Source: Clostridia bacterium (GTDB taxonomy: Bacteria; Bacillota; Clostridia; Christensenellales; UBA1242). Taken from it: a DNA stretch of 64,000 nucleotides. The notes beneath the pieces are model-generated. The model searched no databases, was not told the DNA's origin, and saw nothing but the letters and a program-made list of their open reading frames with translations. Every line of letters starts with the position of its first letter. Position 1 is the stretch's first letter. Shown in pieces: positions 1 to 64,000 of the stretch. Location of the stretch: positions 3,618-67,617 of the forward strand of contig JAEDFU010000006.1 of the NCBI GenBank assembly GCA_016297915.1, in the 5' to 3' direction. Both the position numbers and the translations under genes were made by a program.

Positions 1-1
1 A

Positions 2-577
<576 letters not shown>

Positions 578-742
578 GTTACAAAAATAGATAATTTTTG
601 ATATTTTTTTGTTTGTTTTTTGAAAACATATTTGATATAATTATAATGTTTAAAAAATTAACATGAATATATTTTTGAAATCATTTATAACATTTGTGAT
701 TCTTACTATATTCAAATAAATCATTTTTAGAAGGAGAAAAAT

Positions 743-1228
743 ATGAACTTATTACTATCCGCTTTTGGCGATTGGATGGCAAAAAACTGGATGATTTTGG
801 TTCTAATTGTTCTTGCAATTGCACTTTTGGTTCCAACATATCTAAGACAAAAAAAGGAAGTTAATGCTAGAAACGAACTAAACAACACTATCAAAAAAGG
901 TACTAAGATTATCACAACTGCTGGTGTTTATGGTGTAGTTGAAAGTATCGAGGATACTACAGACGGCAAGGTTGTTACAATTGTTACTGGAAACACAAAA
1001 AATCCTACAACAATGACTATTCACATCAATGCAATCGGTGGAATTGATAACAAGACTCCAGTTGTTGCTGACAAAACTGAGCCTGAAACAAAGGTAGAAA
1101 AACTAGAAAAAGTTGAAAAAGCAGAAGTTGCAGAAGAGCCTAAGGCTGAAAAAGAGCCTGAAACTCAAGAAAAAACTAAAGCTAAAAAACCTGCTACCAA
1201 AAAGACTACAAAAAAATCTACAAAGTAA
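743..1228 (+). CDS. yajC: preprotein translocase subunit YajC with a ~55-aa Lys/Glu/Thr-rich C-terminal extension
   Basis: GGAG RBS 8 nt upstream. Single N-terminal TM followed by the YajC core (RQKKE...IKKGTKIITTAGVYGVVESI). Sits next to tgt and secDF as in many Firmicutes. Confidence 0.88.
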   Translation: MNLLLSAFGDWMAKNWMILVLIVLAIALLVPTYLRQKKEVNARNELNNTIKKGTKIITTAGVYGVVESIEDTTDGKVVTIVTGNTKNPTTMTIHINAIGGIDNKTPVVADKTEPETKVEKLEKVEKAEVAEEPKAEKEPETQEKTKAKKPATKKTTKKSTK

Positions 1229-1237
1229 TCAAAAATT

Positions 1238-1267
1238 GACTTACATATCTGTAAGTCTTTTTTTTTG
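1238..1267 (+). terminator. rho-independent terminator after yajC
   Basis: GACTTACA-tatc-TGTAAGTC perfect 8-bp stem followed by T10. Confidence 0.8.
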
Positions 1268-1466
1268 TACTACACAAGAGGCAAATAGTATTAAAAATGT
1301 GTTTGGTTACATGTGATATAAAGATTGCTAGGGCCATTTGCCTAATTTTGATACTCTTAACTTAAGAGGTTGTTACTAGGGGTTGTGTATTATTTTTGTT
1401 TGTAAGTAATATTTTTCAAACTATGCTCATATATTTTGATAACATTAATTACAAAAAGGAATTTAT

Positions 1467-1850
1467 GTGAGTATGGATACTACAAAAAAGAATGGTTTTT
1501 TAGGTTATTTAAAGGGTGCTTTGACTGCAGTCTCGGCAACTTTGATTATGATTTTGCTCTTTGCGGTGATTGTAAGATTTTTTAATATTTCTGACAGTTG
1601 GATCTTTCCAATTAATCAAGTAATCAAAGTTATAAGTTTGATTTTGGGAATTTGGATTATGCTCAAGGACAAACAAAAAGGCTTTGCTAAAGGGTTAATT
1701 TTGGGACTTGTTTACTTTGTTTTGAGTTTTGCAATATTTAGTATTTTGCAGGGCAAATTTTCGGTTTCTATCAAAAATTTGTATGATTTGATTTTGACTA
1801 CTCTTATGGGTGGGCTAATTGGTATAATTCTTGTTAATATCAAAAAGTAA
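1467..1850 (+). CDS. small 4-TM integral membrane protein of unknown function (YrzE/TIGR04086-like by position and topology)
   Basis: 127-aa ORF with four hydrophobic segments. Weak AAAGGA RBS. GTG start at 1467 or ATG at 1473. Confidence 0.6.
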   Translation: MSMDTTKKNGFLGYLKGALTAVSATLIMILLFAVIVRFFNISDSWIFPINQVIKVISLILGIWIMLKDKQKGFAKGLILGLVYFVLSFAIFSILQGKFSVSIKNLYDLILTTLMGGLIGIILVNIKK

Positions 1851-1934
1851 TTTGGTGTCTCATGGAAAAACAATTTCTGTGAGATTTTTTTTGTCTTAAA
1901 TATTAGAAAAATCCCAAAATTATCCATAAATGAA

Positions 1935-1964
1935 TTGACTTGTTTTTGAAATTTATTGTATAAT
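1935..1964 (+). promoter_or_regulatory. sigma-A type promoter upstream of secD (TTGACT - 18 nt - TATAAT)
   Basis: TTGACT at 1935-1940 and TATAAT at 1959-1964. Implies a ~180-nt leader before the secD ATG. Confidence 0.55.
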
Positions 1965-2151
1965 CATGTGTAATTAATTGTGTGTTTTTGTAAAAGTTCA
2001 CAACTTAATTGAATGTTTTTGTTTTTGAAAGACAAAGACAAATTAATTGTGTTTGCAGTTTTTGAAAAAATAGACACAAAACAATGTCTTGAATTTGAAA
2101 ACTTGGCAAAAATTAATTATAAAATATTAACTAAATTTTTTGGAGCAATAA

Positions 2152-3438
2152 ATGAAGAAAAAAAGAGCAATTAGAAATTATGTACTAATTAGTATTTTTA
2201 TTGTTTTAAGTTTGATTTTGACATTTATCTCTTTCCCAGTTCCAGGAACTAATTACAATTACTTGGGTATTGGTAATTTGCATTTGGGTCTTGAACTCGG
2301 TGGTGGTGTCAAAAATACTTATGACTTGGAAGTTGCCGATTGGTATACTGGAAACAAGACAGAAGTTTACAATAAGACAGTAGATAGAATTCAATACTTA
2401 CTTAATCTTAAATATGCTGATGCCAAGGTTTATTTGAGTGGCGAGGACAAAATTACTTTGGAAGTGCCTGACACAAGTATCAATAGTAATTTGCTTGTTG
2501 GATTAATTGAGATGAAGAGTGCATCAGGCAAGGACGCTGAGGCCAAGGTTACTGGACAAGATATTGCCAGTGTCAAATATATGCTAAGTGGAACAACACA
2601 CGGTGTTTATATTGAGTTTACCGAAAAAGGCAAAGAAAAGTTTGCAGCACTCACCAAGGAAGTAGCAAGTTCGGATAGTCAGACTATGTACATCTACATG
2701 AACAAAGACTATGACAATGCTTTTTCTGAACCAAAAGTTACTGAGGAAAATAAGTACGGCTATACATTTATATCCGGAACAGGCATCACTAACAAAAAGA
2801 CTGGTGAGGACTATGCACGAAAATTAGAGAGCGCGCTTATTGGTGTAAATATGACCACCGAGCTTGATACTTTAGAAATCAAAGGCGCTTACGGTGAGGC
2901 TACAAAGATAGCAATCTATGTAACTACTTGTGTTATGATAGTTGCATGCATTGTTATTGGCTGTATTCTATTTAGAGAGTTAGGTCTAGTATCAATGCTT
3001 TCGTATATATTCGCTTTGATGATTAGCGTAATTATTTCGGCTATTTGTGACATGCAAGTTACTGTTGCTGGCTGGATTGGATTTATGCTTGGATTCTTTG
3101 TAAACTATATGCTTCACTTGTACTATCTAAGATGTATTCGCAAGCAATATGCTATGGGCAAAAAATTTGCTATATCATTTAGCTCTGGCTACAAACCAGC
3201 GTTATTCAATATGCTTGAGACTTTGCTAATAATTACTGGTGTGGCTTTGCTTATGTTGATTGTTCCAAGTAGTGCAATTAGGATAATGACTCTCAACTTT
3301 ATAATCACCATTCCTGCTACAGCATTTACTAGTTTGTTTATTCACAAAGTTGTTGCTCTTGATTATACGGCGTTTAATTTCAAAAACGAAAAGAAAGTCA
3401 ACTTTACAAGGGAGGATGAGATTGATGAAGTCGAATAA
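2152..3438 (+). CDS. secD: protein translocase subunit SecD
   Basis: GGAG RBS. N-terminal TM, then LGLELGGG (the SecD LGLDLxGG motif), a periplasmic domain and a C-terminal 5-TM bundle. Immediately followed by secF. Confidence 0.85.
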   Translation: MKKKRAIRNYVLISIFIVLSLILTFISFPVPGTNYNYLGIGNLHLGLELGGGVKNTYDLEVADWYTGNKTEVYNKTVDRIQYLLNLKYADAKVYLSGEDKITLEVPDTSINSNLLVGLIEMKSASGKDAEAKVTGQDIASVKYMLSGTTHGVYIEFTEKGKEKFAALTKEVASSDSQTMYIYMNKDYDNAFSEPKVTEENKYGYTFISGTGITNKKTGEDYARKLESALIGVNMTTELDTLEIKGAYGEATKIAIYVTTCVMIVACIVIGCILFRELGLVSMLSYIFALMISVIISAICDMQVTVAGWIGFMLGFFVNYMLHLYYLRCIRKQYAMGKKFAISFSSGYKPALFNMLETLLIITGVALLMLIVPSSAIRIMTLNFIITIPATAFTSLFIHKVVALDYTAFNFKNEKKVNFTREDEIDEVE

Positions 3439-4444
3439 TAGAGCTGATTTTATTGGCAAATTCAAATTTTGGATGCTTATCCCAATTGTAATTATGGTTG
3501 TCGCTATCGTATTTGGCTTTGTATTTGGACTAAATTACGATTATGACTTCAGAAATGTTAGCACATTTGATGTTAAATTTAATACGACTGTAACTCAAGA
3601 CGAGTACAAAGAACTTACTACTCAACTCAAAGGTTTGGTCAAAACCGAGTTTTCGGATTATCGAATTGAGAAAATTGGTGAGGGTGCGCAAAACGGCTTG
3701 CTTGTCAAAATCGCTAACGACAATGGCGATTATGATACAGCAATTGACGAGCTTAAGACTACTATTGAGAGTAGTTTGATTGTTAATTGTGGTGACAAAA
3801 TTACAAGTCCTATAACAATTACAACAACCGAGACTACAACAATACTTCCAAAAAATGCATCTTCGCTTATTGGATTTTCAGCACTTGCGATTGCTTGTAT
3901 AATGCTATTTGTATTTATTTATTATGCAATTCGATATAATATGATAGCAAGTTTGTCAATTGTATTGACAACTCTTTTGGAAATTGCTATGCTAGTCTCT
4001 GTAATGATAGTGGCTAGAGTACCATTTAATTGCTATTTTGTTATTTCATTCTTCGTCATGACCTTATGTTCTATTTTGATTTCAACATATATAAATAATT
4101 ACATTAGGTCGAACTTAAATGTCGAAAAATATAGCAAATATAGTAATGCTGATAGAGTTTATGATGCGTTTAGACGCACAATAAAACCTATAATAATTTT
4201 TGTTGCACTTGTAAGTTTATCTTTGTTTGCAATAATGTTCTTTGGTGATTTGACTCTTATTTATACTATGATATCTATTATACTTGGTTTGATAGTAGCA
4301 ATGTTCGTAGTATACTTCTTTGAGTTTAGTGTTTGGTCTTTTTGGTACAAAAAAGACAAAGATGCAACTCTTAGAAGAAAAATTGAAAATGATAAGAAAA
4401 AAGCAAATCAAGCAAACAAAACAGACGATAAAATTGTTGTGTAA
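3416..4444 (+). CDS. secF: protein translocase subunit SecF
   Basis: Overlaps the secD stop. The GGAGG at 3411-3415 abuts the ATG at 3416 and is better spaced for the ATG at 3425 (MKSNNRADFIGKFKFW), so 3425 may be the true start. One TM, a periplasmic domain, then a 5-TM bundle. The track start at 3350 lies inside secD and is unlikely. Confidence 0.82.
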   Translation: MRLMKSNNRADFIGKFKFWMLIPIVIMVVAIVFGFVFGLNYDYDFRNVSTFDVKFNTTVTQDEYKELTTQLKGLVKTEFSDYRIEKIGEGAQNGLLVKIANDNGDYDTAIDELKTTIESSLIVNCGDKITSPITITTTETTTILPKNASSLIGFSALAIACIMLFVFIYYAIRYNMIASLSIVLTTLLEIAMLVSVMIVARVPFNCYFVISFFVMTLCSILISTYINNYIRSNLNVEKYSKYSNADRVYDAFRRTIKPIIIFVALVSLSLFAIMFFGDLTLIYTMISIILGLIVAMFVVYFFEFSVWSFWYKKDKDATLRRKIENDKKKANQANKTDDKIVV

Positions 4445-4451
4445 TCATAAA

Positions 4452-4481
4452 AAAAGCCCTTTGTTACCAAAGGGCTTTTTG
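4452..4481 (+). terminator. rho-independent terminator after secF
   Basis: AGCCCTTTG-ttac-CAAAGGGCT stem followed by a T-run. Confidence 0.8.
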
Positions 4482-4510
4482 GTATTTTGCCCAAAGTAAA
4501 AGGTAAAATT

Positions 4511-6889
4511 ATGGAATTTGTAAGTAAAATAGATAATACACAATTTAATACAAAAGAATTAGAGAGAGCTAGCGAAAAGTTTGGTCTTTGTCAGGATGTA
4601 ATCAAATTGCTCTTTGCAAGAGGTGTTGATACTAACGAAAAAATAGATAAATATCTAAATAGTGGTGTATCCAGCCTATATAATCCATTTTTGCTCAAAA
4701 ACATGCAAGAAGTAGTCGAAAAAATTAAATTACATATTCTTGCTCGCAAGCGTATTTTGATTATGGGTGACTACGATACTGATGGCATTAGTGCGTCGGC
4801 AATTCTCTACAAATATTTTGAGAGTATTGGCGTTGAGACAAATGTCTTTTTGCCAAACAGAGTGGTTGACGGATATGGCCTAACCAAAGATAGTCTTGAC
4901 AAGGTTAAGGCTATGTTTAGTCCTGACCTTATTATCACTGTTGACTGTGGAATCACATGTGTCGAAGAGGTTGAGTATTGCAAGACTCTAGGCATTGATA
5001 TAATTGTAACTGACCACCATGATATTCCAAGTGTTTTGCCAGATACCCTTATCATTGATCCTAAGCTTGACGGACAATTATATCCATTCAAAGAACTTTG
5101 TGGAGCAGGTGTAGCTCTCAAACTTGTTCATGCGCTTGGTGGACTCAGTGAAGCCTTGAAATATACAACTATTGCGACCCTTGCTACAGTTGCGGATATT
5201 GTTCCTCTTATGGACGAAAACCGAGCAATTGTCAAACTTGGACTCGAAAACCAAAAAAGTCAAATGCCTAAGGGACTCAAAAAACTCTGTTCTGAGTTAA
5301 AAATCTCTCTTCCACTTAGTAGCACTGATATAAGTTTTAAGCTAGCACCTAAGATTAATGCAACTGGCAGAATGGGCGACGCTATGATATCGTTTAATTT
5401 GTATGTAAAACAAAGTGACCAAGAAATCAAGGAAAACATTGACTTGCTCCTCTCACTTAATGATAAGAGAGTTGTTGAGACCAACAAAATCTTTGACTCT
5501 GCATGTGAAATGCTTGAGGACACAAATGTTTCAAGACTTGGCATGATAGTTTTGTACAATGAAAACTGGGAGAGTGGAGTGCTTGGGATAATTTGCTCCA
5601 AGCTTGTCGAAAGATACAACAAACCAGTATGTTTGCTTAGTGTCGTTGACGGCGAATTCAAGGGCTCGTGTAGGAGTATTCCCGGTGTAAATATCTTTGA
5701 TGCCTTGACATCGGTTAGTGATTTGCTTATAAGATTTGGTGGACATAATCAAGCAGGTGGTTTGTCTATTGAGCGAAAAAATCTCAAAGAGTTTAGAAAG
5801 CGGATTAATGAGTATGTTTTGACACACACTAACGAAGCCGATTTGTTAACAAAAAAGTACTATGATTTGGATATATCCAATATTGAGATAACTTCGGAAT
5901 TCCTACATCAATTAGAGATATTTGAACCTTGTGGGTTCAAAAACGAAAAACCAATGTTTAGACTTGCTATAACAGATAATAATGTTTCTCGAATGTCAAA
6001 TTTTACACAACACCTCAAAATCAAACAAGGCAATCTTAATCTTATTGGCTTTGGCAAAGGACAATATTATTATAATCTTAGTGTTAATTGTCCTAAGGAA
6101 GTAATAATCGAATTAACCCTAGAAAAATACGCAAATAAGGAAAAAATTACTGGATTTATAAGACACATTAATTACTCAAAACTTAGTACTGCAACCAAGA
6201 GCGAGATTATATCTGCACATTATCTAAGTCAACTTAAATATATTCAATGCAAAAATGAGTTCAAAAATGTCAAACAGTTGACTTTTGAAAATGCTATCAA
6301 ACGCATCAAGGATTTGACACAAAAATCTATGTTTGGCAATGTTGTTTTGATTTATGATATGGATATGTACTTTAAGGCAACTAAGCTTATTCCTAACATA
6401 AAAAATTACGAACTTTTTGATATTCACAATGCATGTGGCGAAAATACTTTTGTTTTTTCACCAAATAGTGATATAAATTTAAAGGACTACAATAATATTT
6501 TTATACTAGATAACTATCTAGTAGAGGGATATTTGTCTAGTATTTCAACCAAATTTAACAAAATTTACACATTGAATAACAAAATAAATATGGATATGTT
6601 CAAGGGCATTGATGTAGACAGAAATGCATTTGCCAAAAACATGCTCGCTATCAAAGCATACAAAAATGCAACTCCTATGCCAGACCTTATAACATATTTT
6701 AATAATCTTAAGAGACATAATTTTATAGACAAAAATGCAAAATACAATGAGTTTTACTTTTTTATGCTTGTTATGGAAGAACTTGGAATTTGCAAATTTC
6801 AAGACGGACTTGTATCAATAAGCAATATAAAAAGCAATTTGGAAAACTCGAGTATATATAATTTTGTAAGTCAAATTTTAAAGATGTAG
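4511..6889 (+). CDS. recJ: single-stranded-DNA-specific exonuclease RecJ
   Basis: DHH family motifs (ILIMGDYDTDGISA, DCG, IIVTDHH, GGHNQAGG). ATG at 4511 is preferred over the TTG at 4487, which overlaps the secF terminator. Confidence 0.9.
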   Translation: MEFVSKIDNTQFNTKELERASEKFGLCQDVIKLLFARGVDTNEKIDKYLNSGVSSLYNPFLLKNMQEVVEKIKLHILARKRILIMGDYDTDGISASAILYKYFESIGVETNVFLPNRVVDGYGLTKDSLDKVKAMFSPDLIITVDCGITCVEEVEYCKTLGIDIIVTDHHDIPSVLPDTLIIDPKLDGQLYPFKELCGAGVALKLVHALGGLSEALKYTTIATLATVADIVPLMDENRAIVKLGLENQKSQMPKGLKKLCSELKISLPLSSTDISFKLAPKINATGRMGDAMISFNLYVKQSDQEIKENIDLLLSLNDKRVVETNKIFDSACEMLEDTNVSRLGMIVLYNENWESGVLGIICSKLVERYNKPVCLLSVVDGEFKGSCRSIPGVNIFDALTSVSDLLIRFGGHNQAGGLSIERKNLKEFRKRINEYVLTHTNEADLLTKKYYDLDISNIEITSEFLHQLEIFEPCGFKNEKPMFRLAITDNNVSRMSNFTQHLKIKQGNLNLIGFGKGQYYYNLSVNCPKEVIIELTLEKYANKEKITGFIRHINYSKLSTATKSEIISAHYLSQLKYIQCKNEFKNVKQLTFENAIKRIKDLTQKSMFGNVVLIYDMDMYFKATKLIPNIKNYELFDIHNACGENTFVFSPNSDINLKDYNNIFILDNYLVEGYLSSISTKFNKIYTLNNKINMDMFKGIDVDRNAFAKNMLAIKAYKNATPMPDLITYFNNLKRHNFIDKNAKYNEFYFFMLVMEELGICKFQDGLVSISNIKSNLENSSIYNFVSQILKM

Positions 6890-6900
6890 AGGAGAAAACA

Positions 6901-9078
6901 ATGTCAGAATTCTTGAGTCTAGTCAAAAAAAATTACGATGAAAATAGTAGCAAAAAAATTATTGATGCATATGAATTTTTGAAAAAATCATACTGTGTAA
7001 GTGGACTATACACACTACAATTTGCCGAGAAAATAGGCGAAAATATCATGGCTCAAAAGCTTGATTATGAGTCAGTCATAATCGGACTTTTGTATCCAAT
7101 TTACAAGATTAACAATTCCTTTTCGAGTGATTTTTTTGATAAGGATATCAAGAATATTTTTGTAAGACTCGAAAAAATTGAAAACCTTAATTTGTCTACT
7201 CATCAGGATCAACTTGAAAATATCAAAAAGATGTTTATAGCCCTTGCTAAGGATGTAAGAGTAATTATTATCAAGCTTTGTATAGAGGAATCTAAGCTTA
7301 GTTTTTTGGATAAATTTGATGAAATAGAACTTGCAAAATACATGCAGGAAGTAACTGATGTGTATTTCCCAATAAGCCAGATGATTGGTCTTAGCCAAAT
7401 CAAAAATGCGTTTGGTAATGCAACATTTAAGTATTTTAAGCCACAAATGTACAATGAACTTGTAAGTACTCTTAGCAAGTATGTTGAAGAGCGAAATGCA
7501 CAAATCAAAAAAGTTATAAGCAAACTTAAGGTCGAAATGCATGCCGTTTGTCCAAATGTGGTTGTGTATGGCAGACAAAAACAACTATATAGTATTGCCA
7601 AAAAGTTACAAAGCAAAAACATGGGTGTAAGTTCCATAAATGATATTTATGGCAGAAACAATTATCTAAAAGAAATCGCAGAAAAAGGCGATTTTAGAAA
7701 GAACCGACTTAATCAAATTATGGATATCTTGGCTGTAAGAATTCTAGTTGATACCGTTGATGAGTGTTATACTGCTCTTGGCAAAGTATTTACATTATTT
7801 AAGCCACTTGGAAACTTTAAGGACTATATCGCAAATCCAAAGGAAAATGGTTATCAGTCGTTGCACACAGCGGTTGTTTTGGAAAACGGCGACCCAGTAG
7901 AAATCCAAATAAGAACCTTTGAGATGCATACTTACGCCGAGTATGGTTTTGCTGCACACTGGGCGTATAAGGAACGCAAAAAAGTCGATGAAAGTGGAGT
8001 TAAGATTAACTACATCAGATCCATTATGGATTTGCATAAGGAAAAGTCTAACGACGAACTTCTCGAACTTATGAAAACCGATGTGTATTCTGGCAAAATA
8101 TTTGTTCAATCACCAATGGGCAAAATACTAGATTTTCCAGAAGGTGCAACACCTGTGGACTTTGCTTATGCAATTCATAGCAAAATAGGAGACTCATGTG
8201 TTGGAGCTAAGATTAATGGCAGAATGGTGCCATTGACCACGCAAATGAACAATGGTGATACAATTGAAATAATAACCAATCCAAACGCCAAAGGACCATC
8301 GAGAGATTGGCTCAAAATTGTCAAAACCAATGGTGCTAAGTCCAAGATAAACGCCTTTTTCAAAAAAGAAATGAAAGAAGAGAATATCAAAAAAGGCAAG
8401 AGTATTTTGGAATCAAATGCCAAACTTAAAAATTTGAATTTGAGCAAACTTATGCAAGACAAATACTTGGACGAAGTATATGACAAGTATAGTTTTCAGA
8501 GCATGGATGATATGTATGCATCAATTGGTTACGGCGGAATAACCGCAAATCAAATTTTGAATAAACTCAATACTCTATATAAGTCCGACTGCAAACAAAA
8601 CGAAACAAAAGAATTTTCTTTGAGTGATTACAAAAATGACGGAGAAATCGAAGTCAAAGGATTTTCGAATTTGCTTACTAAGATTGCAAAATGTTGCAAT
8701 CCTTTGCCAGGTGATGAGATTATTGGATATATCTCTCGTGGCAACGGAATTACTATTCACCGCAAAGACTGCGAAGCAGTCAAAAATCTCGAATTTGAGC
8801 GACTTATTGAATGTTCTTGGCACAAAAATGATGATAGGGACTTTGTGGGTTCAATCACGATGTATGCTTTAGATACCAATGGCATGATTGCTGAACTTAC
8901 CAAAAAATTAAATGACGAAAAAGTAAATCTAGTTGGGCTCGTTGCCAAAAAGAGAGAAAATAACAAGGTTTTGGTTACTATCCAAATAAATATCAAAGAC
9001 AAACTTGAACTAGATAATTTAATCAATAAATTAAAACAACTATCCTTTGCAATAGATGTTTACAGGACGGCACAATGA
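6901..9078 (+). CDS. relA: long RelA/SpoT-homologue (p)ppGpp synthetase with an apparently degenerate HD hydrolase domain, plus TGS and ACT domains
   Basis: Synthetase motifs are intact (YGRQKQLYSIAKKL, DILAVRILV, YQSLHT, EIQIRTFEMHTYAEYGFAAHWAYK). TGS segment (DFAYAIHSKIG...GDTIEIIT) and a C-terminal ACT-like segment are present. The HD signature positions are substituted (see finding). Confidence 0.9.
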   Translation: MSEFLSLVKKNYDENSSKKIIDAYEFLKKSYCVSGLYTLQFAEKIGENIMAQKLDYESVIIGLLYPIYKINNSFSSDFFDKDIKNIFVRLEKIENLNLSTHQDQLENIKKMFIALAKDVRVIIIKLCIEESKLSFLDKFDEIELAKYMQEVTDVYFPISQMIGLSQIKNAFGNATFKYFKPQMYNELVSTLSKYVEERNAQIKKVISKLKVEMHAVCPNVVVYGRQKQLYSIAKKLQSKNMGVSSINDIYGRNNYLKEIAEKGDFRKNRLNQIMDILAVRILVDTVDECYTALGKVFTLFKPLGNFKDYIANPKENGYQSLHTAVVLENGDPVEIQIRTFEMHTYAEYGFAAHWAYKERKKVDESGVKINYIRSIMDLHKEKSNDELLELMKTDVYSGKIFVQSPMGKILDFPEGATPVDFAYAIHSKIGDSCVGAKINGRMVPLTTQMNNGDTIEIITNPNAKGPSRDWLKIVKTNGAKSKINAFFKKEMKEENIKKGKSILESNAKLKNLNLSKLMQDKYLDEVYDKYSFQSMDDMYASIGYGGITANQILNKLNTLYKSDCKQNETKEFSLSDYKNDGEIEVKGFSNLLTKIAKCCNPLPGDEIIGYISRGNGITIHRKDCEAVKNLEFERLIECSWHKNDDRDFVGSITMYALDTNGMIAELTKKLNDEKVNLVGLVAKKRENNKVLVTIQINIKDKLELDNLINKLKQLSFAIDVYRTAQ

Positions 9079-10490
9079 TAGAACTAAAATTAGCAGACGA
9101 AAAATTACACGACGAATTGGTGCTTGTTCTCAAACTGTTCTTTTCGCAACAGGAATTAGACGAACTTGCTTGCGAATTTACTGTTGAGCAAACTGTATCA
9201 GGTCTTGATATTTATACCAAAGTTACATCTAATATAACAGACAAAGTGTACGAGTCTACACAAAAAATTATTGACCAAAAGTTTCCAGAAAGATACAAAA
9301 AAAGATATGCCAAACTAGAATTATTTTATATGTTAAGAGGCTTTAGGCCAGATGTTATTTTGCCATGGGGAAGTCTTACTGGAATTAGACCCACCAAGCT
9401 TACTTATGAACTTATAAAAGAGTGTAATGGGGATTATATGAAAGCCTATAACATGCTTGTAGATAAGTTTGGAGTGAGTGTTGAAAAAGCTCGCATTGTC
9501 AAAGATATTATCAAAAATCAACAGTTTGTTATCAAAAATGATAATCTTGTTGACCTATATGTAAATATTCCTTTTTGCCCAAGTAAGTGCTATTATTGTT
9601 CGTTTATATCACTTCCGATTGATAAGTGCAGAGACAAACTTGAGCCATATTTAGTGGCTCTCAAAAAAGAAATTATCGAAACAAAAAAATTAATTGAGCA
9701 GAAAAATTATCTTGTTAAGTCTATATATATCGGCGGTGGTACGCCAACTATACTTGATGCTAGTCAATTAGATGATTTGCTTGAGACAATTGGATATAAT
9801 GTAAGTGAGTTTACAGTTGAATGTGGCAGACCAGATACAATAACCAAAGAAAAACTTGATGTGCTTAGCAAACACGGCGTCACTAGAATTAGTATAAACC
9901 CTCAGACATTTTGCAACAAAACACTCAAAGAAATTGGCAGAACTCACACAAGTCAGGACATACTTGATGCATACAAGCTAGCCCTTAATTATGATTTTTC
10001 GATTAATATGGATTTGATTGCTGGACTTTCTAACGAAAGTCTTACAACATTCAAAAAATCTGTAAACAAGGCAATCGACTGTGCTCCAGACAATATTACT
10101 GTACACACGCTTAGTGTTAAGCGAGGGAGTACTCTCAAGGAATCTGGCGACGAGACCTTGTCTGGAAATATCGTAGGACAAATGGTTGATTATAGTTACA
10201 AAAAGCTAACAGATAATGGCTATAAGCCATACTATCTATATAAGCAAAAAAACATGATAGGCAATCTTGAAAATATAGGGTACTTTAGGGACAAACCATC
10301 GATATTTAATATTGACAGCATGGAGGAATTTGCGTCTATCATTGCTTGTGGGGCAAATGCAATTTCTAAGAGATATTATTCTCTTGATAACAAAATCGAG
10401 AGATTTGCAAATCTCAAAAACATTGACGAATATATAAATAGAATTGATGAGATGATTGCAAAAAAGGCCGAGTTATTTTGTAATAATTAG
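9075..10490 (+). CDS. hemZ: HemN/HemZ-family radical SAM protein (coproporphyrinogen dehydrogenase-like)
   Basis: ATGA overlap with rel. CxxxCxxC cluster (CPSKCYYCSF), GGGTP motif, and an N-terminal extension typical of the HemZ-like subgroup. Confidence 0.65.
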   Translation: MIELKLADEKLHDELVLVLKLFFSQQELDELACEFTVEQTVSGLDIYTKVTSNITDKVYESTQKIIDQKFPERYKKRYAKLELFYMLRGFRPDVILPWGSLTGIRPTKLTYELIKECNGDYMKAYNMLVDKFGVSVEKARIVKDIIKNQQFVIKNDNLVDLYVNIPFCPSKCYYCSFISLPIDKCRDKLEPYLVALKKEIIETKKLIEQKNYLVKSIYIGGGTPTILDASQLDDLLETIGYNVSEFTVECGRPDTITKEKLDVLSKHGVTRISINPQTFCNKTLKEIGRTHTSQDILDAYKLALNYDFSINMDLIAGLSNESLTTFKKSVNKAIDCAPDNITVHTLSVKRGSTLKESGDETLSGNIVGQMVDYSYKKLTDNGYKPYYLYKQKNMIGNLENIGYFRDKPSIFNIDSMEEFASIIACGANAISKRYYSLDNKIERFANLKNIDEYINRIDEMIAKKAELFCNN

Positions 10491-10495
10491 CAATA

Positions 10496-10524
10496 TTGAC
10501 AAATCTGCCATAATGTGATAAAAT
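10496..10524 (+). promoter_or_regulatory. sigma-A type promoter (TTGACA - 17 nt - TAAAAT) for the 147-aa hypothetical gene
   Basis: Perfect -35 at 10496-10501, a 17-nt spacer, and -10 TAAAAT at 10519-10524. An alternative TATAAT lies at 10528-10533. Confidence 0.5.
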
Positions 10525-10554
10525 TAGTATAATCAAAAATATGGTGAGGATTTT

Positions 10555-10998
10555 ATGAAATATTTAACACAATTAAAGCCTAAGGAATTAAAGAAAGTTT
10601 TTGAACTAGCAGGGCTTAAGATACTTGACGATGATTTTAGAGATAACTTTGAATGGGTTAAGCAAAATAACAAGGACTATATGTATGTCAAGTGCCAAGA
10701 TACGCAGTTTGATATCGAGGAGTACAAAAAGCGTAATCCTTTGATATGTGAATATGCAAGCCTTTTTCCAGATAGTGTATCTTATAGCAATATGCTTAGT
10801 GATACAAATATATATACAATCGATGACTATATGCTATTTAGAGTTAGGTTTGACATGGATACCGAAATTTATCCTAGAGACAAAGAGATTAATCAAGTGT
10901 ATATGGACTTTATGCAAAAGAGATTTGCAGGCACGGATTACAATACTGATAGAAAAGAATATATAAATCAAATCACAAACGAAGAAAAGGAATTATAG
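10555..10998 (+). CDS. hypothetical cytoplasmic protein, no recognisable family
   Basis: GGTGAGGA RBS 5 nt upstream of the ATG. 147-aa ORF with ordinary composition, its own promoter, and no TM segment. Confidence 0.6.
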   Translation: MKYLTQLKPKELKKVFELAGLKILDDDFRDNFEWVKQNNKDYMYVKCQDTQFDIEEYKKRNPLICEYASLFPDSVSYSNMLSDTNIYTIDDYMLFRVRFDMDTEIYPRDKEINQVYMDFMQKRFAGTDYNTDRKEYINQITNEEKEL

Positions 10999-11032
10999 TA
11001 AGTATTTTTTGGACTAATTTTTGCAAAAATTG

Positions 11033-11061
11033 TTTACAAGTAAAATTTAATTTGTTATAAT
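11033..11061 (+). promoter_or_regulatory. rpsO promoter (TTTACA - 17 nt - extended -10 TGtTATAAT)
   Basis: -35 at 11033-11038. TG at 11053-11054 and TATAAT at 11056-11061. Leaves a ~90-nt leader before rpsO. Confidence 0.6.
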
Positions 11062-11151
11062 ACCTTGTAACCTTTGGCTATGTCACTTCTAATCTCCTTA
11101 GATTTGGCTTGGTTTTGGGTATATTTAATAAAAATAAAGGAGAATAATATT

Positions 11152-11415
11152 ATGATTTCTAAAGAGAAAAAACAAGAAGTTATCAAGAATTTTGCTACAA
11201 AAGAGGGAGACACTGGTTCTTGCGAAGTTCAAATTGCTATCCTTTCTGCTAGAATTTTGGAACTTACAGAGCATCTAAAAGCAAACCCTAATGATAACCA
11301 TTCAAGAAGAGGTCTACTTAAGTTAGTTAACCACAGAAAGAACTTACTTAGATACATGGAAAGAACTAATCTTGAAGGCTATAGAGCATTAAAAGCAAAA
11401 TTAAACATTCGTTAA
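11152..11415 (+). CDS. rpsO: 30S ribosomal protein S15
   Basis: AAGGAG RBS. 87 aa, with [14 protein letters not shown]...[36 protein letters not shown]. The track start at 11074 is an upstream artefact. Confidence 0.95.
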
Positions 11416-11430
11416 TTTTATTGCTAAATT

Positions 11431-11464
11431 AAAGCGAAAGATTTTTTATCCTTTCGCTTTTTTA
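11431..11464 (+). terminator. rpsO terminator/attenuator hairpin preceding pnp
   Basis: AAAGCGAAAG-(10 nt)-CTTTCGCTTT perfect 10-bp stem followed by a T-run, 17 nt before the pnp ATG. Confidence 0.75.
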
Positions 11465-11480
11465 AAATAAAGGAGAAAAA

Positions 11481-13571
11481 ATGAAAGATTTTAAAGAATT
11501 TAAAACTGAAATTGGTGGCAAGGAAGTTACCGTTGAAATCGGTAAGTACGCTATGCAAACTAATGGTCATTGTATTGTAAAATGCGGTGATACTATGGTT
11601 ATGGTTAATACTTGTATGAACAAAGAACCAAGACCTGGACAAGACTTTTTCCCACTTAGTGTTGACTATGAGGAAAAATTATATGCTGTAGGCAAAATCC
11701 CTGGTGGATTCAAAAAAAGAGAGGGCAGACCTACTGATCAAGCAATTTTGACATCTCGTCTTATTGATAGACCACTTAGACCACTTTTCCCTAAGGGATT
11801 TTTCAACGATGTTACAGTTGTTGCTACTCCTCTAAGTGTTGACTATGATGTTGCACCAGAGCCACTTGCTATGTTTGCTAGCTCTATTGCGCTATCTATT
11901 AGTGACATTCCATTTGCAGGACCTACTGGAAGTTGTCAAGTAGCTTATGTTGACGGCAAGTATATTGCAAATCCAAACAAAGATGAGCAAGAAAAATCTC
12001 TAATGGACTTGAAAGTTGCTGGAACTAAGGATGCTATCCTTATGGTTGAAGCAGGGGCTAACGAAGTTACTGAGGAAGAGATGCTACAAGGCATTTTGTT
12101 TGCACACGAGGAAATCAAAAAGCAAGTTGAATTTCAAGAGAAGATTGTCAAAGAACTTGGTATAAAAAAGGCAGAAAATCTACCTTATTATATTATTGAT
12201 GAGGCTCTAGAAAAAGATGTTAGAGAATTTGGATATCCTCTAATGGAAAAAGTTATGGAGCACTTTGATAGACACGAAAGAGATGCTGCTGAGGAAGAAG
12301 CAAACGCACAAATCCTTGAACATTTTGCAGAGACCTATCCTGACTGCCAAAGACAAATTTTGGATGTTTTGTACAAAGTTAAAAAAGAGATTATGCGTGC
12401 AAAGATTATTGAGCACGGAGTAAGACCTGACGGCAGAAAATTAAATGAAATTAGACCAATCTGGTGCGAAGTTGGAATTTTGCCAAGAGTTCATGGTAGT
12501 GCAGTATTTACAAGAGGTGAGACTCAAGTAATGACAACTTGTACTCTAGGAAGTCTTAGAGATACACAAATTCTTGACGGACTTGATGATGAGGAAGAAA
12601 AGAGATATATGCATCACTACAACTTCCCAGCATACTCAACTGGTGAGGCTAAACCTCTAAAATCTGCTGGTCGTAGAGAAATTGGTCACGGTGCACTTGC
12701 TGAGAGAGCACTTATTCCAGTTCTTCCTTCCGAAGAGGAATTCCCATATGCAATAAGAACTGTAAGTGAAGTTTTGTCTAGTAATGGTAGTACTTCGCAA
12801 GCATCAGTTTGCGGAAGCACACTTGCACTTATGGATGCTGGTGTTCCAATCAAAGCTCCTGTTGCTGGATGTGCAATGGGTCTTATCAAAGACGAAAAGA
12901 GCGGAAAGGTTGCTATCCTTACTGATATCCAAGGACTTGAGGATTTCTTGGGCGATATGGACTTTAAGGTTGCAGGTACAACCAAAGGTATTACAGCTAT
13001 TCAAATGGATATCAAAATCAAAGGTATTGACGAAAATATCCTAAGAGAAGCTTTGTCAAGAGCAAGAGAGGGTAGACTATTTATTCTTAACAAAATGAAC
13101 GAAGTATTGTCTGCTCCAAGAAAGGAACTTAGTCCTTATGCTCCAAAAATTATTTCATTTAGCATTAATCCTGACAAAATCAAAGATGTTATTGGTTCGG
13201 GCGGAAAGATGATTAACAAAATTATTGACGAGACTGGTGTTAAGATTGATATTGAGGATGACGGTCGTGTTATGATTCTTGGTGTTGATCCCGAAAAATC
13301 TAACAAGGCAAAAGAGATTATTATGTCTATTGCCGAAGATGTTGAAGTTGGCAAAATTTACACTGGCAAAGTTGTAAGAATCTTGCAATTTGGTGCTTTT
13401 GTAGAGATTGGATTTAATAAGGAAGGCATGATTCATATTTCTAAACTTTCGAACAAGAGAGTTGAAAAAGTTGAAGATGTTGTAAATATTGGTGACATGG
13501 TTGAAGTTGAATGCATCAAGATTAACGACGGCAAGATTGATCTAAAACTTGTTGGAAAATATACAAACTAA
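11481..13571 (+). CDS. pnp: polyribonucleotide nucleotidyltransferase (PNPase)
   Basis: AAGGAG RBS. Two RNase PH-like domains, a KH domain (GSGGKMINKIIDETG) and an S1 domain (GKVVRILQFGAFVEI). Canonical rpsO-pnp arrangement. Confidence 0.96.
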   Translation: MKDFKEFKTEIGGKEVTVEIGKYAMQTNGHCIVKCGDTMVMVNTCMNKEPRPGQDFFPLSVDYEEKLYAVGKIPGGFKKREGRPTDQAILTSRLIDRPLRPLFPKGFFNDVTVVATPLSVDYDVAPEPLAMFASSIALSISDIPFAGPTGSCQVAYVDGKYIANPNKDEQEKSLMDLKVAGTKDAILMVEAGANEVTEEEMLQGILFAHEEIKKQVEFQEKIVKELGIKKAENLPYYIIDEALEKDVREFGYPLMEKVMEHFDRHERDAAEEEANAQILEHFAETYPDCQRQILDVLYKVKKEIMRAKIIEHGVRPDGRKLNEIRPIWCEVGILPRVHGSAVFTRGETQVMTTCTLGSLRDTQILDGLDDEEEKRYMHHYNFPAYSTGEAKPLKSAGRREIGHGALAERALIPVLPSEEEFPYAIRTVSEVLSSNGSTSQASVCGSTLALMDAGVPIKAPVAGCAMGLIKDEKSGKVAILTDIQGLEDFLGDMDFKVAGTTKGITAIQMDIKIKGIDENILREALSRAREGRLFILNKMNEVLSAPRKELSPYAPKIISFSINPDKIKDVIGSGGKMINKIIDETGVKIDIEDDGRVMILGVDPEKSNKAKEIIMSIAEDVEVGKIYTGKVVRILQFGAFVEIGFNKEGMIHISKLSNKRVEKVEDVVNIGDMVEVECIKINDGKIDLKLVGKYTN

Positions 13572-13584
13572 TAAATAAGCTCAA

Positions 13585-13620
13585 AAAAAACATGATTAAT
13601 TCAAATCATGTTTTTTCTTT
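13585..13620 (+). terminator. rho-independent terminator after pnp
   Basis: AAAAAACATGATT-(6 nt)-AATCATGTTTTTT stem with a T-run. Confidence 0.75.
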
Positions 13621-13677
13621 TCATATTATTTTTTTTGACATCATATAAATAAATATAGTTTTGTTTAGGAATATAAT

Positions 13678-14376
13678 ATGAAAATCAAGTTAGTTAGAAA
13701 TCTCAGTAGTGCATTAATTATAATCATGTTGGCGTGCATGGTCTGTTTTTTGGGTGCGAGTTCTTATAATTACGCATTTAGTTACCAAAACGAAGATGTA
13801 ATTTATCATGGAAATACAGAGTCGAACAAAGTCTCCCTTATGATAAATGTATATTGGGGAACTGAATACATCGAGGATATGCTCAATACTTTGCAAAAAT
13901 ACAATATAACAACGACATTTTTTGTGGGTGGGCAGTGGGTTGAAAAAGAGCCAGAGATGCTTAATAAGATTATCTCATACGGCCACGAAATCGGAAATCA
14001 TGGATATTTTCACAAGGACCAAGAGTATCTGGACTATACACAAAATTATCAAGAAATCAAAGTAAATCATGAGCTTGTCAAAACTATGTCAAATTACACA
14101 ATGAATTTGTTTGCGCCACCAAGTGGAAGCTTTAATAAATCAACAATTCAGGCAAGCAAAGATTTGGGGTATTCAACTATTATGTGGTCAAAGGACACAA
14201 TTGATTGGCGTGACAAAGACGCAAATTTAATTTATTCTAGAGCTATTAAGGCCAAAGGTGGGGACTTAATTCTTGCACATCCAACTAAATGTACATTGCA
14301 GGCACTACCACTTATTCTTGAATACTTCAAACTAAATAATCTAGTTGTAACAACTGTTAGTGAGTGTTTGAAATAA
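13678..14376 (+). CDS. polysaccharide deacetylase (NodB homology domain; YlxY/PdaB-like)
   Basis: N-terminal TM/signal anchor. NodB motifs (GHEIGNHGYFH, LFAPPSG, LILAHP). A deacetylase follows pnp in many Firmicutes. Confidence 0.75.
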   Translation: MKIKLVRNLSSALIIIMLACMVCFLGASSYNYAFSYQNEDVIYHGNTESNKVSLMINVYWGTEYIEDMLNTLQKYNITTTFFVGGQWVEKEPEMLNKIISYGHEIGNHGYFHKDQEYLDYTQNYQEIKVNHELVKTMSNYTMNLFAPPSGSFNKSTIQASKDLGYSTIMWSKDTIDWRDKDANLIYSRAIKAKGGDLILAHPTKCTLQALPLILEYFKLNNLVVTTVSECLK

Positions 14377-14536
14377 TTATTAAAAAATTAGATTTAATTT
14401 ATTAAAAAAATGTCAAAAATTACCAAAAAGCATTTAAAATATTATAAATATTTTAATAAATAAAAAAGATATTGAAAAAAGATTTTAAATATTTTAATAA
14501 TTGTGCTAAAATGTATATGAAATAAAAACAATTTGA

Positions 14537-17398
14537 TTGGGTGATATTTTGGCAATTTATCCTACTAAATCTAGCAAACTCAATAAAAAATCACGAAAAT
14601 TTAAAGTTGGACTTACTTTGACTTGTGTTTTTTCGGTGATTTTTTTGTTATTGTCATTTAATTTTTTTAAGATACTTACTAAGTCTATTGTTGGAACTTT
14701 TGGATTGCTTATTTATCCATTGTGCATATTCTTTATCGTTCTTGGAATTTTGTTTATGCTAAACAAATCCATCAAGACATCCAAGTCGATTGCCACATGT
14801 CTTATTGTTTGGCTTGCGATATTTGTGCTTATTTTGCAAATGACAACTAGCAAGACAATCAGCAGTGGATTTGGAAATTATCTATCATCTATGTACAACT
14901 CTAACTACACCGCAGGTGGAGTGATTTTTGGGTTTATACTTTATCCAATTTACTTTTTGACTTACGATGTTGCAACATATATAATCTTGACAATTGCGCT
15001 TGTTATAGTAACTGCAATTTTGATTGACAAAATCTATTTGGAACGCAGTAACAAAAAACTCACTAATGCAATTAAAGATAAATCCGAGCAAATTACCACT
15101 GAATCTGAGGATATAGATGAAACAAATAATGTTGTTGACAATGATGAGGTTGAATTAAGTACACCAATCAAATCTAGCTCAGACGATGATATATTTATAT
15201 CTGACGAGGAGGATGAACAAAAACAAGAGGCTAGACACATCCTCGGACTTGTTCAAGATGAAAACATCCCAGTCGCTGAAATAACCGAAAAACCAGCAGA
15301 TATAGACTATACCAAAGAACTTGAGAAACAATTTAAAGAAACTCCTGCTACTCATGAGATCAAGGATAACAAACCAAATATCTATGTTCACGAAGATGCT
15401 TTTGAAGCGATAAACACCACGCCAACACCTGAAATCAAAAAGACTGAACCAGTTGTTGACAAAGACGCTGAACGCAAAAAGGCAGCACTTGATTATTTGA
15501 ATATTTCCAAAGGAAAATTTGAAACTAAAAATCAAAAAACTGGATTTGATAATGTAAGAAATGCAGAAAAAACTGCTAGTCAAGATATTAGTTTTGATAA
15601 GATTAATCAAGAAAACAAAACAAGATTAAGCGAAATTTCTACAAGACTTAATGCTTTGCAAAACAAGAATGACAATAACTCAAATGTAAGCGAAGACAAG
15701 GATATCTATGACGATCAATTTACAAAAGCTGATTTTGTTAAAAACAAAGAACAATTTGCATCTCAAAACAAAAATTTGAATAGTGCTATAAATAATCTTC
15801 CTGAAATGGCCAAAAAAGTCTATAGTGGTGAGGTCAAAGAAAATATTGTTGACTCACAAGGATTTAGACCAGTTCAAGTTACTTGGAGCGATAATACACC
15901 AAAACCAAATAACTCTATACAACAAAAAATGTACAAAAAACCTCCAACATATATTAAGCCTCCACTTGATTTGCTCAAAAAATATTCTACAAATATTGAG
16001 GCTGATATTGATTATGTTAATGAGAAAGGTCAGCTTATTGTTGACACCCTTAAGGCATTTAAAATTGATACTAAGATTATTAATGCAATCAAAGGCCCAA
16101 CATTTACAAGATATGAATTGCAAATGGCTCCTGGCATATCAGTTAACTCAGTTAATAACAAAATAAATGACTTGTCAATGGCTTTAGAGAGCACTTGTAG
16201 AGTGCAAGTTCCAATCCCTGGCAAAAATGCTTTTGGTATCGAAGTTCCAAACAAAAATAGAATGACTGTAGGTCTTAGAGAGATTTTGGAAAGTTCTAAT
16301 TTCCAAAATAGCAAATCCCCACTTACTTTTGCACTTGGGAAAAATATATCTGCTACTTGCAAGGTTGCATCAATTGATAAACTTGTGCACACGCTTGTGG
16401 CTGGTAGCACAGGTAGTGGTAAATCTGTGTGCTTAAATACCATGCTTGTAAGTTTACTTTACAAGGCATCTCCAGATGACTTGAGATTAATCCTAGTTGA
16501 TCCAAAAACTGTTGAATTTAGCATGTTTAACAATCTTCCACACTTGCTTATTCCTAATACTATTACGGAGTGTGACAAAGCTATTGCTGCTCTTGGTTGG
16601 CTTGTGGACGAAATGGAGAGGAGATATAGGAGACTTAATCAACTCGGAGTCAAAAAGATAAGCGAGTATAACGAGAGCCCTGAGGTTATATCTGGTGCTG
16701 TTCCAAAGATGTATTACATTGTCATGGTGTTTGATGAGGTTGGCGACTTTATGAACAGGGCAAAAAAGGAAATTGAAGAAAAGATTTTGTTGCTTGCTGC
16801 TAAGTCTAGAGCCTGCGGAATACATTTGGTTTTGGCAACACAAAGACCAACTGTTGATGTAATTACTGGGACTATCAAGGCGAATTTGCCTAGTAGAATT
16901 GCCTTTGCGGTTAACTCGTATAACGATAGCAAAACTATACTCGAAAGCTCTGGTGCTGAGTATTTGCTTGGCATGGGTGATATGTTATTCTTGCCACAAG
17001 GTTCAAATGACATGGATAGAATTCAAGGTTGTTTTATTGACAACAACGAACTTAAATCCATTATTAACTTTGTCAAAGAAAATAACGAGGCCATATATGA
17101 CGAGGAGATTGAGGATCAAATGTTCAACAAAAAAGAAGGCTTTGATCCAACAAATGGTGTTGAAGATCAGTTTGACCCATTGCTCAAAGATTGCCTAAAA
17201 TACTTTATAAAAGCCAAAAAAGCGAGTGCATCATCTTTGCAAGCGTACTTTGGAATAGGATATCCAAAGGCAAACAAGATTGTGCTTCAAATGGAAAAGG
17301 CCGGATTTGTTTCGGCTGGCGATAGCAACGGCAGAAGAACATTATTTATAACACCACAAGAATACGAAGAAAGATTTGGAGAAAATTTGGACGAATGA
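14537..17398 (+). CDS. ftsK: DNA translocase FtsK/SpoIIIE
   Basis: N-terminal multi-TM region, a ~330-aa acidic/Lys-rich linker, a motor domain with Walker A GSTGSGKSV and Walker B MVFDEV, and a C-terminal gamma wHTH. Start uncertain: TTG at 14537 or 14549, with no clear RBS. Confidence 0.88.
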   Translation: MGDILAIYPTKSSKLNKKSRKFKVGLTLTCVFSVIFLLLSFNFFKILTKSIVGTFGLLIYPLCIFFIVLGILFMLNKSIKTSKSIATCLIVWLAIFVLILQMTTSKTISSGFGNYLSSMYNSNYTAGGVIFGFILYPIYFLTYDVATYIILTIALVIVTAILIDKIYLERSNKKLTNAIKDKSEQITTESEDIDETNNVVDNDEVELSTPIKSSSDDDIFISDEEDEQKQEARHILGLVQDENIPVAEITEKPADIDYTKELEKQFKETPATHEIKDNKPNIYVHEDAFEAINTTPTPEIKKTEPVVDKDAERKKAALDYLNISKGKFETKNQKTGFDNVRNAEKTASQDISFDKINQENKTRLSEISTRLNALQNKNDNNSNVSEDKDIYDDQFTKADFVKNKEQFASQNKNLNSAINNLPEMAKKVYSGEVKENIVDSQGFRPVQVTWSDNTPKPNNSIQQKMYKKPPTYIKPPLDLLKKYSTNIEADIDYVNEKGQLIVDTLKAFKIDTKIINAIKGPTFTRYELQMAPGISVNSVNNKINDLSMALESTCRVQVPIPGKNAFGIEVPNKNRMTVGLREILESSNFQNSKSPLTFALGKNISATCKVASIDKLVHTLVAGSTGSGKSVCLNTMLVSLLYKASPDDLRLILVDPKTVEFSMFNNLPHLLIPNTITECDKAIAALGWLVDEMERRYRRLNQLGVKKISEYNESPEVISGAVPKMYYIVMVFDEVGDFMNRAKKEIEEKILLLAAKSRACGIHLVLATQRPTVDVITGTIKANLPSRIAFAVNSYNDSKTILESSGAEYLLGMGDMLFLPQGSNDMDRIQGCFIDNNELKSIINFVKENNEAIYDEEIEDQMFNKKEGFDPTNGVEDQFDPLLKDCLKYFIKAKKASASSLQAYFGIGYPKANKIVLQMEKAGFVSAGDSNGRRTLFITPQEYEERFGENLDE

Positions 17399-18699
17399 CA
17401 AAAGAAGATATATTAGCCAAAAAAGTTGGATTTATCTCCCTCGGCTGTGACAAAAATAGAGTCGACCTCGAAAGAATGATATTTAACATCAAAAGTGCTG
17501 GGTTTGAGATAGTAAATGATCCAAACCAGGCAAACATAATAATTGTTAATACTTGTTCTTTTCTTGAAAGCTCTAGGCTGGAATCTATTGAAAATATACT
17601 AGAAATGAGTGGATACAAGACCAAAAATCTGGAAAAATTGATAGTAACTGGCTGTCTTAATGAACTCAAATATAGTGATTTGGGCACAAGCATGCCTGAG
17701 GTTGACTTGTTTGTTAATGTCAAGGATAACGAAAAAATTGTCGATTTGATATTTGGACTATATAGTCAAAATTATCATCATGAGTACACTGAGGGACGAA
17801 TTCTAACTACACCTAAGCATTATGCATATATCAAGATTTCGGAGGGATGCAATAACTTTTGTAGTTATTGCTTAATCCCATACATAAGAGGCAGATTTAA
17901 GTCTCGAAAGATTGAGGATATTTTGAATGAGGCAAGGGTGCTTGCAAATTCTGGCACGACTGAACTTATCCTAGTTGCTCAGGATGTAACAAAATATGGT
18001 GAGGATTTGTATGGCAAAATTTCGCTTGTAGAACTTATCCAAAAACTAAGTGAAATTGAAAATATCAAGTGGATTAGACTACTTTATTGTTATCCCGAAC
18101 TAATAGACGACAACCTTATAAATGAAATCAAAAATAACGATAAGGTTGTCAAATACTTGGATATTCCATTGCAACATGTATCAGATAATATTTTGAGGGC
18201 AATGAACAGAAAATCGACTTATGAAAAAATTTGCAAACTCTTTGATAAACTAAAATCTGAGATTAGTGGAATTGCTCTTAGAACAACATTTATTCTTGGT
18301 TTTCCGGATGAGACCGATAATGACTTTGATATGATTATTGAGTTTTTGAAAAAGTACAGAATGGAAAATGTTGGGTTCTTCAAGTATAGTCGAGAAGAGG
18401 GAACAAGGGCATATAACTTTGAGAATCAAATATCCGAAGATGTCAAAGAAAGTAGACTTGAGATTGCGTCTCAAGTACAATTTGAAATTCAAGACCAAAT
18501 CCATGACAAGCTTATTGGACAAACTATTGATGTCGTGATTGATGATGCAACTAGTGAATACTCTGTGGGCAGATATTATGGTCAGTGTCCTCAAATTGAC
18601 GGCAATGTTATAATAAATAAACCTTTGATTGTCGGTGAACATTACATGGTAAAAATTTTGCAAAAATCTGATTATGATTTAATAGGAGAATTAGTATGA
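17395..18699 (+). CDS. rimO: ribosomal protein S12 methylthiotransferase RimO
   Basis: ATGA overlap with ftsK. KVGFISLGCDKN N-terminal UPF0004 motif, radical SAM CNNFCSYC, and a C-terminal TRAM domain. Confidence 0.88.
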   Translation: MTKEDILAKKVGFISLGCDKNRVDLERMIFNIKSAGFEIVNDPNQANIIIVNTCSFLESSRLESIENILEMSGYKTKNLEKLIVTGCLNELKYSDLGTSMPEVDLFVNVKDNEKIVDLIFGLYSQNYHHEYTEGRILTTPKHYAYIKISEGCNNFCSYCLIPYIRGRFKSRKIEDILNEARVLANSGTTELILVAQDVTKYGEDLYGKISLVELIQKLSEIENIKWIRLLYCYPELIDDNLINEIKNNDKVVKYLDIPLQHVSDNILRAMNRKSTYEKICKLFDKLKSEISGIALRTTFILGFPDETDNDFDMIIEFLKKYRMENVGFFKYSREEGTRAYNFENQISEDVKESRLEIASQVQFEIQDQIHDKLIGQTIDVVIDDATSEYSVGRYYGQCPQIDGNVIINKPLIVGEHYMVKILQKSDYDLIGELV

Positions 18700-19409
18700 A
18701 CTTACCTAATAAAATAACATTAATAAGAATAATTTTGATGCCAATATTTATAGCACTGTTTTTGGTATCTTTTCCTGGCTCAAAATTTGTAGCTCTAGGT
18801 ATATTTGTGTTAGCAGCGGTTTCTGACTGCTTGGACGGATATATTGCCAGAAAATACAATCTTGTTACCGATTTGGGCAAGTTTCTTGACCCAATAGCTG
18901 ACAAGTTACTTGCAACTACTGGACTAGTAATGTTGATAACCGGTGCTAATCCAATTATTCCTATGCCTTATGGAATTGTTGTTATGTTTATAATGATATT
19001 GCGTGATTATGAGGTTACAGGACTTAGACAAGTTGGTCAACTAAAAGGCAGAATTATAGCCGCTGATAAGGTTGCCAAGATTAAGGCTAATTTCTTGTAC
19101 TCCACACTTGTGTATGGACTACTTATCTCTGCACTTAGAGATATTGAGGTTGTAAACAATTCGGAGTTTATGAAATACTTTACTCTAGTGTTCTATGTAT
19201 TTGTTGGAATTACCACATGTCTTATTGCTCTATCTGGAATTGTTTATCTTGCAAATAATTTTTCTGTTTTCAAAGATGACAAGAAAGATGCAAAACCTCA
19301 AACTCCAGTTGAGACCACAGAGGCTACAATAGTTGAGTCTGACAAAAATGTTACAAAAACTAAAGCAACAAAAACAGCAAGCAAGACAAAAGAAAAAATT
19401 TTGAAATAG
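18696..19409 (+). CDS. pgsA: CDP-diacylglycerol--glycerol-3-phosphate 3-phosphatidyltransferase with a Lys/Thr-rich C-terminal tail
   Basis: ATGA overlap with rimO. CDP-alcohol phosphatidyltransferase motif (DCLDGYIARK...GKFLDPIADK). Confidence 0.88.
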   Translation: MNLPNKITLIRIILMPIFIALFLVSFPGSKFVALGIFVLAAVSDCLDGYIARKYNLVTDLGKFLDPIADKLLATTGLVMLITGANPIIPMPYGIVVMFIMILRDYEVTGLRQVGQLKGRIIAADKVAKIKANFLYSTLVYGLLISALRDIEVVNNSEFMKYFTLVFYVFVGITTCLIALSGIVYLANNFSVFKDDKKDAKPQTPVETTEATIVESDKNVTKTKATKTASKTKEKILK

Positions 19410-19415
19410 TATTTT

Positions 19416-20609
19416 ATGAAAATTGGATGTATTGTACTTAATTCAAATTTAATAGCTTGCGACAAACAAACATCTATAATCAAGTATTTGACTAATAATT
19501 TGTATGAAATAGGGGAAAGCATTTCTCTTATTTCTTATTTTGATAATAGTCTAGAAAAACTTAAAAATGTGTATAGTGAAAAGCCAGATATACTTTTTGT
19601 GATAGGCACAGACGATGTTATATACAATCATAATATCAAAGATAATCTAGCACGAATATCTGGTGAAAAACTAGAAGCAAATCAAAATGCACTTATGTCG
19701 CTAAAAAAATATTGTGAGAAATACAATATTAATTTTTCTATGCAAGAAGATATGGAAGTATTGCTTCCAACAAACTCAATTGCTCTTACTTATGATGATA
19801 CATATTCTAGCGGTTTTGTATCTAAGAGCGGAAATACTTATATGATATTTTTGCCAAATGACATTGAATTTGTTAAATACAATTACAACCAGTATATTTT
19901 GCCACTCATCAATGATTTGGTCAGTAGTACATGTAAGACACAAGTAATCAAGGTCTTTGGAATACTCGAAAAGGATATCAAAAACTTTTTGTCCGAGTAT
20001 TATGGAATTGATGGTCTTACAATTACAATAGTGGGCGATGGACTGGACAATACAATATTTGTAAGGTCAATATCAACGCTTGATGAAAACAAATCGAGAG
20101 ATGTGATATCTGGCATTATCTCAAAACTCAATAAATTTATTTATTCATTAGAGAATGTAAGTATCTACAAAATGGCAGTTGATATGCTCAAAATTCAACA
20201 CAAAACCATAACTATAGGCGACACAATTACATATGGGAATATAACCAATAGAATAGCTGAAATAGACCCAAGCGTTATAACGAGTAGTAGCATTTATACA
20301 TCTTTTGAAAAAATAAAACTAGACCTGAGTATAGACACTAATACAATCAAGGATTATGGTGAATACAGCGTAAATACTATTTATGAATGTGCCAACTCGT
20401 TGCTATCAAAAAGCACAGGTGATATTGCTTTATTTGTGTTGGGGAGTAAAGCTACGGACACATGCTTTGTCGCTGTGGGAGACTTGGACGGAATCCATGT
20501 GTACAAAAATAAAATCAATATCAAAAACTCTGATTTGCAAGAAAATTTATCAAAGACAGCAATGTTTTATTTAATAAAAAAACTTAAACAAAATGATTTG
20601 TGTTTTTGA
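19416..20609 (+). CDS. cinA: divergent CinA-like competence/damage-inducible protein
   Basis: Conserved pgsA-cinA-recA position. 397 aa, with an N-terminal MoCF-like part (ILFVIGTDD...) and a C-terminal CinA-like part. Sequence is quite divergent. Confidence 0.6.
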   Translation: MKIGCIVLNSNLIACDKQTSIIKYLTNNLYEIGESISLISYFDNSLEKLKNVYSEKPDILFVIGTDDVIYNHNIKDNLARISGEKLEANQNALMSLKKYCEKYNINFSMQEDMEVLLPTNSIALTYDDTYSSGFVSKSGNTYMIFLPNDIEFVKYNYNQYILPLINDLVSSTCKTQVIKVFGILEKDIKNFLSEYYGIDGLTITIVGDGLDNTIFVRSISTLDENKSRDVISGIISKLNKFIYSLENVSIYKMAVDMLKIQHKTITIGDTITYGNITNRIAEIDPSVITSSSIYTSFEKIKLDLSIDTNTIKDYGEYSVNTIYECANSLLSKSTGDIALFVLGSKATDTCFVAVGDLDGIHVYKNKINIKNSDLQENLSKTAMFYLIKKLKQNDLCF

Positions 20610-20630
20610 AAAAATAGTGTATAATACTAT

Positions 20631-20644
20631 AGAACAAATGTTTA
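20631..20644 (+). promoter_or_regulatory. LexA (Cheo-type SOS) box upstream of recA
   Basis: AGAACAAATGTTTA matches the Firmicute consensus CGAACnnnnGTTCG at the GAAC-N4-GTT core. It lies just downstream of a TATAAT at 20620-20625. Confidence 0.7.
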
Positions 20645-20662
20645 ATAAAGGATAAAAATTGT

Positions 20663-21667
20663 ATGGACGAAAATAAGAAAAAACAACTAGAACAAGCCAT
20701 TTCTCAAATAGAGAAACAATTTGGCAAAGGTTCTATTATGAAACTTGGAGATGATGTTCAAAGAACTATAGATGTAATTCCAACAGGATGCATGACACTT
20801 GATTATGCTTTGGGTATTGGTGGTGTTCCAAGAGGTAGAATTATAGAGATTTATGGACCAGAAAGCTCTGGTAAGACAACTGTTACTTTGCACATTCTTG
20901 CTCAAGCGCAAAAATTGGGCGGAACAGCTGCTTTTATTGACGCAGAGCATGCTCTTGATCCTCAATATGCTAAGCGCCTTGGAGTAGATATTGACAACTT
21001 GTATATCTCTCAACCAGACACTGGTGAGCAAGCTTTGGAGATTTGTGAAGCATTGGTTAGAAGTGGTGCTGTAGATTGCATTGTAATTGATAGCGTTGCT
21101 GCACTTACTCCTAAGGCAGAGATTGACGGAGAAATGGGTGATAGTTTTATGGGTGTACAAGCAAGACTTATGAGCCAAGCACTCAGAAAACTTACAGCTA
21201 TTGTAAATAAGACAAATGCTTGTGTAATATTCATAAACCAATTAAGAGACAAAATTGGCGTAATGTATGGCAACCCAGAGACTACTACTGGTGGTAAGGC
21301 ACTTAAGTTCTATTCATCTATTAGAATGGATATCCGAAAGGTTGATGTCATCAAAGATGGTACAGAAATTATAGGTAACAAGACAAGAGTCAAAATTGTC
21401 AAAAACAAACTTGCTCCTCCATTCAAAACTGCTGAGTTTGATATCATGTACGGAACAGGTATTAATAATGAAGGCTGTGTAATTGATATGGCAATTGAAC
21501 TTGATATTATTCAAAAGAGTGGTTCGTGGTATAGTTACAATGGCGAAAAGATTGGTCAAGGAAAAGAAAATGTGAAAATATTCCTTCAAGAAAATCCTGA
21601 GACTTATGAAATCGTCAAAGACCAAATTAGAGAAAAACTACTAAATCACAAAGTTACTGAGGACTAA
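20663..21667 (+). CDS. recA: recombinase RecA
   Basis: [13 protein letters not shown], Walker [19 protein letters not shown], and L2 loop region. 334 aa. Confidence 0.97.
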
Positions 21668-21703
21668 AAAAATTACTGAGATATCTTCTCAGTAATTTTT
21701 TTT
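21666..21703. terminator. bidirectional terminator between recA (+) and the PBP gene (-)
   Basis: ATTACTGAGA-(5 nt)-TCTCAGTAAT stem flanked by an A-run and a T-run. Overlaps the PBP stop codon. Confidence 0.8.
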
Positions 21704-24026
21704 AGCTAAATAGCCAACCTAGACTATTACTCTCCAAATCGTTTTCAATTAATTTTTTGTACTCCTTAGGAATATTTACAGCTATCTTATTTGAATTAGT
21801 CTCTGCCGAACTGTAGTTGGATTTTGCTTTGACATAATAAGTGTAGTTAGTATTATTTGTAATATTTGTATCTGTAAACTCAGCAACACCATTGGTATCT
21901 TTTATTGTTTTTACTTTTTGATAATTGCCATTTGACTTGCGATAGATTTCATATGTTACGAAGTCGTTTGCATCGAAAGAAATTTTGCAACTGTTTTTGA
22001 ACTTGGTAATGTCAATTGTGATTGGGTCAAGTTTTTCAAAAATTGTAGACACTTGTTGTGGCTTAAATTTTGAAGCAACCAAGCAAGTTACTTGATATCT
22101 TTCGGGAACATTATCTCCAAGAACAACTATATGTTCTTGCTCCAAAGTTTTGGCATCAATTGTAATTTTTTCAACTCCATCGGGTCTAACAAAACTACTA
22201 GGAATGTCATTTTGATACATAGTGTCAAAAGTATCAAGTATCAACTGTGTGGCATAAGTTCCACCGTTATTTTTGCCAGATAAATGATAGTCATTTTGCA
22301 TTGTATAATTTCCTAACCATACAGACATTATATGGTCTTGTGTGTATGCCAAACTATACACATCGGTATTGTTGTTTGTGCCTTTGACTGCAACAGTTCC
22401 AGTCTTGCCAGCTACATCAAATTGTAATTTTGATAGTTTTTTTGATGTTCCATTTTCGACACTGTATTTTAGTATATCTGTCATTAAGTATGATGTTTGA
22501 GGTGAAACTGCATATGTTTCTGACAATTTCCTATTATATAATGTCATATTCGCACTATTATTAATTTTTTTTATAAAACTATTTTTTACATAATTTCCGT
22601 TGTTAGTAAATATTGAATAAGCGTCAGTTATATCTTTGAGTGTTACGCCATCAGTAAATCCGCCAAGAGTTATTGCATAGTTTGTGTCCTTTTCTTCGTT
22701 GAAATTTATTCCACATTTTTTGGCATACTGCATGCATTTATCTAATCCTAATTCTTGACTAATTTTGACTGTAGGGATATTAAGGCTTTGGGCAACGCTA
22801 TCTTCAACTGAAACATATCCATGATATACATTGCCGACATTATTTGGACTGTATCCTCCAATATCTATCTTTTCGTCTAAGATTTGTGTCTTGCTACAAA
22901 TCAAACCTTCGTTTATTGCTGGTGCGTAAGTTAGTATTGGCTTTATCAAACTTCCGGGTTGTCTTTTGACATTTAGCAGATTGTATTTGCTTTTGCCTGC
23001 GATTGCACTTACTGAATGACTTTTGTTGTCTACGATTATTGACAAACTATCTGCGATGTTTCCGTGTTCGTTTGTGTGATAATATTTTTGATTGGAAATA
23101 TTTTGGTCAAGAATTTTTTGAGTATTGTTGTCTTGATATGTATAGATTTTGTAACCTCCATGTAGTACATTTGAAACATTGGTATTAAGTATCTTGCTTG
23201 CTTCGTCAAGAACAAACTTGCTGTACAAATCCAAACTATCCAGAGTGTTTGTAATATTTGAGTTGCTGATGTCAACATCTTCCTCTATTGCTTGGTTATA
23301 TTCTTCTATAGTAATTTTGTTATCTTTGAGCATTTCGCTTAGCACTAGGTTTCGTCTTTCGATAGATTTAGACAAGTTGTTTAGTGGACTATAATTGCTA
23401 GGGGATTTTATGCATCCAGCGAGTATGCAACTCTCAGATAAAGTAAGTTCGCTTATATCTTTGTTAAAAAAAGTTTTGCTGGCATTTCCAATTCCATAAG
23501 CTCCATTGCCAAAGTATATAGTATTTAGATATGTCTCAAGTATCTTATCTTTTGATTCGGTTTTTTCTAATTTTTTGCTAAGGTACGCTTCTTTGATTTT
23601 TCTTGAAAAAGTTTTTTCGTTGGTCAAAAATCTATTTTTGACTAGTTGTTGAGTTATTGTGCTAGCACCTTCACCTAGATTTTTTGATTTTAGATTATTA
23701 AAAGTTGCCTTGGCAATGCGTTTGTAATTAAGACCATTGTGTTTGTAAAAAGATTTGTCCTCAATTGATATAAAAGCTTCTTTGGTATAATCCGGCATAT
23801 CTTGAATTGAAACAAAGTTGCTGTCTAAATTTTCGGAGAACTTAAGCTCGTCGCCATTCACATCATAAATTTTGCTGTAATTATACTCGTTATTTGTAAG
23901 CTTTACATTCAAATCTTTGACTGGTGCTATGGTGTTATTTATGTAAATTAATACAACCGCAAAAGCGATTAACATAATTGCAAGAAAACCAAATAAAACC
24001 CATAGTAATATTTTTTTTGCCCTCAT
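21702..24026 (-). CDS. class A penicillin-binding protein (glycosyltransferase + transpeptidase) with a C-terminal Fn3-like domain
   Basis: AGGTGA RBS. N-terminal TM, GT51 motifs (EDKSFYKHNG, GASTITQQLVKN, RKIKE) and transpeptidase motifs (SLIKP, KTGT). Confidence 0.9.
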   Translation of the reverse strand: MRAKKILLWVLFGFLAIMLIAFAVVLIYINNTIAPVKDLNVKLTNNEYNYSKIYDVNGDELKFSENLDSNFVSIQDMPDYTKEAFISIEDKSFYKHNGLNYKRIAKATFNNLKSKNLGEGASTITQQLVKNRFLTNEKTFSRKIKEAYLSKKLEKTESKDKILETYLNTIYFGNGAYGIGNASKTFFNKDISELTLSESCILAGCIKSPSNYSPLNNLSKSIERRNLVLSEMLKDNKITIEEYNQAIEEDVDISNSNITNTLDSLDLYSKFVLDEASKILNTNVSNVLHGGYKIYTYQDNNTQKILDQNISNQKYYHTNEHGNIADSLSIIVDNKSHSVSAIAGKSKYNLLNVKRQPGSLIKPILTYAPAINEGLICSKTQILDEKIDIGGYSPNNVGNVYHGYVSVEDSVAQSLNIPTVKISQELGLDKCMQYAKKCGINFNEEKDTNYAITLGGFTDGVTLKDITDAYSIFTNNGNYVKNSFIKKINNSANMTLYNRKLSETYAVSPQTSYLMTDILKYSVENGTSKKLSKLQFDVAGKTGTVAVKGTNNNTDVYSLAYTQDHIMSVWLGNYTMQNDYHLSGKNNGGTYATQLILDTFDTMYQNDIPSSFVRPDGVEKITIDAKTLEQEHIVVLGDNVPERYQVTCLVASKFKPQQVSTIFEKLDPITIDITKFKNSCKISFDANDFVTYEIYRKSNGNYQKVKTIKDTNGVAEFTDTNITNNTNYTYYVKAKSNYSSAETNSNKIAVNIPKEYKKLIENDLESNSLGWLFS

Positions 24027-24131
24027 ATTTTCACCTAAAATGTATTTTTCAAAATGACTTGTATTTTTATATAAAATAATATATAATTATCTTGTACAAT
24101 TTTGTAAATTTAATTACTATTGAGAGTTAAT

Positions 24132-25439
24132 ATGAAATATTTTATTAAGACATTTGGATGTCAAATGAATGTGCATGAGAGCGAGAAACTTGCTGGCATG
24201 CTTGAGAGTTTGAATTATTTGAGAGCCGATAAGGCGGACGATGCTGATGTTGTGGTCTTTAATACATGTTGTATAAGAGACGGTGTCGAACAAAAAATTA
24301 TGGGCAATATTGGTGCTATCAAAAAACTAAAAAAAGCAAATCCGAATATGATTGTTGCTATTTGTGGTTGTATGTCTCAAGCTGATGGCAGGAGTGATAT
24401 GATATTTAAAAAATTCCCATTTGTAGACATTATTTTTGGAACACATAACTTACACAAGTTCAAGGAACTGCTAACTTGCTTCAAGGATAATCATCAAAAA
24501 ATCTCGGATGTTTGGAGCGAGGCAAACGGAATTTTTGAAGATACAAACATAGTTAGAGATGATATGTTTTCAAATGCTTGGGTTAATATCAATTTTGGAT
24601 GTAATAACTTTTGCTCATACTGCATTGTGCCTTATGTAAGAGGCAGAGAGCGTAGTAGAGATTATCGTGATATTGTGCGTGAGTGCGAAGGGCTTGTCTC
24701 TAGTGGCTACAAGTATATAACCTTGCTTGGTCAAAATGTAAATAGCTATGGAAACGACTTTGAGGACAAATCAATAAATTTTGCATTTTTGCTTAAAAAA
24801 GTGGCTGAAATAGAGGGTGATTTTAAGATTAAGTTTATGACATCGCACCCAAAAGATTTGTCTGAGGAAGTAATCAAGACGATTGCCCAAAATGACAAAA
24901 TTTGCAAGGTTATTCATCTTCCTATTCAATCAGGAAGCAATCAAATCCTCAAAGCAATGAATCGTAAATATACTAGAGAGCATTATTTGGGATTAATTGA
25001 ATTAATACGCAAATATATTCCTGATGCGTATATTTCGACAGATATTATTGTTGGATTTCCTGGCGAAACCGAAGAGAACTTTTTGGATACATATAATTTG
25101 GTCAAAACCGTTAGATATGACGGGGTATTTGCCTTTATGTTTTCTAAGCGTAGCGGAACTGTGGCGTATAGTATGCCAAATCAGATTGATGAGGCGACAA
25201 AAAAAGATAGGATTCACAGACTGTTACAATTGACCAAATCTATTACAAAAGAGAAAAATCAAGAACTTGTGGGCAAAACTGTGGACATAATTGCAGTACA
25301 TGAGGTGGACGGTTTATTTGAGTGCATGACAGATAGTGGAAAGACTATTTTTGTAAATGGAAAACTTACACCAAATAACTTTTACAAGTGCAAAATTACA
25401 AAGTTTGCCAATAACAAACTATTTGCAGATTTAATTTAG
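24132..25439 (+). CDS. miaB: tRNA-2-methylthio-N6-dimethylallyladenosine synthase MiaB
   Basis: FIKTFGCQMNVHESE N-terminus, radical SAM CNNFCSYC, and a TRAM domain. ATG at 24132 is preferred over the TTG at 24120. Confidence 0.88.
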   Translation: MKYFIKTFGCQMNVHESEKLAGMLESLNYLRADKADDADVVVFNTCCIRDGVEQKIMGNIGAIKKLKKANPNMIVAICGCMSQADGRSDMIFKKFPFVDIIFGTHNLHKFKELLTCFKDNHQKISDVWSEANGIFEDTNIVRDDMFSNAWVNINFGCNNFCSYCIVPYVRGRERSRDYRDIVRECEGLVSSGYKYITLLGQNVNSYGNDFEDKSINFAFLLKKVAEIEGDFKIKFMTSHPKDLSEEVIKTIAQNDKICKVIHLPIQSGSNQILKAMNRKYTREHYLGLIELIRKYIPDAYISTDIIVGFPGETEENFLDTYNLVKTVRYDGVFAFMFSKRSGTVAYSMPNQIDEATKKDRIHRLLQLTKSITKEKNQELVGKTVDIIAVHEVDGLFECMTDSGKTIFVNGKLTPNNFYKCKITKFANNKLFADLI

Positions 25440-25449
25440 TGGAGAAAAA

Positions 25450-28080
25450 ATGAGAGTAGATCCTAATGACAAAAGATTATCCCCAATGATGAGACAATAT
25501 TTGCTAACCAAACAAAAATATGGTGATGCAATACTTTTCTTTAGGTTGGGCGATTTTTATGAAATGTTTTTTGAAGATGCCGAACTATGTTCAAGAGTGC
25601 TAGAACTAACGCTTACAGGCAAAGATTGTGGGCTTGATGCTAGAGCGCCTATGTGTGGAGTTCCATATCATGCATGTGAGGGATATGTTGCAAAACTCCT
25701 AGAAAATGGCTACAAAGTGGCTATTTGTGAGCAATTAACTCAGCCAGAAAAGGGTGTAAAGGTTGTTGAGCGTGATGTTGTAAGAATTATTACTCCTGGA
25801 ACGCTTGTAGATAGTTCAATGCTTGACGAAACAAAGAACAATTATATTGCTTGTATCTACAAAAACAAGGATAACATTGGCATCAGTGCTCTTGATATAT
25901 CTACTGGTAAATTTTTGGCTACAGAATTTTTGAGTACTAATATTCTTTCAAAAACAAACGATTTTTTGGTTAGTATTAAGCCTAGTGAAATAATTGTTAA
26001 TCAAGAAATGTCTGAGTTTTATGATAGTCTTGCTTGTGTTCAAGCGAGTTATTTGCCTCAATGCGAAGTCTATGATGATATAAATTTTGATTATGAAATG
26101 GCACTCGAAAAGATAAAAAGTCAACTAAATGTGCCAACTATCAAAAAACTTGATATAAATAATCACGAGTATGCATGTACTAGTTGCGGTGCGATACTTA
26201 ATTATATTTTGGAAACACAAAAAAGGGAACTTACTCACATAAACTCAATTGAGTACATTTGTGTAGACAATTATATGCAACTAGATTCAAACACAAGACG
26301 AAATCTAGAGCTAACAGAGACCATGAAAGACCGCAAAAAGCGTGGAACGCTATTTTGGGTTTTGAATAAAACAAAAACATCTATGGGTGCAAGACTTTTG
26401 AAGTCATACATCGAGCAACCATTATACAATGACAAACTTATCAATAATAGACTAAGTAGCGTTGATGAACTAGTTAAAAACATCGTGATTAGGGAAAAAT
26501 TAGGGAATTTACTTTATAATGTGTATGATATCGAAAGGCTAGTTGGTCGAATTAGCTACAATAATTTGGTTACAGCCGATTGCATTCTGCTCAAAAAATC
26601 CCTTGCATTAATCCCTGAGATTGCAAAAACTATTGAGCCATTTACATCTACAAACATTCAAAAAATCAAAGAAAATTTGTTTGATTTTGGTCAGCTTGTT
26701 GATTTGCTTGACAAGGCTATCGTTGACAAAAATGACTCAGAAAGAGACAAACGAGACGGTGAAATTATTAAGTATGGATTTAATTCCGAGCTTGATGAGT
26801 ATATGGATATCTCAAAATCTGCCAAAGAATATATTGCCAAACTCGAAGCCAAAGAAAAAGAACAAACTAAGATAAAGAACTTAAAAATCGGCTTCAATAA
26901 GGTCTTTGGATACTATATTGAAGTTCCAAATTCGCAGTTGAATTTGGTTCCTTATAGCTATGTACGCAGACAAACCATTACTAATGGCGAGAGATTTATT
27001 ACTGACGAACTTAAAGAGTACGAGGATAAAATTCTAAATGCTAATCATCTCAAGGAGGTTTTGGAACAAACCTTATTTGAAAAGATTAGAGAAACAATGC
27101 TTGAATACACCGAAAAAATGAAACTTACTGCAAATAGCATTGCTGAACTTGATGTGTATTTGTCATTTGCTTCTGTTGCAATGGAGAACAATTATCACAA
27201 ACCAATAATTTCAAAAAATAATGATAAATTGGAGATTATTGGTGGTAGACATCCAATAGTTGAGTTGATAAACAAAAAAGAAGATTTTGTGCCTAATGAT
27301 ACAATTTTGAACGCTCAAGATAGTAGAACAATGATAATAACTGGCCCAAACATGGCAGGAAAGAGTACATATATGAGGCAAGTTGCTCTGATTACTCTTA
27401 TGGCACATATCGGAAGTTATGTTCCTGCTACATCAGCTAAAATTTGCCTTGTTGACAAAATATTTACTAGAATTGGTGCGTCTGATGATCTGTCCATGGG
27501 ACAAAGTACATTTATGGTTGAAATGTCGGAAGTTAGCTATATTTTGAAAAATGCAACAAATAATTCTTTGCTAATTTTGGATGAAATTGGAAGAGGAACA
27601 TCAACTTTTGACGGTCTAAGTATTGCATGGTCTGTGATAGAGTACATTGCAAAAAATCTTAATTGCAAGACATTATTCTCGACACATTATCATGAGCTTA
27701 CAGAACTAGAAGGTGTACTTGACGGAGTCAAAAATTATCAGATTTCGGTCAAAGAATTTAATAATTCAATCATTTTCTTAAGAAAAATAATTAGAGGTGG
27801 CGCTAGTAGAAGCTTTGGAATTGAAGTTGCGTCTCTAGCTGGACTTCCTACAGAGGTACTATCTAGAGCAAAAGATATTTTGCATATTTTGGAAGAAAAT
27901 GATTTGTCAAAAGACACCAAAATTACATCAAAATTAGATAGTGGATATGCTGTCAAAAATAATGAAATTTCCAAAAATACTGCCAAAATCATGGGAGTTT
28001 TGCAAGATTTAAACATAAATAATTTGACTCCGCTTAATGCATTTGATATCTTAATTCAATTAAAAAATTACACAAAATAA
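25450..28080 (+). CDS. mutS: DNA mismatch repair protein MutS
   Basis: GGAG RBS. TPMMRQY, FFRLGDFYEMF, Walker A GPNMAGKST, and DEIGRGTSTFDG. Confidence 0.96.
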   Translation: MRVDPNDKRLSPMMRQYLLTKQKYGDAILFFRLGDFYEMFFEDAELCSRVLELTLTGKDCGLDARAPMCGVPYHACEGYVAKLLENGYKVAICEQLTQPEKGVKVVERDVVRIITPGTLVDSSMLDETKNNYIACIYKNKDNIGISALDISTGKFLATEFLSTNILSKTNDFLVSIKPSEIIVNQEMSEFYDSLACVQASYLPQCEVYDDINFDYEMALEKIKSQLNVPTIKKLDINNHEYACTSCGAILNYILETQKRELTHINSIEYICVDNYMQLDSNTRRNLELTETMKDRKKRGTLFWVLNKTKTSMGARLLKSYIEQPLYNDKLINNRLSSVDELVKNIVIREKLGNLLYNVYDIERLVGRISYNNLVTADCILLKKSLALIPEIAKTIEPFTSTNIQKIKENLFDFGQLVDLLDKAIVDKNDSERDKRDGEIIKYGFNSELDEYMDISKSAKEYIAKLEAKEKEQTKIKNLKIGFNKVFGYYIEVPNSQLNLVPYSYVRRQTITNGERFITDELKEYEDKILNANHLKEVLEQTLFEKIRETMLEYTEKMKLTANSIAELDVYLSFASVAMENNYHKPIISKNNDKLEIIGGRHPIVELINKKEDFVPNDTILNAQDSRTMIITGPNMAGKSTYMRQVALITLMAHIGSYVPATSAKICLVDKIFTRIGASDDLSMGQSTFMVEMSEVSYILKNATNNSLLILDEIGRGTSTFDGLSIAWSVIEYIAKNLNCKTLFSTHYHELTELEGVLDGVKNYQISVKEFNNSIIFLRKIIRGGASRSFGIEVASLAGLPTEVLSRAKDILHILEENDLSKDTKITSKLDSGYAVKNNEISKNTAKIMGVLQDLNINNLTPLNAFDILIQLKNYTK

Positions 28081-28089
28081 GGATAAATT

Positions 28090-30120
28090 ATGTCAAAAAT
28101 TAATATTTTGGATAAATCTGTTTACAACAAAATTGCTGCAGGCGAGGTTGTTGAAAAGCCGGCTTCAGTTGTAAAGGAATTAATAGAAAATAGTATTGAT
28201 GCTGGTGCTACAAATATATCTATAGATATACTTGAGGGTGGCATCTCCAAAATCAAAGTAATAGATAATGGATGTGGAATTGAAAAAGACGATTTTCACA
28301 AGGTTTTTTTGGCACATGCTACAAGTAAGGTAAAAACCATAGATGATCTAAATGCTATTGGAACACTGGGATTTAGGGGTGAGGCTCTAAGCTCGATTGC
28401 GTCAGTTTCTAAGGTAACATTGATATCCAAAACTGATGAGGATATCGGTTATACTCTAAGTGTAATTGGTGGTGAGCTAGGGGAAATTAGTCCAATTGGT
28501 GCAACTAAGGGAACTTGTATGACAATTGAGGATTTGTTTTTCAATATCCCTGCAAGAAAAAAGTTCTTAAGAAAATCTAAAATGGAAGAAAATGAGATTA
28601 CAAATCTTGTTGCTAGATTAATTCTTGCTAATCCACAAGTGTCTATCAAATATACTGCTGATAACAAACTTATTTATCAATCGTTTGGAACAGGTTTATA
28701 TGATGCGATTTATGCTATATACGGCAAGTCAATTGTGGGAAATATTTTTGATTTTAGTTTTAAGTCTGGCGATTTTGACTTTAGCGGTTATCTTTGCAAG
28801 CCAACATTTTCAAAATCAAATAGGACATATCAGACGCTTATAATAAACGGCAGATATGTTATCAATCAAACAATTTCTACAGCTATTTACAAAGCGTATG
28901 AAAACTTTATTATGAAAGGTAGTTTTCCATTCTTTGTAATTAACTTAAAGATACCTCTTGACAAGGTTGATGTAAATGTTCATCCAAACAAACTTGATGT
29001 TAAATTTGAAGATAGTAATCAGATTTTTGGAATAGTCTATTCCAAGGTATCAGAGATACTCTATGGCGTTGACAATACCAAAAATATTGTAACTGATGAT
29101 GCTGAAACTATAGTTGTAGACAAATCAAAATTGCAAACATTAGACAGCGGTGTTGGCTCTCAATATGTTGCAACAAAGTCGAATGCCACTAGCGATGTCA
29201 AAGAGGAATTTAACAAAGAAAGCGTAAGCGAGATAGAACTTGGGCTTGAAAAATATGCAAGCACTGAATATTCCAAAGATGATAACTCTGTTGAAGAGTC
29301 TAATTCAAATTTAACTACAGAGAGACTAAATGACCTTTGCGAAAAAATAAAAGAAGTAACAGTATCAGACTCAAAAGAAGTAACAGTTGATGGAGAGGGG
29401 AAATTATTCAATGATGAATTTAAGGCTTTTGATTTCAAAGTAAATTCACCTGTCTATAAATTTGGTGATTATGTAGGTGGTAGACAATTAAATTCTATTG
29501 ATGAAAATAAAAACCCTCAACAAGAGACTATCGATGACGGACAACATAATTTCAAAGTAATTGGTACGCTATTTGATACATACATACTTGTCGAAAAAGA
29601 TTCGTCACTGCTACTTATTGACCAACATGCAGGTCACGAAAGAATTTTGTTTGATAAATTTTGCAAAGAACTTGAAGATAAACAAGTTGCAATTCAACCA
29701 TTGCTTGTACCATTTGTGTTTGAAACAAACATTGTTGAAAGTAATTTTTTGAATGATAACATTAGTACTCTAAATCAATTAGGGTTTGAAATCGATAGTT
29801 TTGGAGAAAATACTTACAAGATATCTACTGTCCCAATGTTACTACAAAATATCAATATACAAGGATTTATTGACAATATACTACATGATATTGACAATAA
29901 GTTGATTATATCAAAAAGCGATACTATAAGAGATTATCTTGCAAAATCTGCTTGTAAATCTGCAGTAAAAGGAAAAGATGTTTTAACAAAAAACGAAATT
30001 GATGTATTGCTCGAAAAAATTTCAAATCCTAGTCAAGTTCTTCTTTGTCCACATGGCAGACCAATTGTTATTAGTGTTAGTGAAAAAGAAATTGAAAAGT
30101 GGTTCAAAAGGATTGTATAG
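28090..30120 (+). CDS. mutL: DNA mismatch repair protein MutL
   Basis: GHKL ATPase N-terminus (IAAGEVVEKPASVVKELIENSIDAG, DNGCGI, GFRGEAL). C-terminal dimerisation/endonuclease part (DQHAGHERILF, CPHGRP). Confidence 0.95.
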   Translation: MSKINILDKSVYNKIAAGEVVEKPASVVKELIENSIDAGATNISIDILEGGISKIKVIDNGCGIEKDDFHKVFLAHATSKVKTIDDLNAIGTLGFRGEALSSIASVSKVTLISKTDEDIGYTLSVIGGELGEISPIGATKGTCMTIEDLFFNIPARKKFLRKSKMEENEITNLVARLILANPQVSIKYTADNKLIYQSFGTGLYDAIYAIYGKSIVGNIFDFSFKSGDFDFSGYLCKPTFSKSNRTYQTLIINGRYVINQTISTAIYKAYENFIMKGSFPFFVINLKIPLDKVDVNVHPNKLDVKFEDSNQIFGIVYSKVSEILYGVDNTKNIVTDDAETIVVDKSKLQTLDSGVGSQYVATKSNATSDVKEEFNKESVSEIELGLEKYASTEYSKDDNSVEESNSNLTTERLNDLCEKIKEVTVSDSKEVTVDGEGKLFNDEFKAFDFKVNSPVYKFGDYVGGRQLNSIDENKNPQQETIDDGQHNFKVIGTLFDTYILVEKDSSLLLIDQHAGHERILFDKFCKELEDKQVAIQPLLVPFVFETNIVESNFLNDNISTLNQLGFEIDSFGENTYKISTVPMLLQNINIQGFIDNILHDIDNKLIISKSDTIRDYLAKSACKSAVKGKDVLTKNEIDVLLEKISNPSQVLLCPHGRPIVISVSEKEIEKWFKRIV

Positions 30121-30123
30121 GAT

Positions 30124-31029
30124 ATGTACGATAGCATAATAATTTTGGGAGCTACTGCCAGCGGAAAAACTGCAGTTTCAATTGAACTAGCAAAGCGACT
30201 TGGAGCAGAAATCGTCAATGCAGATAGTATGTATATATATAGAGATTTTGACATCGGAACAGCTAAGCCTTCGACTATGGAAATGGGGGGAATTAAACAT
30301 CACCTAATAAGCTTTGTAGATCCTCTAAGTGACTTTAGTGTTGCGGATTATAGACAGAATGCAAAAAAGGCAATTGAAGATATTTTGAATAAAAATATTG
30401 TTCCAATCGTAGTTGGTGGTACTGGATTTTATATAGATAGTCTTATTAATACTTTTTCGTATGGTGGAGACAAAGATTCAAAACTAAGAGCAGAACTCGA
30501 ATCTGAACTAGAGTCATGTGGCAAAGATTACTTGTACTCTAGGCTTTGCAAATTAGATAGTGAGACTGCAAAAAAATTACATCCAAATGATGTCAAAAGA
30601 GTTATTAGGGCAATTGAAATTTGCTTGACTAGTAAGACAAAAAAATCTGAGATTGAAAACAACTGTGATGCAATTTTGAAAAATCCATTAATTGTTGGTC
30701 TGAATGTTGACAGAGATGCTCTATATAGTAGAATTAATCTTAGAGTAGATAAAATGATTGAAGCAGGACTTATAGATGAGGTCAAAGCTCTTGTTGCAAA
30801 GGGATATACGCCAGACAATTGCAATGCCATGAAAGGCATAGGTTACAAGGAAATATATAGTTATCTAATAGGGGAAACCCCTCTTGAATTTGCAATTGAA
30901 AAAGTTAAACAACATACTCGAAACTATGCTAAGCGTCAGATTACATGGTTTAAGCGAAACGACAAAATTATTTGGATGACTCCTAGTTGCGATTTTGTGG
31001 ATAAAATTCTTGAGCTTTTCGAAAGATAA
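30124..31029 (+). CDS. miaA: tRNA dimethylallyltransferase MiaA
   Basis: P-loop GATASGKT, NADSMYIYRDFDIGTAKP, and VVGGTGFY. Confidence 0.93.
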   Translation: MYDSIIILGATASGKTAVSIELAKRLGAEIVNADSMYIYRDFDIGTAKPSTMEMGGIKHHLISFVDPLSDFSVADYRQNAKKAIEDILNKNIVPIVVGGTGFYIDSLINTFSYGGDKDSKLRAELESELESCGKDYLYSRLCKLDSETAKKLHPNDVKRVIRAIEICLTSKTKKSEIENNCDAILKNPLIVGLNVDRDALYSRINLRVDKMIEAGLIDEVKALVAKGYTPDNCNAMKGIGYKEIYSYLIGETPLEFAIEKVKQHTRNYAKRQITWFKRNDKIIWMTPSCDFVDKILELFER

Positions 31030-31090
31030 ATATTAATTAATTTGATTTTAATTATGATTTTTTTAAAAATATTAATTTGTGATATGACAC

Positions 31091-31130
31091 AAAAAAAATA
31101 TCTCAACCAATTTGGATTGAGATATTTTTT
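31091..31130. terminator. bidirectional terminator between miaA (+) and lexA (-)
   Basis: ATATCTCAA..CCAA-t-TTGG..TTGAGATAT hairpin flanked by A8 and T6. Confidence 0.8.
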
Positions 31131-31167
31131 ATACAAAACTGAAGTGTAAACTATCAGCTATATTTAG

Positions 31168-31794
31168 TTAGAACCTTCGAACAAGACCAATAACTTTGCC
31201 AAGTATTTGCACATCATTTACAATAATAGGGGAAAATGCGTCGTTTTCTGGTTGCAATCTATAATGTCCGTCTTCTTTGTAGAATCTCTTGATTGTAGCA
31301 CTGTCCTCAACCAAAGCTGCAACTATATCACCATTATTTGCGCTTGATTGTTGTCTCAAAACAATCTTATCTCCGTCATAGATACCAGCATTTATCATAC
31401 TATCGCCTTTGGCGGTTAGCATAAACAAATTATCGCCTTTAAATAGTGTTTGCGACACCATAAAGTACTCATCGGTTGTTTGAACAGCAAGTATAGGCTC
31501 ACCACATGTTACTGTGCCCAAAATAGGAATACGAGTAAGGGTTTCGTCGCCAGAGGGCTTGATTGTTGAGATTTGTGCAATATCGTTGTCAATAATCTCC
31601 AGAGCCCTATTTTTGTTGGGATTTTTCTTGATTTTGTTGCTATTTTCTAATTTATTTAAGTAATAAAATATTGTACTGGTTGAACTAACTTTTATGGCTT
31701 TGCACATTTCTCTCACTGTTGGAGGGTAGCCATTTTCGTTTTGATAGTTTTTTATATAATTAAATAATTGTTCTTCCTTAGAATATTTTGTCAT
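31168..31794 (-). CDS. lexA: LexA repressor
   Basis: GGAGG RBS. N-terminal wHTH (GYPPTVREMCKAI) and a C-terminal S24 peptidase with Ser (GDSMINAG) and Lys (TIKRFYKE). Confidence 0.93.
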   Translation of the reverse strand: MTKYSKEEQLFNYIKNYQNENGYPPTVREMCKAIKVSSTSTIFYYLNKLENSNKIKKNPNKNRALEIIDNDIAQISTIKPSGDETLTRIPILGTVTCGEPILAVQTTDEYFMVSQTLFKGDNLFMLTAKGDSMINAGIYDGDKIVLRQQSSANNGDIVAALVEDSATIKRFYKEDGHYRLQPENDAFSPIIVNDVQILGKVIGLVRRF

Positions 31795-31814
31795 ACTTCC
31801 TCCATATTTTTGAT

Positions 31815-31854
31815 ATCATAACATATTTTTGAAAGTATGTCAAACAAATGTTCT
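31815..31854 (-). promoter_or_regulatory. lexA promoter (TTGACA - 17 nt - TATGAT) with an overlapping LexA box
   Basis: On the minus strand: AGAACATTTGTTTGACA-17 nt-TATGAT. The box AGAACATTTGTTTG (31841-31854) overlaps the -35 (31838-31843). Confidence 0.7.
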
Positions 31855-31861
31855 AAGTTTT

Positions 31862-32902
31862 TTATCTAAATTTAACTTTTTGTGCAGCGTTACGGCGAAT
31901 ATCGTCCGAAATTGCGGCATAGTGTTTTCGGGTAGTGTTAACATCTTTGTGTCCCAAACAATCTGCTACAACATAGATATCGTTTGTTTCTCTATACAAA
32001 TTTGTACCAAATGTACTACGCAATTTATGTGGCGTTATTTTTTTGAGTGGATTTACTATTCGACTATACTTTTTTACAAGTTTTTCAACGGCTCTAACGG
32101 ATATTCTTTTGTTTTGCAAACTCAAGAATAGGGCGTTTTCACTGCCTGGTTCAGTTTTAATTTTTTTTCGCTCAAGAATGTAATTTTGAAGTGCATCAGA
32201 TACTTCCTCGTTAAAGTAAAGAATTACTCTATTTCCGCCTTTTCTAGTTACTTTAAAGGCATTTTGCTTAAAGTCGAAATCATCCAAGTTGAGTCCTACA
32301 CACTCGGAAATACGGATTCCTGTGCCCAAAAATAATGACAGCATTGCATAATCTCTTGCCTGAGTGTGTTTGTGAAAACCTTGTTGCATTTTGGTCATAT
32401 CTTGACCATTTTCGGCTAAATCTAGCACTTTTCCTACTTCGTCCATTTCTAGTCTAATGATTTGGTCTTCGTGAACCTTTGGAGTATCAATTTTGCTTGC
32501 TATGTTGCTTTTGACAACATCTTTTTTGTAAAAATACTTGAATAATGCTCGTATACTACTAAGCTTTCGGCATCTCGCTTTTTCGCCATTTTTGTAGGTT
32601 TTTCCATTAACTTTGTACAAAGATATGTATTCCAAGAACATTTCTACATGCGTAGAGGTTACTTTGTTTAAGTCCTCGGCGTCAAATTGAAGTATTGGTT
32701 TTTGATAAAATTCTTCTGTTTCATTGACCAAAAAATCAAAAAAAAGCTTGATATCTCGTGCATATCCGAGCCTTGTAAGAGGGGTTGTATACTGTTCTAT
32801 TCCTCTAAAGAATTCTCCACAAAATGCTGGTAAGCCTTTTCGAATTTCTCTTATTTTTAATATATTATCTTCGTCTCTTTTAGTAAAATAATTTTCTTCC
32901 AT
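31862..32902 (-). CDS. tyrosine site-specific recombinase (XerC/D-phage integrase family)
   Basis: GAGGT RBS before the ATG at 32902 (MEENYF). N-terminal SAM-like domain. Catalytic signature is present: R (GTGIRISE), HxxR (HKLRSTFGT), H (LGHKDVNTT) and Y (RKHY). Confidence 0.85.
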   Translation of the reverse strand: MEENYFTKRDEDNILKIREIRKGLPAFCGEFFRGIEQYTTPLTRLGYARDIKLFFDFLVNETEEFYQKPILQFDAEDLNKVTSTHVEMFLEYISLYKVNGKTYKNGEKARCRKLSSIRALFKYFYKKDVVKSNIASKIDTPKVHEDQIIRLEMDEVGKVLDLAENGQDMTKMQQGFHKHTQARDYAMLSLFLGTGIRISECVGLNLDDFDFKQNAFKVTRKGGNRVILYFNEEVSDALQNYILERKKIKTEPGSENALFLSLQNKRISVRAVEKLVKKYSRIVNPLKKITPHKLRSTFGTNLYRETNDIYVVADCLGHKDVNTTRKHYAAISDDIRRNAAQKVKFR

Positions 32903-33085
32903 ATTGACCTCAACTAACAAAATATTTTGCGAATACTTTTAGGTATTGTAGCAATAAAAAAAACTTATGTAAAGCAAATATGTGACAAATAAGCATCAAA
33001 ATAATTTATTTAGTTTCATATTTGCATTTTAATTAAATGACAAATAGTCAATAATGTGCTAAAATGTCTGAAATGGAGGGGTTTT

Positions 33086-33952
33086 ATGTATATAGCAAAT
33101 GAGCTAAAAGTTGTTAATAATAAGCAATATGATGCGGATATTAGAGAGAATGTTCTAGATATATTGTACACATTAATTAGCGACATTATTGCATCAAAAA
33201 GGGCCTTTGATATCTCAGATTTTGATCTTGAGTATTATGACGAATTTGAATTAAAAACCAATTGTCACGAAGATATTTTTAATACGATTTATATAAGTAT
33301 CAATCAACCTAGTAATTACAAACCGCTCAAAAAAATACCAAAGGACAAAGATAAAATTATATTTCCAGAACTTTATTATACTCTTGATGAGTTCAAAAAA
33401 GATTTGCATGCTGAGTTTGTTGCAAATCTAGACAGTAACAATATCATTTGGATGGATGAGTATTCGGTATGTCTCAAAGCCACAGTCAACAAAGACGACG
33501 CCCAATACGATTATTATTTTAAGATGATTCCATGCTTGACATATTACAACCAAAATAATGTCAAAGGGCAAATGTATCAAAAGAATGGCGGTATCGAAAT
33601 TGAGTACATTGACCTTGCCAAAGATAATTTCAAAAAGAAAAATGATTTAACCGACGACTTATTTAGACAAACAATTTTGATATACAAAAACCTTTTGCTC
33701 AAAGAAAAGAATATTACAACTCTGCCACGAGAAATAATTGAGACCTTTGTCTATAATGTTCCAAACGATATGTTTGTAGATGATAGTAAGCGCACCATGA
33801 TAAACATAGTAAACTATATTCGAAACAACTCTATCAAACTATTCAAAACAATTGATGAACAAGATTATGCTTTTACATCTCAGTATAGATCAATGTCGCC
33901 AATATATGTTAGACACATAACCAAAGTTTTGGAAAAACAAATCATCAAATAA
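33086..33952 (+). CDS. hypothetical protein, possibly a catalytically inactive nucleotidyltransferase-fold (cGAS/SMODS-like) protein
   Basis: GGAGGGG RBS and an extended -10 (TGcTAAAAT at 33056-33064) place the start at ATG 33086. The C-terminal motif LPREIIETFVYNVPNDMF resembles the helical motif of MNT/SMODS-type NTases. The expected GS and DxD residues are not visible. Confidence 0.55.
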   Translation: MYIANELKVVNNKQYDADIRENVLDILYTLISDIIASKRAFDISDFDLEYYDEFELKTNCHEDIFNTIYISINQPSNYKPLKKIPKDKDKIIFPELYYTLDEFKKDLHAEFVANLDSNNIIWMDEYSVCLKATVNKDDAQYDYYFKMIPCLTYYNQNNVKGQMYQKNGGIEIEYIDLAKDNFKKKNDLTDDLFRQTILIYKNLLLKEKNITTLPREIIETFVYNVPNDMFVDDSKRTMINIVNYIRNNSIKLFKTIDEQDYAFTSQYRSMSPIYVRHITKVLEKQIIK

Positions 33953-33962
33953 TTAAATTTAT

Positions 33963-33994
33963 AATGCTATGCAAACTAATGTATAGCATTTTTT
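33963..33994 (+). terminator. weak rho-independent terminator after the 33086-33952 gene
   Basis: AATGCTAT-(12 nt)-ATAGCATT 8-bp stem followed by a T-run. Confidence 0.45.
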
Positions 33995-34244
33995 GGTGCT
34001 ATGCAAACAGGTACTATGCAAATATATAAACACTCAAAAAATCGGTTTTCTGCTGGATTTTTTGATAATTGCATAATAAATCATTTATTATGTCTGATAA
34101 TTATAATATCAAACTTACTAGCATTTACAATTCAACCCCAAACCAACCAACATATATACCCAAAACTATTCGCAAAAGTTGTCTTTTGCGAATAGTTTCT
34201 AGATACAGAAGTAACATTAGTTACGAAATTTAGCCATTAATTTT

Positions 34245-34282
34245 TAAATAAAAAATCGCAAGAATATGTGAGTATTCTTGCG
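34245..34282 (-). terminator. rho-independent terminator of the DUF45 metallopeptidase gene
   Basis: CGCAAGAATA-(6 nt)-TATTCTTGCG perfect 10-bp stem. On the minus strand it is followed by ATTTTTTATTT. Confidence 0.75.
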
Positions 34283-34357
34283 TTAGGTTTTGTTATTTTG
34301 CTCTTCCCTATTTGATAATGGATGTGGTTATGTTTTGTTTGTGATAGTAAAAAGTCA

Positions 34358-35020
34358 TTATCTAAAAAGTTTGAGGACATAGTCATAGTCTTTGAGGACT
34401 TTTTGTTGGACTTTGTATGTAGGCATAATTGTTTGGATAATTTTGTAAAAGTCTTTGGAGTGATTAAATTCGAGTATGTGTGCTAGTTCGTGTATTAGTA
34501 CAAAATCTATTGCTCTATGTGGTAGCATTACAAGTCTAAAGTTTAGTTTGATATTATGATAATTGTCGCAACTGCCCCACCTTGTTTTGCTATTGCAGAT
34601 ACTTACACTTGCATAGTCTATTTGCATTATGTTAGCAAAGTACTCAAGGCGTTCTTTCAAAATTTTGGTCGCTTGGGCTATATACCACTTTTTGATTTTA
34701 AATAAAACATTATCACTATCTGGAACCATGAGTGCATTTTGAGATAGCTCAATTTTTTTTAGACCATTAACTCTTTGTATATTATACTTAGTTCCCAAAA
34801 ACAAAATTTGATTGTAATCAAGGATAACTTTGTTGATGCTGAGTTTTCGTTCAATCTCTTGTTGTTTGGATACAATCCATTTTTCCTTTTCGGAAATATA
34901 TTTAAGTATATCGTTCATATTCATTCTAGTTGGGGCATGTACAACTAGATTGCCGTCTTTGGTTATTGTCAAACACAAACTTCGTCTATGAGTTCTAACT
35001 ATTAGGTCTGGCGTGACCAT
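34358..35020 (-). CDS. YgjP-like/DUF45 (SprT/WLM-like) zinc metallopeptidase
   Basis: GGAGG RBS. HExxH motif in the typical family context (FVLIHELAHILEFNHSKDFYKII). 220 aa. Confidence 0.8.
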   Translation of the reverse strand: MVTPDLIVRTHRRSLCLTITKDGNLVVHAPTRMNMNDILKYISEKEKWIVSKQQEIERKLSINKVILDYNQILFLGTKYNIQRVNGLKKIELSQNALMVPDSDNVLFKIKKWYIAQATKILKERLEYFANIMQIDYASVSICNSKTRWGSCDNYHNIKLNFRLVMLPHRAIDFVLIHELAHILEFNHSKDFYKIIQTIMPTYKVQQKVLKDYDYVLKLFR

Positions 35021-35237
35021 GTTTTACCTCCAATAAAATTTTGGACAATTAACTAGTCTTAATTGCATCAAAATAATGTCATGCATAGTATAGCAAATTG
35101 AGTTTTTTCAAGCAAATATTATCACCTAAATATTGTCGAATTTCGTACATTGCATAGTATTTTGTTTGACTAAAATTGTATTATAATATAAGATATTAAT
35201 GTATGATTATAGTCTTAAATTTGTTTAGGGAGAATTT

Positions 35238-37085
35238 ATGGCAAAAAAGAAAAGAAAAAAAATAGCCTCAAGAGGCTCTGTAAACGATATAATTTTGAAA
35301 ACTTTGGTCGGTGGCGATAAATACGGCTATGAGATTATCAAAGAAGTTGAGAATTATTCTGACGGCAAAATAATCTTAAAACAACCAAGTCTATATAGCA
35401 GTTTGACTCGCTTTGAAGAAAAAGGATATGTTAGTTCATATTGGGGAGATAGCGACATTGGTGGCAGGAGACATTATTATCATTTGACCGAAATGGGACA
35501 AAACTACTATGATAGCCAAATCAAGTCCAAAGAAGTAGACAAACTAAAGTCAACTACGAATGTTCCAGTATCTAACGCTATTTTGAAATCAAGCCCTTCT
35601 ACTTTGGAAGTAACTACAAATGAATCGAGTGATGTTTTGGAGTCTCCTACAAACACTACAGATACAATAGTTGAGGTTACTCAGACCACTCCTCCAGATC
35701 TTCCGAGCGAGCAAATTCTTGAAGAAGTTGATATCCCTGCTTTTGTGGATTTTGAACAGAAAGATGAAAACCCTCAAGAGATTGTGTTTGATCATAACTT
35801 TCATGCAAACACCCCTATTGAGCAAGAAATTGAGGAAAAAGAAAATAATAGCGACAACTCCACCTCTAATATTGCAGAAAGTGTAAATATCTTGGATACT
35901 CAAAGTCAAGAGAAACAAAATGGAGATGAGGTTTGGCAAAAACTATCTGACTTAACAAAGATTAACAATAAAAAATGTGCTAATTCTAGCAATAGACGAT
36001 TACATTATATTCGACCAAAAAAATCTCAAAAAGTAATCCTTGATGTTGACGGAATATACAAATTGCGTGATGCAGATTATGTTCCAAAAAAGTCTACAAG
36101 TAGCACAAAAATTATTGATAATGTGGGCAAGCGTATTGAAAACAAAAATATGGGATATGCTGAGTACACCAAGACCCAAACAAGACATCAAGAATTAACA
36201 GAAGAAGAAAGGCGTCTTAGAAACGAAAATTTTCTCGCCAAGTTTAACTCCCTAACTAAAACTAGACTAAAACCTGTTGAGCCACCAAAACCTGAACCAA
36301 AAGTCGAGCAGAAAGAAATCGACTATAGATCAAAACTTGATATATTCCAAAATTCTTTTGACGAACCCGAAGTAATTAGTACACCTGAACCACAACCTCA
36401 AAACAATTTGTTTAATTACATTGAGGACGATCAAGAACCTCAAGTGACTCCTACTGTGGCTCCTACTTTTGATAATTCGAATGTTATCGAAGATGAAGAT
36501 GACAAATTTATAGACTTTGATCCTGTAGATTTCGAAACAAAACCAGATGATAGTAAGTATGTCGAAGAGATTTCAAACTTTCAACCACGACAAGACAACC
36601 TAAAGATTAGCAAATACCAAAGCAGAACCGATGCAATTCTTACTGACAAAACTTATGTTTTGATAAACAAAGTAAAATGTTTGTTTGGATTTGTTCTAAT
36701 GCTTATGATGATTACAGAGGTTACAATTAGTCTATTTGTATTCAAAAAATACGATGTGATTGGTGCTAATGACAAGACACTTCTTATACTTGCTTATGTA
36801 ATTAGTGCTATAGTTTCGTTGTGTTTTATGTTACCGACAGTATTTAATCCAAATGAGCACAAAATCAATAATTTTAAACTGAAATATGCAATGATTTTTG
36901 GAATTTTGACATTCCTTGTATCAATCGTTTTGGTTTATTGTATTAATTCACTTGTTGGTTTTGAGCTAGATAACTTTAAGTACTTTGCTGTCAAAATGAT
37001 ACTTCCACTAGTTCTTACATTTAATTTTGTTATTGCCCCACCTATTTATGGAGCAATAATCAAATCCAAAAAATTCTACGATTAG
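35238..37085 (+). CDS. PadR-family winged-helix DNA-binding domain fused to a long disordered linker and a C-terminal 4-TM membrane anchor
   Basis: AGGGAG RBS. N-terminus ILKTLVGGDKYGYEIIKEV...SLYSSLTRFEEKGYVSSYW...RRHYYHLTEMG matches the PadR wHTH. About 380 aa of acidic/Pro/Thr/Asn-rich low complexity follows. Four hydrophobic helices occupy the last ~140 aa. Confidence 0.75.
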   Translation: MAKKKRKKIASRGSVNDIILKTLVGGDKYGYEIIKEVENYSDGKIILKQPSLYSSLTRFEEKGYVSSYWGDSDIGGRRHYYHLTEMGQNYYDSQIKSKEVDKLKSTTNVPVSNAILKSSPSTLEVTTNESSDVLESPTNTTDTIVEVTQTTPPDLPSEQILEEVDIPAFVDFEQKDENPQEIVFDHNFHANTPIEQEIEEKENNSDNSTSNIAESVNILDTQSQEKQNGDEVWQKLSDLTKINNKKCANSSNRRLHYIRPKKSQKVILDVDGIYKLRDADYVPKKSTSSTKIIDNVGKRIENKNMGYAEYTKTQTRHQELTEEERRLRNENFLAKFNSLTKTRLKPVEPPKPEPKVEQKEIDYRSKLDIFQNSFDEPEVISTPEPQPQNNLFNYIEDDQEPQVTPTVAPTFDNSNVIEDEDDKFIDFDPVDFETKPDDSKYVEEISNFQPRQDNLKISKYQSRTDAILTDKTYVLINKVKCLFGFVLMLMMITEVTISLFVFKKYDVIGANDKTLLILAYVISAIVSLCFMLPTVFNPNEHKINNFKLKYAMIFGILTFLVSIVLVYCINSLVGFELDNFKYFAVKMILPLVLTFNFVIAPPIYGAIIKSKKFYD

Positions 37086-37978
37086 AGAGATTTTAGTTGT
37101 TTATTGTGCTTGTCTCTGCGCTTAAATAATTTATTCAAAACAAAGTTTTGCATTCGCTCTTGATATCTATAGGTTAAAAAAACAGTTATAACAACAACAA
37201 CTAATAGTGCTACCCAAACATATATCCCCCAACCTGTAAATGGAATTATATAACCACTACCAAAGTATGACATACATATGACTCCAATTGGTCTAGTGAT
37301 AGCTGTAACAATTGCAAATGTTTTGAATTTCATGTTGGTAATTCCTGCAATCAAACACAAGATGTCATCAGGAAACATTGGAAGCAAAAATGCTATTGCC
37401 AAAAAGAATGCTCCACGCTTGCGAATGATTTGTGAGTACTTGTCGGTGTTTTCCTTGCCGGCAATCCAAGCAACTATTTTGTAACCAAAAGTTTTGCCAA
37501 TTATAAATGAGATAAACGACCCAATAAGAATACCAATTGAGCAATATAGCCCGCCAAGCAGTGGCCCATAAATTAGACTACCTACAACGCAAATAATTGC
37601 TGCAGGCACTGGCAAAATTACCACTTGAGCTGCTTGAATAAGAATATAAATATATACTCCCTTGCTCTTGAGTGATAATATGTAATTCTTAAGACTTTCA
37701 ACCGAAGAAATTGTTGTTATTATGTTGAGCTTAAAGAGAATTGCATATACAATTACTCCAAGAGATATAGTTAAGTACAAGACAAAAATGGTTTTGCTAG
37801 TTTTTTGATAGCCAAGCCATTTGAATACTATAGACAAAAAGTAAATTATATTAGCACCTACCAAGATTATAGTTTTTAAAAATTTGGGAATGGTCGGAAT
37901 ATTTACAAATGTTAAGCATACAAAAAGAGCTGTCAAAATTAATGAATTAAATATAAATAATAATATTTTTTTGGTCAT
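37082..37978 (-). CDS. TVP38/TMEM64 (DedA/SNARE-associated) family membrane protein
   Basis: AGGTGA RBS before the ATG at 37978 (MTKKILLF). Multi-TM protein with the family core (PVPAAIICVVGSLIYGPLLGGLY...IGSFISFIIGKTFG). The upstream ATG at 38020 lacks an RBS. Confidence 0.8.
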   Translation of the reverse strand: MTKKILLFIFNSLILTALFVCLTFVNIPTIPKFLKTIILVGANIIYFLSIVFKWLGYQKTSKTIFVLYLTISLGVIVYAILFKLNIITTISSVESLKNYILSLKSKGVYIYILIQAAQVVILPVPAAIICVVGSLIYGPLLGGLYCSIGILIGSFISFIIGKTFGYKIVAWIAGKENTDKYSQIIRKRGAFFLAIAFLLPMFPDDILCLIAGITNMKFKTFAIVTAITRPIGVICMSYFGSGYIIPFTGWGIYVWVALLVVVVITVFLTYRYQERMQNFVLNKLFKRRDKHNKQLKSL

Positions 37979-38063
37979 AATCACCTGCTGAAAATAATCT
38001 AATAATAGTATATTGCTCATGCAAATTGATTATAACTAAATGGAATGGAAAAGGAGAAAAATA

Positions 38064-38999
38064 TTGAAAGTTGTACTAGATGTAACCAATGTCACCAAGG
38101 CATTTGGCAATAGAGTAGCGGTTAACAACATTTCTTTTACTTTGCACGAAGGCGAAATATTTGGATTTTTGGGCCCTAATGGTGCAGGCAAAACAACCAC
38201 AATGAAAATGATTTGTGGTCTTTGTAGCATTACAAAAGGCTCTATTAGAATTTGCGGATTTGATATGCCTAAGGACAAAGAAAAAGCTCTTGCGAATGTG
38301 GGTGCTCTTATTGAAAATCCCCTAATGTACCCTAATATGTCTGGAATGGATAATCTTAAGTATTACGCAAGTTTATACAAAAATATTAAGACCGAAGATA
38401 TACTTAAGTACTCCAAAGTCGTAGGTCTTGAACATAGACTCAAAGACAAAGTTAAAACATATTCTCTAGGAATGAAACAAAGACTTGGAATTGCACAAGC
38501 CTTGCTACACTCGCCTAAACTTCTTATTTTGGATGAGCCACTTAGTGGTCTTGACCCTAATGGTGTCAAGGAGATGAGAGATTTTCTCAAAACTCTTGCC
38601 AAAGAGTATAACATTGCAATACTTATTTCTAGCCATATGCTTAGCGACATGGAGCAGATTTGCGACACTATTGGAATTATTAATAATGGGCAATTGCTCG
38701 AAATTAGATCAATGAATTCACTCAAAGAAAGTGCCGAAGGCTCAAGCAGAATTCAAATAAAAGTTGACTACCCTAACTTTGCAGGAAAAATTATAGTAAA
38801 CGAATTGCAACTAAAATGCGAACTTGCAGGTAACAAAGTACTAGTATTTGCTGACGAAAGCAGAATTAATGACATTACTCAAAAATTGGTTGGTTATGGA
38901 ATATCTATATTTGGCATAGAGATTGTGTCTAAGTCTTTGGAAGAGATTTTCTTGGATATCATCAATCTAAAAACCAAAGGCAAAACGAGTATAGTTTAA
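38064..38999 (+). CDS. ABC transporter ATP-binding protein (ABC-2/drug-exporter type)
   Basis: AAGGAG at 38050-38055 is followed by a TTG at 38064 (the alternative ATG at 38040 has no RBS). Walker A GPNGAGKTT, signature YSLGMKQR, and Walker B LLILDEP. Confidence 0.88.
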   Translation: MKVVLDVTNVTKAFGNRVAVNNISFTLHEGEIFGFLGPNGAGKTTTMKMICGLCSITKGSIRICGFDMPKDKEKALANVGALIENPLMYPNMSGMDNLKYYASLYKNIKTEDILKYSKVVGLEHRLKDKVKTYSLGMKQRLGIAQALLHSPKLLILDEPLSGLDPNGVKEMRDFLKTLAKEYNIAILISSHMLSDMEQICDTIGIINNGQLLEIRSMNSLKESAEGSSRIQIKVDYPNFAGKIIVNELQLKCELAGNKVLVFADESRINDITQKLVGYGISIFGIEIVSKSLEEIFLDIINLKTKGKTSIV

Positions 39000-39012
39000 A
39001 AGGAGGAAAAGA

Positions 39013-41106
39013 ATGACTAGTACATTTAGATTAACTAGAGCTGAGTTCAAAAAGATTTTTAAACGAGCAAGTATATATATAATGGCATTACTTCTTGTCA
39101 TTGCAATATTTGTTTCGATGTACATGTTCAGCCCTATTGAACGAGTAGATAATACTATAAGTTACGGCGAAAACCTAACTGTTGAAAATTACTACAACAA
39201 CTTTTTCTCATCAGATTTGCCCGGAAGCAAAAACGATATTGACAAATCCTTTGAAAAAACCAACCAAATACTCAAATACTATCAGTTGTGTAATGAGAGA
39301 GATACCAACCTTAAGAAAAACTATGATGACTTTGTATCTGCATACGAAGAGTTAAAATCCACAACAGAACCTACACTAAAAGAGCAAAAATACACTTTGT
39401 TTAAGACTAGTTTAAACGCTTTTTATACAACACTAACTAGTTTTGACCAAATCAAAACATATCCTCATATCGCATACATTTTTGATACAAATCCAGATAT
39501 TTCTAGTAAACTTATCAAAAAATACTTTGCAAACACCAAGACATTGTTGACAAGAACTGAGACCGAAAATAGTACACAAATTGTTGAGACAGTTGAGACA
39601 AACAACTTTGTTCAAACAATAAAAGATGATTTGAATTCGGGTCTAGATTATGTTGCGCCTACAGCTCTTATTATGGCACAGGATATCAAGGATAGCTATG
39701 ATAGTTTCAATTCGGCAATCCTTGGAGGAACTGGTTCTAGTAACTTAAATAAAATTGAGATAGCCAGAAGATCAATGCTTGTCAGTGTTCAAAATTTAAA
39801 AGATTATCTTGATATAATCCTTGATTACGGCTACCCTGTTGTACTTATAAACAAAGAAACCAAAACACAGATTTACTCGCACATGGATGATGTAATCGAA
39901 AAGATTACAACTGGCTTTGACGGAATTCCAAAGAGTATTACAAATTATATAAATCTCAATAATAACTTGATTGAGGTTGACTTACCAAATTATTATACCA
40001 AAGCTTTTGCTATCAAAGAAAATTTGCTTACTCAAGTGAGACTATCATATTCTAATCTCGAAGAATTTGACAAAGTAAAGATTAAAGTTGAGACCAACAA
40101 AGCAGAGCTTATAAATATCATCAAAAAATATCGTTCGGATGAAACTATTAGAAATATCCAAAACAAAATAACCGATTATAGCTTGCTTGCTTACGCATAT
40201 AATGATTATCTTTTGGATTCGACTAAACTTGCTATTAGCAAACAGTTTAGGTCAGTTGACTTTGTCCAACTCTACAACTATAACTTAAATGAATTTAACA
40301 ATTATAGCACTAGCGAGAGAATTGTTGCTAATAAGTATTACATTCAAAACAATGTATACTCTAGATCATTTAATACAAACTTTTCGTTCAATCAAAATAG
40401 CGGAAAGTCAACAAACGCATTTGACTTTATGTACTTTGCTATGGAGATTTGCACTGTTTTGATTATAATATTTGCCATGATGTTGGTTTGCAGTCTTATC
40501 ACTCAAGAGACTGAGAGTGGCACTATTAAGTTACTCCTTACAAGACCATACAAAAGATCCAAAATTGTAACAGCCAAATTATTTGCAACAATATTCTTTG
40601 TATTGTGCTTCATGCTATTTAGTGCGATTATTTGCTTTGCTGGTGGTTACTTTGTATTTGGACTTGATATGTCAAATGTCCTTATGATATTTAATGCATC
40701 TAGTGCTGTATCAATATCCCCACTACTACTCATGCTAATCAATTTGTTAAGCTTGACACTCGATGTGATATTTTATGTAATAATTGCACTCATGATATCT
40801 ATACTATTCAAAAATTACGCAGGTTCAATATCGTTCTGTTTTGTAATACTACTTATAACATTTACACTTAATATATTGTTCTCAGGAATGTTCTGGTATT
40901 CACTGCTTCCTGGAATGAACCTACATTTGTTCAAATACTTTGGCAATTCATTTGTATCACTTGCCGAGGGCTCAGTTATCCAAAACATCTTGATAACCCC
41001 TATACAGAGTACTATGAATGTTTTGTATAGTTTCTTGATAACTCTTGCCTACTCTGCAATTGCTCTTACAATTGCTTACTCAGTATTTAATAAGCGTGAC
41101 TTTTAA
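39013..41106 (+). CDS. ABC-2 type transporter permease with a ~430-aa extracytoplasmic domain between TM1 and the C-terminal TM bundle
   Basis: AGGAGG RBS. Translationally adjacent to the ATPase. One N-terminal TM, a long polar domain, then 5-6 TM helices in the last ~230 aa. Confidence 0.75.
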   Translation: MTSTFRLTRAEFKKIFKRASIYIMALLLVIAIFVSMYMFSPIERVDNTISYGENLTVENYYNNFFSSDLPGSKNDIDKSFEKTNQILKYYQLCNERDTNLKKNYDDFVSAYEELKSTTEPTLKEQKYTLFKTSLNAFYTTLTSFDQIKTYPHIAYIFDTNPDISSKLIKKYFANTKTLLTRTETENSTQIVETVETNNFVQTIKDDLNSGLDYVAPTALIMAQDIKDSYDSFNSAILGGTGSSNLNKIEIARRSMLVSVQNLKDYLDIILDYGYPVVLINKETKTQIYSHMDDVIEKITTGFDGIPKSITNYINLNNNLIEVDLPNYYTKAFAIKENLLTQVRLSYSNLEEFDKVKIKVETNKAELINIIKKYRSDETIRNIQNKITDYSLLAYAYNDYLLDSTKLAISKQFRSVDFVQLYNYNLNEFNNYSTSERIVANKYYIQNNVYSRSFNTNFSFNQNSGKSTNAFDFMYFAMEICTVLIIIFAMMLVCSLITQETESGTIKLLLTRPYKRSKIVTAKLFATIFFVLCFMLFSAIICFAGGYFVFGLDMSNVLMIFNASSAVSISPLLLMLINLLSLTLDVIFYVIIALMISILFKNYAGSISFCFVILLITFTLNILFSGMFWYSLLPGMNLHLFKYFGNSFVSLAEGSVIQNILITPIQSTMNVLYSFLITLAYSAIALTIAYSVFNKRDF

Positions 41107-41109
41107 ATA

Positions 41110-41165
41110 AAAAAAGACCGAATATTTTGATGTAATTTACATCAAGACAAATCGGTCTTTTTTGC
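41110..41165 (+). terminator. rho-independent terminator after the ABC permease
   Basis: AAGACCGA...TCGGTCTT outer stem with an inner TTGATGTAA/TTACATCAA hairpin, followed by a T-run. Confidence 0.75.
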
Positions 41166-41280
41166 TTGTCTTTGCATATTAACGCTTGTTGGTATGCTTT
41201 TGGGGTCAATAAATACTTAATATATCTTATTCAAAAAGATATTGCAAAAATACATGCGACAATTTTTGTATAGTAGATGC

Positions 41281-41328
41281 AAAAAACTAATGGAGCGGTA
41301 AATTTTACCTGCTTCATTAGTTTTTTTT
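41281..41328 (-). terminator. terminator of the giant minus-strand gene (bidirectional design)
   Basis: CTAATGGAGCGGTAAA / TTTACCTGCTTCATTAG imperfect long stem flanked by A6 and T8, 4 nt downstream of the giant ORF stop. Confidence 0.7.
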
Positions 41329-41331
41329 GCA

Positions 41332-44300
41332 TTACATATTTGTTGAACTATGATGTAAGTAATATTCGTAAGGTTTGTTGATAGTTACACTAAATTCAAC
41401 ATCTCTTGTAATTGTATCAAGTGTAAATGAGCCTAGACTATTTACATTGCAATTACTTGTATTTATTGTGCTAATAATATCATATTGAGTGTAATCTGCA
41501 AGTTTGTAATTATCGTTTAGCGTTGGATTATGTGAAACATTTTGGTTAAGTGTCACATAAGTGTTTTGAGTGTTATTTAGATAATACATTGGATAGAAGA
41601 TATATATCTCGTAAGTTCCATATGCGTCGATTGTTGTAGTAACGCCTGCAGTCTCACCAGCTACATCATAAAGTCCATTGTAAATATTCTCAAACTTAAA
41701 CGATTGATTGTTGTGCAAATTAACTGAATATGCATAATCAACAACACCTGAATTATCTTTGTGAACAAGAAGTATTGTCATATAATCGCTATCTTGAACG
41801 CCGTCTGTTCCTGCATCAGCAGTAAGAGTTGCATTGACGGTTACATTGAATACTCTTTCATTAAATGTAATTACAAGTCCATAATTTACGCTATCAATGT
41901 TTTGTGAGATTATAATATCTGCATTGTCATTTGTTGCATATTCGGTGTATCTAGTTTGATCCTCAGTAATTGTTACGCCATCAACTTCAGTACCGGCTTT
42001 GGTTAATTCGCCAAATAATGTAGAAGTAATAAGTCCAGTGCTTGTGTTGGAAACAATGAAATTACCAACCTCATTTGTTATTATCGAATAAGTAAACTTA
42101 AGTTCTGTAGTTGACTCAAAATCTTGAGAATCAACGATATCACCATATAATGATTCAACCTTACCGCTAGCATTTGTAAATAAGATATCATTGTTATCCA
42201 TATTCAAATTACCAAGCTGATTGGTGTCATCACCATACTTGTATGGATTGTATACTATTACATCAATGTCTGTTGTATCGCCACCATAGATTGATCTAAG
42301 TACTGGATAATCCCAGTTGATATGATTAATATAGATCCAAATATCATCAAAGTCCCAAGTACTTTCTTTCTTGAATTTATTTTGACTTCGTAAGTCACTA
42401 CTTGATATTTGAATAATGTTGTTTGTTACATCGCTTGATGCATTGCTTGTTGTATTTACAAGTCCTACGCCAATTTTTGGAGTACTTGTTGTATCTACAA
42501 GATAGTAGTTTTTGGTTACTGAATAATTTGTTGCATCAGAACTAATTGCATTAATAACTCTTGCATTTCCGTTTGTCAAATTAAATTCTGTCGCTACATA
42601 GTTATTAATTACTTGACCATTATTAGATAGCCTTAGAACCAATCCAGCAATACTTTCCAAAGCACCATTATAGCTATTTACTTGACCTTTGACATAGTTA
42701 TTAAGAACACTACCCTCAACAAATAGTGCATAAGCGCTATGTCCGTCACTATAATTGTAACTATTTATAATACCATTGAAATATGATTCTTGAAGTTTTG
42801 TGCCATTATTTACATTTGCAACCATACCGCTTGCATTTACATAACCATTTAGAGCCCAGATGCTTCCGCCTAAATCGCCACCAAACTCATAACTTTCGTG
42901 TAATCTATAAGTTCCGTCATCTTGCAAAGCATATCCAGTAACTGATGAACCAGTAACTATTGTGCTATCTGAAATCTCATGTGCAAGACCAGAAACTATA
43001 GTATTATTAGAATTATTGATATCAAAGTTATTGTATCCGTAGATATTACCACTTATGTAGTTACAATTAGCAATACTTGATGTTCCGCCAATTGTTCCTA
43101 CAATTGTAGCACCGCTAGTTAGCGTCAAGATATCTACATCTACAAAGTCAAGACCTCTAATTATAGAATTAGAAATTTGATTTACAAATGATGATTTGAT
43201 AGAAATCTCATCACTTCCGATTGCAATATTGACATTACTATCAATAGTCATTCCCTTGATAACTACATTGTCAACATCAGCATCTTCAAGAAGATCAGAT
43301 GCGACAATATTATTTGCATCCTTGCCAATACCAATAATATTAAATGAGTTACTATGTACACTATTGATTGGAGTGAAGTATCTTCCGCTCAAGTCAATTG
43401 GTGTGCTACTTGCAATTACAAATGTTTTGCCCTGTATACTTGAGTTATTATAAATTGATGCTCTAGATAGCCATGCAATATCATCTGCACTATCCAAGAT
43501 GTAATAATCATCTGTGCCAATAGTCATCTTGAGTGAGTCAAGAGTAATGCTCTCGATACCGGATTTTTCAATCCATAGACCATTGTCTACAAGAGGATTA
43601 GTACTTGAATAATCATTTACACCAAGAGTTGCAAAACCGCTTGTCTTTTCGAACTTAAACTCTGGATAGTCGGTCGAAGAGTAAGCATTAAGGATGTTTC
43701 CAATATCGTTACAAATAGCATTGGTTGTAGTTGTATTTTCAATTGTTCCTAGACTTACAACATTATATACAAGTACATCCTTGTTAGTTGTATCTATATT
43801 ATAAGAAATACCTTGAATTAACTTATCCTTGCCTGATACAAAGTTTAGACCGTTTTTGATATAGCTTAGGTTTCCTAAATTCTTGGAGTTAATAATTTGT
43901 CCATGATTTTCACCAGCAATTCCGCCAAAGGCAACAATTGATTGGTTATTTGAACAATTATCTAATGTGTAATTTAGAGTTGCGTTATTTTGAGCATTGC
44001 TAATAATACCATTATTGATACCAGCAATTCCGCCAAATACATAGGTGTATTTGTTTGCAGAAGCAATCAAATTATTATTGTTCTCAATCAAATACTTAGA
44101 TATGTTGTCGTCTGAATTGTTGACAACGATATTATTTAGTCTGCCATTGTTTTCGGCAACTAATGCCACAATAGATTTGTTAATTCCAGTTTGATTGCTT
44201 TCTGATGCTACAATATTTAGTCCATTAAATTTTAGTCCAGTGATTATCCCTTGGGTTTCAAGAGTATTAATCAAGCCAAACTTAGTAGTATTTGTAGTAG

Positions 44301-47300
44301 TATCAACATTTGACATACCATAAATATAATCTGCATTTGATACTTCATTTGCATGTCTACTTGTTATACCCAAAGACAAGTGAGAATCTAGTAGAACATT
44401 ATTAAATGCATATCCATTGCCGAATATAACTCCTGCAAATCTATCTAGACTTGGAGTAAATCTGCTCTCAAAGTCTATATCGTTTGTAACTACAAAGTAA
44501 GTTCCAGCAAAGTAATTATTACTACTGCTGTTATTTACTATATAGCCCCAATCGCTTGCTTTGGAAATTCTATATGGATTTGTCTTAGTTCCGCCACCTT
44601 GCAAAGTTGTGGACGAAGGCGCATCATTCCAGTAATGTCTTACAAAGTTTACATGAAGTTCGATATTACCAACTACATTGCCAATATCAATCTTATAACT
44701 ATAAGTCATATCCCCTGTTGGATTACCATTTGACAATACTTGTTCGTCAGTTCTTACATAATTTAGTGTTGTCGCATTATTAATTAGAACGCCACCAGAA
44801 TATTTTTGAACTACAGGCAAGTAATTAGTTGTAATCTCCGCCTTGTTACTTGTCCAACTATGTGTGGTTGGGTTGTAATATATTCTTGCAGTGTCAGTAT
44901 CTTTGTATACATAATACTTAACGCAACACTTATCTAGAATATACTTGGCTGTAGGAGTGATTGTTATAGTTATACTTCTTCCGTGTCTAACTTCGCTTGT
45001 AATATCTGTTCCTTGCAAAATATTAGTGCTAACAGTGCTAGATATGATATCCGGAGCAGATACTACACCATTTGTAGTGTTATACTCCAAATCTGCACCG
45101 CTATCAACTATAGTGTTGACATAGTGCTTGCTTGGAATATAATTAGCAACAATCATACTATCAGAGTAGTAAGCATGAGTAATAATCTCTCTATGGGTTA
45201 TAAGTTCCAAAGTCTCACTACCCACAATTATTTGATTGCTTACAATATCCTCGTTTTTAGTTTGATCATCAAATCCTGTAAATCCAGTGAATGTATATGT
45301 TTCTTTGGTGTAAGTGTTAAAGTTTACATATGCATTGTGGTCTACAAACATCTTAGTTGTAAATGTTGTTCCAATATAGTCAGTATTAGTAAGATTACTA
45401 CCGCTGTTGTATGCCAAATTTGTTCCAGCAAGTGAATATACACCTGCGTCGAGCTCAGCTAACTTCAAAGCGCCGTTTTCGTATACATAGTACTGGGTAT
45501 TATAACTTTGGGTAGATACAGTACCGTTATTATCTTTGTCTCCCAAATTGTTCTGATTAATCTGATATGCAGATTTGGTTTGAGTGTCACCAAGCTCTAA
45601 TACGGCTTTTTGAGTATCAGTAATCTGCTCATAACCATTTATATATGCGATTGGATAATCAGAACCAATGTCAGGGTTGACATTAAACTTAACTTGAACA
45701 AGCCATTGTTTGATAAGAGATACTACATACTCACCGCTTGTCTCAGCTGTTGCTACAAATTGAATGCTTAACTTACCGTCAGCAATTGTGTAAGCAAACT
45801 CATTTTGGACGCCAGTTTCACCAAACATAGTGTATTTAGCTTCGTTATACTTATTGTTAAGTGCAAACTTATTTGTGCTTGTCTCAACACTATTAACAAT
45901 TGTCTTGTTGTTGTCTAGATAATTTAGTCCATTGCCATCGTCCAAAGTCTTGTCTGCTTTGAGCATCCAATAGTCTACTCTAATATTAGCAAACTCTTGA
46001 GCAATAACAGCTGATGCTAGAGATAATTCAATATTAACTACACTTCCATGTGGAATATTTGTAAGTGTTGGATTTGTACTTGAAACTGTAGCATTATTAG
46101 TATTTTCGCTAATCTTAATAGCATCTACAAGTTCGTTTGAATCATTAGATGTATTTATAGTGCTAACAGAGATATCATATGTATCAATATCCTCTCTTAT
46201 CTCTATGTAATAATCAAATCTGTTGCGGTCATATATATTACTTACATTAGATGATGGATTAAGTTCCATTTGAACGCCAAGTTTCTTGCCACTGATGTCT
46301 TGAACATCGCTAATTCTTGTGTAAGTGTTGGTTACATTATCAATAGCGGATGACTTGTGACCAAGTGTTATTGAAGTTACATGTCTATAGATTATAGATG
46401 TAACTCTTAGATTGACTTGCGCGCCTCTATAAATGTATATAGTTCCATTTGAATTGATTACAACATTGGTTATTGTTACAAAGTTATTAGAAATAGTTGT
46501 TGCACCATTTTGTCTAATACTTGTTACGCTATTATCTATATCTACTACATAATTTGGAGATATAAGAACTAGTTTATCCTTGTTTTCATTTGACTCTTTA
46601 TCATAAGTAAAGTACCTATCTGTCAAGTCATTTGAATTTAGTAATGTATAGTCGTCACCGTATGGCAATCTTACGATATAATCGTTAAATTGCTTAAATA
46701 CAGGAAGTCCATTGTTTACATCAGAGTAAATACTCCATACATTTGTATAATCCCATGTGCTTGTTGGGAAGTTGGCTACCTTAACAATTTCGCTTGATGA
46801 TCTTGAAAGTACATCATTAAGAGTACTTGCGCCACCAGATACAACAACATCTGTTGTACTGTAGTTACTTAACCCCATGCTTTTTACACTAGATGATAGC
46901 CATACTGCGTGAGATAATTGTACTTCGCCACTAGAAACATTGTTTGCAAGATTGGCAACGCTAAATGATGCTGTATTTGTTACTTTGACAGAGATGGTCC
47001 CTGCATTGTAAATATTTGATATAGTAGTCTTAGTAGTGCTATTGATTCCTATAACACCAGCAATGCTTTGGTTGCCACTAGAGTCATCAGACATCATTAT
47101 ATTACCTACAAAGTACATATTTGCAAGAGTATTGGTTGTATCTGCACAAGCAATTACACCATATGCTCGCTTGTATCCCAAAATATCTGCAGAGCTACCA
47201 AGATTATTAGTATTGGCAGATGAATTTACTTTGGCTACAACAGCCGATACATAATCTGTACCAACAATGATGCCGTCAGATATAACTGTCTGTAATACTG

Positions 47301-50300
47301 CACTATTTGTACCTACTGCACCGGCAGTAAACTTGGATGTGGAAATAATATCTGCTACAACTGATACATTGCTTATAGTACCCAAATTGTTTGCAACTAG
47401 TGCAGATGTACTATAGTCGCTACTGTCTACTACCGATAGATTTGAATTAACGATATGGAAGTTATCTACAAACAAACTATCAATAGTGCCGTGGTTTTCA
47501 AGAATCAATGCCAAATCATAATAAGTTGTTCCACTTACTACAAATCCCATTGAAGCATATAGATATAGGTTGGAAATCTTGTAATTGTCTCCGTCCAAAT
47601 TTGCCTTAAACGATACAATTGGATTTAGATACAATCCTTTGAGATCAATATCTGCAGTTAACTTATAGTAAACAGTACTTTCGTTGTTTCTGTTGTTATT
47701 CATATTGTTCATAAACAATACAAAGTCGCTAGCACTAGATATCTTGTATGGGTCAAGTTTTGTTCCAGTTCCAGCAAGAGTGCTAGAACTTGTACTCATA
47801 TCAACTATTGCCGATACTTGTTTCAAATATCCCAATATACTCGTATTTGTCGAATTATTCTGCCAAATACGGGAATCAAGACCAAGCTCATCAACATTTA
47901 GTTGACTAACTGTCTTACTAGTTGCGTCATTTACGACTTTGGATGCAACTAAGAAATTAGTCTTGCCATACTTGCTAATGTCGCCAATATTAAACATCAT
48001 ATCACTATCTGCTACACCACTATTTACATGATGTACATTGCTCTTAAGAATTGCATCTTTGGCATTTGCAAATCTTAGAGTTGGATTAGAGATTGTGACA
48101 TTTGTATTTGTCTTATACTGACTTTGTCTATTTACAAAGGCATATGAATTATAGATTTCACCAAAGTAATCAGACAAGCCTATCATTGCACTCACACCAT
48201 TGTGATTTGCAACAAAGTTTACATTAATTACCTCAGTTTGATTAATTACAAACATATAATCTGCTACACCAATTACACCACCAAGAGCAACCTTGTCGCC
48301 CATATGTGTTGTTTTGATACTATAGAGAGTTGAGTTTGTAATATGTAGGTTGTCAATATAAATATTCTTTGCATTACCTACGACTGCACCAACTGCGTAA
48401 GCCAAGTCAGTTGAAATATCCATTGCGTCAAAGTTTAGTCCAATTAATCTTGCATTACTCGAGTTTGCAATAAATCCTACATAGTTACTAATAGAATTAG
48501 TTTGCTCGCTAAATGAACCAGTAAGATTTTTAGACATAAGCTCAATTGTAATTCCATTGATGCTACCAGTGTTTGTAACTTCGTTTCCGCTAAACATCAC
48601 ACCATCAAACTGACTAATTGGAAGCCAGAATTTGTGGGACATGTCTAAGTTATTTGAGATACGATAGTAAGCATCTTTGAAATAATGTGTAGCTGAACCC
48701 ACTTGATATGATGCATTAGTATCATTATTAAGTAAGTGAGCAAGCCAACCAAGTTTGTAAGGATTGTCTATTACAAATGCAGTATTTTTGGTTAAACCGT
48801 CAGTGCCAGATGTATTTTCAAACTGGAACATTGCCTTGATTGCATCCAAGGTTTGTCCGCTTGTAATAGTTGGAGTTGTATTATTAAACTTAGTCGAGTC
48901 GGTTGTGTTTCCACTAAGTTTACCACTGTAGTAATTAGGAATATTTGTATCAATACCTAATTGATCAAAGTAAGAATAGTAGTCTTTTTTGTACTCAATG
49001 TCAATTGAGACTTTTTCGTCAATAACTGTAATCTTACCATAATCATAAGTATAAGTTTTGGTCATACGATATGTAGTACTATTTAGGCTTAATTTGTATG
49101 ACAAATAGCCCTTTTCTCTCTCACCCAAACTTTCTGACTCAGTACTACTTTCGTCTAAGTATGAGGTGTATTTTGGACTAGGAATATCGTTTCCGTTAGA
49201 ATCCTTTTGGGTATCTTTGTTTGTCCTATTTGCGATAATACTATCATTTTCGTCGGTTAAACGATAATTTTCTTTGGTTGTAGAAACAATCTGAGCAGTA
49301 TGTCCGTCTGGCATTTGTGATGAGATAATTACATTGTCACCACTGAGCATGATAGAAACATTAAGTGCTCTACCCATAGCAATAACAGATTGTGTTACTG
49401 CATTAGCTGTGATTTCGCTATAAGTATTGCTTGTACCAAATGCGTACTTGAGTGTACCATTATCGTTTTTGATAGATATAATCTGACCAGAGATTGTATC
49501 TCTTCGGATAGACAAATGAGTCTCTTCCATGTTTTCGGCATTATGTATATTATATGTAAAGTCATATAGTTTGTCTATCATATAGAAGGCATACTCACCA
49601 ACTGTGCTAAGTGGATCACTTGGACTTGTTGAGTCATAGTTCAAATCAAATATAATGTTTGTGACATATGTATTGTTTTGAACAAACAAACTAGAGTTGT
49701 TTACACCAAATATACCTCTTGACAATTGAACTGTGTCATCGTTAAAGTAATGTTTTTGACCATTTTCAATATAGTAGATAGCACTTATTGCTTGATTCTC
49801 TATCTCGTAATAATATGTTTGGAGTGTGCCAGTTGCAGTATTGTAGAATCTTCGAGCAAATTTTCCGATAAGTGTACCGGATTTTTCGCCCTTAATCTCA
49901 ATTGTCATTTGCGAGCCAGCGCTAACAATATTACCAGGAGTTATATCATAAGTTCCATTATCATCAGTGTAAGTAAGTACAGCGTTATACTTAATTGGAT
50001 AAGTTGTACCATTGATTGTTACTGTTTTTGCAGTCAAGTTTGCAGGATAACTTGTATTGTTGTAAGTAACTGCTCCGTCTACTACTGGATATGTTGAAAT
50101 TCCAATTTCAATATATCCATATTCGCAAACATTTCCACCACTTACACATGTTGTACTGTCATAATCAAATGGATGATTTGTATCATAATTGCATATCAAG
50201 TTTCCGTTTGAATCATAACAACTGCTTATATGTTCGTGATAATGTAGCCCAGTAGCAACAGCCGAAGTATAGATGTATTCAACTACTGGATAGTAATAAC

Positions 50301-53300
50301 CCTCTATCGCTTTGTCAGATACAACTGTCAATGTTGCCTTGGTTATAAATGGAGTTGATATAATTCCATTATTCATTGTAATAGTTGATGTAGTAATTGA
50401 TGTTGACTCAATTAGTGAACTATTACTATTTAGAATATCACCTATCAAATCAATTCCTGAATTTGTACTATTGTACTTGATGTAAGAAGTAGATTTGAGC
50501 GACTCAAATGTAGATGATGTATCGCTATTTGGTCTAAATACCCAACCAAGTAACCTTGTAGCAACATAAGAATTTGCACTTCCAACATAAGGAGTTGCCT
50601 CAAATGTGAATGAAATCTTGCTATTTGGGGTAGAAGCGTTGGTATTTGTGTAGTAATATTCTTTGGTAGATTTAGTCAAGTACCAAGTATCTTGAGTATC
50701 ACTATTATTATTGTATCTTTGGGAGTTGCCAGACAAGATATTTGTCTTGTTTGTGCCATTTACATCAACAATTGTACCTGTTGCTGTAACTGTTCCCATA
50801 GCGTTGCTACGACCACTTTCTCCAGATACTCCGTTGATACCTGTTCCAAAGTAATTGAAGTTTTTGGACAAAATAACTCTTATTACATGTTCGTTTGTAC
50901 GAGCATATGTAATATCACTCTCAGCAAAACCATTAGTAGTCGAAATGTAAGACAACACATCAATATCCTTTGAAGTAGTTGCATTATCATTAGTTCGATA
51001 ATTGTATTGGTATCTTCTAGACTTGCCATCAACCGAAATTTCTACTATGTGGAAGTTAGTAAGAGGAGCTATGGTTATTTGATATTTGTTGGAAGTATTC
51101 GTCGTAAAGTCGTGCAATGTCTTGATGTAATAGTCCATGGAATTTGAAGTATGTTTACTTTCGTTTTTTGTTCCATAGATTATTTGGTCAAAGCCTTGAT
51201 TGTTTGTAAGAGTAAATGTATTTGCTACATCTTCGCTTGTAACAAAGTCAATACCCTCAACCACAATTTGAACCTTGACATTGTGTGAATTTTTGTTTCC
51301 AATTAACATTGGATATGGATAATCTGTATCCGCATTATTTATTGTTTGATAATACCAAACATTTTCAAAATCAAATCCGCTTGGCTTAGAACCAGTTTCT
51401 TTGAGATTGTCACTAGAAATAACTTCTGCATTGGCTAGAGGCAAATTACATGTGCCACTTAGCATATATGCATTAGTTTTTGTTACCGTTCCACTGCTTA
51501 GACCATTGGTCGAAGTAATTCGGAATGTCGCACTTGAGTAGAAGTTATTAACAGTAAGATTAGCACCACTGCCAGATAATGCATAAGCTTTGGACGATGA
51601 ACTTGTAGATTTTTCAAATTCATTGATACCAGCGCTATAATTGATTCCAGCATTGTTTCCACCAAAGTAAGCATCGTTTACAACTGTTGTTGTGTGCTTA
51701 CCAATAATTCCACCAAAGTATGAAGAATTATTGATGTAATTTGTATTGCCATAAGTATTGATTGTAGCCGATGAATGAACTTTGTTTAGACTTGTACCAT
51801 TTTGCAATCCAACTATACCACCAACGAATTTTGGTGATTGAGTATTTTTGCCAAATGCACCAACATTTATGTCGCCTACAAATTCAAGTTCGTATACATC
51901 CCTATTATTAGTACCAATCAATCCACCAACATAAACTTCATTCAAATCTGAGTCGTTGATGTTGATATCAATTGTTCCATTTACACTACAAGAATAAATG
52001 TCACCATTATTGATACTAGCAATAACGCCATAACTACTTGGTCTGTAAGTTGCAGTTGCACCTACTAACATATAAACATTTGCAAGATTTAAGTTTTTGA
52101 CAACCCCAGAATTTTCGCCAAACAATGAATTTGAGCGGTTTGCTCCAGAGCTATTAAAACTAGAATCATATTCGTGCAATGTGATATTAGAAATTGTATA
52201 ACCTGCACCATTGAATGTATATCCGCTTGGCAAGTTAACAGTCTTCCAAACATCACCACCAAAGTTGATATTAGATGTAAGTCTAAGTTCTACATACTGA
52301 TTGCTTGCATCAATTTTGTTTAGGCTTGCGACAAGCTCTTCCTTAGACGAAATTGCAACAATTACTGGAATTTCCTCAGTGCCACCAGTGTGGTCAGCAA
52401 CAGATACACTACCCGAGATATAAGGTGTAGTACTTGCAAGTCTTAGTGTTCTGTTGTTTGAATTTGGATTAACCCAACGATTTCCAAAACTGCTAATTCC
52501 TGCAGTGCTCTCCATAACTGAGCGGTTGTTAGAACTGCTAAAGAACTCATTTACATATACATTTTTGTAGATAAACTCGCCATTACCAATTTCGTTGCTA
52601 ATTGGATGACTATTTGAAGATGTGTTAGAGCCACTGATATACATGTAAATATCTTCGATATAAACACTAGCAGATGAATTTGAGCTTATCAATGCAGCAG
52701 AATAACCAGTCATTACAGAAGATAATCCGCCATCATCAAAATTAATATTGGATAGATATTGTGATGTTGCACTACCTGAACTTGTTACAATTGGTTTGCC
52801 TAAATCTGTACAATTGCTATGACCGATTAAGTACGAAGCATAGATGTTTGATGCACCATTTACATATATGTCTCCATTAATCAAAGCATTTTTGATAACA
52901 TTATATCCAGTTGTTTGACCAATTGCTCTAGCAAAGTAGTAGTTTACAGATCTTGATGTTGATGATTCAACATTATAAGAGATATACCCCAAATCAATAT
53001 CTAGCAAAGTAGTATTATTGGCAATACCAATTATTCCACCATGATATTGATTAGCCGAGTTGAAATAATTGTAATCTAATCCGTCGAATTTGACACCCTC
53101 AATTGTTGCACCATTACTTGTACCAATAAATGACATTGAAAGATCTCGATTGAAGTTGAAAGTCTCACCAGTTAGGTCTGATGCATAGGTATAAGGATCT
53201 TTTTCGCTTCCGTCAGTATAAATATTTTTAAACGAAGGAGTATTTGTGCTAGCTGTCAATGGAATACTGCTATTTAGCATAATATTCTTTTGACCAGCTG

Positions 53301-56300
53301 TTTTAATACCACTAATTGAGTATTTTTCGGAAATAATCTTGCCTTGGAAGTTATCAAATGGAATCCAAACATAAGAATTCAAATCAATATCAGAATCAAT
53401 ATAGATAACTGTATCAGCACTCTGAGCAATACTTGGAGTATTTGCAATATAAGCAAGTTGTTCTGCCTTGGTTACATGATATCCAGTCTTAGATACACCA
53501 TTGCGAGTAACTGTCGAAGGAGTAATTACCTCGGTATGTTGTCTCCAAGTCTCTGTTGTAAATACAAGAGTAATCTCTGTATTGTATTGCATGTAATTTA
53601 GATTTGTTTCTTCCCAGTTTTTGATTGAGAATACAAATATATTATCGTTATTTGAGGATTTAAAGTATAAATCATCTTCGGCAGATGCGGAGTTTACACC
53701 TTTTTTGGAGAAATACATCGAGTCTGCATTAGTGTACTTAGCACTAGCAGATGTAAATGTTGTATTATATCCACTGGTTGCCTTAATTACTATATAATTA
53801 GCAGATTGAGCAAGTAGTCCTGCTGTATCTCTTGTTATCTCGTTGGTGTCATTAGAATAAATTGTATCACCAAGAGTATAATTATTTGCCGCAGCTTCGG
53901 CAGTTTGTGCTTTGGAATATCCGATTTGGAAACTACCATTACCAAGAATTTTGACGATATCCTTGTTGGTTGTATTCAATTCGTAATCGGCAATAATCTC
54001 ATAAGTAGTGCCATTATGATCTGATGGAATAGTCATTGCGTATTCGAACAAACCATTTTGAGCTGTAAGACTTGTAGAGCCTGGCAAGTAGTCAGTAGCA
54101 CCTACTAACTTAAAGCCCTTGAACTGATAAGCACTCCTGCTTCGGATATCCTCAGCATGCAACTTAACTGTCTTGTAATCAGCACTTGTTGATTGAACTG
54201 TAGCAGTAATATTATTTGACTTAGTTGTTGCATTAGTTACATAGATTTTGTTACCTTGATAAGTTGTATTAACAACACCCTTGAAGTTATCTGATGTATT
54301 GACACCAACTGGGTCGATAGTGTCTTGCTCAATCTCAATGGTTGGTTGAGTAGACGCGTCCAAATAACCTGGACTAACTGTGAGCTTAACATTTCGTTTT
54401 TCCATGAAATATAGCGTCTCTCTCCAAAGATCTTTGGCTGTAGATATTGTTTTGGCAAAAGTTACTATATTACCCCCTGCAACTGTATAGTTATCTGGAT
54501 TGGTTGCACTACCATTGATGTATCCCAAAGAGTTAGAAGTTGCATCTACATTCAAATTTGTAAATGTTGTGATATTGTTGTATAGGTTGTCATATTGATC
54601 GTCATCCCAAGTAATCTTGATTGATGTGGTCTCACCAGCAAGTACATGGACATTGCGATAATAATAATCACCCTTAGCATCAATACTTGATGTATCTAGT
54701 GCATATTCGGTATCATCAACTACAAGTTTGATTGTTGCAGCATGGCCTGTACTAGCATTAGATAAGTAAGTACGGAATTCAATAGTATACTCTCTTACAA
54801 ACGAAGGAGTAATTGTTGCATCCTGGGTTACTGCAATCTTGGTTTGAAACTCTGTAGCGTTGCTAGTATCAGTAGAAACAAGTGTGTTGTTCTTATAATA
54901 AGATTCACGCGAATCTTTGTTGATTAACGAGCCATCGTAAACACCCTTAGAATAATTTTCGTAATTTACACCTTTTACAGTAAAGTGCGTTGTAACCAAT
55001 TCTGCTTTGCTTCCAGATGTGAATGTCACCTCGTGAGGAATATATCTCTCACTACTTTCTAGAGAATAATCTGGTGAATTAATAGAATAGATATATGGTG
55101 TAAGTGTAGTTGTAAACTTAAGACCAGTTGCACTATCAGTGCCATACACACCAAGAACATATGTTGGGCCTGTTGAATTATTATCTAACTCATAGGTGGC
55201 GGAAATATTTGATCCCCTGCCAATAGTATCTGTAGTTATGGATGTAAATGCATTGTATAGTCTAGAGAATTCAGTGTTGTTTACTGTTCCTGTAGAGGAA
55301 TTTACCCAACTGCTATAGCCAGCCTCATTGTAGTAAGGGATATTATTTGTATTTAGTTGATTGCTTGTAAATACAGTAGTAGCTGTTCCCTTGCCTGATG
55401 TTGGCTTGTTGAGAGTTATAAGCAAAATTGGATTGTATAGAAGTGTTACAGTTTCTGCAACTCTAATATTAGAAAATTCAAATGTAAGTACATCACCACT
55501 CTTGGATGTAGTGATTGGACTATTGCCACTCTTTCTTATTAGATTTTCGAATACATAGCCACGCTTGTAACTGTTTACATCATTTGCTGTATTAAATTTA
55601 GGTTCAATAACAGTATCAAATGTCTCAGAAACAGTTGTGCCATATCCAACAATCATTGTCTTACTATAAGTAAAACCACTTGAGTTCAAAGTATAACCTG
55701 CTTTGGTTGCAAATCTTGCTTGGAATGTCTCACCATTCAGCTCAAATGCTTGGTTATCGGCAGATTGAACATTGATAGTAATGGATATTGTATATGTAAA
55801 GTATGCAGATACCTTGATATCTTTGTTCTTTTGAACACCAACCGTCCCGTAATTACTATCAGTGTTAATTGCTGGATGCTCAATTGACTTGTTTGTAAGA
55901 GCGATGTTACCTGAGTTACATCCAGTTCCATTAGCAAGCTTATTTGCATCATAGCCATTATTCAATCCATTGTGGCTATAACCGTATATAGTATTGACAA
56001 TGTTTGTATTGCCAGCAAGTGGATAATAAGTGTTTTCGCCGTCTACTTTGTGAGTCTTGAACTTGTATGGACTGCTAACCTTGACAGATGTTACAAATGA
56101 AACAGAACCAAAGTAACCAATAAATCTGTCTGCGTCAGCAATTTCGGTGTAATTTTTGTTTGTATATTTGTTTGAACGATTATCTGTAGTAACAAGGGTC
56201 ATAAGGTCTTGTCCCTCAGTTAATCCAGTTAATGGGAATTCACTAGGAGTATACAATTCACCATTTTCTTTGCAGATACCATAGTAGAAACTATATGGTG

Positions 56301-59300
56301 TCTTTTTCTCAATAACTTTGGCTTGAATGCAATATGTCAAGTCAGTTGTATGATTTTCAAGGATGACAAACTTGTAATCAGCGTGCCAGTAAGTATTGCC
56401 AGATTCATCGGTAGTTTGATTGTAACCAAGTGACGAAACTGTTTCGTTAGCAGTAAATCCATTAAAGCACTCTGTACTAGTTATAGTTGAATATGGCTCA
56501 AAACCATTCTCAAGTCTTAGTTGCATCTTGACAGTATCATACATATCAACATAATTGCCAGTCAAGTCAGCCTGAGCTGTGCCAGAGTGATTTTGGCGTC
56601 CAGTAATGCCATTGTAAATTGACTTACTTGAGTCAGCATTGCTAAGAGTTAACCAGCCACCAGTATGACTTGCGTCATTATCATATCCAGCTTGAGATAT
56701 ATAGTTCTTTTCGGTAGCTTTGCTACTAAGCTTTAGCATTTGTACCAAATCAACATAGTATATTCCTGCTGTATCACTATTTACATTAAATGTATAAGTA
56801 ACATTTTGGAATGTATTGAGTGTAACGCCTGAAATAGTACTCTCGGTTTCATTCATCCAACGAGCCATTCGTACAATTCGGAATGGAGCGGATGCAATGG
56901 ATTGACTCTCACCATACTTAACCCCACCAAATGGCACATATGCATTGAGTGTGACTCTAGTGCCACTTACAAATTGAGTGGTATAGTACGAGTAAGAGAA
57001 TTTGCCGTTCTCGCTCTGCTTTGTCTTGTTTAGATGTACAAATGTTGGATTTGCCACATCTGCATTATACAAAGATAGGAAAACTTGAGAGTTGAAATCG
57101 TTGATACTTGTGTACAAGTTCTGAGCGGATGTACGAAGTCTATATACAATCTCTACAGCATATAGTTGATTTAATTTTATCTTAGCTGCAATATGATTTT
57201 GATTGTTAGAATCTAGATTTTGAGCAAAGTTATAATCAAATAATATGCCAGTAGTTGTAGTATAAACTTTGTTAGAAGCAGTTGTCACAAGTTTGTTACC
57301 AAATGTGCAAGTTCCTATATTATGTGTTTTGTGAGGATATATACCCTCTAGAGAGTATTCGGTTATAGTGCTTGCACTTCCATCGTACTTGAGATAAATT
57401 GTTGGGCTATCAATAAAGTTGGAGTTTTCTGCTGAACCACAACCAACATATAGATATCCATCAGTTCTAATTGGAATAACTTTGGTACATTCAGCATCAC
57501 TATACAAACTCACTTTGCCATAACAGCCGTTTGTACCTAGTGTAAATGTAACCTCACTAGTAGATTTTACTAGTCCTGATTGGTCAAGAGTAGATACAGT
57601 AAGTAGACTAGACTCTGTTCCGTCTAATTTGGCTAAGTTCAATACAACTGGTTTGGCTGTTGAGAAGAACGCAGTATAGTAAACATCATCATTGTTGCTA
57701 GAGGTTATTTTGGTTTCTATTTCAAAAACTGTTTCAGCTGTAGCATAATTCACCTGAGGAGTATCGTAATAAGCATTATCATAAGCAGCTTGAGGAGTAA
57801 AGAGTGAGTAATAAGTAGAATATTTGGACCTTAGATACCAATCACCATTAGTATTATAAGGCGAGTGTACTAGGCCATTTTCTGAATTGTAACTAGCGCT
57901 TGAATAACGATTATTGCCTTTAAGTTGTCCAAATGCATAGAATTTGTCCATACCATATGGTGCATTTGCATTAGCAGTTGCAGTTTGATCAAATGCAATA
58001 AGGTTAATTGTCCCACCCTCTTTGACAAAGATTGCCACAAAATTCAAATAGTTTTCGGAATCAGAAAATCCTGCAGAGGCTTGATTATTATTTCCTGAAG
58101 ATATATTGATGCTTCCTGCTGTTCGTCTGCCCTCTTGGTTGGAACCCGGACTTGTAATATTTACTCTATCCAAGTAAACCAAGTGATAATAATCAAAATT
58201 GACACTAAGGTTAAAGTTTGGACTTGTAGTAACATTGCTTAAGTCATTAGCAGAGATAACAAATTGAGCCTGAGAGCCAACATTTGGACGAACTTGGTTG
58301 TTATTTGTAGTAATCCATGGTGTTCCAGAAATCATACAGTTGTCATATGCTCCATTACTAAATGGTCCAACTGTTTCACTGCCAGAGCGTAAAGTGGCAC
58401 CAGCCATTCTAGCTTCGGATATGGCATAATATATGGAGTTTGTTTCAAATGTAATTGTATGTTCGTTGCCTGCAATGGCTTGGATTTCATATTCATATGT
58501 GCCATACGAATACTTGCCAGCAATATTTGCATAAATCTTTCCTACTAATGTAGAACCTTTTCTAATTTCATATGTCTCATATCCCTTTAGTTTGAGTGCC
58601 TCTAGGGTGATTCTTGAAATTGTAAGAGTTTCGGTACTAGCTGAGTAACCATCATGACGATTAACAAAACTTGATAGTGAAATTGTAAATAGTTTTGCGA
58701 ACCTATGTCTAAAGTTAACTGAATAATTGCTATCAATATAGCTTACATTTGCCTTGATATTAAACTCAACCCATTCGCTGTATGGTTTGTCAAAATTATC
58801 TGATCCGGTTGTAACTGCTCCGGTAGTAATATTTTGATAGCTAAACTGAGATATTGTAGATATTCCTGTAGAATTAGTCTCAGTTGCATTGAGTTTTTCG
58901 ACAATAATCCAGTTATTTGCAGATAATTCATCATAGTTATCTGTATCAGCCTTGATATATAGTTTAGTAAAGAATCCACAATCAAGTGTTGTATATGCTG
59001 TATCGTCTAATCCAGCAAACATAGATCCGCCATTGTAATCACTCGATGGAGTGTTAGTGGTAATCTTGGTTGCACTTTTGGTTGTACGATATCCAAGTGT
59101 TCCGTTAATGTATGATGCATAACTATTAGCATTACTTACACTTCGATAATTTAATGTAGCAGATTTTGCCCCAGTTGTACCTGATATAGATGTGGTTGAT
59201 GAATCATAAGCAAGTGTTGTGCTTAGGTTCAAAAGTCCAGTGTAGCAGTCTGTGCAAAGCGTATCACCACAACCATGACCAAATGTGTGAGTAAACACTT

Positions 59301-62300
59301 TTTCTTTGAGTGTAATTCTTATTGTAAATAGTTTGTTCTCATTAGCACCAGTCTTAATGAATTTATTATCTGTAAAATTGCTATCAGGAGAAGTGAAAAA
59401 CTGAGTATATTGAGTTGCAAGACTCTCTCCATCCAAAATCTCAAACTGAACAAACTGCCAACCGTATAGATTGTTGTCGGCATTCAATGCACCAGTTACA
59501 AACTTAAATCCAAATTTGTGTGCATTTTCTATTGCAGTTGTGGAGTTGCTTGTATTTGCTGATGAAAAGTATCTATACTTAGGATAAGTATTTTCGTCCG
59601 GAGTATTTATATTCGAAGATGAACGAGTTGTCTCTGTGATGTTAGAAACTACTCTTTGAACTTGGTCAGCTGTGAAATCTGCGTTATTGGATATAGCGTT
59701 GACAATTACTCTATAGGTATCTTCAAACGCATAATATTTTTGAGATGTAGCAGTTGCATCGCTAGAACTAGACGATATAATTGCACTAAGACTTGTGTAG
59801 TCACTAGAATTTAGCTTGGCTACATAACTGCCACTCTCGGTTACTAGTCTTACGCCTACACCATTATCGCTAAGGATTCCGGTGCCGGTGATAGCCGGAA
59901 GATTTGTTCCTTTGAGAATGTATGCGTCAGCTGTGCTGTTTAGAGTACTCGATGCACTTATTTGAATATGAATATTGTATTTAGCCTTGAAGTCACTTAG
60001 ATTTTCCACAACGCCAGAGCTAGCGGAACTTCTCTCAAAGAACAATCCCAAGTATTTGGCGGTGTCTGGGGTTGAAATCGTTTGAGACTTAGCATATGTA
60101 GTATTAGCGCCCGAAAGCACATTCATATTCTTGTCATAAGCCTTGACCAAAACTGAGTAATTGGTCATATTGCTTATAATTCTGTAAGTAAGTCCGCCCA
60201 CAATTGGTAGATAATCGTCCAAAGTAGGCGCAATTAGTTTTGTAGATGTAGCCTTGTATGTCAAGAACGAATTATTTGCAGTACTTATATAATTTAGATG
60301 ATAATCCGCAACAAATGTGTAAGTAACTGTGCTTTTGTCGATGTTTTCTACAAAATCATCAGTAATTGTATACCAAGTTGTGCCGTCTTGAGATACATAC
60401 AAGCCCTTGATATAAGCCGAACTTGTATTGTTTACAACAATCTTAACAATGTCCTTAAGCTCACCTAGGTCCACTGTTTTGCTATGTGTGCTTGTTCCAT
60501 TGCTTATAACTGCGCCGTCGGCTGTATAAACGCTAAATGCAGGAACAGTTGGAGCAACGACTCTAATATATCGAGCATTAAGAGTATTTGTAGCCCACTT
60601 AACAGGATTGTTTGTATTCGTCTTGACTACTGCTGTTTTGACAGTTTCGGTCATAATTGGTTCTATTTCCATATATGATGTAGAGCCAAAGAAATTGCTC
60701 TTGCCGTCTACTGCCTTGAAATTAAACTCAATAGTATTTTTGTCAGCACTAAGATTTGCTGTAAATATTTGCTCAAGAGCCTCCGCTGTAAATGTGTAAG
60801 CCTTAGGAACAACCCTAGTTGAAATTCCGTCGCTATAAATTTCGTATACAGTGTAGTTTGCCGAATCTTTTGTTATTGTATTAAAGTCCGAAGTCTTATA
60901 TACATACAACTTATAATACTTAACCTCGTATCCAGTAGCAGGACTAACTGTGCTAGTAATTTTGTCATATGCAGATGTTTTGTCTAGCGTATGACTGCTA
61001 AATCCATGGTTGCTAGGCAAAGCAAGTCCCCTAGATACAAGTTGAGCATTGGAAGATGCAGTTGCAAGTTTGACATAACTTACAAACTCACCCTCTATCA
61101 CAAACGAACTGCCTGTATAAGTTCCCTTGTAATTAATATTGCTTGCATTATAGAATGCTACATTACCAGCAACATATTCTGTATTGGATACCCCATTAAT
61201 CTTGGCAAGCTGTCTTACAAAGTTTGTATCTGGCGTGAATTGTGCCTCAAGGATTGAGTAGTAGTAAACTTTGAGAGCAGTACTAGTCGAAGTATAAACA
61301 GTATTGTTTGTACCCCTGGTATTGAGAGTAAGATTAGAACTGTTACTTGTATTTGAGCCGTATTTATCACCAATAGTAATCTGTCCTCTGCCTGTAATTT
61401 TGACAGATGAACTATTAGTAGAACCCGTTCCAAAAGTTTGGATTTCCTCAAATTGTGGTTCAATTTTAGACTGAACCTTGATGCTATTTGTATTCAAATA
61501 CTGAGCTTTGTTGAGGGTTACTTCAAATGTTATTGTATTTCCACTTATAGTTGGTTTTACTGGAGGAATAGTAGCAAGTGTTGTGCCACTATCTGTATAA
61601 GTTGTAGTACCAATCTTGACACCATTGTACTTGTAACCAGCACGCATAGTGATAGTTACTGTAACCACTAGGTTTTTGTTGGTATCAGTATCAGCCAAAT
61701 CATATGTCCAGGAATAACCAGAGTGATTTTGAGGAGCTTTGGTTGAAGTATCACCGTCAAGCAAGGCATTTATAGATATATTCTCAATTGGATTTAGTGT
61801 AGTTAATTTGAGAGCATTTGCTTGAGCAGAATATGCCGTAGTATTTCCCTCAAAATTAAGTGTGATGTATGGAGCATAAGTAAATTGCATTGTAGAAATT
61901 GCATTGCTTGACTTGTGTCCATATTTAGATAGAGGCTGAGCTGTGCCAATAACTGGTCTATTGTTGAATGTAATATCTTTGGCATCAAGTGATGTGTCGC
62001 CGGTTGCTTCAATGCTTATAAGGATATTATCATAAGCGGCGTCGTCTAGGTTATCACCTCTTGTAACTTCGATATAGTTGCCATATACGGTCTCTATAAT
62101 GTATGTAACTTTGTTTGCAGAGCCTGCATATCCCCCATCTGTGGTTTGGTCAGAACCTTTGAGAGTGATACTGGCTATTTTTATCGAACTACCCGATGGA
62201 TAGATCTTCTTGCCGACTAGTCCTGATGATTGACTTGAATATTGTTGAGCTAGTTTTATGTCAGTACCTGTATCGCCTTGCATTACAGTACCTGTATTGT

Positions 62301-64000
62301 CTTTTATGTCATTACATGCATTGTCTTGTAGTGTTGTCGACAAGTTCATTTTGGTTGAATGTGTATGATCAATTGCATTTGCACTACACGAATAGAACGA
62401 AATATATGGAACATATGTGTATAGCGAAGAATTATCTTTGTTATATTGCAAGCCTTTATTTACAATGTATACACCTGTTTTGTTAGAAATCTGTGTTACT
62501 TTGGCAATGCTCAAAGTCATTGTATTGGATATAGTTTTACTAACTGTTGATTGGTTTCTGTTAAATAAATAACCTAAATTATATGAAACTCCACCAATTG
62601 TTACATCTGTGCCGTCTAGTTGTTCGTAAGTATAAGATCCACCCTTGTCTACAAAGATGATGTTTTTGAAATCTTGTTTGAATTGTCTATCGCCAGAAAT
62701 AGTTGCATGAGCAGTACTAGTATAGCCGGTTGTAACACTAAATGTATTTGCGCCGTTTGATGAGTAGCCATCAAGTGCAGTTGTAGAGATACGATGTCCG
62801 ACTCTAGCACCCATTTCGTATAATGACGAGTAGAAAGAATTATTGTATATACTATCTTTGGTCAAATCAACTGTTAATTGTACTTGCTCAATAAGCCAAA
62901 CATTGATATTTGATGCAGTTGACGACGAACTTGGAGTTGTGAGGCTACCAGTACTTGTAATTGAACTTGGATTAGAATTTTTTGCTCCAGTAGTCCAGTA
63001 CATACGATAGTAGTAATTTGTACCACTAACATTTATTATGTAAGCACCATAACCAGTAGTATCGCTAGCAGTTGTTGATATGATTGTGTCACCAAATTTA
63101 AGACTAGTTGTATATGGAGTACCAAATGGTCTTGATGCGAATGTAGCTTTGTATGCTGTACCAAAAGTAGAATTTGGTGAGCTTACAAAGTTTGCATTGT
63201 CCGAGCCAAGTACTGCAGTCATACCAGTTGAGATGCTTGATGTTACAATTTGACTGCTATCTAAACTACCAACTACGCCTAAGTTTACATTGACATCAAC
63301 GCCGGCAATTTCTGAAGTAACCTTGATTTCGACTTGTGAATCGCGGTTTGCAGACAACAACGCCAAAGAATAGAAGTTTCCAGAAGGAACAGTTGGGGTA
63401 GCAACAGGAGTTGTACCAAATTTTCGTGTGGCAGCAGACGATTGACCTGCATATGTTACTGTAAGCGTAGACGCACTGCTACTCCTACCGTCGGTCAAAT
63501 GTACGGTAGTTGAGCCGTTTTTGTAACCACCTGCAGTATCAGTAGAATTTAAGTAGTAATTTTGCCCACCTATTGTTAAACTAGCAATCCTGTATGTATC
63601 TACAGCATCTCTTACAACAATACTATATGCAGGTGTATTGGTGGCGGTATATAGTACCCAATTGTTTACAACAGTTCCGCCGGTTATAGTAGCAGTAATT
63701 CCGCCTGCATCTGTGGTATCAATACTTGTCTTAACATATGCTTGATCATATGAGATAATCAAATCTTTGCCATTAGTGAATGGGAATTTAACTAACATAC
63801 CAGTTGTAAACTCATAACCATTATTTGACGCTTGTGTATAACCACCCGAATTAGCGTTAAATAAGTTGGCAAGTGTAGCCATTACCGTAGAGCCGTTTTT
63901 AAACGAAAGCTGATTAATCCTATATGCATTATATGTGTTATTCACATAAAATCTCATCTCTGAAGCAGTTGCCAAAAAGAAATGATAACCAGTGACATTA
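41332..64000 (-). CDS. giant S/T/N/Y-rich putative cell-surface protein, at least 7,555 aa within the window; N-terminus and promoter lie beyond the window edge
   Basis: Single uninterrupted frame from the window edge to the TAA at 41332-41334. Every other frame across this 22.7 kb is broken into ORFs of 150 codons or fewer. Contains six beta-helix/GLUG-like modules and beta-rich spacer regions. Coding status is secure; function is inferred. Confidence 0.9.
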   Translation of the reverse strand, partial: NVTGYHFFLATASEMRFYVNNTYNAYRINQLSFKNGSTVMATLANLFNANSGGYTQASNNGYEFTTGMLVKFPFTNGKDLIISYDQAYVKTSIDTTDAGGITATITGGTVVNNWVLYTATNTPAYSIVVRDAVDTYRIASLTIGGQNYYLNSTDTAGGYKNGSTTVHLTDGRSSSASTLTVTYAGQSSAATRKFGTTPVATPTVPSGNFYSLALLSANRDSQVEIKVTSEIAGVDVNVNLGVVGSLDSSQIVTSSISTGMTAVLGSDNANFVSSPNSTFGTAYKATFASRPFGTPYTTSLKFGDTIISTTASDTTGYGAYIINVSGTNYYYRMYWTTGAKNSNPSSITSTGSLTTPSSSSTASNINVWLIEQVQLTVDLTKDSIYNNSFYSSLYEMGARVGHRISTTALDGYSSNGANTFSVTTGYTSTAHATISGDRQFKQDFKNIIFVDKGGSYTYEQLDGTDVTIGGVSYNLGYLFNRNQSTVSKTISNTMTLSIAKVTQISNKTGVYIVNKGLQYNKDNSSLYTYVPYISFYSCSANAIDHTHSTKMNLSTTLQDNACNDIKDNTGTVMQGDTGTDIKLAQQYSSQSSGLVGKKIYPSGSSIKIASITLKGSDQTTDGGYAGSANKVTYIIETVYGNYIEVTRGDNLDDAAYDNILISIEATGDTSLDAKDITFNNRPVIGTAQPLSKYGHKSSNAISTMQFTYAPYITLNFEGNTTAYSAQANALKLTTLNPIENISINALLDGDTSTKAPQNHSGYSWTYDLADTDTNKNLVVTVTITMRAGYKYNGVKIGTTTYTDSGTTLATIPPVKPTISGNTITFEVTLNKAQYLNTNSIKVQSKIEPQFEEIQTFGTGSTNSSSVKITGRGQITIGDKYGSNTSNSSNLTLNTRGTNNTVYTSTSTALKVYYYSILEAQFTPDTNFVRQLAKINGVSNTEYVAGNVAFYNASNINYKGTYTGSSFVIEGEFVSYVKLATASSNAQLVSRGLALPSNHGFSSHTLDKTSAYDKITSTVSPATGYEVKYYKLYVYKTSDFNTITKDSANYTVYEIYSDGISTRVVPKAYTFTAEALEQIFTANLSADKNTIEFNFKAVDGKSNFFGSTSYMEIEPIMTETVKTAVVKTNTNNPVKWATNTLNARYIRVVAPTVPAFSVYTADGAVISNGTSTHSKTVDLGELKDIVKIVVNNTSSAYIKGLYVSQDGTTWYTITDDFVENIDKSTVTYTFVADYHLNYISTANNSFLTYKATSTKLIAPTLDDYLPIVGGLTYRIISNMTNYSVLVKAYDKNMNVLSGANTTYAKSQTISTPDTAKYLGLFFERSSASSGVVENLSDFKAKYNIHIQISASSTLNSTADAYILKGTNLPAITGTGILSDNGVGVRLVTESGSYVAKLNSSDYTSLSAIISSSSSDATATSQKYYAFEDTYRVIVNAISNNADFTADQVQRVVSNITETTRSSSNINTPDENTYPKYRYFSSANTSNSTTAIENAHKFGFKFVTGALNADNNLYGWQFVQFEILDGESLATQYTQFFTSPDSNFTDNKFIKTGANENKLFTIRITLKEKVFTHTFGHGCGDTLCTDCYTGLLNLSTTLAYDSSTTSISGTTGAKSATLNYRSVSNANSYASYINGTLGYRTTKSATKITTNTPSSDYNGGSMFAGLDDTAYTTLDCGFFTKLYIKADTDNYDELSANNWIIVEKLNATETNSTGISTISQFSYQNITTGAVTTGSDNFDKPYSEWVEFNIKANVSYIDSNYSVNFRHRFAKLFTISLSSFVNRHDGYSASTETLTISRITLEALKLKGYETYEIRKGSTLVGKIYANIAGKYSYGTYEYEIQAIAGNEHTITFETNSIYYAISEARMAGATLRSGSETVGPFSNGAYDNCMISGTPWITTNNNQVRPNVGSQAQFVISANDLSNVTTSPNFNLSVNFDYYHLVYLDRVNITSPGSNQEGRRTAGSINISSGNNNQASAGFSDSENYLNFVAIFVKEGGTINLIAFDQTATANANAPYGMDKFYAFGQLKGNNRYSSASYNSENGLVHSPYNTNGDWYLRSKYSTYYSLFTPQAAYDNAYYDTPQVNYATAETVFEIETKITSSNNDDVYYTAFFSTAKPVVLNLAKLDGTESSLLTVSTLDQSGLVKSTSEVTFTLGTNGCYGKVSLYSDAECTKVIPIRTDGYLYVGCGSAENSNFIDSPTIYLKYDGSASTITEYSLEGIYPHKTHNIGTCTFGNKLVTTASNKVYTTTTGILFDYNFAQNLDSNNQNHIAAKIKLNQLYAVEIVYRLRTSAQNLYTSINDFNSQVFLSLYNADVANPTFVHLNKTKQSENGKFSYSYYTTQFVSGTRVTLNAYVPFGGVKYGESQSIASAPFRIVRMARWMNETESTISGVTLNTFQNVTYTFNVNSDTAGIYYVDLVQMLKLSSKATEKNYISQAGYDNDASHTGGWLTLSNADSSKSIYNGITGRQNHSGTAQADLTGNYVDMYDTVKMQLRLENGFEPYSTITSTECFNGFTANETVSSLGYNQTTDESGNTYWHADYKFVILENHTTDLTYCIQAKVIEKKTPYSFYYGICKENGELYTPSEFPLTGLTEGQDLMTLVTTDNRSNKYTNKNYTEIADADRFIGYFGSVSFVTSVKVSSPYKFKTHKVDGENTYYPLAGNTNIVNTIYGYSHNGLNNGYDANKLANGTGCNSGNIALTNKSIEHPAINTDSNYGTVGVQKNKDIKVSAYFTYTISITINVQSADNQAFELNGETFQARFATKAGYTLNSSGFTYSKTMIVGYGTTVSETFDTVIEPKFNTANDVNSYKRGYVFENLIRKSGNSPITTSKSGDVLTFEFSNIRVAETVTLLYNPILLITLNKPTSGKGTATTVFTSNQLNTNNIPYYNEAGYSSWVNSSTGTVNNTEFSRLYNAFTSITTDTIGRGSNISATYELDNNSTGPTYVLGVYGTDSATGLKFTTTLTPYIYSINSPDYSLESSERYIPHEVTFTSGSKAELVTTHFTVKGVNYENYSKGVYDGSLINKDSRESYYKNNTLVSTDTSNATEFQTKIAVTQDATITPSFVREYTIEFRTYLSNASTGHAATIKLVVDDTEYALDTSSIDAKGDYYYRNVHVLAGETTSIKITWDDDQYDNLYNNITTFTNLNVDATSNSLGYINGSATNPDNYTVAGGNIVTFAKTISTAKDLWRETLYFMEKRNVKLTVSPGYLDASTQPTIEIEQDTIDPVGVNTSDNFKGVVNTTYQGNKIYVTNATTKSNNITATVQSTSADYKTVKLHAEDIRSRSAYQFKGFKLVGATDYLPGSTSLTAQNGLFEYAMTIPSDHNGTTYEIIADYELNTTNKDIVKILGNGSFQIGYSKAQTAEAAANNYTLGDTIYSNDTNEITRDTAGLLAQSANYIVIKATSGYNTTFTSASAKYTNADSMYFSKKGVNSASAEDDLYFKSSNNDNIFVFSIKNWEETNLNYMQYNTEITLVFTTETWRQHTEVITPSTVTRNGVSKTGYHVTKAEQLAYIANTPSIAQSADTVIYIDSDIDLNSYVWIPFDNFQGKIISEKYSISGIKTAGQKNIMLNSSIPLTASTNTPSFKNIYTDGSEKDPYTYASDLTGETFNFNRDLSMSFIGTSNGATIEGVKFDGLDYNYFNSANQYHGGIIGIANNTTLLDIDLGYISYNVESSTSRSVNYYFARAIGQTTGYNVIKNALINGDIYVNGASNIYASYLIGHSNCTDLGKPIVTSSGSATSQYLSNINFDDGGLSSVMTGYSAALISSNSSASVYIEDIYMYISGSNTSSNSHPISNEIGNGEFIYKNVYVNEFFSSSNNRSVMESTAGISSFGNRWVNPNSNNRTLRLASTTPYISGSVSVADHTGGTEEIPVIVAISSKEELVASLNKIDASNQYVELRLTSNINFGGDVWKTVNLPSGYTFNGAGYTISNITLHEYDSSFNSSGANRSNSLFGENSGVVKNLNLANVYMLVGATATYRPSSYGVIASINNGDIYSCSVNGTIDININDSDLNEVYVGGLIGTNNRDVYELEFVGDINVGAFGKNTQSPKFVGGIVGLQNGTSLNKVHSSATINTYGNTNYINNSSYFGGIIGKHTTTVVNDAYFGGNNAGINYSAGINEFEKSTSSSSKAYALSGSGANLTVNNFYSSATFRITSTNGLSSGTVTKTNAYMLSGTCNLPLANAEVISSDNLKETGSKPSGFDFENVWYYQTINNADTDYPYPMLIGNKNSHNVKVQIVVEGIDFVTSEDVANTFTLTNNQGFDQIIYGTKNESKHTSNSMDYYIKTLHDFTTNTSNKYQITIAPLTNFHIVEISVDGKSRRYQYNYRTNDNATTSKDIDVLSYISTTNGFAESDITYARTNEHVIRVILSKNFNYFGTGINGVSGESGRSNAMGTVTATGTIVDVNGTNKTNILSGNSQRYNNNSDTQDTWYLTKSTKEYYYTNTNASTPNSKISFTFEATPYVGSANSYVATRLLGWVFRPNSDTSSTFESLKSTSYIKYNSTNSGIDLIGDILNSNSSLIESTSITTSTITMNNGIISTPFITKATLTVVSDKAIEGYYYPVVEYIYTSAVATGLHYHEHISSCYDSNGNLICNYDTNHPFDYDSTTCVSGGNVCEYGYIEIGISTYPVVDGAVTYNNTSYPANLTAKTVTINGTTYPIKYNAVLTYTDDNGTYDITPGNIVSAGSQMTIEIKGEKSGTLIGKFARRFYNTATGTLQTYYYEIENQAISAIYYIENGQKHYFNDDTVQLSRGIFGVNNSSLFVQNNTYVTNIIFDLNYDSTSPSDPLSTVGEYAFYMIDKLYDFTYNIHNAENMEETHLSIRRDTISGQIISIKNDNGTLKYAFGTSNTYSEITANAVTQSVIAMGRALNVSIMLSGDNVIISSQMPDGHTAQIVSTTKENYRLTDENDSIIANRTNKDTQKDSNGNDIPSPKYTSYLDESSTESESLGEREKGYLSYKLSLNSTTYRMTKTYTYDYGKITVIDEKVSIDIEYKKDYYSYFDQLGIDTNIPNYYSGKLSGNTTDSTKFNNTTPTITSGQTLDAIKAMFQFENTSGTDGLTKNTAFVIDNPYKLGWLAHLLNNDTNASYQVGSATHYFKDAYYRISNNLDMSHKFWLPISQFDGVMFSGNEVTNTGSINGITIELMSKNLTGSFSEQTNSISNYVGFIANSSNARLIGLNFDAMDISTDLAYAVGAVVGNAKNIYIDNLHITNSTLYSIKTTHMGDKVALGGVIGVADYMFVINQTEVINVNFVANHNGVSAMIGLSDYFGEIYNSYAFVNRQSQYKTNTNVTISNPTLRFANAKDAILKSNVHHVNSGVADSDMMFNIGDISKYGKTNFLVASKVVNDATSKTVSQLNVDELGLDSRIWQNNSTNTSILGYLKQVSAIVDMSTSSSTLAGTGTKLDPYKISSASDFVLFMNNMNNNRNNESTVYYKLTADIDLKGLYLNPIVSFKANLDGDNYKISNLYLYASMGFVVSGTTYYDLALILENHGTIDSLFVDNFHIVNSNLSVVDSSDYSTSALVANNLGTISNVSVVADIISTSKFTAGAVGTNSAVLQTVISDGIIVGTDYVSAVVAKVNSSANTNNLGSSADILGYKRAYGVIACADTTNTLANMYFVGNIMMSDDSSGNQSIAGVIGINSTTKTTISNIYNAGTISVKVTNTASFSVANLANNVSSGEVQLSHAVWLSSSVKSMGLSNYSTTDVVVSGGASTLNDVLSRSSSEIVKVANFPTSTWDYTNVWSIYSDVNNGLPVFKQFNDYIVRLPYGDDYTLLNSNDLTDRYFTYDKESNENKDKLVLISPNYVVDIDNSVTSIRQNGATTISNNFVTITNVVINSNGTIYIYRGAQVNLRVTSIIYRHVTSITLGHKSSAIDNVTNTYTRISDVQDISGKKLGVQMELNPSSNVSNIYDRNRFDYYIEIREDIDTYDISVSTINTSNDSNELVDAIKISENTNNATVSSTNPTLTNIPHGSVVNIELSLASAVIAQEFANIRVDYWMLKADKTLDDGNGLNYLDNNKTIVNSVETSTNKFALNNKYNEAKYTMFGETGVQNEFAYTIADGKLSIQFVATAETSGEYVVSLIKQWLVQVKFNVNPDIGSDYPIAYINGYEQITDTQKAVLELGDTQTKSAYQINQNNLGDKDNNGTVSTQSYNTQYYVYENGALKLAELDAGVYSLAGTNLAYNSGSNLTNTDYIGTTFTTKMFVDHNAYVNFNTYTKETYTFTGFTGFDDQTKNEDIVSNQIIVGSETLELITHREIITHAYYSDSMIVANYIPSKHYVNTIVDSGADLEYNTTNGVVSAPDIISSTVSTNILQGTDITSEVRHGRSITITITPTAKYILDKCCVKYYVYKDTDTARIYYNPTTHSWTSNKAEITTNYLPVVQKYSGGVLINNATTLNYVRTDEQVLSNGNPTGDMTYSYKIDIGNVVGNIELHVNFVRHYWNDAPSSTTLQGGGTKTNPYRISKASDWGYIVNNSSSNNYFAGTYFVVTNDIDFESRFTPSLDRFAGVIFGNGYAFNNVLLDSHLSLGITSRHANEVSNADYIYGMSNVDTTTNTTKFGLINTLETQGIITGLKFNGLNIVASESNQTGINKSIVALVAENNGRLNNIVVNNSDDNISKYLIENNNNLIASANKYTYVFGGIAGINNGIISNAQNNATLNYTLDNCSNNQSIVAFGGIAGENHGQIINSKNLGNLSYIKNGLNFVSGKDKLIQGISYNIDTTNKDVLVYNVVSLGTIENTTTTNAICNDIGNILNAYSSTDYPEFKFEKTSGFATLGVNDYSSTNPLVDNGLWIEKSGIESITLDSLKMTIGTDDYYILDSADDIAWLSRASIYNNSSIQGKTFVIASSTPIDLSGRYFTPINSVHSNSFNIIGIGKDANNIVASDLLEDADVDNVVIKGMTIDSNVNIAIGSDEISIKSSFVNQISNSIIRGLDFVDVDILTLTSGATIVGTIGGTSSIANCNYISGNIYGYNNFDINNSNNTIVSGLAHEISDSTIVTGSSVTGYALQDDGTYRLHESYEFGGDLGGSIWALNGYVNASGMVANVNNGTKLQESYFNGIINSYNYSDGHSAYALFVEGSVLNNYVKGQVNSYNGALESIAGLVLRLSNNGQVINNYVATEFNLTNGNARVINAISSDATNYSVTKNYYLVDTTSTPKIGVGLVNTTSNASSDVTNNIIQISSSDLRSQNKFKKESTWDFDDIWIYINHINWDYPVLRSIYGGDTTDIDVIVYNPYKYGDDTNQLGNLNMDNNDILFTNASGKVESLYGDIVDSQDFESTTELKFTYSIITNEVGNFIVSNTSTGLITSTLFGELTKAGTEVDGVTITEDQTRYTEYATNDNADIIISQNIDSVNYGLVITFNERVFNVTVNATLTADAGTDGVQDSDYMTILLVHKDNSGVVDYAYSVNLHNNQSFKFENIYNGLYDVAGETAGVTTTIDAYGTYEIYIFYPMYYLNNTQNTYVTLNQNVSHNPTLNDNYKLADYTQYDIISTINTSNCNVNSLGSFTLDTITRDVEFSVTINKPYEYYLHHSSTNM
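42285..43527 (-). repeat. giant-protein module f (beta-helix/GLUG-like), about aa 6817-7230
   Basis: YYILDSADDIAWLSRAS...STPIDLSGRYFTPINSVHSNSFNIIGIG, IVGTIGGTSSIANC, IAGLVLRLSNNGQVINN, and a C-cap DIWIYINHINWDYPVL. Confidence 0.55.
43530..44604 (-). repeat. giant-protein module e (beta-helix/GLUG-like), about aa 6458-6815
   Basis: GGGTKTNPYRISKASDWGYIV...TNDIDFESRFTPSLDRFAGVIFGNGYAFNNVLL, FGGIAGINNGIISN, FGGIAGENHGQIIN, and a C-cap NGLWIEKSG. Confidence 0.6.
46690..47778 (-). repeat. giant-protein module d (beta-helix/GLUG-like), about aa 5400-5762
   Basis: GTGTKLDPYKISSASDFVLF...TADIDLKGLYLNPIVSFKANLDGDNYKISNLYL, TAGAVGTNS, IAGVIGINS, and a C-cap NVWSIYSDVNNGLPVF. Confidence 0.6.
47821..48815 (-). 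repeat. giant-protein module c (beta-helix/GLUG-like), about aa 5054-5385
   Basis: AFVIDNPYKLGWLAHLL...NNLDMSHKFWLPISQFDGVMFSGNEV, AVGAVVGNAKN, LGGVIGVAD, and a C-cap SRIWQNN...LGYL. Confidence 0.55.
51296..52395 (-). repeat. giant-protein module b (beta-helix/GLUG-like), about aa 3861-4227
   Basis: SNINFGGDVWKTVNLPSGYTFNGAGYTISNITL. GLUG-like turns VGGLIGTNNRDV, FVGGIVGLQNGT and YFGGIIGKHTTT. C-cap NVWYYQ...DYPYPML. Confidence 0.6.
52441..53540 (-). repeat. giant-protein module a (beta-helix/GLUG-like), about aa 3480-3845
   Basis: N-cap YHVTKAEQLAYIA...IDSDIDLNSYVWIPFDNFQGKI, internal GGIIGIANN-type turns, and a C-terminal RWVNPNSNN. Confidence 0.5.

Follow-up and report, generated by a model that had tools for sequence, protein, structure and literature searches.

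A ~10,000-residue, largely non-repetitive candidate surface protein of uncultured gut Clostridia contains divergent GLUG/IgA1-protease-type beta-helix modules

Introduction

Giant adhesins are normally built as repeat arrays, and adhesins typically vary at their exposed tip. Beta-helix modules of the GLUG/IgA1-protease type are common in the surface proteins of Firmicutes and Bacteroidetes. The beta-helix N-terminal domain of the S. pneumoniae IgA1 protease is represented by PDB entry 7uvl (PMC7695701). The Apilactobacillus kunkeei proteins Giant1-5 are extracellular, comprise 3,000-8,000 aa, and possess a signal peptide, an N-terminal beta-solenoid and C-terminal wall-binding SH3b-like domains; they are composed of imperfect-repeat arrays of 13-51 copies, are mostly alpha-helical, and end in DUF5776/SH3b-like domains (PMC12863079). 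From gut Clostridia, West-Roberts et al. (10.1101/2023.11.21.568195) described giant proteins that include 10,000-30,000-aa proteins with Listeria-Bacteroides repeat, YG, dockerin, LRR and FN3 domains as well as RCC1-repeat giants of Oscillospiraceae.

The locus reported here is located in a 64,000-nucleotide stretch of DNA, referred to as the window, from an uncultured gut Clostridia bacterium. The giant protein that it encodes resembles A. kunkeei Giant1-5 in that it comes from a host-associated member of the Firmicutes, is Asn-rich and thousands of residues long, has a putative N-terminal Sec signal and no sortase motif, and is predicted to combine beta-solenoid with beta-sheet domains, adhesion being the inferred function in both cases. 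By contrast to these proteins, it lacks repeat arrays and DUF5776 and is almost all-beta where modelled. With the giants of West-Roberts et al. it shares an origin in mammalian-gut Clostridia, a length of ~10,000 aa or more and presumed surface binding. Those proteins contain recognisable repeated Pfam domains, whereas a Pfam scan of a full 8,985-aa ortholog at E up to 0.05 identified no domain at all. Compared with repeat-built giant adhesins in general (Ebh, Bap/LapA/SiiE-type proteins and A. kunkeei Giant1-5), the bulk of the window protein is not a tandem array, and neither Pfam scans nor the gene neighbourhood revealed RTX/T1SS, DUF5776/SH3b or accessory Sec features.

Results

The 3' part of the giant gene occupies positions 41332..64000 on the minus strand of the window. 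Re-translation agreed with the first-pass annotation of this region: minus-strand frame 1, read from 64000 to 41332, encodes 7,555 residues with the terminal TAA at 41332-41334 as its sole stop, and is open at the window edge. The translated part (window product) begins NVTGYHFFL, the L of which is a TTG at 63975. The remaining five frames across 41332-64000 contain 350-874 stops. It had been stated that these frames break into pieces of 150 codons or fewer, which is correct for start-to-stop ORFs (longest 150 aa) but not for open stretches, the longest of which spans 165 codons from stop to stop. At a composition-expected stop-codon frequency of 0.073, the probability of encountering no stop in 7,555 codons is ~1e-248, and the earlier argument that the frame is too long for chance thus stands. 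A composition count also agreed with the description of the product as dominated by T, S, N, Y, G, I and V, low in charge and poor in Cys, Met, Trp and His. We obtained 11.6% T, 10.8% S, 10.4% N, 7.5% I, 7.2% G, 6.8% Y and 6.6% V, with D+E+K+R at 15.5% and C, W, M and H at 0.38, 0.56, 1.06 and 1.26%, respectively. GC and GC3 are 35.3% and 26.4% in the giant gene and 33.7% and 29.1% in the rest of the window's genes; because codon usage and GC content are this close, we regard the giant gene as native.

Full lengths in the species of the window were taken from called gene lengths, reached via the neighbouring permease, the identical sequence of which is present on 23 public contigs. On the two same-species contigs that are long enough, the giant gene is called as a single product, of 9,981 aa in Logan ERR15003729_3808 and of 10,077 aa in CAYDAI010000002.1 of assembly GCA_964320725.1. 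The full gene comprises ~10,000 codons (~30 kb), and, judged from these calls, the window is short of ~2,450 codons at the N-terminal end, which places the true start beyond its edge as had been proposed. No locus was retrieved from genome contigs with the first 1,000 aa of the window product as query, and in metagenome contigs neither the N-terminal 500 aa nor a C-terminal profile gave a match. Extension upstream thus yielded the full lengths, from same-species contigs, and a signal/anchor helix, from orthologs, but did not reach the N-terminus in the species of the window itself.

At six loci of the same species, identity to the window is 99.0-99.995%, and the last 3,258 codons are free of internal stops. 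A check of conservation and length in relatives, as called for by the earlier annotation, showed that at least four further lineages of uncultured Clostridia carry colinear orthologs of 8,802 to ~9,970 aa, with the chromosomal surroundings shared. Two of these, full-length and 8,985 and 8,802 aa long, are found on MAG contigs of 495 kb and 836 kb, with an AGGAGA ribosome-binding site and an ATG start. The ortholog of ~9,970 aa is broken only by a 10-N scaffold gap, and the SIG395 ortholog comprises at least 3,741 aa. The L012 copy is intact, as are orthologs A and B. Apparent splits of the gene in L001 and L013 proved to be 10-N scaffold gaps and not real breaks; only the single in-frame TGA in the homolog of the P0001 species, seen in three independent assemblies, is real. 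Many metagenome copies of the giant gene are fragments. There is one copy per genome. Together with that of the window (W), the lineages are A, B, SIG395 and XIEF21 scaffold_562. Their sample sources include Hadza and other human-gut samples, and the species of the window occurs in sample SRR12268559.

Between species, dN/dS is 0.28 overall; along the protein it drops from an N-terminal value of 0.56 to a C-terminal value of 0.06, and identity between orthologs climbs in the same direction from 38% to 75%. Within species, pN/pS is 0.15-0.24. These data mark the giant gene as a real, intact and conserved single gene subject to purifying selection, which supports the first-pass reading of one very large coding gene over an assembly artefact. 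It is also core, syntenic and vertically inherited, and located outside any variable island; the gene neighbourhood agrees with its earlier placement among core genes. Downstream, an ABC-2 type permease and an ATPase are encoded convergently with the giant gene, and this downstream synteny is common to all orthologs listed here. A T1SS adaptor is absent beside the ABC-2 system, and the position downstream of the giant gene is taken by the permease instead of a toxin/immunity pair. No sortase was found among the 30 genes of the window or the five genes upstream of an ortholog, and no SecA2/SecY2 or glycosyltransferases are encoded near the giant gene, among the window genes or upstream of the ortholog. 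YunB is encoded upstream of an ortholog, and relatives carry sporulation genes. The window contains no tRNA or Rfam elements, and no terminator-like site was found 3' of the giant gene.

The orthologs start with MRKSVNSELKVKH, followed by a ~23-residue hydrophobic helix that is the sole hydrophobic segment in 8,800-9,000 aa; the full-length orthologs have no second transmembrane segment. A putative signal-peptidase site, GIFS|A, was read by eye after this helix, and the N-terminal part is Cys-rich in orthologs. By analogy to the orthologs, the giant protein is likely to be exported by Sec via the N-terminal signal/anchor helix. The protein ends in ...PYEYYLHHSSTNM, with neither an LPXTG-like motif near the C-terminus nor a C-terminal hydrophobic segment. 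SLH, CWB2, LysM or other wall-anchoring signals were not detected in Pfam scans of the window product and the full ortholog, combined with inspection for transmembrane segments and motifs.

Profile searches showed that a module of 300-400 aa is present in six divergent copies, 16-29% identical, which make up ~28% of the window product; orthologs contain seven such modules. The shared module head, GGTxxxPYxIxxAxD...Y.kLtxDIDLxxxxWxPIxxFxGxFdGnGYxIsNl, is followed by G-rich coil repeats. All six copies are encoded on the minus strand. Module 1, a divergent GLUG/IgA1-protease-type module (52501..53520; aa 3494-3833), and module 3 (47908..48816; aa 5062-5364) were recognised by family-internal iterative HMMs and matched a broader profile at E=2e-11 and E=4e-12, respectively, in each case with the copy outside the training set. 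Module 2 (51256..52407; aa 3865-4248) has the head motif and a shared tail element (aa 4146-4248); it matched the broader profile at E=2e-64 with the copy in the training set, and one copy of this module weakly scores Pfam Glug. Head and tail element (aa 5693-5773) are also present in module 4 (46681..47790; aa 5404-5773), which was detected by self-BLAST and HMM profiles. Module 5 (43642..44616; aa 6462-6786) was found with HMM profiles, and within the C-terminal 1,200 aa no part other than its head has matches outside the family. Module 6 (42283..43566; aa 6812-7239) has a head and tail by HMM, the tail sequence WDFddIWiy..NWDYPVLRsIYG being conserved; its counterpart in orthologs A and B matches the broad profile at E ~1e-5.

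When a C-terminal tile was compared with 1.84e9 proteins using phmmer, ~30 were matched via the module head, with E down to 7e-11. The matched proteins are GLUG/Peptidase_M26_N/InlB-B-repeat surface proteins. Eight of them were scanned, and Pfam Glug was present in four and Peptidase_M26_N in one, each directly beside the matched stretch. An HMM from the modules of the giant family alone matched those outside proteins repeatedly, at E=1e-9 to 1e-23. A bridging profile of three window modules and 12 outside modules matched 3n6z_A in the PDB (E=1.1e-23, profile positions 4-245), a link that is transitive because outside sequences dominate this profile. A profile of the family's own modules had no significant match in the PDB, a lacto-N-biosidase beta-helix being marginal at E=0.94. 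Scanned singly, three of 12 family module copies matched Glug (best E=1.8e-4). Neither Glug nor Peptidase_M26_N was found when the entire window product was scanned in tiles against Pfam with E allowed up to 1, and the gathering scores of these two models were reached by neither the window product nor the ortholog. Weak tile matches to other Pfam models (F5_F8_type_C_2, DUF5640, Ig_Irg-7 and others; E=0.003-0.35) are far under the cut-offs and were dismissed as noise. At the level of profile comparison, these results show homology of the modules to the GLUG/IgA1-protease-type beta-helix superfamily, and this fraction of the product does resemble known proteins. The first-pass annotation had seen no recognisable enzymatic domain, and here it was borne out. 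Pfam, NCBIfam and PDB searches found no enzyme signature, HExxH is absent from the window product and from every ortholog, and neither Peptidase_M26_C nor any other protease family was detected with Pfam/NCBIfam.

Structure prediction in tiles, suggested earlier, succeeded for one of two regions. For the last 1,200 aa (aa 6356-7555), AlphaFold gave a nearly all-beta model with a pLDDT of 72; the model of aa 5156-6355, from a four-sequence alignment, had a pLDDT of 36.8 and was discarded. The last 1,200 aa are predicted to form two beta-solenoids (model residues 110-400 and 457-830), followed by beta-sandwiches. In module 5, which corresponds to model residues 110-400, a short cap helix precedes strands of 3-5 residues. 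Module 6 appears solenoid-like across model residues 457-830, with pLDDT mostly 75-94. The C-terminal beta-sandwich region (41335..42276, minus strand; aa 7242-7555) is modelled as long-strand beta structure at pLDDT ~80-90 and is the most conserved part of the protein, sharing 60-75% of its residues with orthologs A/B. Across six fragment clusters, identity is ~40-61% over the last 455 aa, a stretch that overlaps the tail of module 6. No sequence-level relative of the C-terminal region was found in the PDB by profile search.

Foldseek searches with the whole 1,200-aa model returned Gram-positive pilins and adhesins at the top (E=2e-6 to 1e-3). Among the pilin-like matches, those of the Spy0128 type were best (E=2e-6), with TM-scores of 0.25-0.30 and an rmsd of ~18 A; a CnaA/CnaB-type Ig-like fold with intramolecular isopeptide bonds is a tentative possibility. 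We infer that these matches belong to the C-terminal beta-sandwich region, the Foldseek output being without aligned query residues. The IgA1 protease 7uvl_P was matched with a probability of 1.0 and an rmsd of 8.6 A over 335 columns. K2-2 tailspike, PL6 alginate lyase and pectate lyase were matched at the fold level only (probability 0.1-0.5), and matches in BFVD were 'right handed beta helix' proteins. With moderate confidence, the modules may be assigned a right-handed beta-helix fold from the model. The surface-protein folds in the modelled part and the single N-terminal signal/anchor helix of the orthologs lend indirect support to the surface location that had been proposed.

No relative outside the family was detectable for ~72% of the window product, including all of aa 1-3490. 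A comparison of the W+A+B profile (aa 1000-2199) with 5.8e9 proteins gave no match, a weak result in that mid-gene fragments seem absent from the database, and profile-to-PDB searches with four orphan tiles (A4, A5, A7 and A8) returned noise only. The product had been described as not being an array of near-identical tandem repeats, and both TRF, with only four trivial two-copy DNA matches of 12-20 nt, and protein self-BLAST, with only nine weak HSPs, agree. Profiles add the six very divergent module copies to this picture: iterative HMMs from every 140-160-aa tile, with four and then seven family sequences, indicated that only these modules repeat, and nothing is repeated in aa 1-3490. Autocorrelation of hydrophobicity gave no clear signal of a beta-helix coil period. 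Two His/Cys clusters are encoded on the minus strand. The cluster LHYHxHxxSCYdsnGnLiC...H...C (50125..50244; aa 4586-4625) is conserved in five lineages and is possibly a metal or disulfide site. The other, HTxGHGCxxxxCxxC (59245..59289; aa 1571-1585), is conserved in the window protein and in orthologs A and B.

Discussion

We consider it probable that the giant protein is a Sec-exported surface fibre or adhesin, one that adds a family to the giant adhesin-like fibres already known without being a new type of system. A single N-terminal signal/anchor helix would direct the protein into the general Sec pathway for export, and the protein would form a very long, mostly beta fibre, of an estimated ~0.2-0.4 micrometres, on the cell surface of this uncultured gut member of the Clostridia, a Gram-positive spore former. 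This fibre would be a chain of mostly unique beta-rich segments, broken by at least six divergent beta-helix modules and devoid of a tandem array, and would end in the strongly conserved, weakly pilin-like beta-sandwich region. Acting as an adhesin or spacer, such a fibre would most likely serve in attachment to mucus of the host, to particles from the diet or to other cells. Were the N-terminal helix to stay in the membrane, the functional tip would be formed by the conserved C-terminal region. The fibre architecture is extrapolated from a model of the last 16% of the window product; a fibre shape of the remaining 70%, adhesion and the orientation are conjectural, as is any interaction with a host.

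The beta-helix modules share the head, the coil repeats, and the cap helix plus solenoid with the GLUG/Peptidase_M26_N beta-helix (PF07581, PF05342; 3n6z, 'putative IgA1 protease'; the S. pneumoniae IgA1 protease N-terminal domain 7uvl). They differ from GLUG/M26_N proteins in being sub-threshold in Pfam and in accounting for only ~28% of the protein. By contrast to the M26 IgA1 metalloproteases (ZmpA/B/C), the giant protein lacks the M26 protease domain and the HExxH zinc site. Sortase-anchored pilins and MSCRAMMs (Spy0128/T-antigens, PitB, Cpa, SdrD; 3b2m, 6n0a, 4s3l, 2xic), which are all-beta, Ig-like, extracellular and adhesive, provide the best folds for the C-terminal model. However, the giant protein has no LPXTG, C-terminal transmembrane segment, nearby sortase or sequence similarity to them, and the TM-scores are only 0.25-0.30. 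In size it also exceeds a pilin subunit 30-fold, and it does not arise by polymerisation of subunits.

Concerning orientation, the opposite arrangement fits at least as well, because the N-terminal part evolves fastest and the C-terminus slowest. The signal peptide would be cleaved, the C-terminal beta-sandwich would bind a conserved cell-wall polymer non-covalently, and the fast-evolving N-terminal part would be the exposed tip. The gradients in dN/dS and in identity between orthologs, the putative signal-peptidase site after the helix and the layout of A. kunkeei Giant1-5 (PMC12863079) are all consistent with it. Yet at ~23 residues the hydrophobic stretch is long, as would rather be expected of an anchor, neither Pfam nor the PDB yielded a match of the C-terminal region to a known wall-binding family, and the best folds of the model are pilins and adhesins and not SH3b, LysM or CWB2. 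As a complete account of the protein, we regard this reading as one of rather low probability.

A surface multi-enzyme or scaffold, in which beta-helix modules or orphan segments degrade glycan or protein and thereby feed on host mucin or dietary polymers, appears improbable. GLUG/M26-N modules usually occur beside catalytic domains, as in the distant match P0022 (GH20 + M26_N + GLUG), and the beta-helix of the IgA1 protease gates a protease (PMC7695701). Matched folds include PL6 alginate lyase, pectate lyase and phage depolymerase tailspikes, the marginal profile match is to the beta-helix of a lacto-N-biosidase, and the conserved His/Cys clusters could be metal sites. Against this, neither the window protein nor the full ortholog contains a catalytic family in Pfam/NCBIfam, HExxH is missing, the four orphan tiles were empty in profile-to-PDB searches, and the lyase and tailspike matches are confined to the fold level at low probability. 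A further, tentative suggestion, to which we attach a rather low probability, is that the ~70% of the protein lacking detectable homologs beyond this narrow clade (aa 1-3490 plus ~2,450 residues outside the window) is more than divergent Ig-like or beta-helix filler and contains undescribed folds or activities, for example, metal-dependent sites at the His/Cys clusters. If true, the protein would be among the largest essentially non-repetitive bacterial proteins known and would have a function beyond passive adhesion, encoded by a core gene that an entire clade of uncultured gut Clostridia retains at a cost of ~30 kb.

It is very unlikely that the protein is a structural component of the envelope or spore with no specific ligand, such as a surface coat, an exosporium-like nap or a cell-cell spacer. 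The sporulation genes of the relatives, YunB upstream of an ortholog, the core, syntenic and vertically inherited nature of the gene and a T/S/N/G/Y-rich, low-charge composition like that of structural surface layers would fit such a role. However, there is a single copy per genome with one transmembrane helix and no known S-layer or exosporium domain, size and beta-helix/Ig-like modularity are adhesin-like, and the promoter, being outside the window, offers no evidence of a sporulation type. Finally, an assembly artefact, pseudogene, non-functional ORF or polymorphic-toxin/CDI-type effector is largely refuted and hardly credible: despite the in-frame TGA of the P0001 species and the fragmentary metagenome copies, the gene is intact in six independent same-species assemblies, in orthologs A and B and in L012 (the break in L013 being a scaffold gap), is colinear in at least four other lineages, has native codon usage and is under purifying selection along its whole length, and a toxin is contradicted by a C-terminus that is the most conserved and not the most variable part, by the lack of a toxin/immunity pair downstream, and by the absence of Rhs, RHS, YD, LXG or filamentous-haemagglutinin Pfam matches.

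In conclusion, we report here a giant gene that has escaped annotation, since it has no Pfam/NCBIfam domain or name, is represented in databases mostly by fragments and is split by gene callers at scaffold gaps. As a probable surface fibre or adhesin, its product opens no new class of mechanism. An almost non-repetitive giant is a useful test case for the evolution and folding of long unique sequences. A gene of 30 kb demands much of a cell, but at least five related lineages of uncultured gut Clostridia have preserved it intact, with purifying selection acting on it. Because such a costly gene is retained under selection, the giant protein is probably central to the gut lifestyle of these bacteria, in attachment, aggregation or particle binding, and it illustrates the unseen surface biology of uncultured gut Firmicutes.

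Results

The giant minus-strand gene at 41332-64000 is open from position 64000 to its single stop, a TAA at 41332-41334. The chance of meeting no stop in these 7,555 codons, computed from the base composition of the region, is ~1e-248, so the view in the first-pass annotation that the frame is not fortuitous holds. The remaining five frames are broken up, as it had stated, with 350-874 stops each, and their open stretches reach 165 codons, exceeding the limit of 150 that it gave. The amino acid composition was also described correctly: of the residues of the window product (the 7,555-residue translation, along which we number residues), 61% are T, S, N, I, G, Y or V, 15.5% are D, E, K or R, and 3.3% are C, W, M or H. 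GC and GC3 are in line with those of neighbouring genes. No DNA tandem repeats were found in the giant-gene region and self-BLAST of the window product barely detected internal similarity, in agreement with the claim that this is not an array of near-identical repeats.

An identical copy of the neighbouring ABC-2 permease gene (39013-41106) is present on 23 public contigs. Six same-species loci are 99.995% (one) or 99.0-99.5% (five) identical to the window over ~17-22 kb. In all six, the final 3,258 codons of the giant gene are free of stops, with pN/pS values of 0.15-0.24 relative to the window. A single product of 9,981 aa is called from a Logan contig of 74 kb (L016), and one of 10,077 aa from a contig of 660 kb in the NCBI MAG GCA_964320725.1 (L018); full-length calls occur only where the contig is long enough, and the remaining same-species copies end at contig edges. 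The window thus covers some three-quarters of the ~10,000-codon gene, the true start lying outside it, as predicted. The two calls are 96 residues apart in strains ~99% identical in the 3' third, reflecting either a length polymorphism in the 5' part or a different choice of start codon. Frame continuity and selection led us to reject the possibilities of an artefact or a pseudogene.

Colinear orthologs of 8,802 to ~9,970 aa were found in related genomes, where the first-pass annotation had suggested looking for conservation and length variation. Two are in the Clostridia MAG contigs CAKVHV010000001.1 (Hadza) and DOEE01000003.1 (UBA11490), each 66% identical to the window product across the C-terminal 1,500 aa. 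Upstream extension of these loci yielded complete ORFs of 8,985 aa (A) and 8,802 aa (B), both opening with ATG behind an AGGAGA ribosome-binding site; ortholog residue 1488 aligns with window residue 5. Identity to the window product is ~38% in the N-terminal part and reaches 65-75% at the C terminus, and dN/dS between A and B, 0.28 overall, declines steadily from 0.56 to 0.06 in the same direction. Three further colinear members are more distant. The ~9,970-aa version, on an ENA scaffold, is split into calls of 7,529 and 2,435 aa solely by a 10-N gap in the scaffold. The gene of Clostridiales SIG395 runs for at least 3,741 codons and is still open where the locus ends, and the homolog in the related P0001 species is 46% identical. 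In P0001, one in-frame TGA (TTLKTN*NGSIGSKYNPF) lies just ahead of the fourth beta-helix module described below, at nt 3416 of L001, 678 of L002 and 680 of L003, corresponding to residue ~5400 of the window product (window ~47.8 kb). Three assemblies, made independently from separate samples, all show it, and gene callers therefore give products of 234 and 2,251 aa. It represents a nonsense allele that has become fixed, or a split gene, or else a case of read-through; TGA serves as a normal stop in four of 30 window genes.

Downstream in the window follow genes for an ABC-2 permease, an ABC ATPase, a VTT-domain protein, PadR, a YgjP-like protein, a nucleotidyltransferase, a tyrosine recombinase and LexA. 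This full order recurs in the distant lineage scaffold_562 and in same-species loci, the members with the longest downstream sequence. As far as checked, permease/ATPase/VTT synteny agrees by Pfam calls in P0001 contigs, and ORF sizes and strands agree in A, B and SIG395. Upstream of the ortholog are YunB, class-V aminotransferase, ThiI, RNase Y and RNase H genes. Elsewhere, the window consists of core chromosomal genes (RecJ, RelA/SpoT, HemZ, PNPase, FtsK, RimO, PBP1A, MiaB, MutS, MutL and MiaA), consistent with the location beside core genes noted earlier. The giant locus is a vertically inherited core locus of an uncultured, low-GC, apparently spore-forming clade of gut Clostridia.

The ABC ATPase and 697-aa ABC-2-type permease (ABC2_membrane, DUF2705) genes (38040-41106, plus strand) are convergent with the giant gene. 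This tail-to-tail arrangement is shared by the window species and two other lineages; A, B and SIG395 have size- and strand-matched ORFs at this position. The pair is not a type I secretion system. At 35238-37085 (plus strand), a 615-aa protein has a PadR domain confined to its first ~100 residues and a long unannotated C-terminal extension that keeps its position in related loci. The stretch at ~31.1-34.3 kb, with LexA (31168-31794), the tyrosine recombinase (31862-32920) and the nucleotidyltransferase-like gene (33056-33952), is strain-variable within the species. Here L019 has a Microviridae-type prophage (1-5178; Phage_F capsid, Chlamy_scaf, REP_ORF2-G2P), L016 and L017 have two additional DUF2726 genes (~3.4-5.3 kb), and in the window a CD-NTase_C/anti-phage-nucleotidyltransferase-like gene adjoins the XerS-like recombinase. 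The stretch has the look of a hotspot for integration or of a small defence islet.

The full-length orthologs start MRKSVNSELKVKH, followed by a hydrophobic helix of ~23 residues, the sole hydrophobic segment of the entire protein; neither an LPXTG motif nor a C-terminal anchor was found in them. A (L010 ~7500-7700) and B (L011 ~7710-7900) are identical in ~60 nt of 5' leader and in the initial 43 residues, which the B-like fragment P0057 (aa 1-43) shares, whereas over the following ~500 aa A and B are only 33-61% identical. This indicates that the export signal and leader are under strong constraint, or that recombination was recent. Conserved His/Cys clusters stand out in the otherwise Cys-poor protein: HTxGHGCxxxxCxxC at 59245-59289 (aa 1571-1585) and LHYHxHxxSCY...C...H...C at 50125-50244 (aa 4586-4625), with CxxC...CxxC pairs near the ortholog N terminus (A aa 54-73, 315-335). 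These may be metal-binding sites or disulfide knots.

Pfam and NCBIfam gave no match above threshold in the window product, Pfam had no hit to the complete 8,985-aa ortholog even with E up to 0.05, and phmmer found nothing among all PDB sequences. Iterative profile searches seeded from every tile of the protein identified a sole recurring element, a 300-400-aa module with six copies in the window part (heads at aa 3494, 3865, 5062, 5404, 6462 and 6812) that are mutually 16-29% identical; aa 1-3490 contained no repeats. Modules 2, 4 and 6 have in common a tail element ending WDF..W.....YPVL. With the last 1,200 aa as query, an exhaustive phmmer search of 1.84 billion representative proteins returned only 55 matches, ~25 of them ortholog fragments (41-67% identity) and nearly all others confined to the ~80-aa module head. 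Several of the eight outside proteins scanned have Pfam GLUG, Peptidase_M26_N or InlB B-repeat domains, and one has GH20; further weak matches are Bacteroidetes T9SS proteins. The module is found several times per outside protein.

A profile of the family's own modules had no PDB match; a bridging profile of three window and 12 outside modules matches PDB 3n6z, annotated 'putative immunoglobulin A1 protease', over nearly its whole length (E=1.1e-23). The broader profile also picks up the two window modules outside its training set, at E=2e-11 and E=4e-12, as well as a seventh one in the N-terminal part of the orthologs. The equivalent part of Streptococcus pneumoniae IgA1 protease forms a small right-handed beta-helix gating substrate access (PMC7695701). 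The window product has this type of module but is not the enzyme, because it lacks an HExxH motif and a protease domain; the earlier impression of no recognizable enzymatic domain was accurate. Beta-helix modules account for ~28% of the window product, to which extent it is not the undescribed protein first proposed; the remaining ~72% had no homolog outside the family in sequence and profile searches.

An AlphaFold2 model of aa 6356-7555, from an alignment of 24 family fragments, is almost all beta (mean pLDDT 72; 730 residues at or above 70). Two runs of 3-5-residue strands, each after a short helix, correspond to modules 5 and 6, and the last ~310 residues are modelled as long-strand beta-sandwiches. 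The top Foldseek matches in the PDB are Gram-positive pilins and adhesins (Spy0128/T-antigens, PitB, SdrD, Cpa and Mobiluncus adhesin; E=2e-6 to 3e-3, but TM 0.25-0.30), followed by IgA1 protease 7uvl (prob 1.0), phage tailspikes, PL6 lyase and pectate lyase. Matches in a viral structure library are right-handed beta-helix proteins.

Discussion

The most economical reading, drawing in part on the model, would be a giant surface fibre exported via Sec, with a likely role in attachment. The single N-terminal signal/anchor helix seen in orthologs would be followed by a largely unique, beta-rich chain of ~10,000 residues, with interspersed beta-helix modules, that ends in the highly conserved beta-sandwich region. 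If extended like known beta-solenoid or Ig-like rods (~0.48 nm per ~22-residue coil; ~4 nm per 100-residue domain), the fibre would measure roughly 0.2-0.4 micrometres.

The conservation gradient is compatible with either of two orientations. The N-terminal helix could anchor the protein with the conserved C terminus as the tip or, by analogy, the signal could be cleaved, the conserved C terminus holding the wall and the fast-evolving N-terminal part forming the tip; the latter resembles the layout of the A. kunkeei giants (PMC12863079). The orphan 70% may have an enzymatic role, although nothing supports it. A polymorphic toxin was rejected given the conserved C terminus.

Three groups of proteins come closest to the surface fibre that we favour. 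Likeness to GLUG/IgA1-protease-type beta-helix surface proteins is at the module level only. Gram-positive pilins and MSCRAMMs weakly resemble the model in fold, but their defining sorting signal is absent here. Giant extracellular proteins of A. kunkeei (PMC12863079) and gut Clostridia (bioRxiv 10.1101/2023.11.21.568195) are repeat arrays of recognizable domains; the window protein is not so built.

In conclusion, the gene is real, large, conserved and uncharacterized, yet there is no pointer to a new mechanism. The family that it defines is new and lacks annotation, and falls within a known kind, the giant bacterial surface fibres or adhesins. It is unusual for that kind in being almost non-repetitive.

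Follow-up and report, generated by a model that had tools for sequence, protein, structure and literature searches.

The window, i.e. the whole stretch of 64,000 nucleotides analysed here, carries on its minus strand an open reading frame at positions 41332-63975, with its stop codon at 41332-41334. The frame stays open up to the window end (64000). Thus the encoded protein, hereafter the giant protein, has at least 7,547 residues and its N-terminus lies beyond the window (at least 7,547 codons in 41332-64000, minus strand, from the ORF reading). The neighbours of the gene are chromosomal housekeeping genes. The host is an uncultured gut Clostridia bacterium, the link to the animal gut being MutS, which is 70-73% identical to that of animal-gut MAGs.

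The giant protein is rich in N, S, T and Y, and contains 29 cysteines in 7,547 residues. Within these visible 7,547 residues there is no LPxTG, no HExxH and no TM-like segment, nor is a signal peptide, an anchor or a secretion signal seen, and a Pfam search with the whole sequence gives zero matches at E<=0.01; Pfam also finds no known wall-binding domain at the C-terminus. The protein is probably extracellular, either attached to the surface or secreted. In gut Firmicutes, giant surface proteins made of repeats occur commonly, most of them being uncharacterised.

Six modules in three adjoining pairs

The initial annotation had recognised six modules forming three adjoining pairs. An HMM built on 132 modules from other proteins, close relatives being left out, bears this out: it finds exactly six positive domains in the giant protein (E from 1e-11 to 6e-46), located where the annotation had placed them, and the rest of the visible 7,547 residues scores below 0. 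These modules, referred to as a to f, lie in the C-terminal half of the giant protein, all on the minus strand. Pair 1 (a+b) covers aa 3480-4230 (nt 53538-51286), pair 2 (c+d) aa 5054-5765 (nt 48816-46681) and pair 3 (e+f) aa 6455-7232 (nt 44613-42280), so that the pair starts are 1,574 and 1,401 aa apart. The pairs are separated by spacer 1 (aa 4231-5053, nt 48817-51285, 823 aa), which has no Pfam match, and spacer 2 (aa 5766-6454, nt 44614-46680, 689 aa). Pair 3 is followed by a C-terminal tail (aa 7233-7547, nt 41335-42279, 315 aa), also without Pfam match. These sizes agree within about 10 aa with those first given.

A canonical module starts with an N-cap, in which G-x-G-T-x-x-x-P-Y-x-I precedes one helix and the helix precedes (D/N)ID(L/F)...W-x-P-I...F-x-G-x-x-x-G-x-G-Y-x-I-S-N; GGxxG turns are stacked after this cap, and a W...YPxL C-cap closes the module. 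The motifs quoted in the annotation are all present at the places where it had them. The N-cap is seen as DIDLNSYVWIPF at aa 3529 and NLDMSHKFWLPI at aa 5109, and the motif G(N/A/D)(G/N)Y.IS/N recurs at aa 3923, 5462 and 6519. GGxxG turns are found in module b (VGGLIG at aa 4016, VGGIVG at 4051, FGGIIG at 4087), in module c (LGGVIG at aa 5231) and in module e (FGGIAG at aa 6647 and 6683). The C-cap, which had been attributed to the modules in general, is clear in b, d and f only (aa 4207, 5741 and 7207 respectively); a and c have a degenerate W motif, and in e the W half is deleted. The three-part anatomy is best retained in these same modules b, d and f.

In pair 1, module a (aa 3480-3860, nt 52396-53538; HMM match at aa 3437-3776, 30.6 bits, E 1e-11) has degenerated furthest of the six and evolves fastest, with 46% identity to its orthologue in the relative P0159, and module b (aa 3861-4230, nt 51286-52395; aa 3815-4225, 81 bits, E 5e-27) has three clear GGxxG turns and the canonical C-cap WYYQ...DYPYPML. 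In pair 2, module c (aa 5054-5399, nt 47779-48816; aa 5014-5390, 50 bits, E 1e-17) ends with a degenerate C-cap, RIWQNN..., and module d (aa 5400-5765, nt 46681-47778; aa 5391-5768, 143.5 bits, E 6e-46) is the best preserved of all. In pair 3, module e (aa 6455-6805, nt 43561-44613; aa 6447-6770, 46.5 bits, E 2e-16) has its two FGGIAG turns and a C-terminal end truncated relative to more distant orthologues, and module f (aa 6806-7232, nt 42280-43560; aa 6821-7229, 35 bits, E 5e-13) carries the canonical C-cap IWIYINHINWDYPVL.

P0159 is colinear with the giant protein over aa 3309-7547 (57% identity), includes all six modules and also shares the gene neighbourhood. The layout from module d to the tail is kept in P0160 (47%) and P0015 (37.5%). 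This conservation, position by position at 57%, 47% and 37.5% identity, argues that the layout is old and under selection. The spacers take part in it: spacer 1 is 54% identical to its counterpart in P0159, and spacer 2 is conserved in P0159, P0160 and P0015 (62%, 51% and 35% respectively).

GLUG family and beta-helix fold

The modules had been assigned to the GLUG-motif right-handed beta-helices. This assignment is supported by three observations: the Pfam GLUG matches of foreign members, a profile match to the structure 3n6z, and the predicted model of module d. Searched directly with Pfam GLUG (PF07581), module b scores 20.5 bits, exactly the gathering cut-off (20.5 bits), modules d and c remain below it (12.5 and 8.4 bits respectively), and a, e and f have zero matches. 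A motif search, which the annotation had proposed as a check, thus reaches the cut-off in a single module: the GLUG motifs of the giant protein are degenerate. The foreign members found with the module profile have Pfam GLUG scores of 32-105 bits.

A family profile made from the six modules of the giant protein and 26 foreign ones was compared with the PDB. It matches 3n6z_A over its full length (E 1e-39, positions 4-289 aligned to chain residues 40-360) and the IgA1 protease 7uvl (E 8e-15). A profile of the six modules alone matches neither 3n6z nor any other PDB entry; the link to 3n6z is therefore transitive, via intermediate sequences. By sequence, the membership of all six modules in the GLUG-motif family (PF07581, prototype structure 3n6z) is supported.

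Structure prediction by AF2 gave a confident model for d only among the six modules (pLDDT 79.6, pTM 0.79), in which a helix (residues 16-28) precedes some 30 short strands. Module d is thus predicted to be a right-handed parallel beta-helix with an N-terminal helical cap. In Foldseek the best match of this model is 3n6z (E 9e-7, TM 0.52-0.55), then the IgA1 proteases 7uvk and 6xja, and below these come other right-handed beta-helices. The model of pair a+b is weaker (pLDDT 53.6, pTM 0.43), the junction region, where an interface of the two modules would lie, being below 50. Module a reaches moderate confidence in its N-terminal half only, and residues ~390-590, which belong to module b, form a stack of short strands with blocks at 70-87 over 391-560. 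The beta-helical fold anticipated for single modules and for a complete pair is thus predicted with confidence for d and, in the pair model, for the N-terminal half of b, but the a+b pair as a unit stays at low confidence.

Comparison with known systems places the giant protein within a large family, which at E<=1e-3 numbers 2,563 cluster representatives and includes many multi-module giants. The prototype 3n6z (BACOVA_03286, a "putative immunoglobulin A1 protease" of Bacteroides ovatus) is a stand-alone GLUG beta-helix module; it aligns end to end with the family profile and is the best structural match of module d, at ~16% sequence identity in the structural alignment. It differs in that its chain, of 363 residues and from a member of the Bacteroidota, holds one module only, whereas the giant protein has six far more degenerate copies. 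The M26 IgA1 proteases of S. pneumoniae (6xja/6xjb) and G. haemolysans (7uvk/7uvl) share the beta-helix fold and the family (Foldseek probability 1.00, TM 0.42-0.53), but they have one helix where the giant protein has six, and the latter has no M26 catalytic domain. An identity as M26 IgA1 metalloendopeptidase was rejected, because the visible 7,547 residues contain neither HExxH nor a Peptidase_M26 Pfam match.

Similar in organisation are GLUG giants from public metagenomes, e.g. P0013 (7,824 aa, 18 stretches), P0047 (7,338 aa, 16 stretches) and P0011 (7 near-identical modules), which have many module copies, often adjoining, and share the N-cap/GGxxG/C-cap grammar. Their modules, however, are canonical, with strong Pfam GLUG matches, and often recently duplicated, whereas the copies of the giant protein are 14-27% identical, mostly sub-threshold for GLUG and interspersed with ~5,300 aa in which no domain is recognisable. 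The module type is already known and common, and the beta-helix modules themselves are ordinary. As a new but diverged member, the giant protein can now be attached to a fold and a family already described, which explains ~2,200 residues out of more than 7,500.

Origin of the three pairs

The initial annotation had further proposed that a super-module of ~1,500 aa was triplicated. According to this proposal an ancestral unit, made of a spacer and a helix pair, gave rise to the three copies, with a, c and e descending from the first helix and b, d and f from the second. The layout is regular indeed, with three adjoining pairs and starts 1,574 and 1,401 aa apart. But a periodic layout, however tidy, is no indication by itself of super-module duplication. 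Spacer 1 has no similarity to spacer 0, spacer 2, the tail or the modules. Whether single sequences or ortholog profiles are compared, spacers 0, 1 and 2 and the tail remain mutually unrecognisable (hhalign probability <=0.6%, and <=0.2% from spacer to spacer), and the ortholog profile of spacer 2 matches only itself in the giant protein.

The modules are related to each other at the profile level. Ortholog alignments give hhalign probabilities of 98% for d-e, 96% for b-d, 89% for a-e, 85% for c-e and 70% for d-f, consistent with the annotation. Four of these links fall within the classes a/c/e and b/d/f, and this split comes 1st of the 10 possible 3+3 partitions by hhalign probability (within minus between classes) and 2nd by score; the lean is nevertheless non-significant, since the best p attainable in this test is 0.1. 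Moreover, the highest probability of all, that of d-e, connects members of different classes.

The module tree that the annotation had expected to separate a/c/e from b/d/f does not do so. In NJ bootstrap trees each of these two clades has 0-1% support and monophyly of all six modules has 0%, while in the same alignments the groups of positional orthologues reach 99-100%. Identities among the six modules (14-27%) are no higher than their mean identities to foreign modules (20-25%), and in each case the profile of a module gives higher scores to foreign canonical modules than to the other modules of the giant protein. The distribution of C-caps could also be read in favour of triplication, the complete W...YPxL cap being, within the giant protein, restricted to the second members b, d and f. 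But the orthologues of module e in P0160, P0015 and P0014 have a full canonical C-cap, and the W half was removed by a lineage-specific deletion of ~95 aa common to the giant protein and P0159. A capless first member is therefore not ancestral. Spacers, trees and identities thus fail to support the triplicated super-module; at such divergence the sequences give no evidence for it, and we regard it as unlikely.

We judge it about as likely as not that instead either the helix pair was duplicated without the spacers, or the modules were gained singly, by local tandem duplication or by recombination with other GLUG-module genes, unrelated spacers being inserted. In the family, modules most often stand in tandem directly next to each other (33 adjacent pairs in a set of 144 modules), the nearest neighbours of each module by profile score are foreign modules, and the trees favour e+f over any other pairing, although with weak support (42% and 25%). 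However, none of the groupings is really supported, the long branches of degenerate modules would mimic this picture under any history, and there are no repeats at the DNA level. We favour the view that the six modules would derive from duplication or acquisition too ancient for the order of their origin to be read. A more specific scenario appears doubtful to us: the pairs would be positional homologues of a very old two-helix duplication, with first and second members specialised in different roles (e.g. forming a heterotypic binding cleft), kept across giants that show no other recognisable domain and occur only in uncultured gut Clostridia.

Proposed role of the beta-helices

The explanation that accounts best for the whole, and which we hold to be likely, is a giant, probably extracellular protein with six GLUG-family beta-helices, a binding or scaffold role, and an ancient origin that can no longer be read. 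By analogy, the helices would most likely act in a fibre, either secreted or on the cell surface, as rigid surfaces made of repeats that serve for binding or as a scaffold, and we infer that they may adhere to glycans or proteins of the host or the diet. A binding or scaffold role is proposed because the beta-helix domain of IgA1 proteases, the only functionally studied member of the family and, to our knowledge, the only one with a demonstrated role, binds the IgA1 Fab. In the S. pneumoniae IgA1 protease this binding involves the beta-helix-containing N-terminal domain, and the beta-helix gates the active site (PMC7695701).

Among the next-best structural matches (E 0.007-0.03) are the right-handed beta-helix binding regions of Gram-positive beta-solenoid adhesins, SRRP of L. 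reuteri (5nxk/5ny0) and PfbA of S. pneumoniae (4mr0/3zpp). The match is weak (TM 0.24-0.28), and these adhesins belong to a different family with no sequence relationship to the modules. Pectate lyases, pectin methylesterases, polygalacturonases and a fucoidan lyase also figure among the lower Foldseek matches, as would be the case if the beta-helices were enzymes of the pectate-lyase superfold (polysaccharide lyases, hydrolases or esterases). But for the enzymes E exceeds 0.01 and TM is 0.2-0.3, and the significant matches are to non-catalytic GLUG helices; Pfam gives no match to catalytic beta-helix families; and the six modules share no invariant residue, bar one serine in a loose alignment. 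An enzymatic function of the helices is thus very improbable.

Besides the beta-helix modules, ~5,300 aa of the giant protein have no recognisable domain. These, together with the strongly conserved 315-aa tail, would be the parts worth study. A PDB sequence search with the tail returned no match. No other part of the giant protein is so well conserved as this tail, with 73% identity in P0159, 63% in P0160 and 48% in P0015.

Six modules in a giant protein

The giant ORF occupies the right-hand third of the window on the minus strand. Its stop codon lies at 41332-41334 and the frame is open up to the window end, i.e. over at least 7,547 residues (residue n begins at nt 63975-3(n-1)); the N-terminus is outside the window and the true protein is longer than 7,547 residues. 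The initial annotation described six GLUG-like segments in the C-terminal half (modules a to f), forming three adjacent pairs (a+b, c+d, e+f) separated by spacers 1 and 2 and followed by a tail. The motifs that it quoted were found at the places it gave for them.

When 400-aa chunks of the giant protein were compared with each other by BLASTP, five weak module-to-module matches appeared, with no match between spacers and none within the N-terminal 3,400 aa. Single-sequence hhalign among the six modules was significant for d-e only. Leave-one-out HMMs built from five modules were too weak to recover a, b and f, and were superseded by an external family profile. A profile of the six aligned segments (A1) was searched against 1.84 billion cluster representatives; it retrieved 2,563 proteins at E<=1e-3, of which 192 reached E<=1e-10. 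Many family proteins are very large and matched in several stretches, e.g. P0013 (7,824 aa, 18 stretches) and P0047 (7,338 aa, 16). From the best 150 proteins, with close relatives of the giant protein excluded, we cut 144 complete modules (N-cap to C-cap); reduced to 132, these gave a family HMM containing no window sequence. Assayed on the giant protein, this HMM produced exactly six matches, E ranging between 1e-11 for a and 6e-46 for d, while every other region scored below 0. It thus confirms the modules and the way they are paired, as well as the lengths of spacer 1 (823 aa), spacer 2 (689 aa) and the tail (315 aa).

Module e is short by about 95 residues at its C-terminal end (window 43648-43674, aa ~6768-6776): it lacks the final turns of the helix together with a linker and the W half of its C-cap. 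This deletion is common to the giant protein and its 57%-identical orthologue P0159. In three other relatives (P0160, P0015 and P0014) module e has the full canonical cap, F-x-G-F-D/N-F...W...Y/R-P-x-L/F. That the C-cap is clear in the second member of a pair only is therefore not an ancestral trait.

The ~5,300 residues outside the modules (aa 1-3479, window 53539-64000; spacers at 48817-51285 and 44614-46680) are without Pfam domain, BLASTP-detectable internal repeat or match to the module profile. Pfam gave no matches on the whole protein split in two halves, and sub-threshold noise only on ten 755-aa chunks at E<=1; at the DNA level, the giant gene contains no meaningful direct repeats. 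The N-terminal part offers a single pointer to a carbohydrate-binding domain, a sub-threshold Pfam match to F5_F8_type_C_2 (NedA-like galactose-binding domain) at aa ~1158-1226 (window 60298-60504; 18.9 bits against a cut-off of 27.8, E 0.002).

Family and fold of the modules

When the modules are scored singly with Pfam GLUG, b attains the cut-off exactly, at 20.5 bits, d reaches 12.5 and c 8.4 bits, and a, e and f give no match. Foreign proteins found by the module profile score 105 (P0011), 51 (P0021), 35 (P0028) and 32 bits (P0040) with the same model, P0040 having additional weak Peptidase_M26_N and Beta_helix matches. The six-module profile alone has no relevant match in the PDB. The profile of alignment A2, in which module d is joined by its five siblings and 26 modules of foreign proteins, matches 3n6z (BACOVA_03286, “putative IgA1 protease”) end to end (E 1e-39) and also the Gemella IgA1 protease 7uvl (E 8e-15). 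AlphaFold2 run on module d with A2 (pLDDT 79.6, pTM 0.79) yields a single helix at the N-terminus and, after it, about thirty short strands. In a Foldseek search of the PDB with this model 3n6z comes first (E 9e-7, TM 0.52-0.55). The next matches are the IgA1 proteases 7uvk, 6xja, 6xjb and 7uvl (probability 1.00); further down are SRRP, PfbA, pectate lyases and other right-handed beta-helices. Thus the foreign GLUG matches, 3n6z and the model of module d bear out the GLUG beta-helix family and fold that had been assigned from the sequence.

In the IgA1 protease of S. pneumoniae the N-terminal domain containing the beta-helix binds the IgA1 Fab, and the beta-helix shifts by about 10 A, gating the active site (PMC7695701). 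The giant protein differs from the IgA1 proteases in that its visible part has neither HExxH motif nor M26 domain, and this reading was rejected. A catalytic pectate-lyase-like enzyme was also rejected, the structural matches being weak only, as was a sortase-anchored adhesin, since the visible part has no LPxTG; it has no TM-like segment either. The protein is most likely a giant fibre or adhesin, probably extracellular, in which the six degenerate GLUG beta-helices would serve as rigid binding or scaffolding modules, as the fold family and the composition of the protein suggest. It represents a diverged further example of an already known module type.

Origin of the three pairs

It had been proposed that a spacer-plus-pair super-module of ~1,500 aa was copied three times, with a/c/e and b/d/f as two clades. 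Single-sequence hhalign detects no similarity among spacers 1 and 2, the tail and spacer 0, the stretch of 830 aa that precedes a (probability <=0.4%). Between ortholog alignments the values are <=0.2% for every spacer pair, and a profile of spacer 2 (three sequences) matches nothing else in the giant protein.

In the family-profile alignment the identity among the six modules is 14-27%, and their mean identity to foreign modules 20-25%. NJ bootstrap trees recover each positional orthologue group at 99-100%, the a/c/e and b/d/f clades at 0-1% each and all six modules together at 0%; the pairings that do best are e+f, at 42% and 25%, and d+e, at 14-16%. With the ortholog profile of each module, canonical modules of foreign proteins score far higher than the sibling modules. 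Comparison of ortholog profiles by hhalign does link all six modules, through d-e (98%), b-d (96%), a-e (89%), c-e (85%), d-f (70%) and b-f (46%). Among ten partitions, the split a/c/e versus b/d/f ranks first by probability and second by score. This rank is only a hint in favour of triplication, because the strongest link, d-e, crosses the two classes and ten partitions cannot give significance. Neither the spacer comparisons nor the module trees support the triplication, which, with the modules so far diverged, is unlikely rather than refuted.

That the modules come in pairs is nothing out of the ordinary, because tandem adjacency is usual in the family (33 adjacent pairs among the 144 modules). 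The AlphaFold2 model of a+b, obtained with natural tandem pairs as alignment (A4), is of low confidence (pLDDT 53.6), its confident stretches being confined to the N-terminal parts of the two modules and not reaching the junction.

Relatives and genomic setting

The homologue search with module d alone returned only one 231-aa fragment (94% identity); the genome-contig scan with pair c+d gave no match, and the metagenome-contig scan with the d-to-tail alignment a single 1.7-kb contig. The locus is also present in Logan runs. A last protein search, for which P0015 aligned with the d-to-tail region served as seed, found P0159 (4,232 aa) and P0160 (2,251 aa). P0159 is colinear with residues 3309-7547, with both spacers and each of the six modules present. 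In P0160 (47% identity) and P0015 (37.5%) the region from d to the C-terminus is represented, and P0014 (38%) runs from the end of spacer 2 through module e to halfway into module f. From this colinearity of modules and spacers, the three-pair layout is old and maintained.

Identity to P0159 is 62% for b, 54% for spacer 1, 56% for c, 54% for d, 62% for spacer 2, 70% for e and 63% for f. Module a (window 52396-53538) evolves faster, at 46% versus 54-73% elsewhere; it is the weakest match to the family profile, its C-terminal half is modelled without confidence, and it may be decaying or adapting. The C-terminal tail (aa 7233-7547, window 41335-42279) is the best-conserved part, with 73% (P0159), 63% and 48% identity to three orthologues, and has the motif ...NKPYEYWLH..., likewise conserved, at its end. 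Neither Pfam nor the PDB gives a match to the tail, which also lacks LPxTG and a TM segment; it may determine anchoring or secretion.

On the ENA scaffold L085 the frame of P0159 continues without a stop from the contig edge across a 100-N scaffold gap (1-1617). The orthologue is therefore much larger than the called product, whose start is an artefact. The downstream gene order on L085 (ABC-2 permease, ABC ATPase, VTT, PadR-fusion, YgjP-like) matches that of the window.

The genes on either side of the giant gene are chromosomal and serve housekeeping or transport; they encode MutS/MutL, MiaA, a LexA-like repressor, an integrase, PadR-fusion and VTT-domain proteins and an ABC-2 transporter. 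MutS shares 70-73% identity with two Clostridia/Clostridiales genomes assembled from metagenomes, of which one came from roe deer cecum, and ~50% with many further gut Clostridia, which makes the host an uncultured member of the gut Clostridia. The G+C of its DNA is ~33%.

Two neighbouring loci may be mentioned. The only recognised domain of the 615-aa PadR-fusion protein (window 35238-37085, plus strand) is the N-terminal PadR DNA-binding domain (residues 19-91), the remaining ~520 aa being unannotated; the fusion is kept in L085 (628 aa). Just downstream of mutS-mutL-miaA (window 31168-32920, minus strand), the LexA-like repressor (LexA_DNA_bind plus Peptidase_S24) adjoins a phage-integrase-family recombinase, and the same pair is found on other metagenome contigs bearing this miaA.
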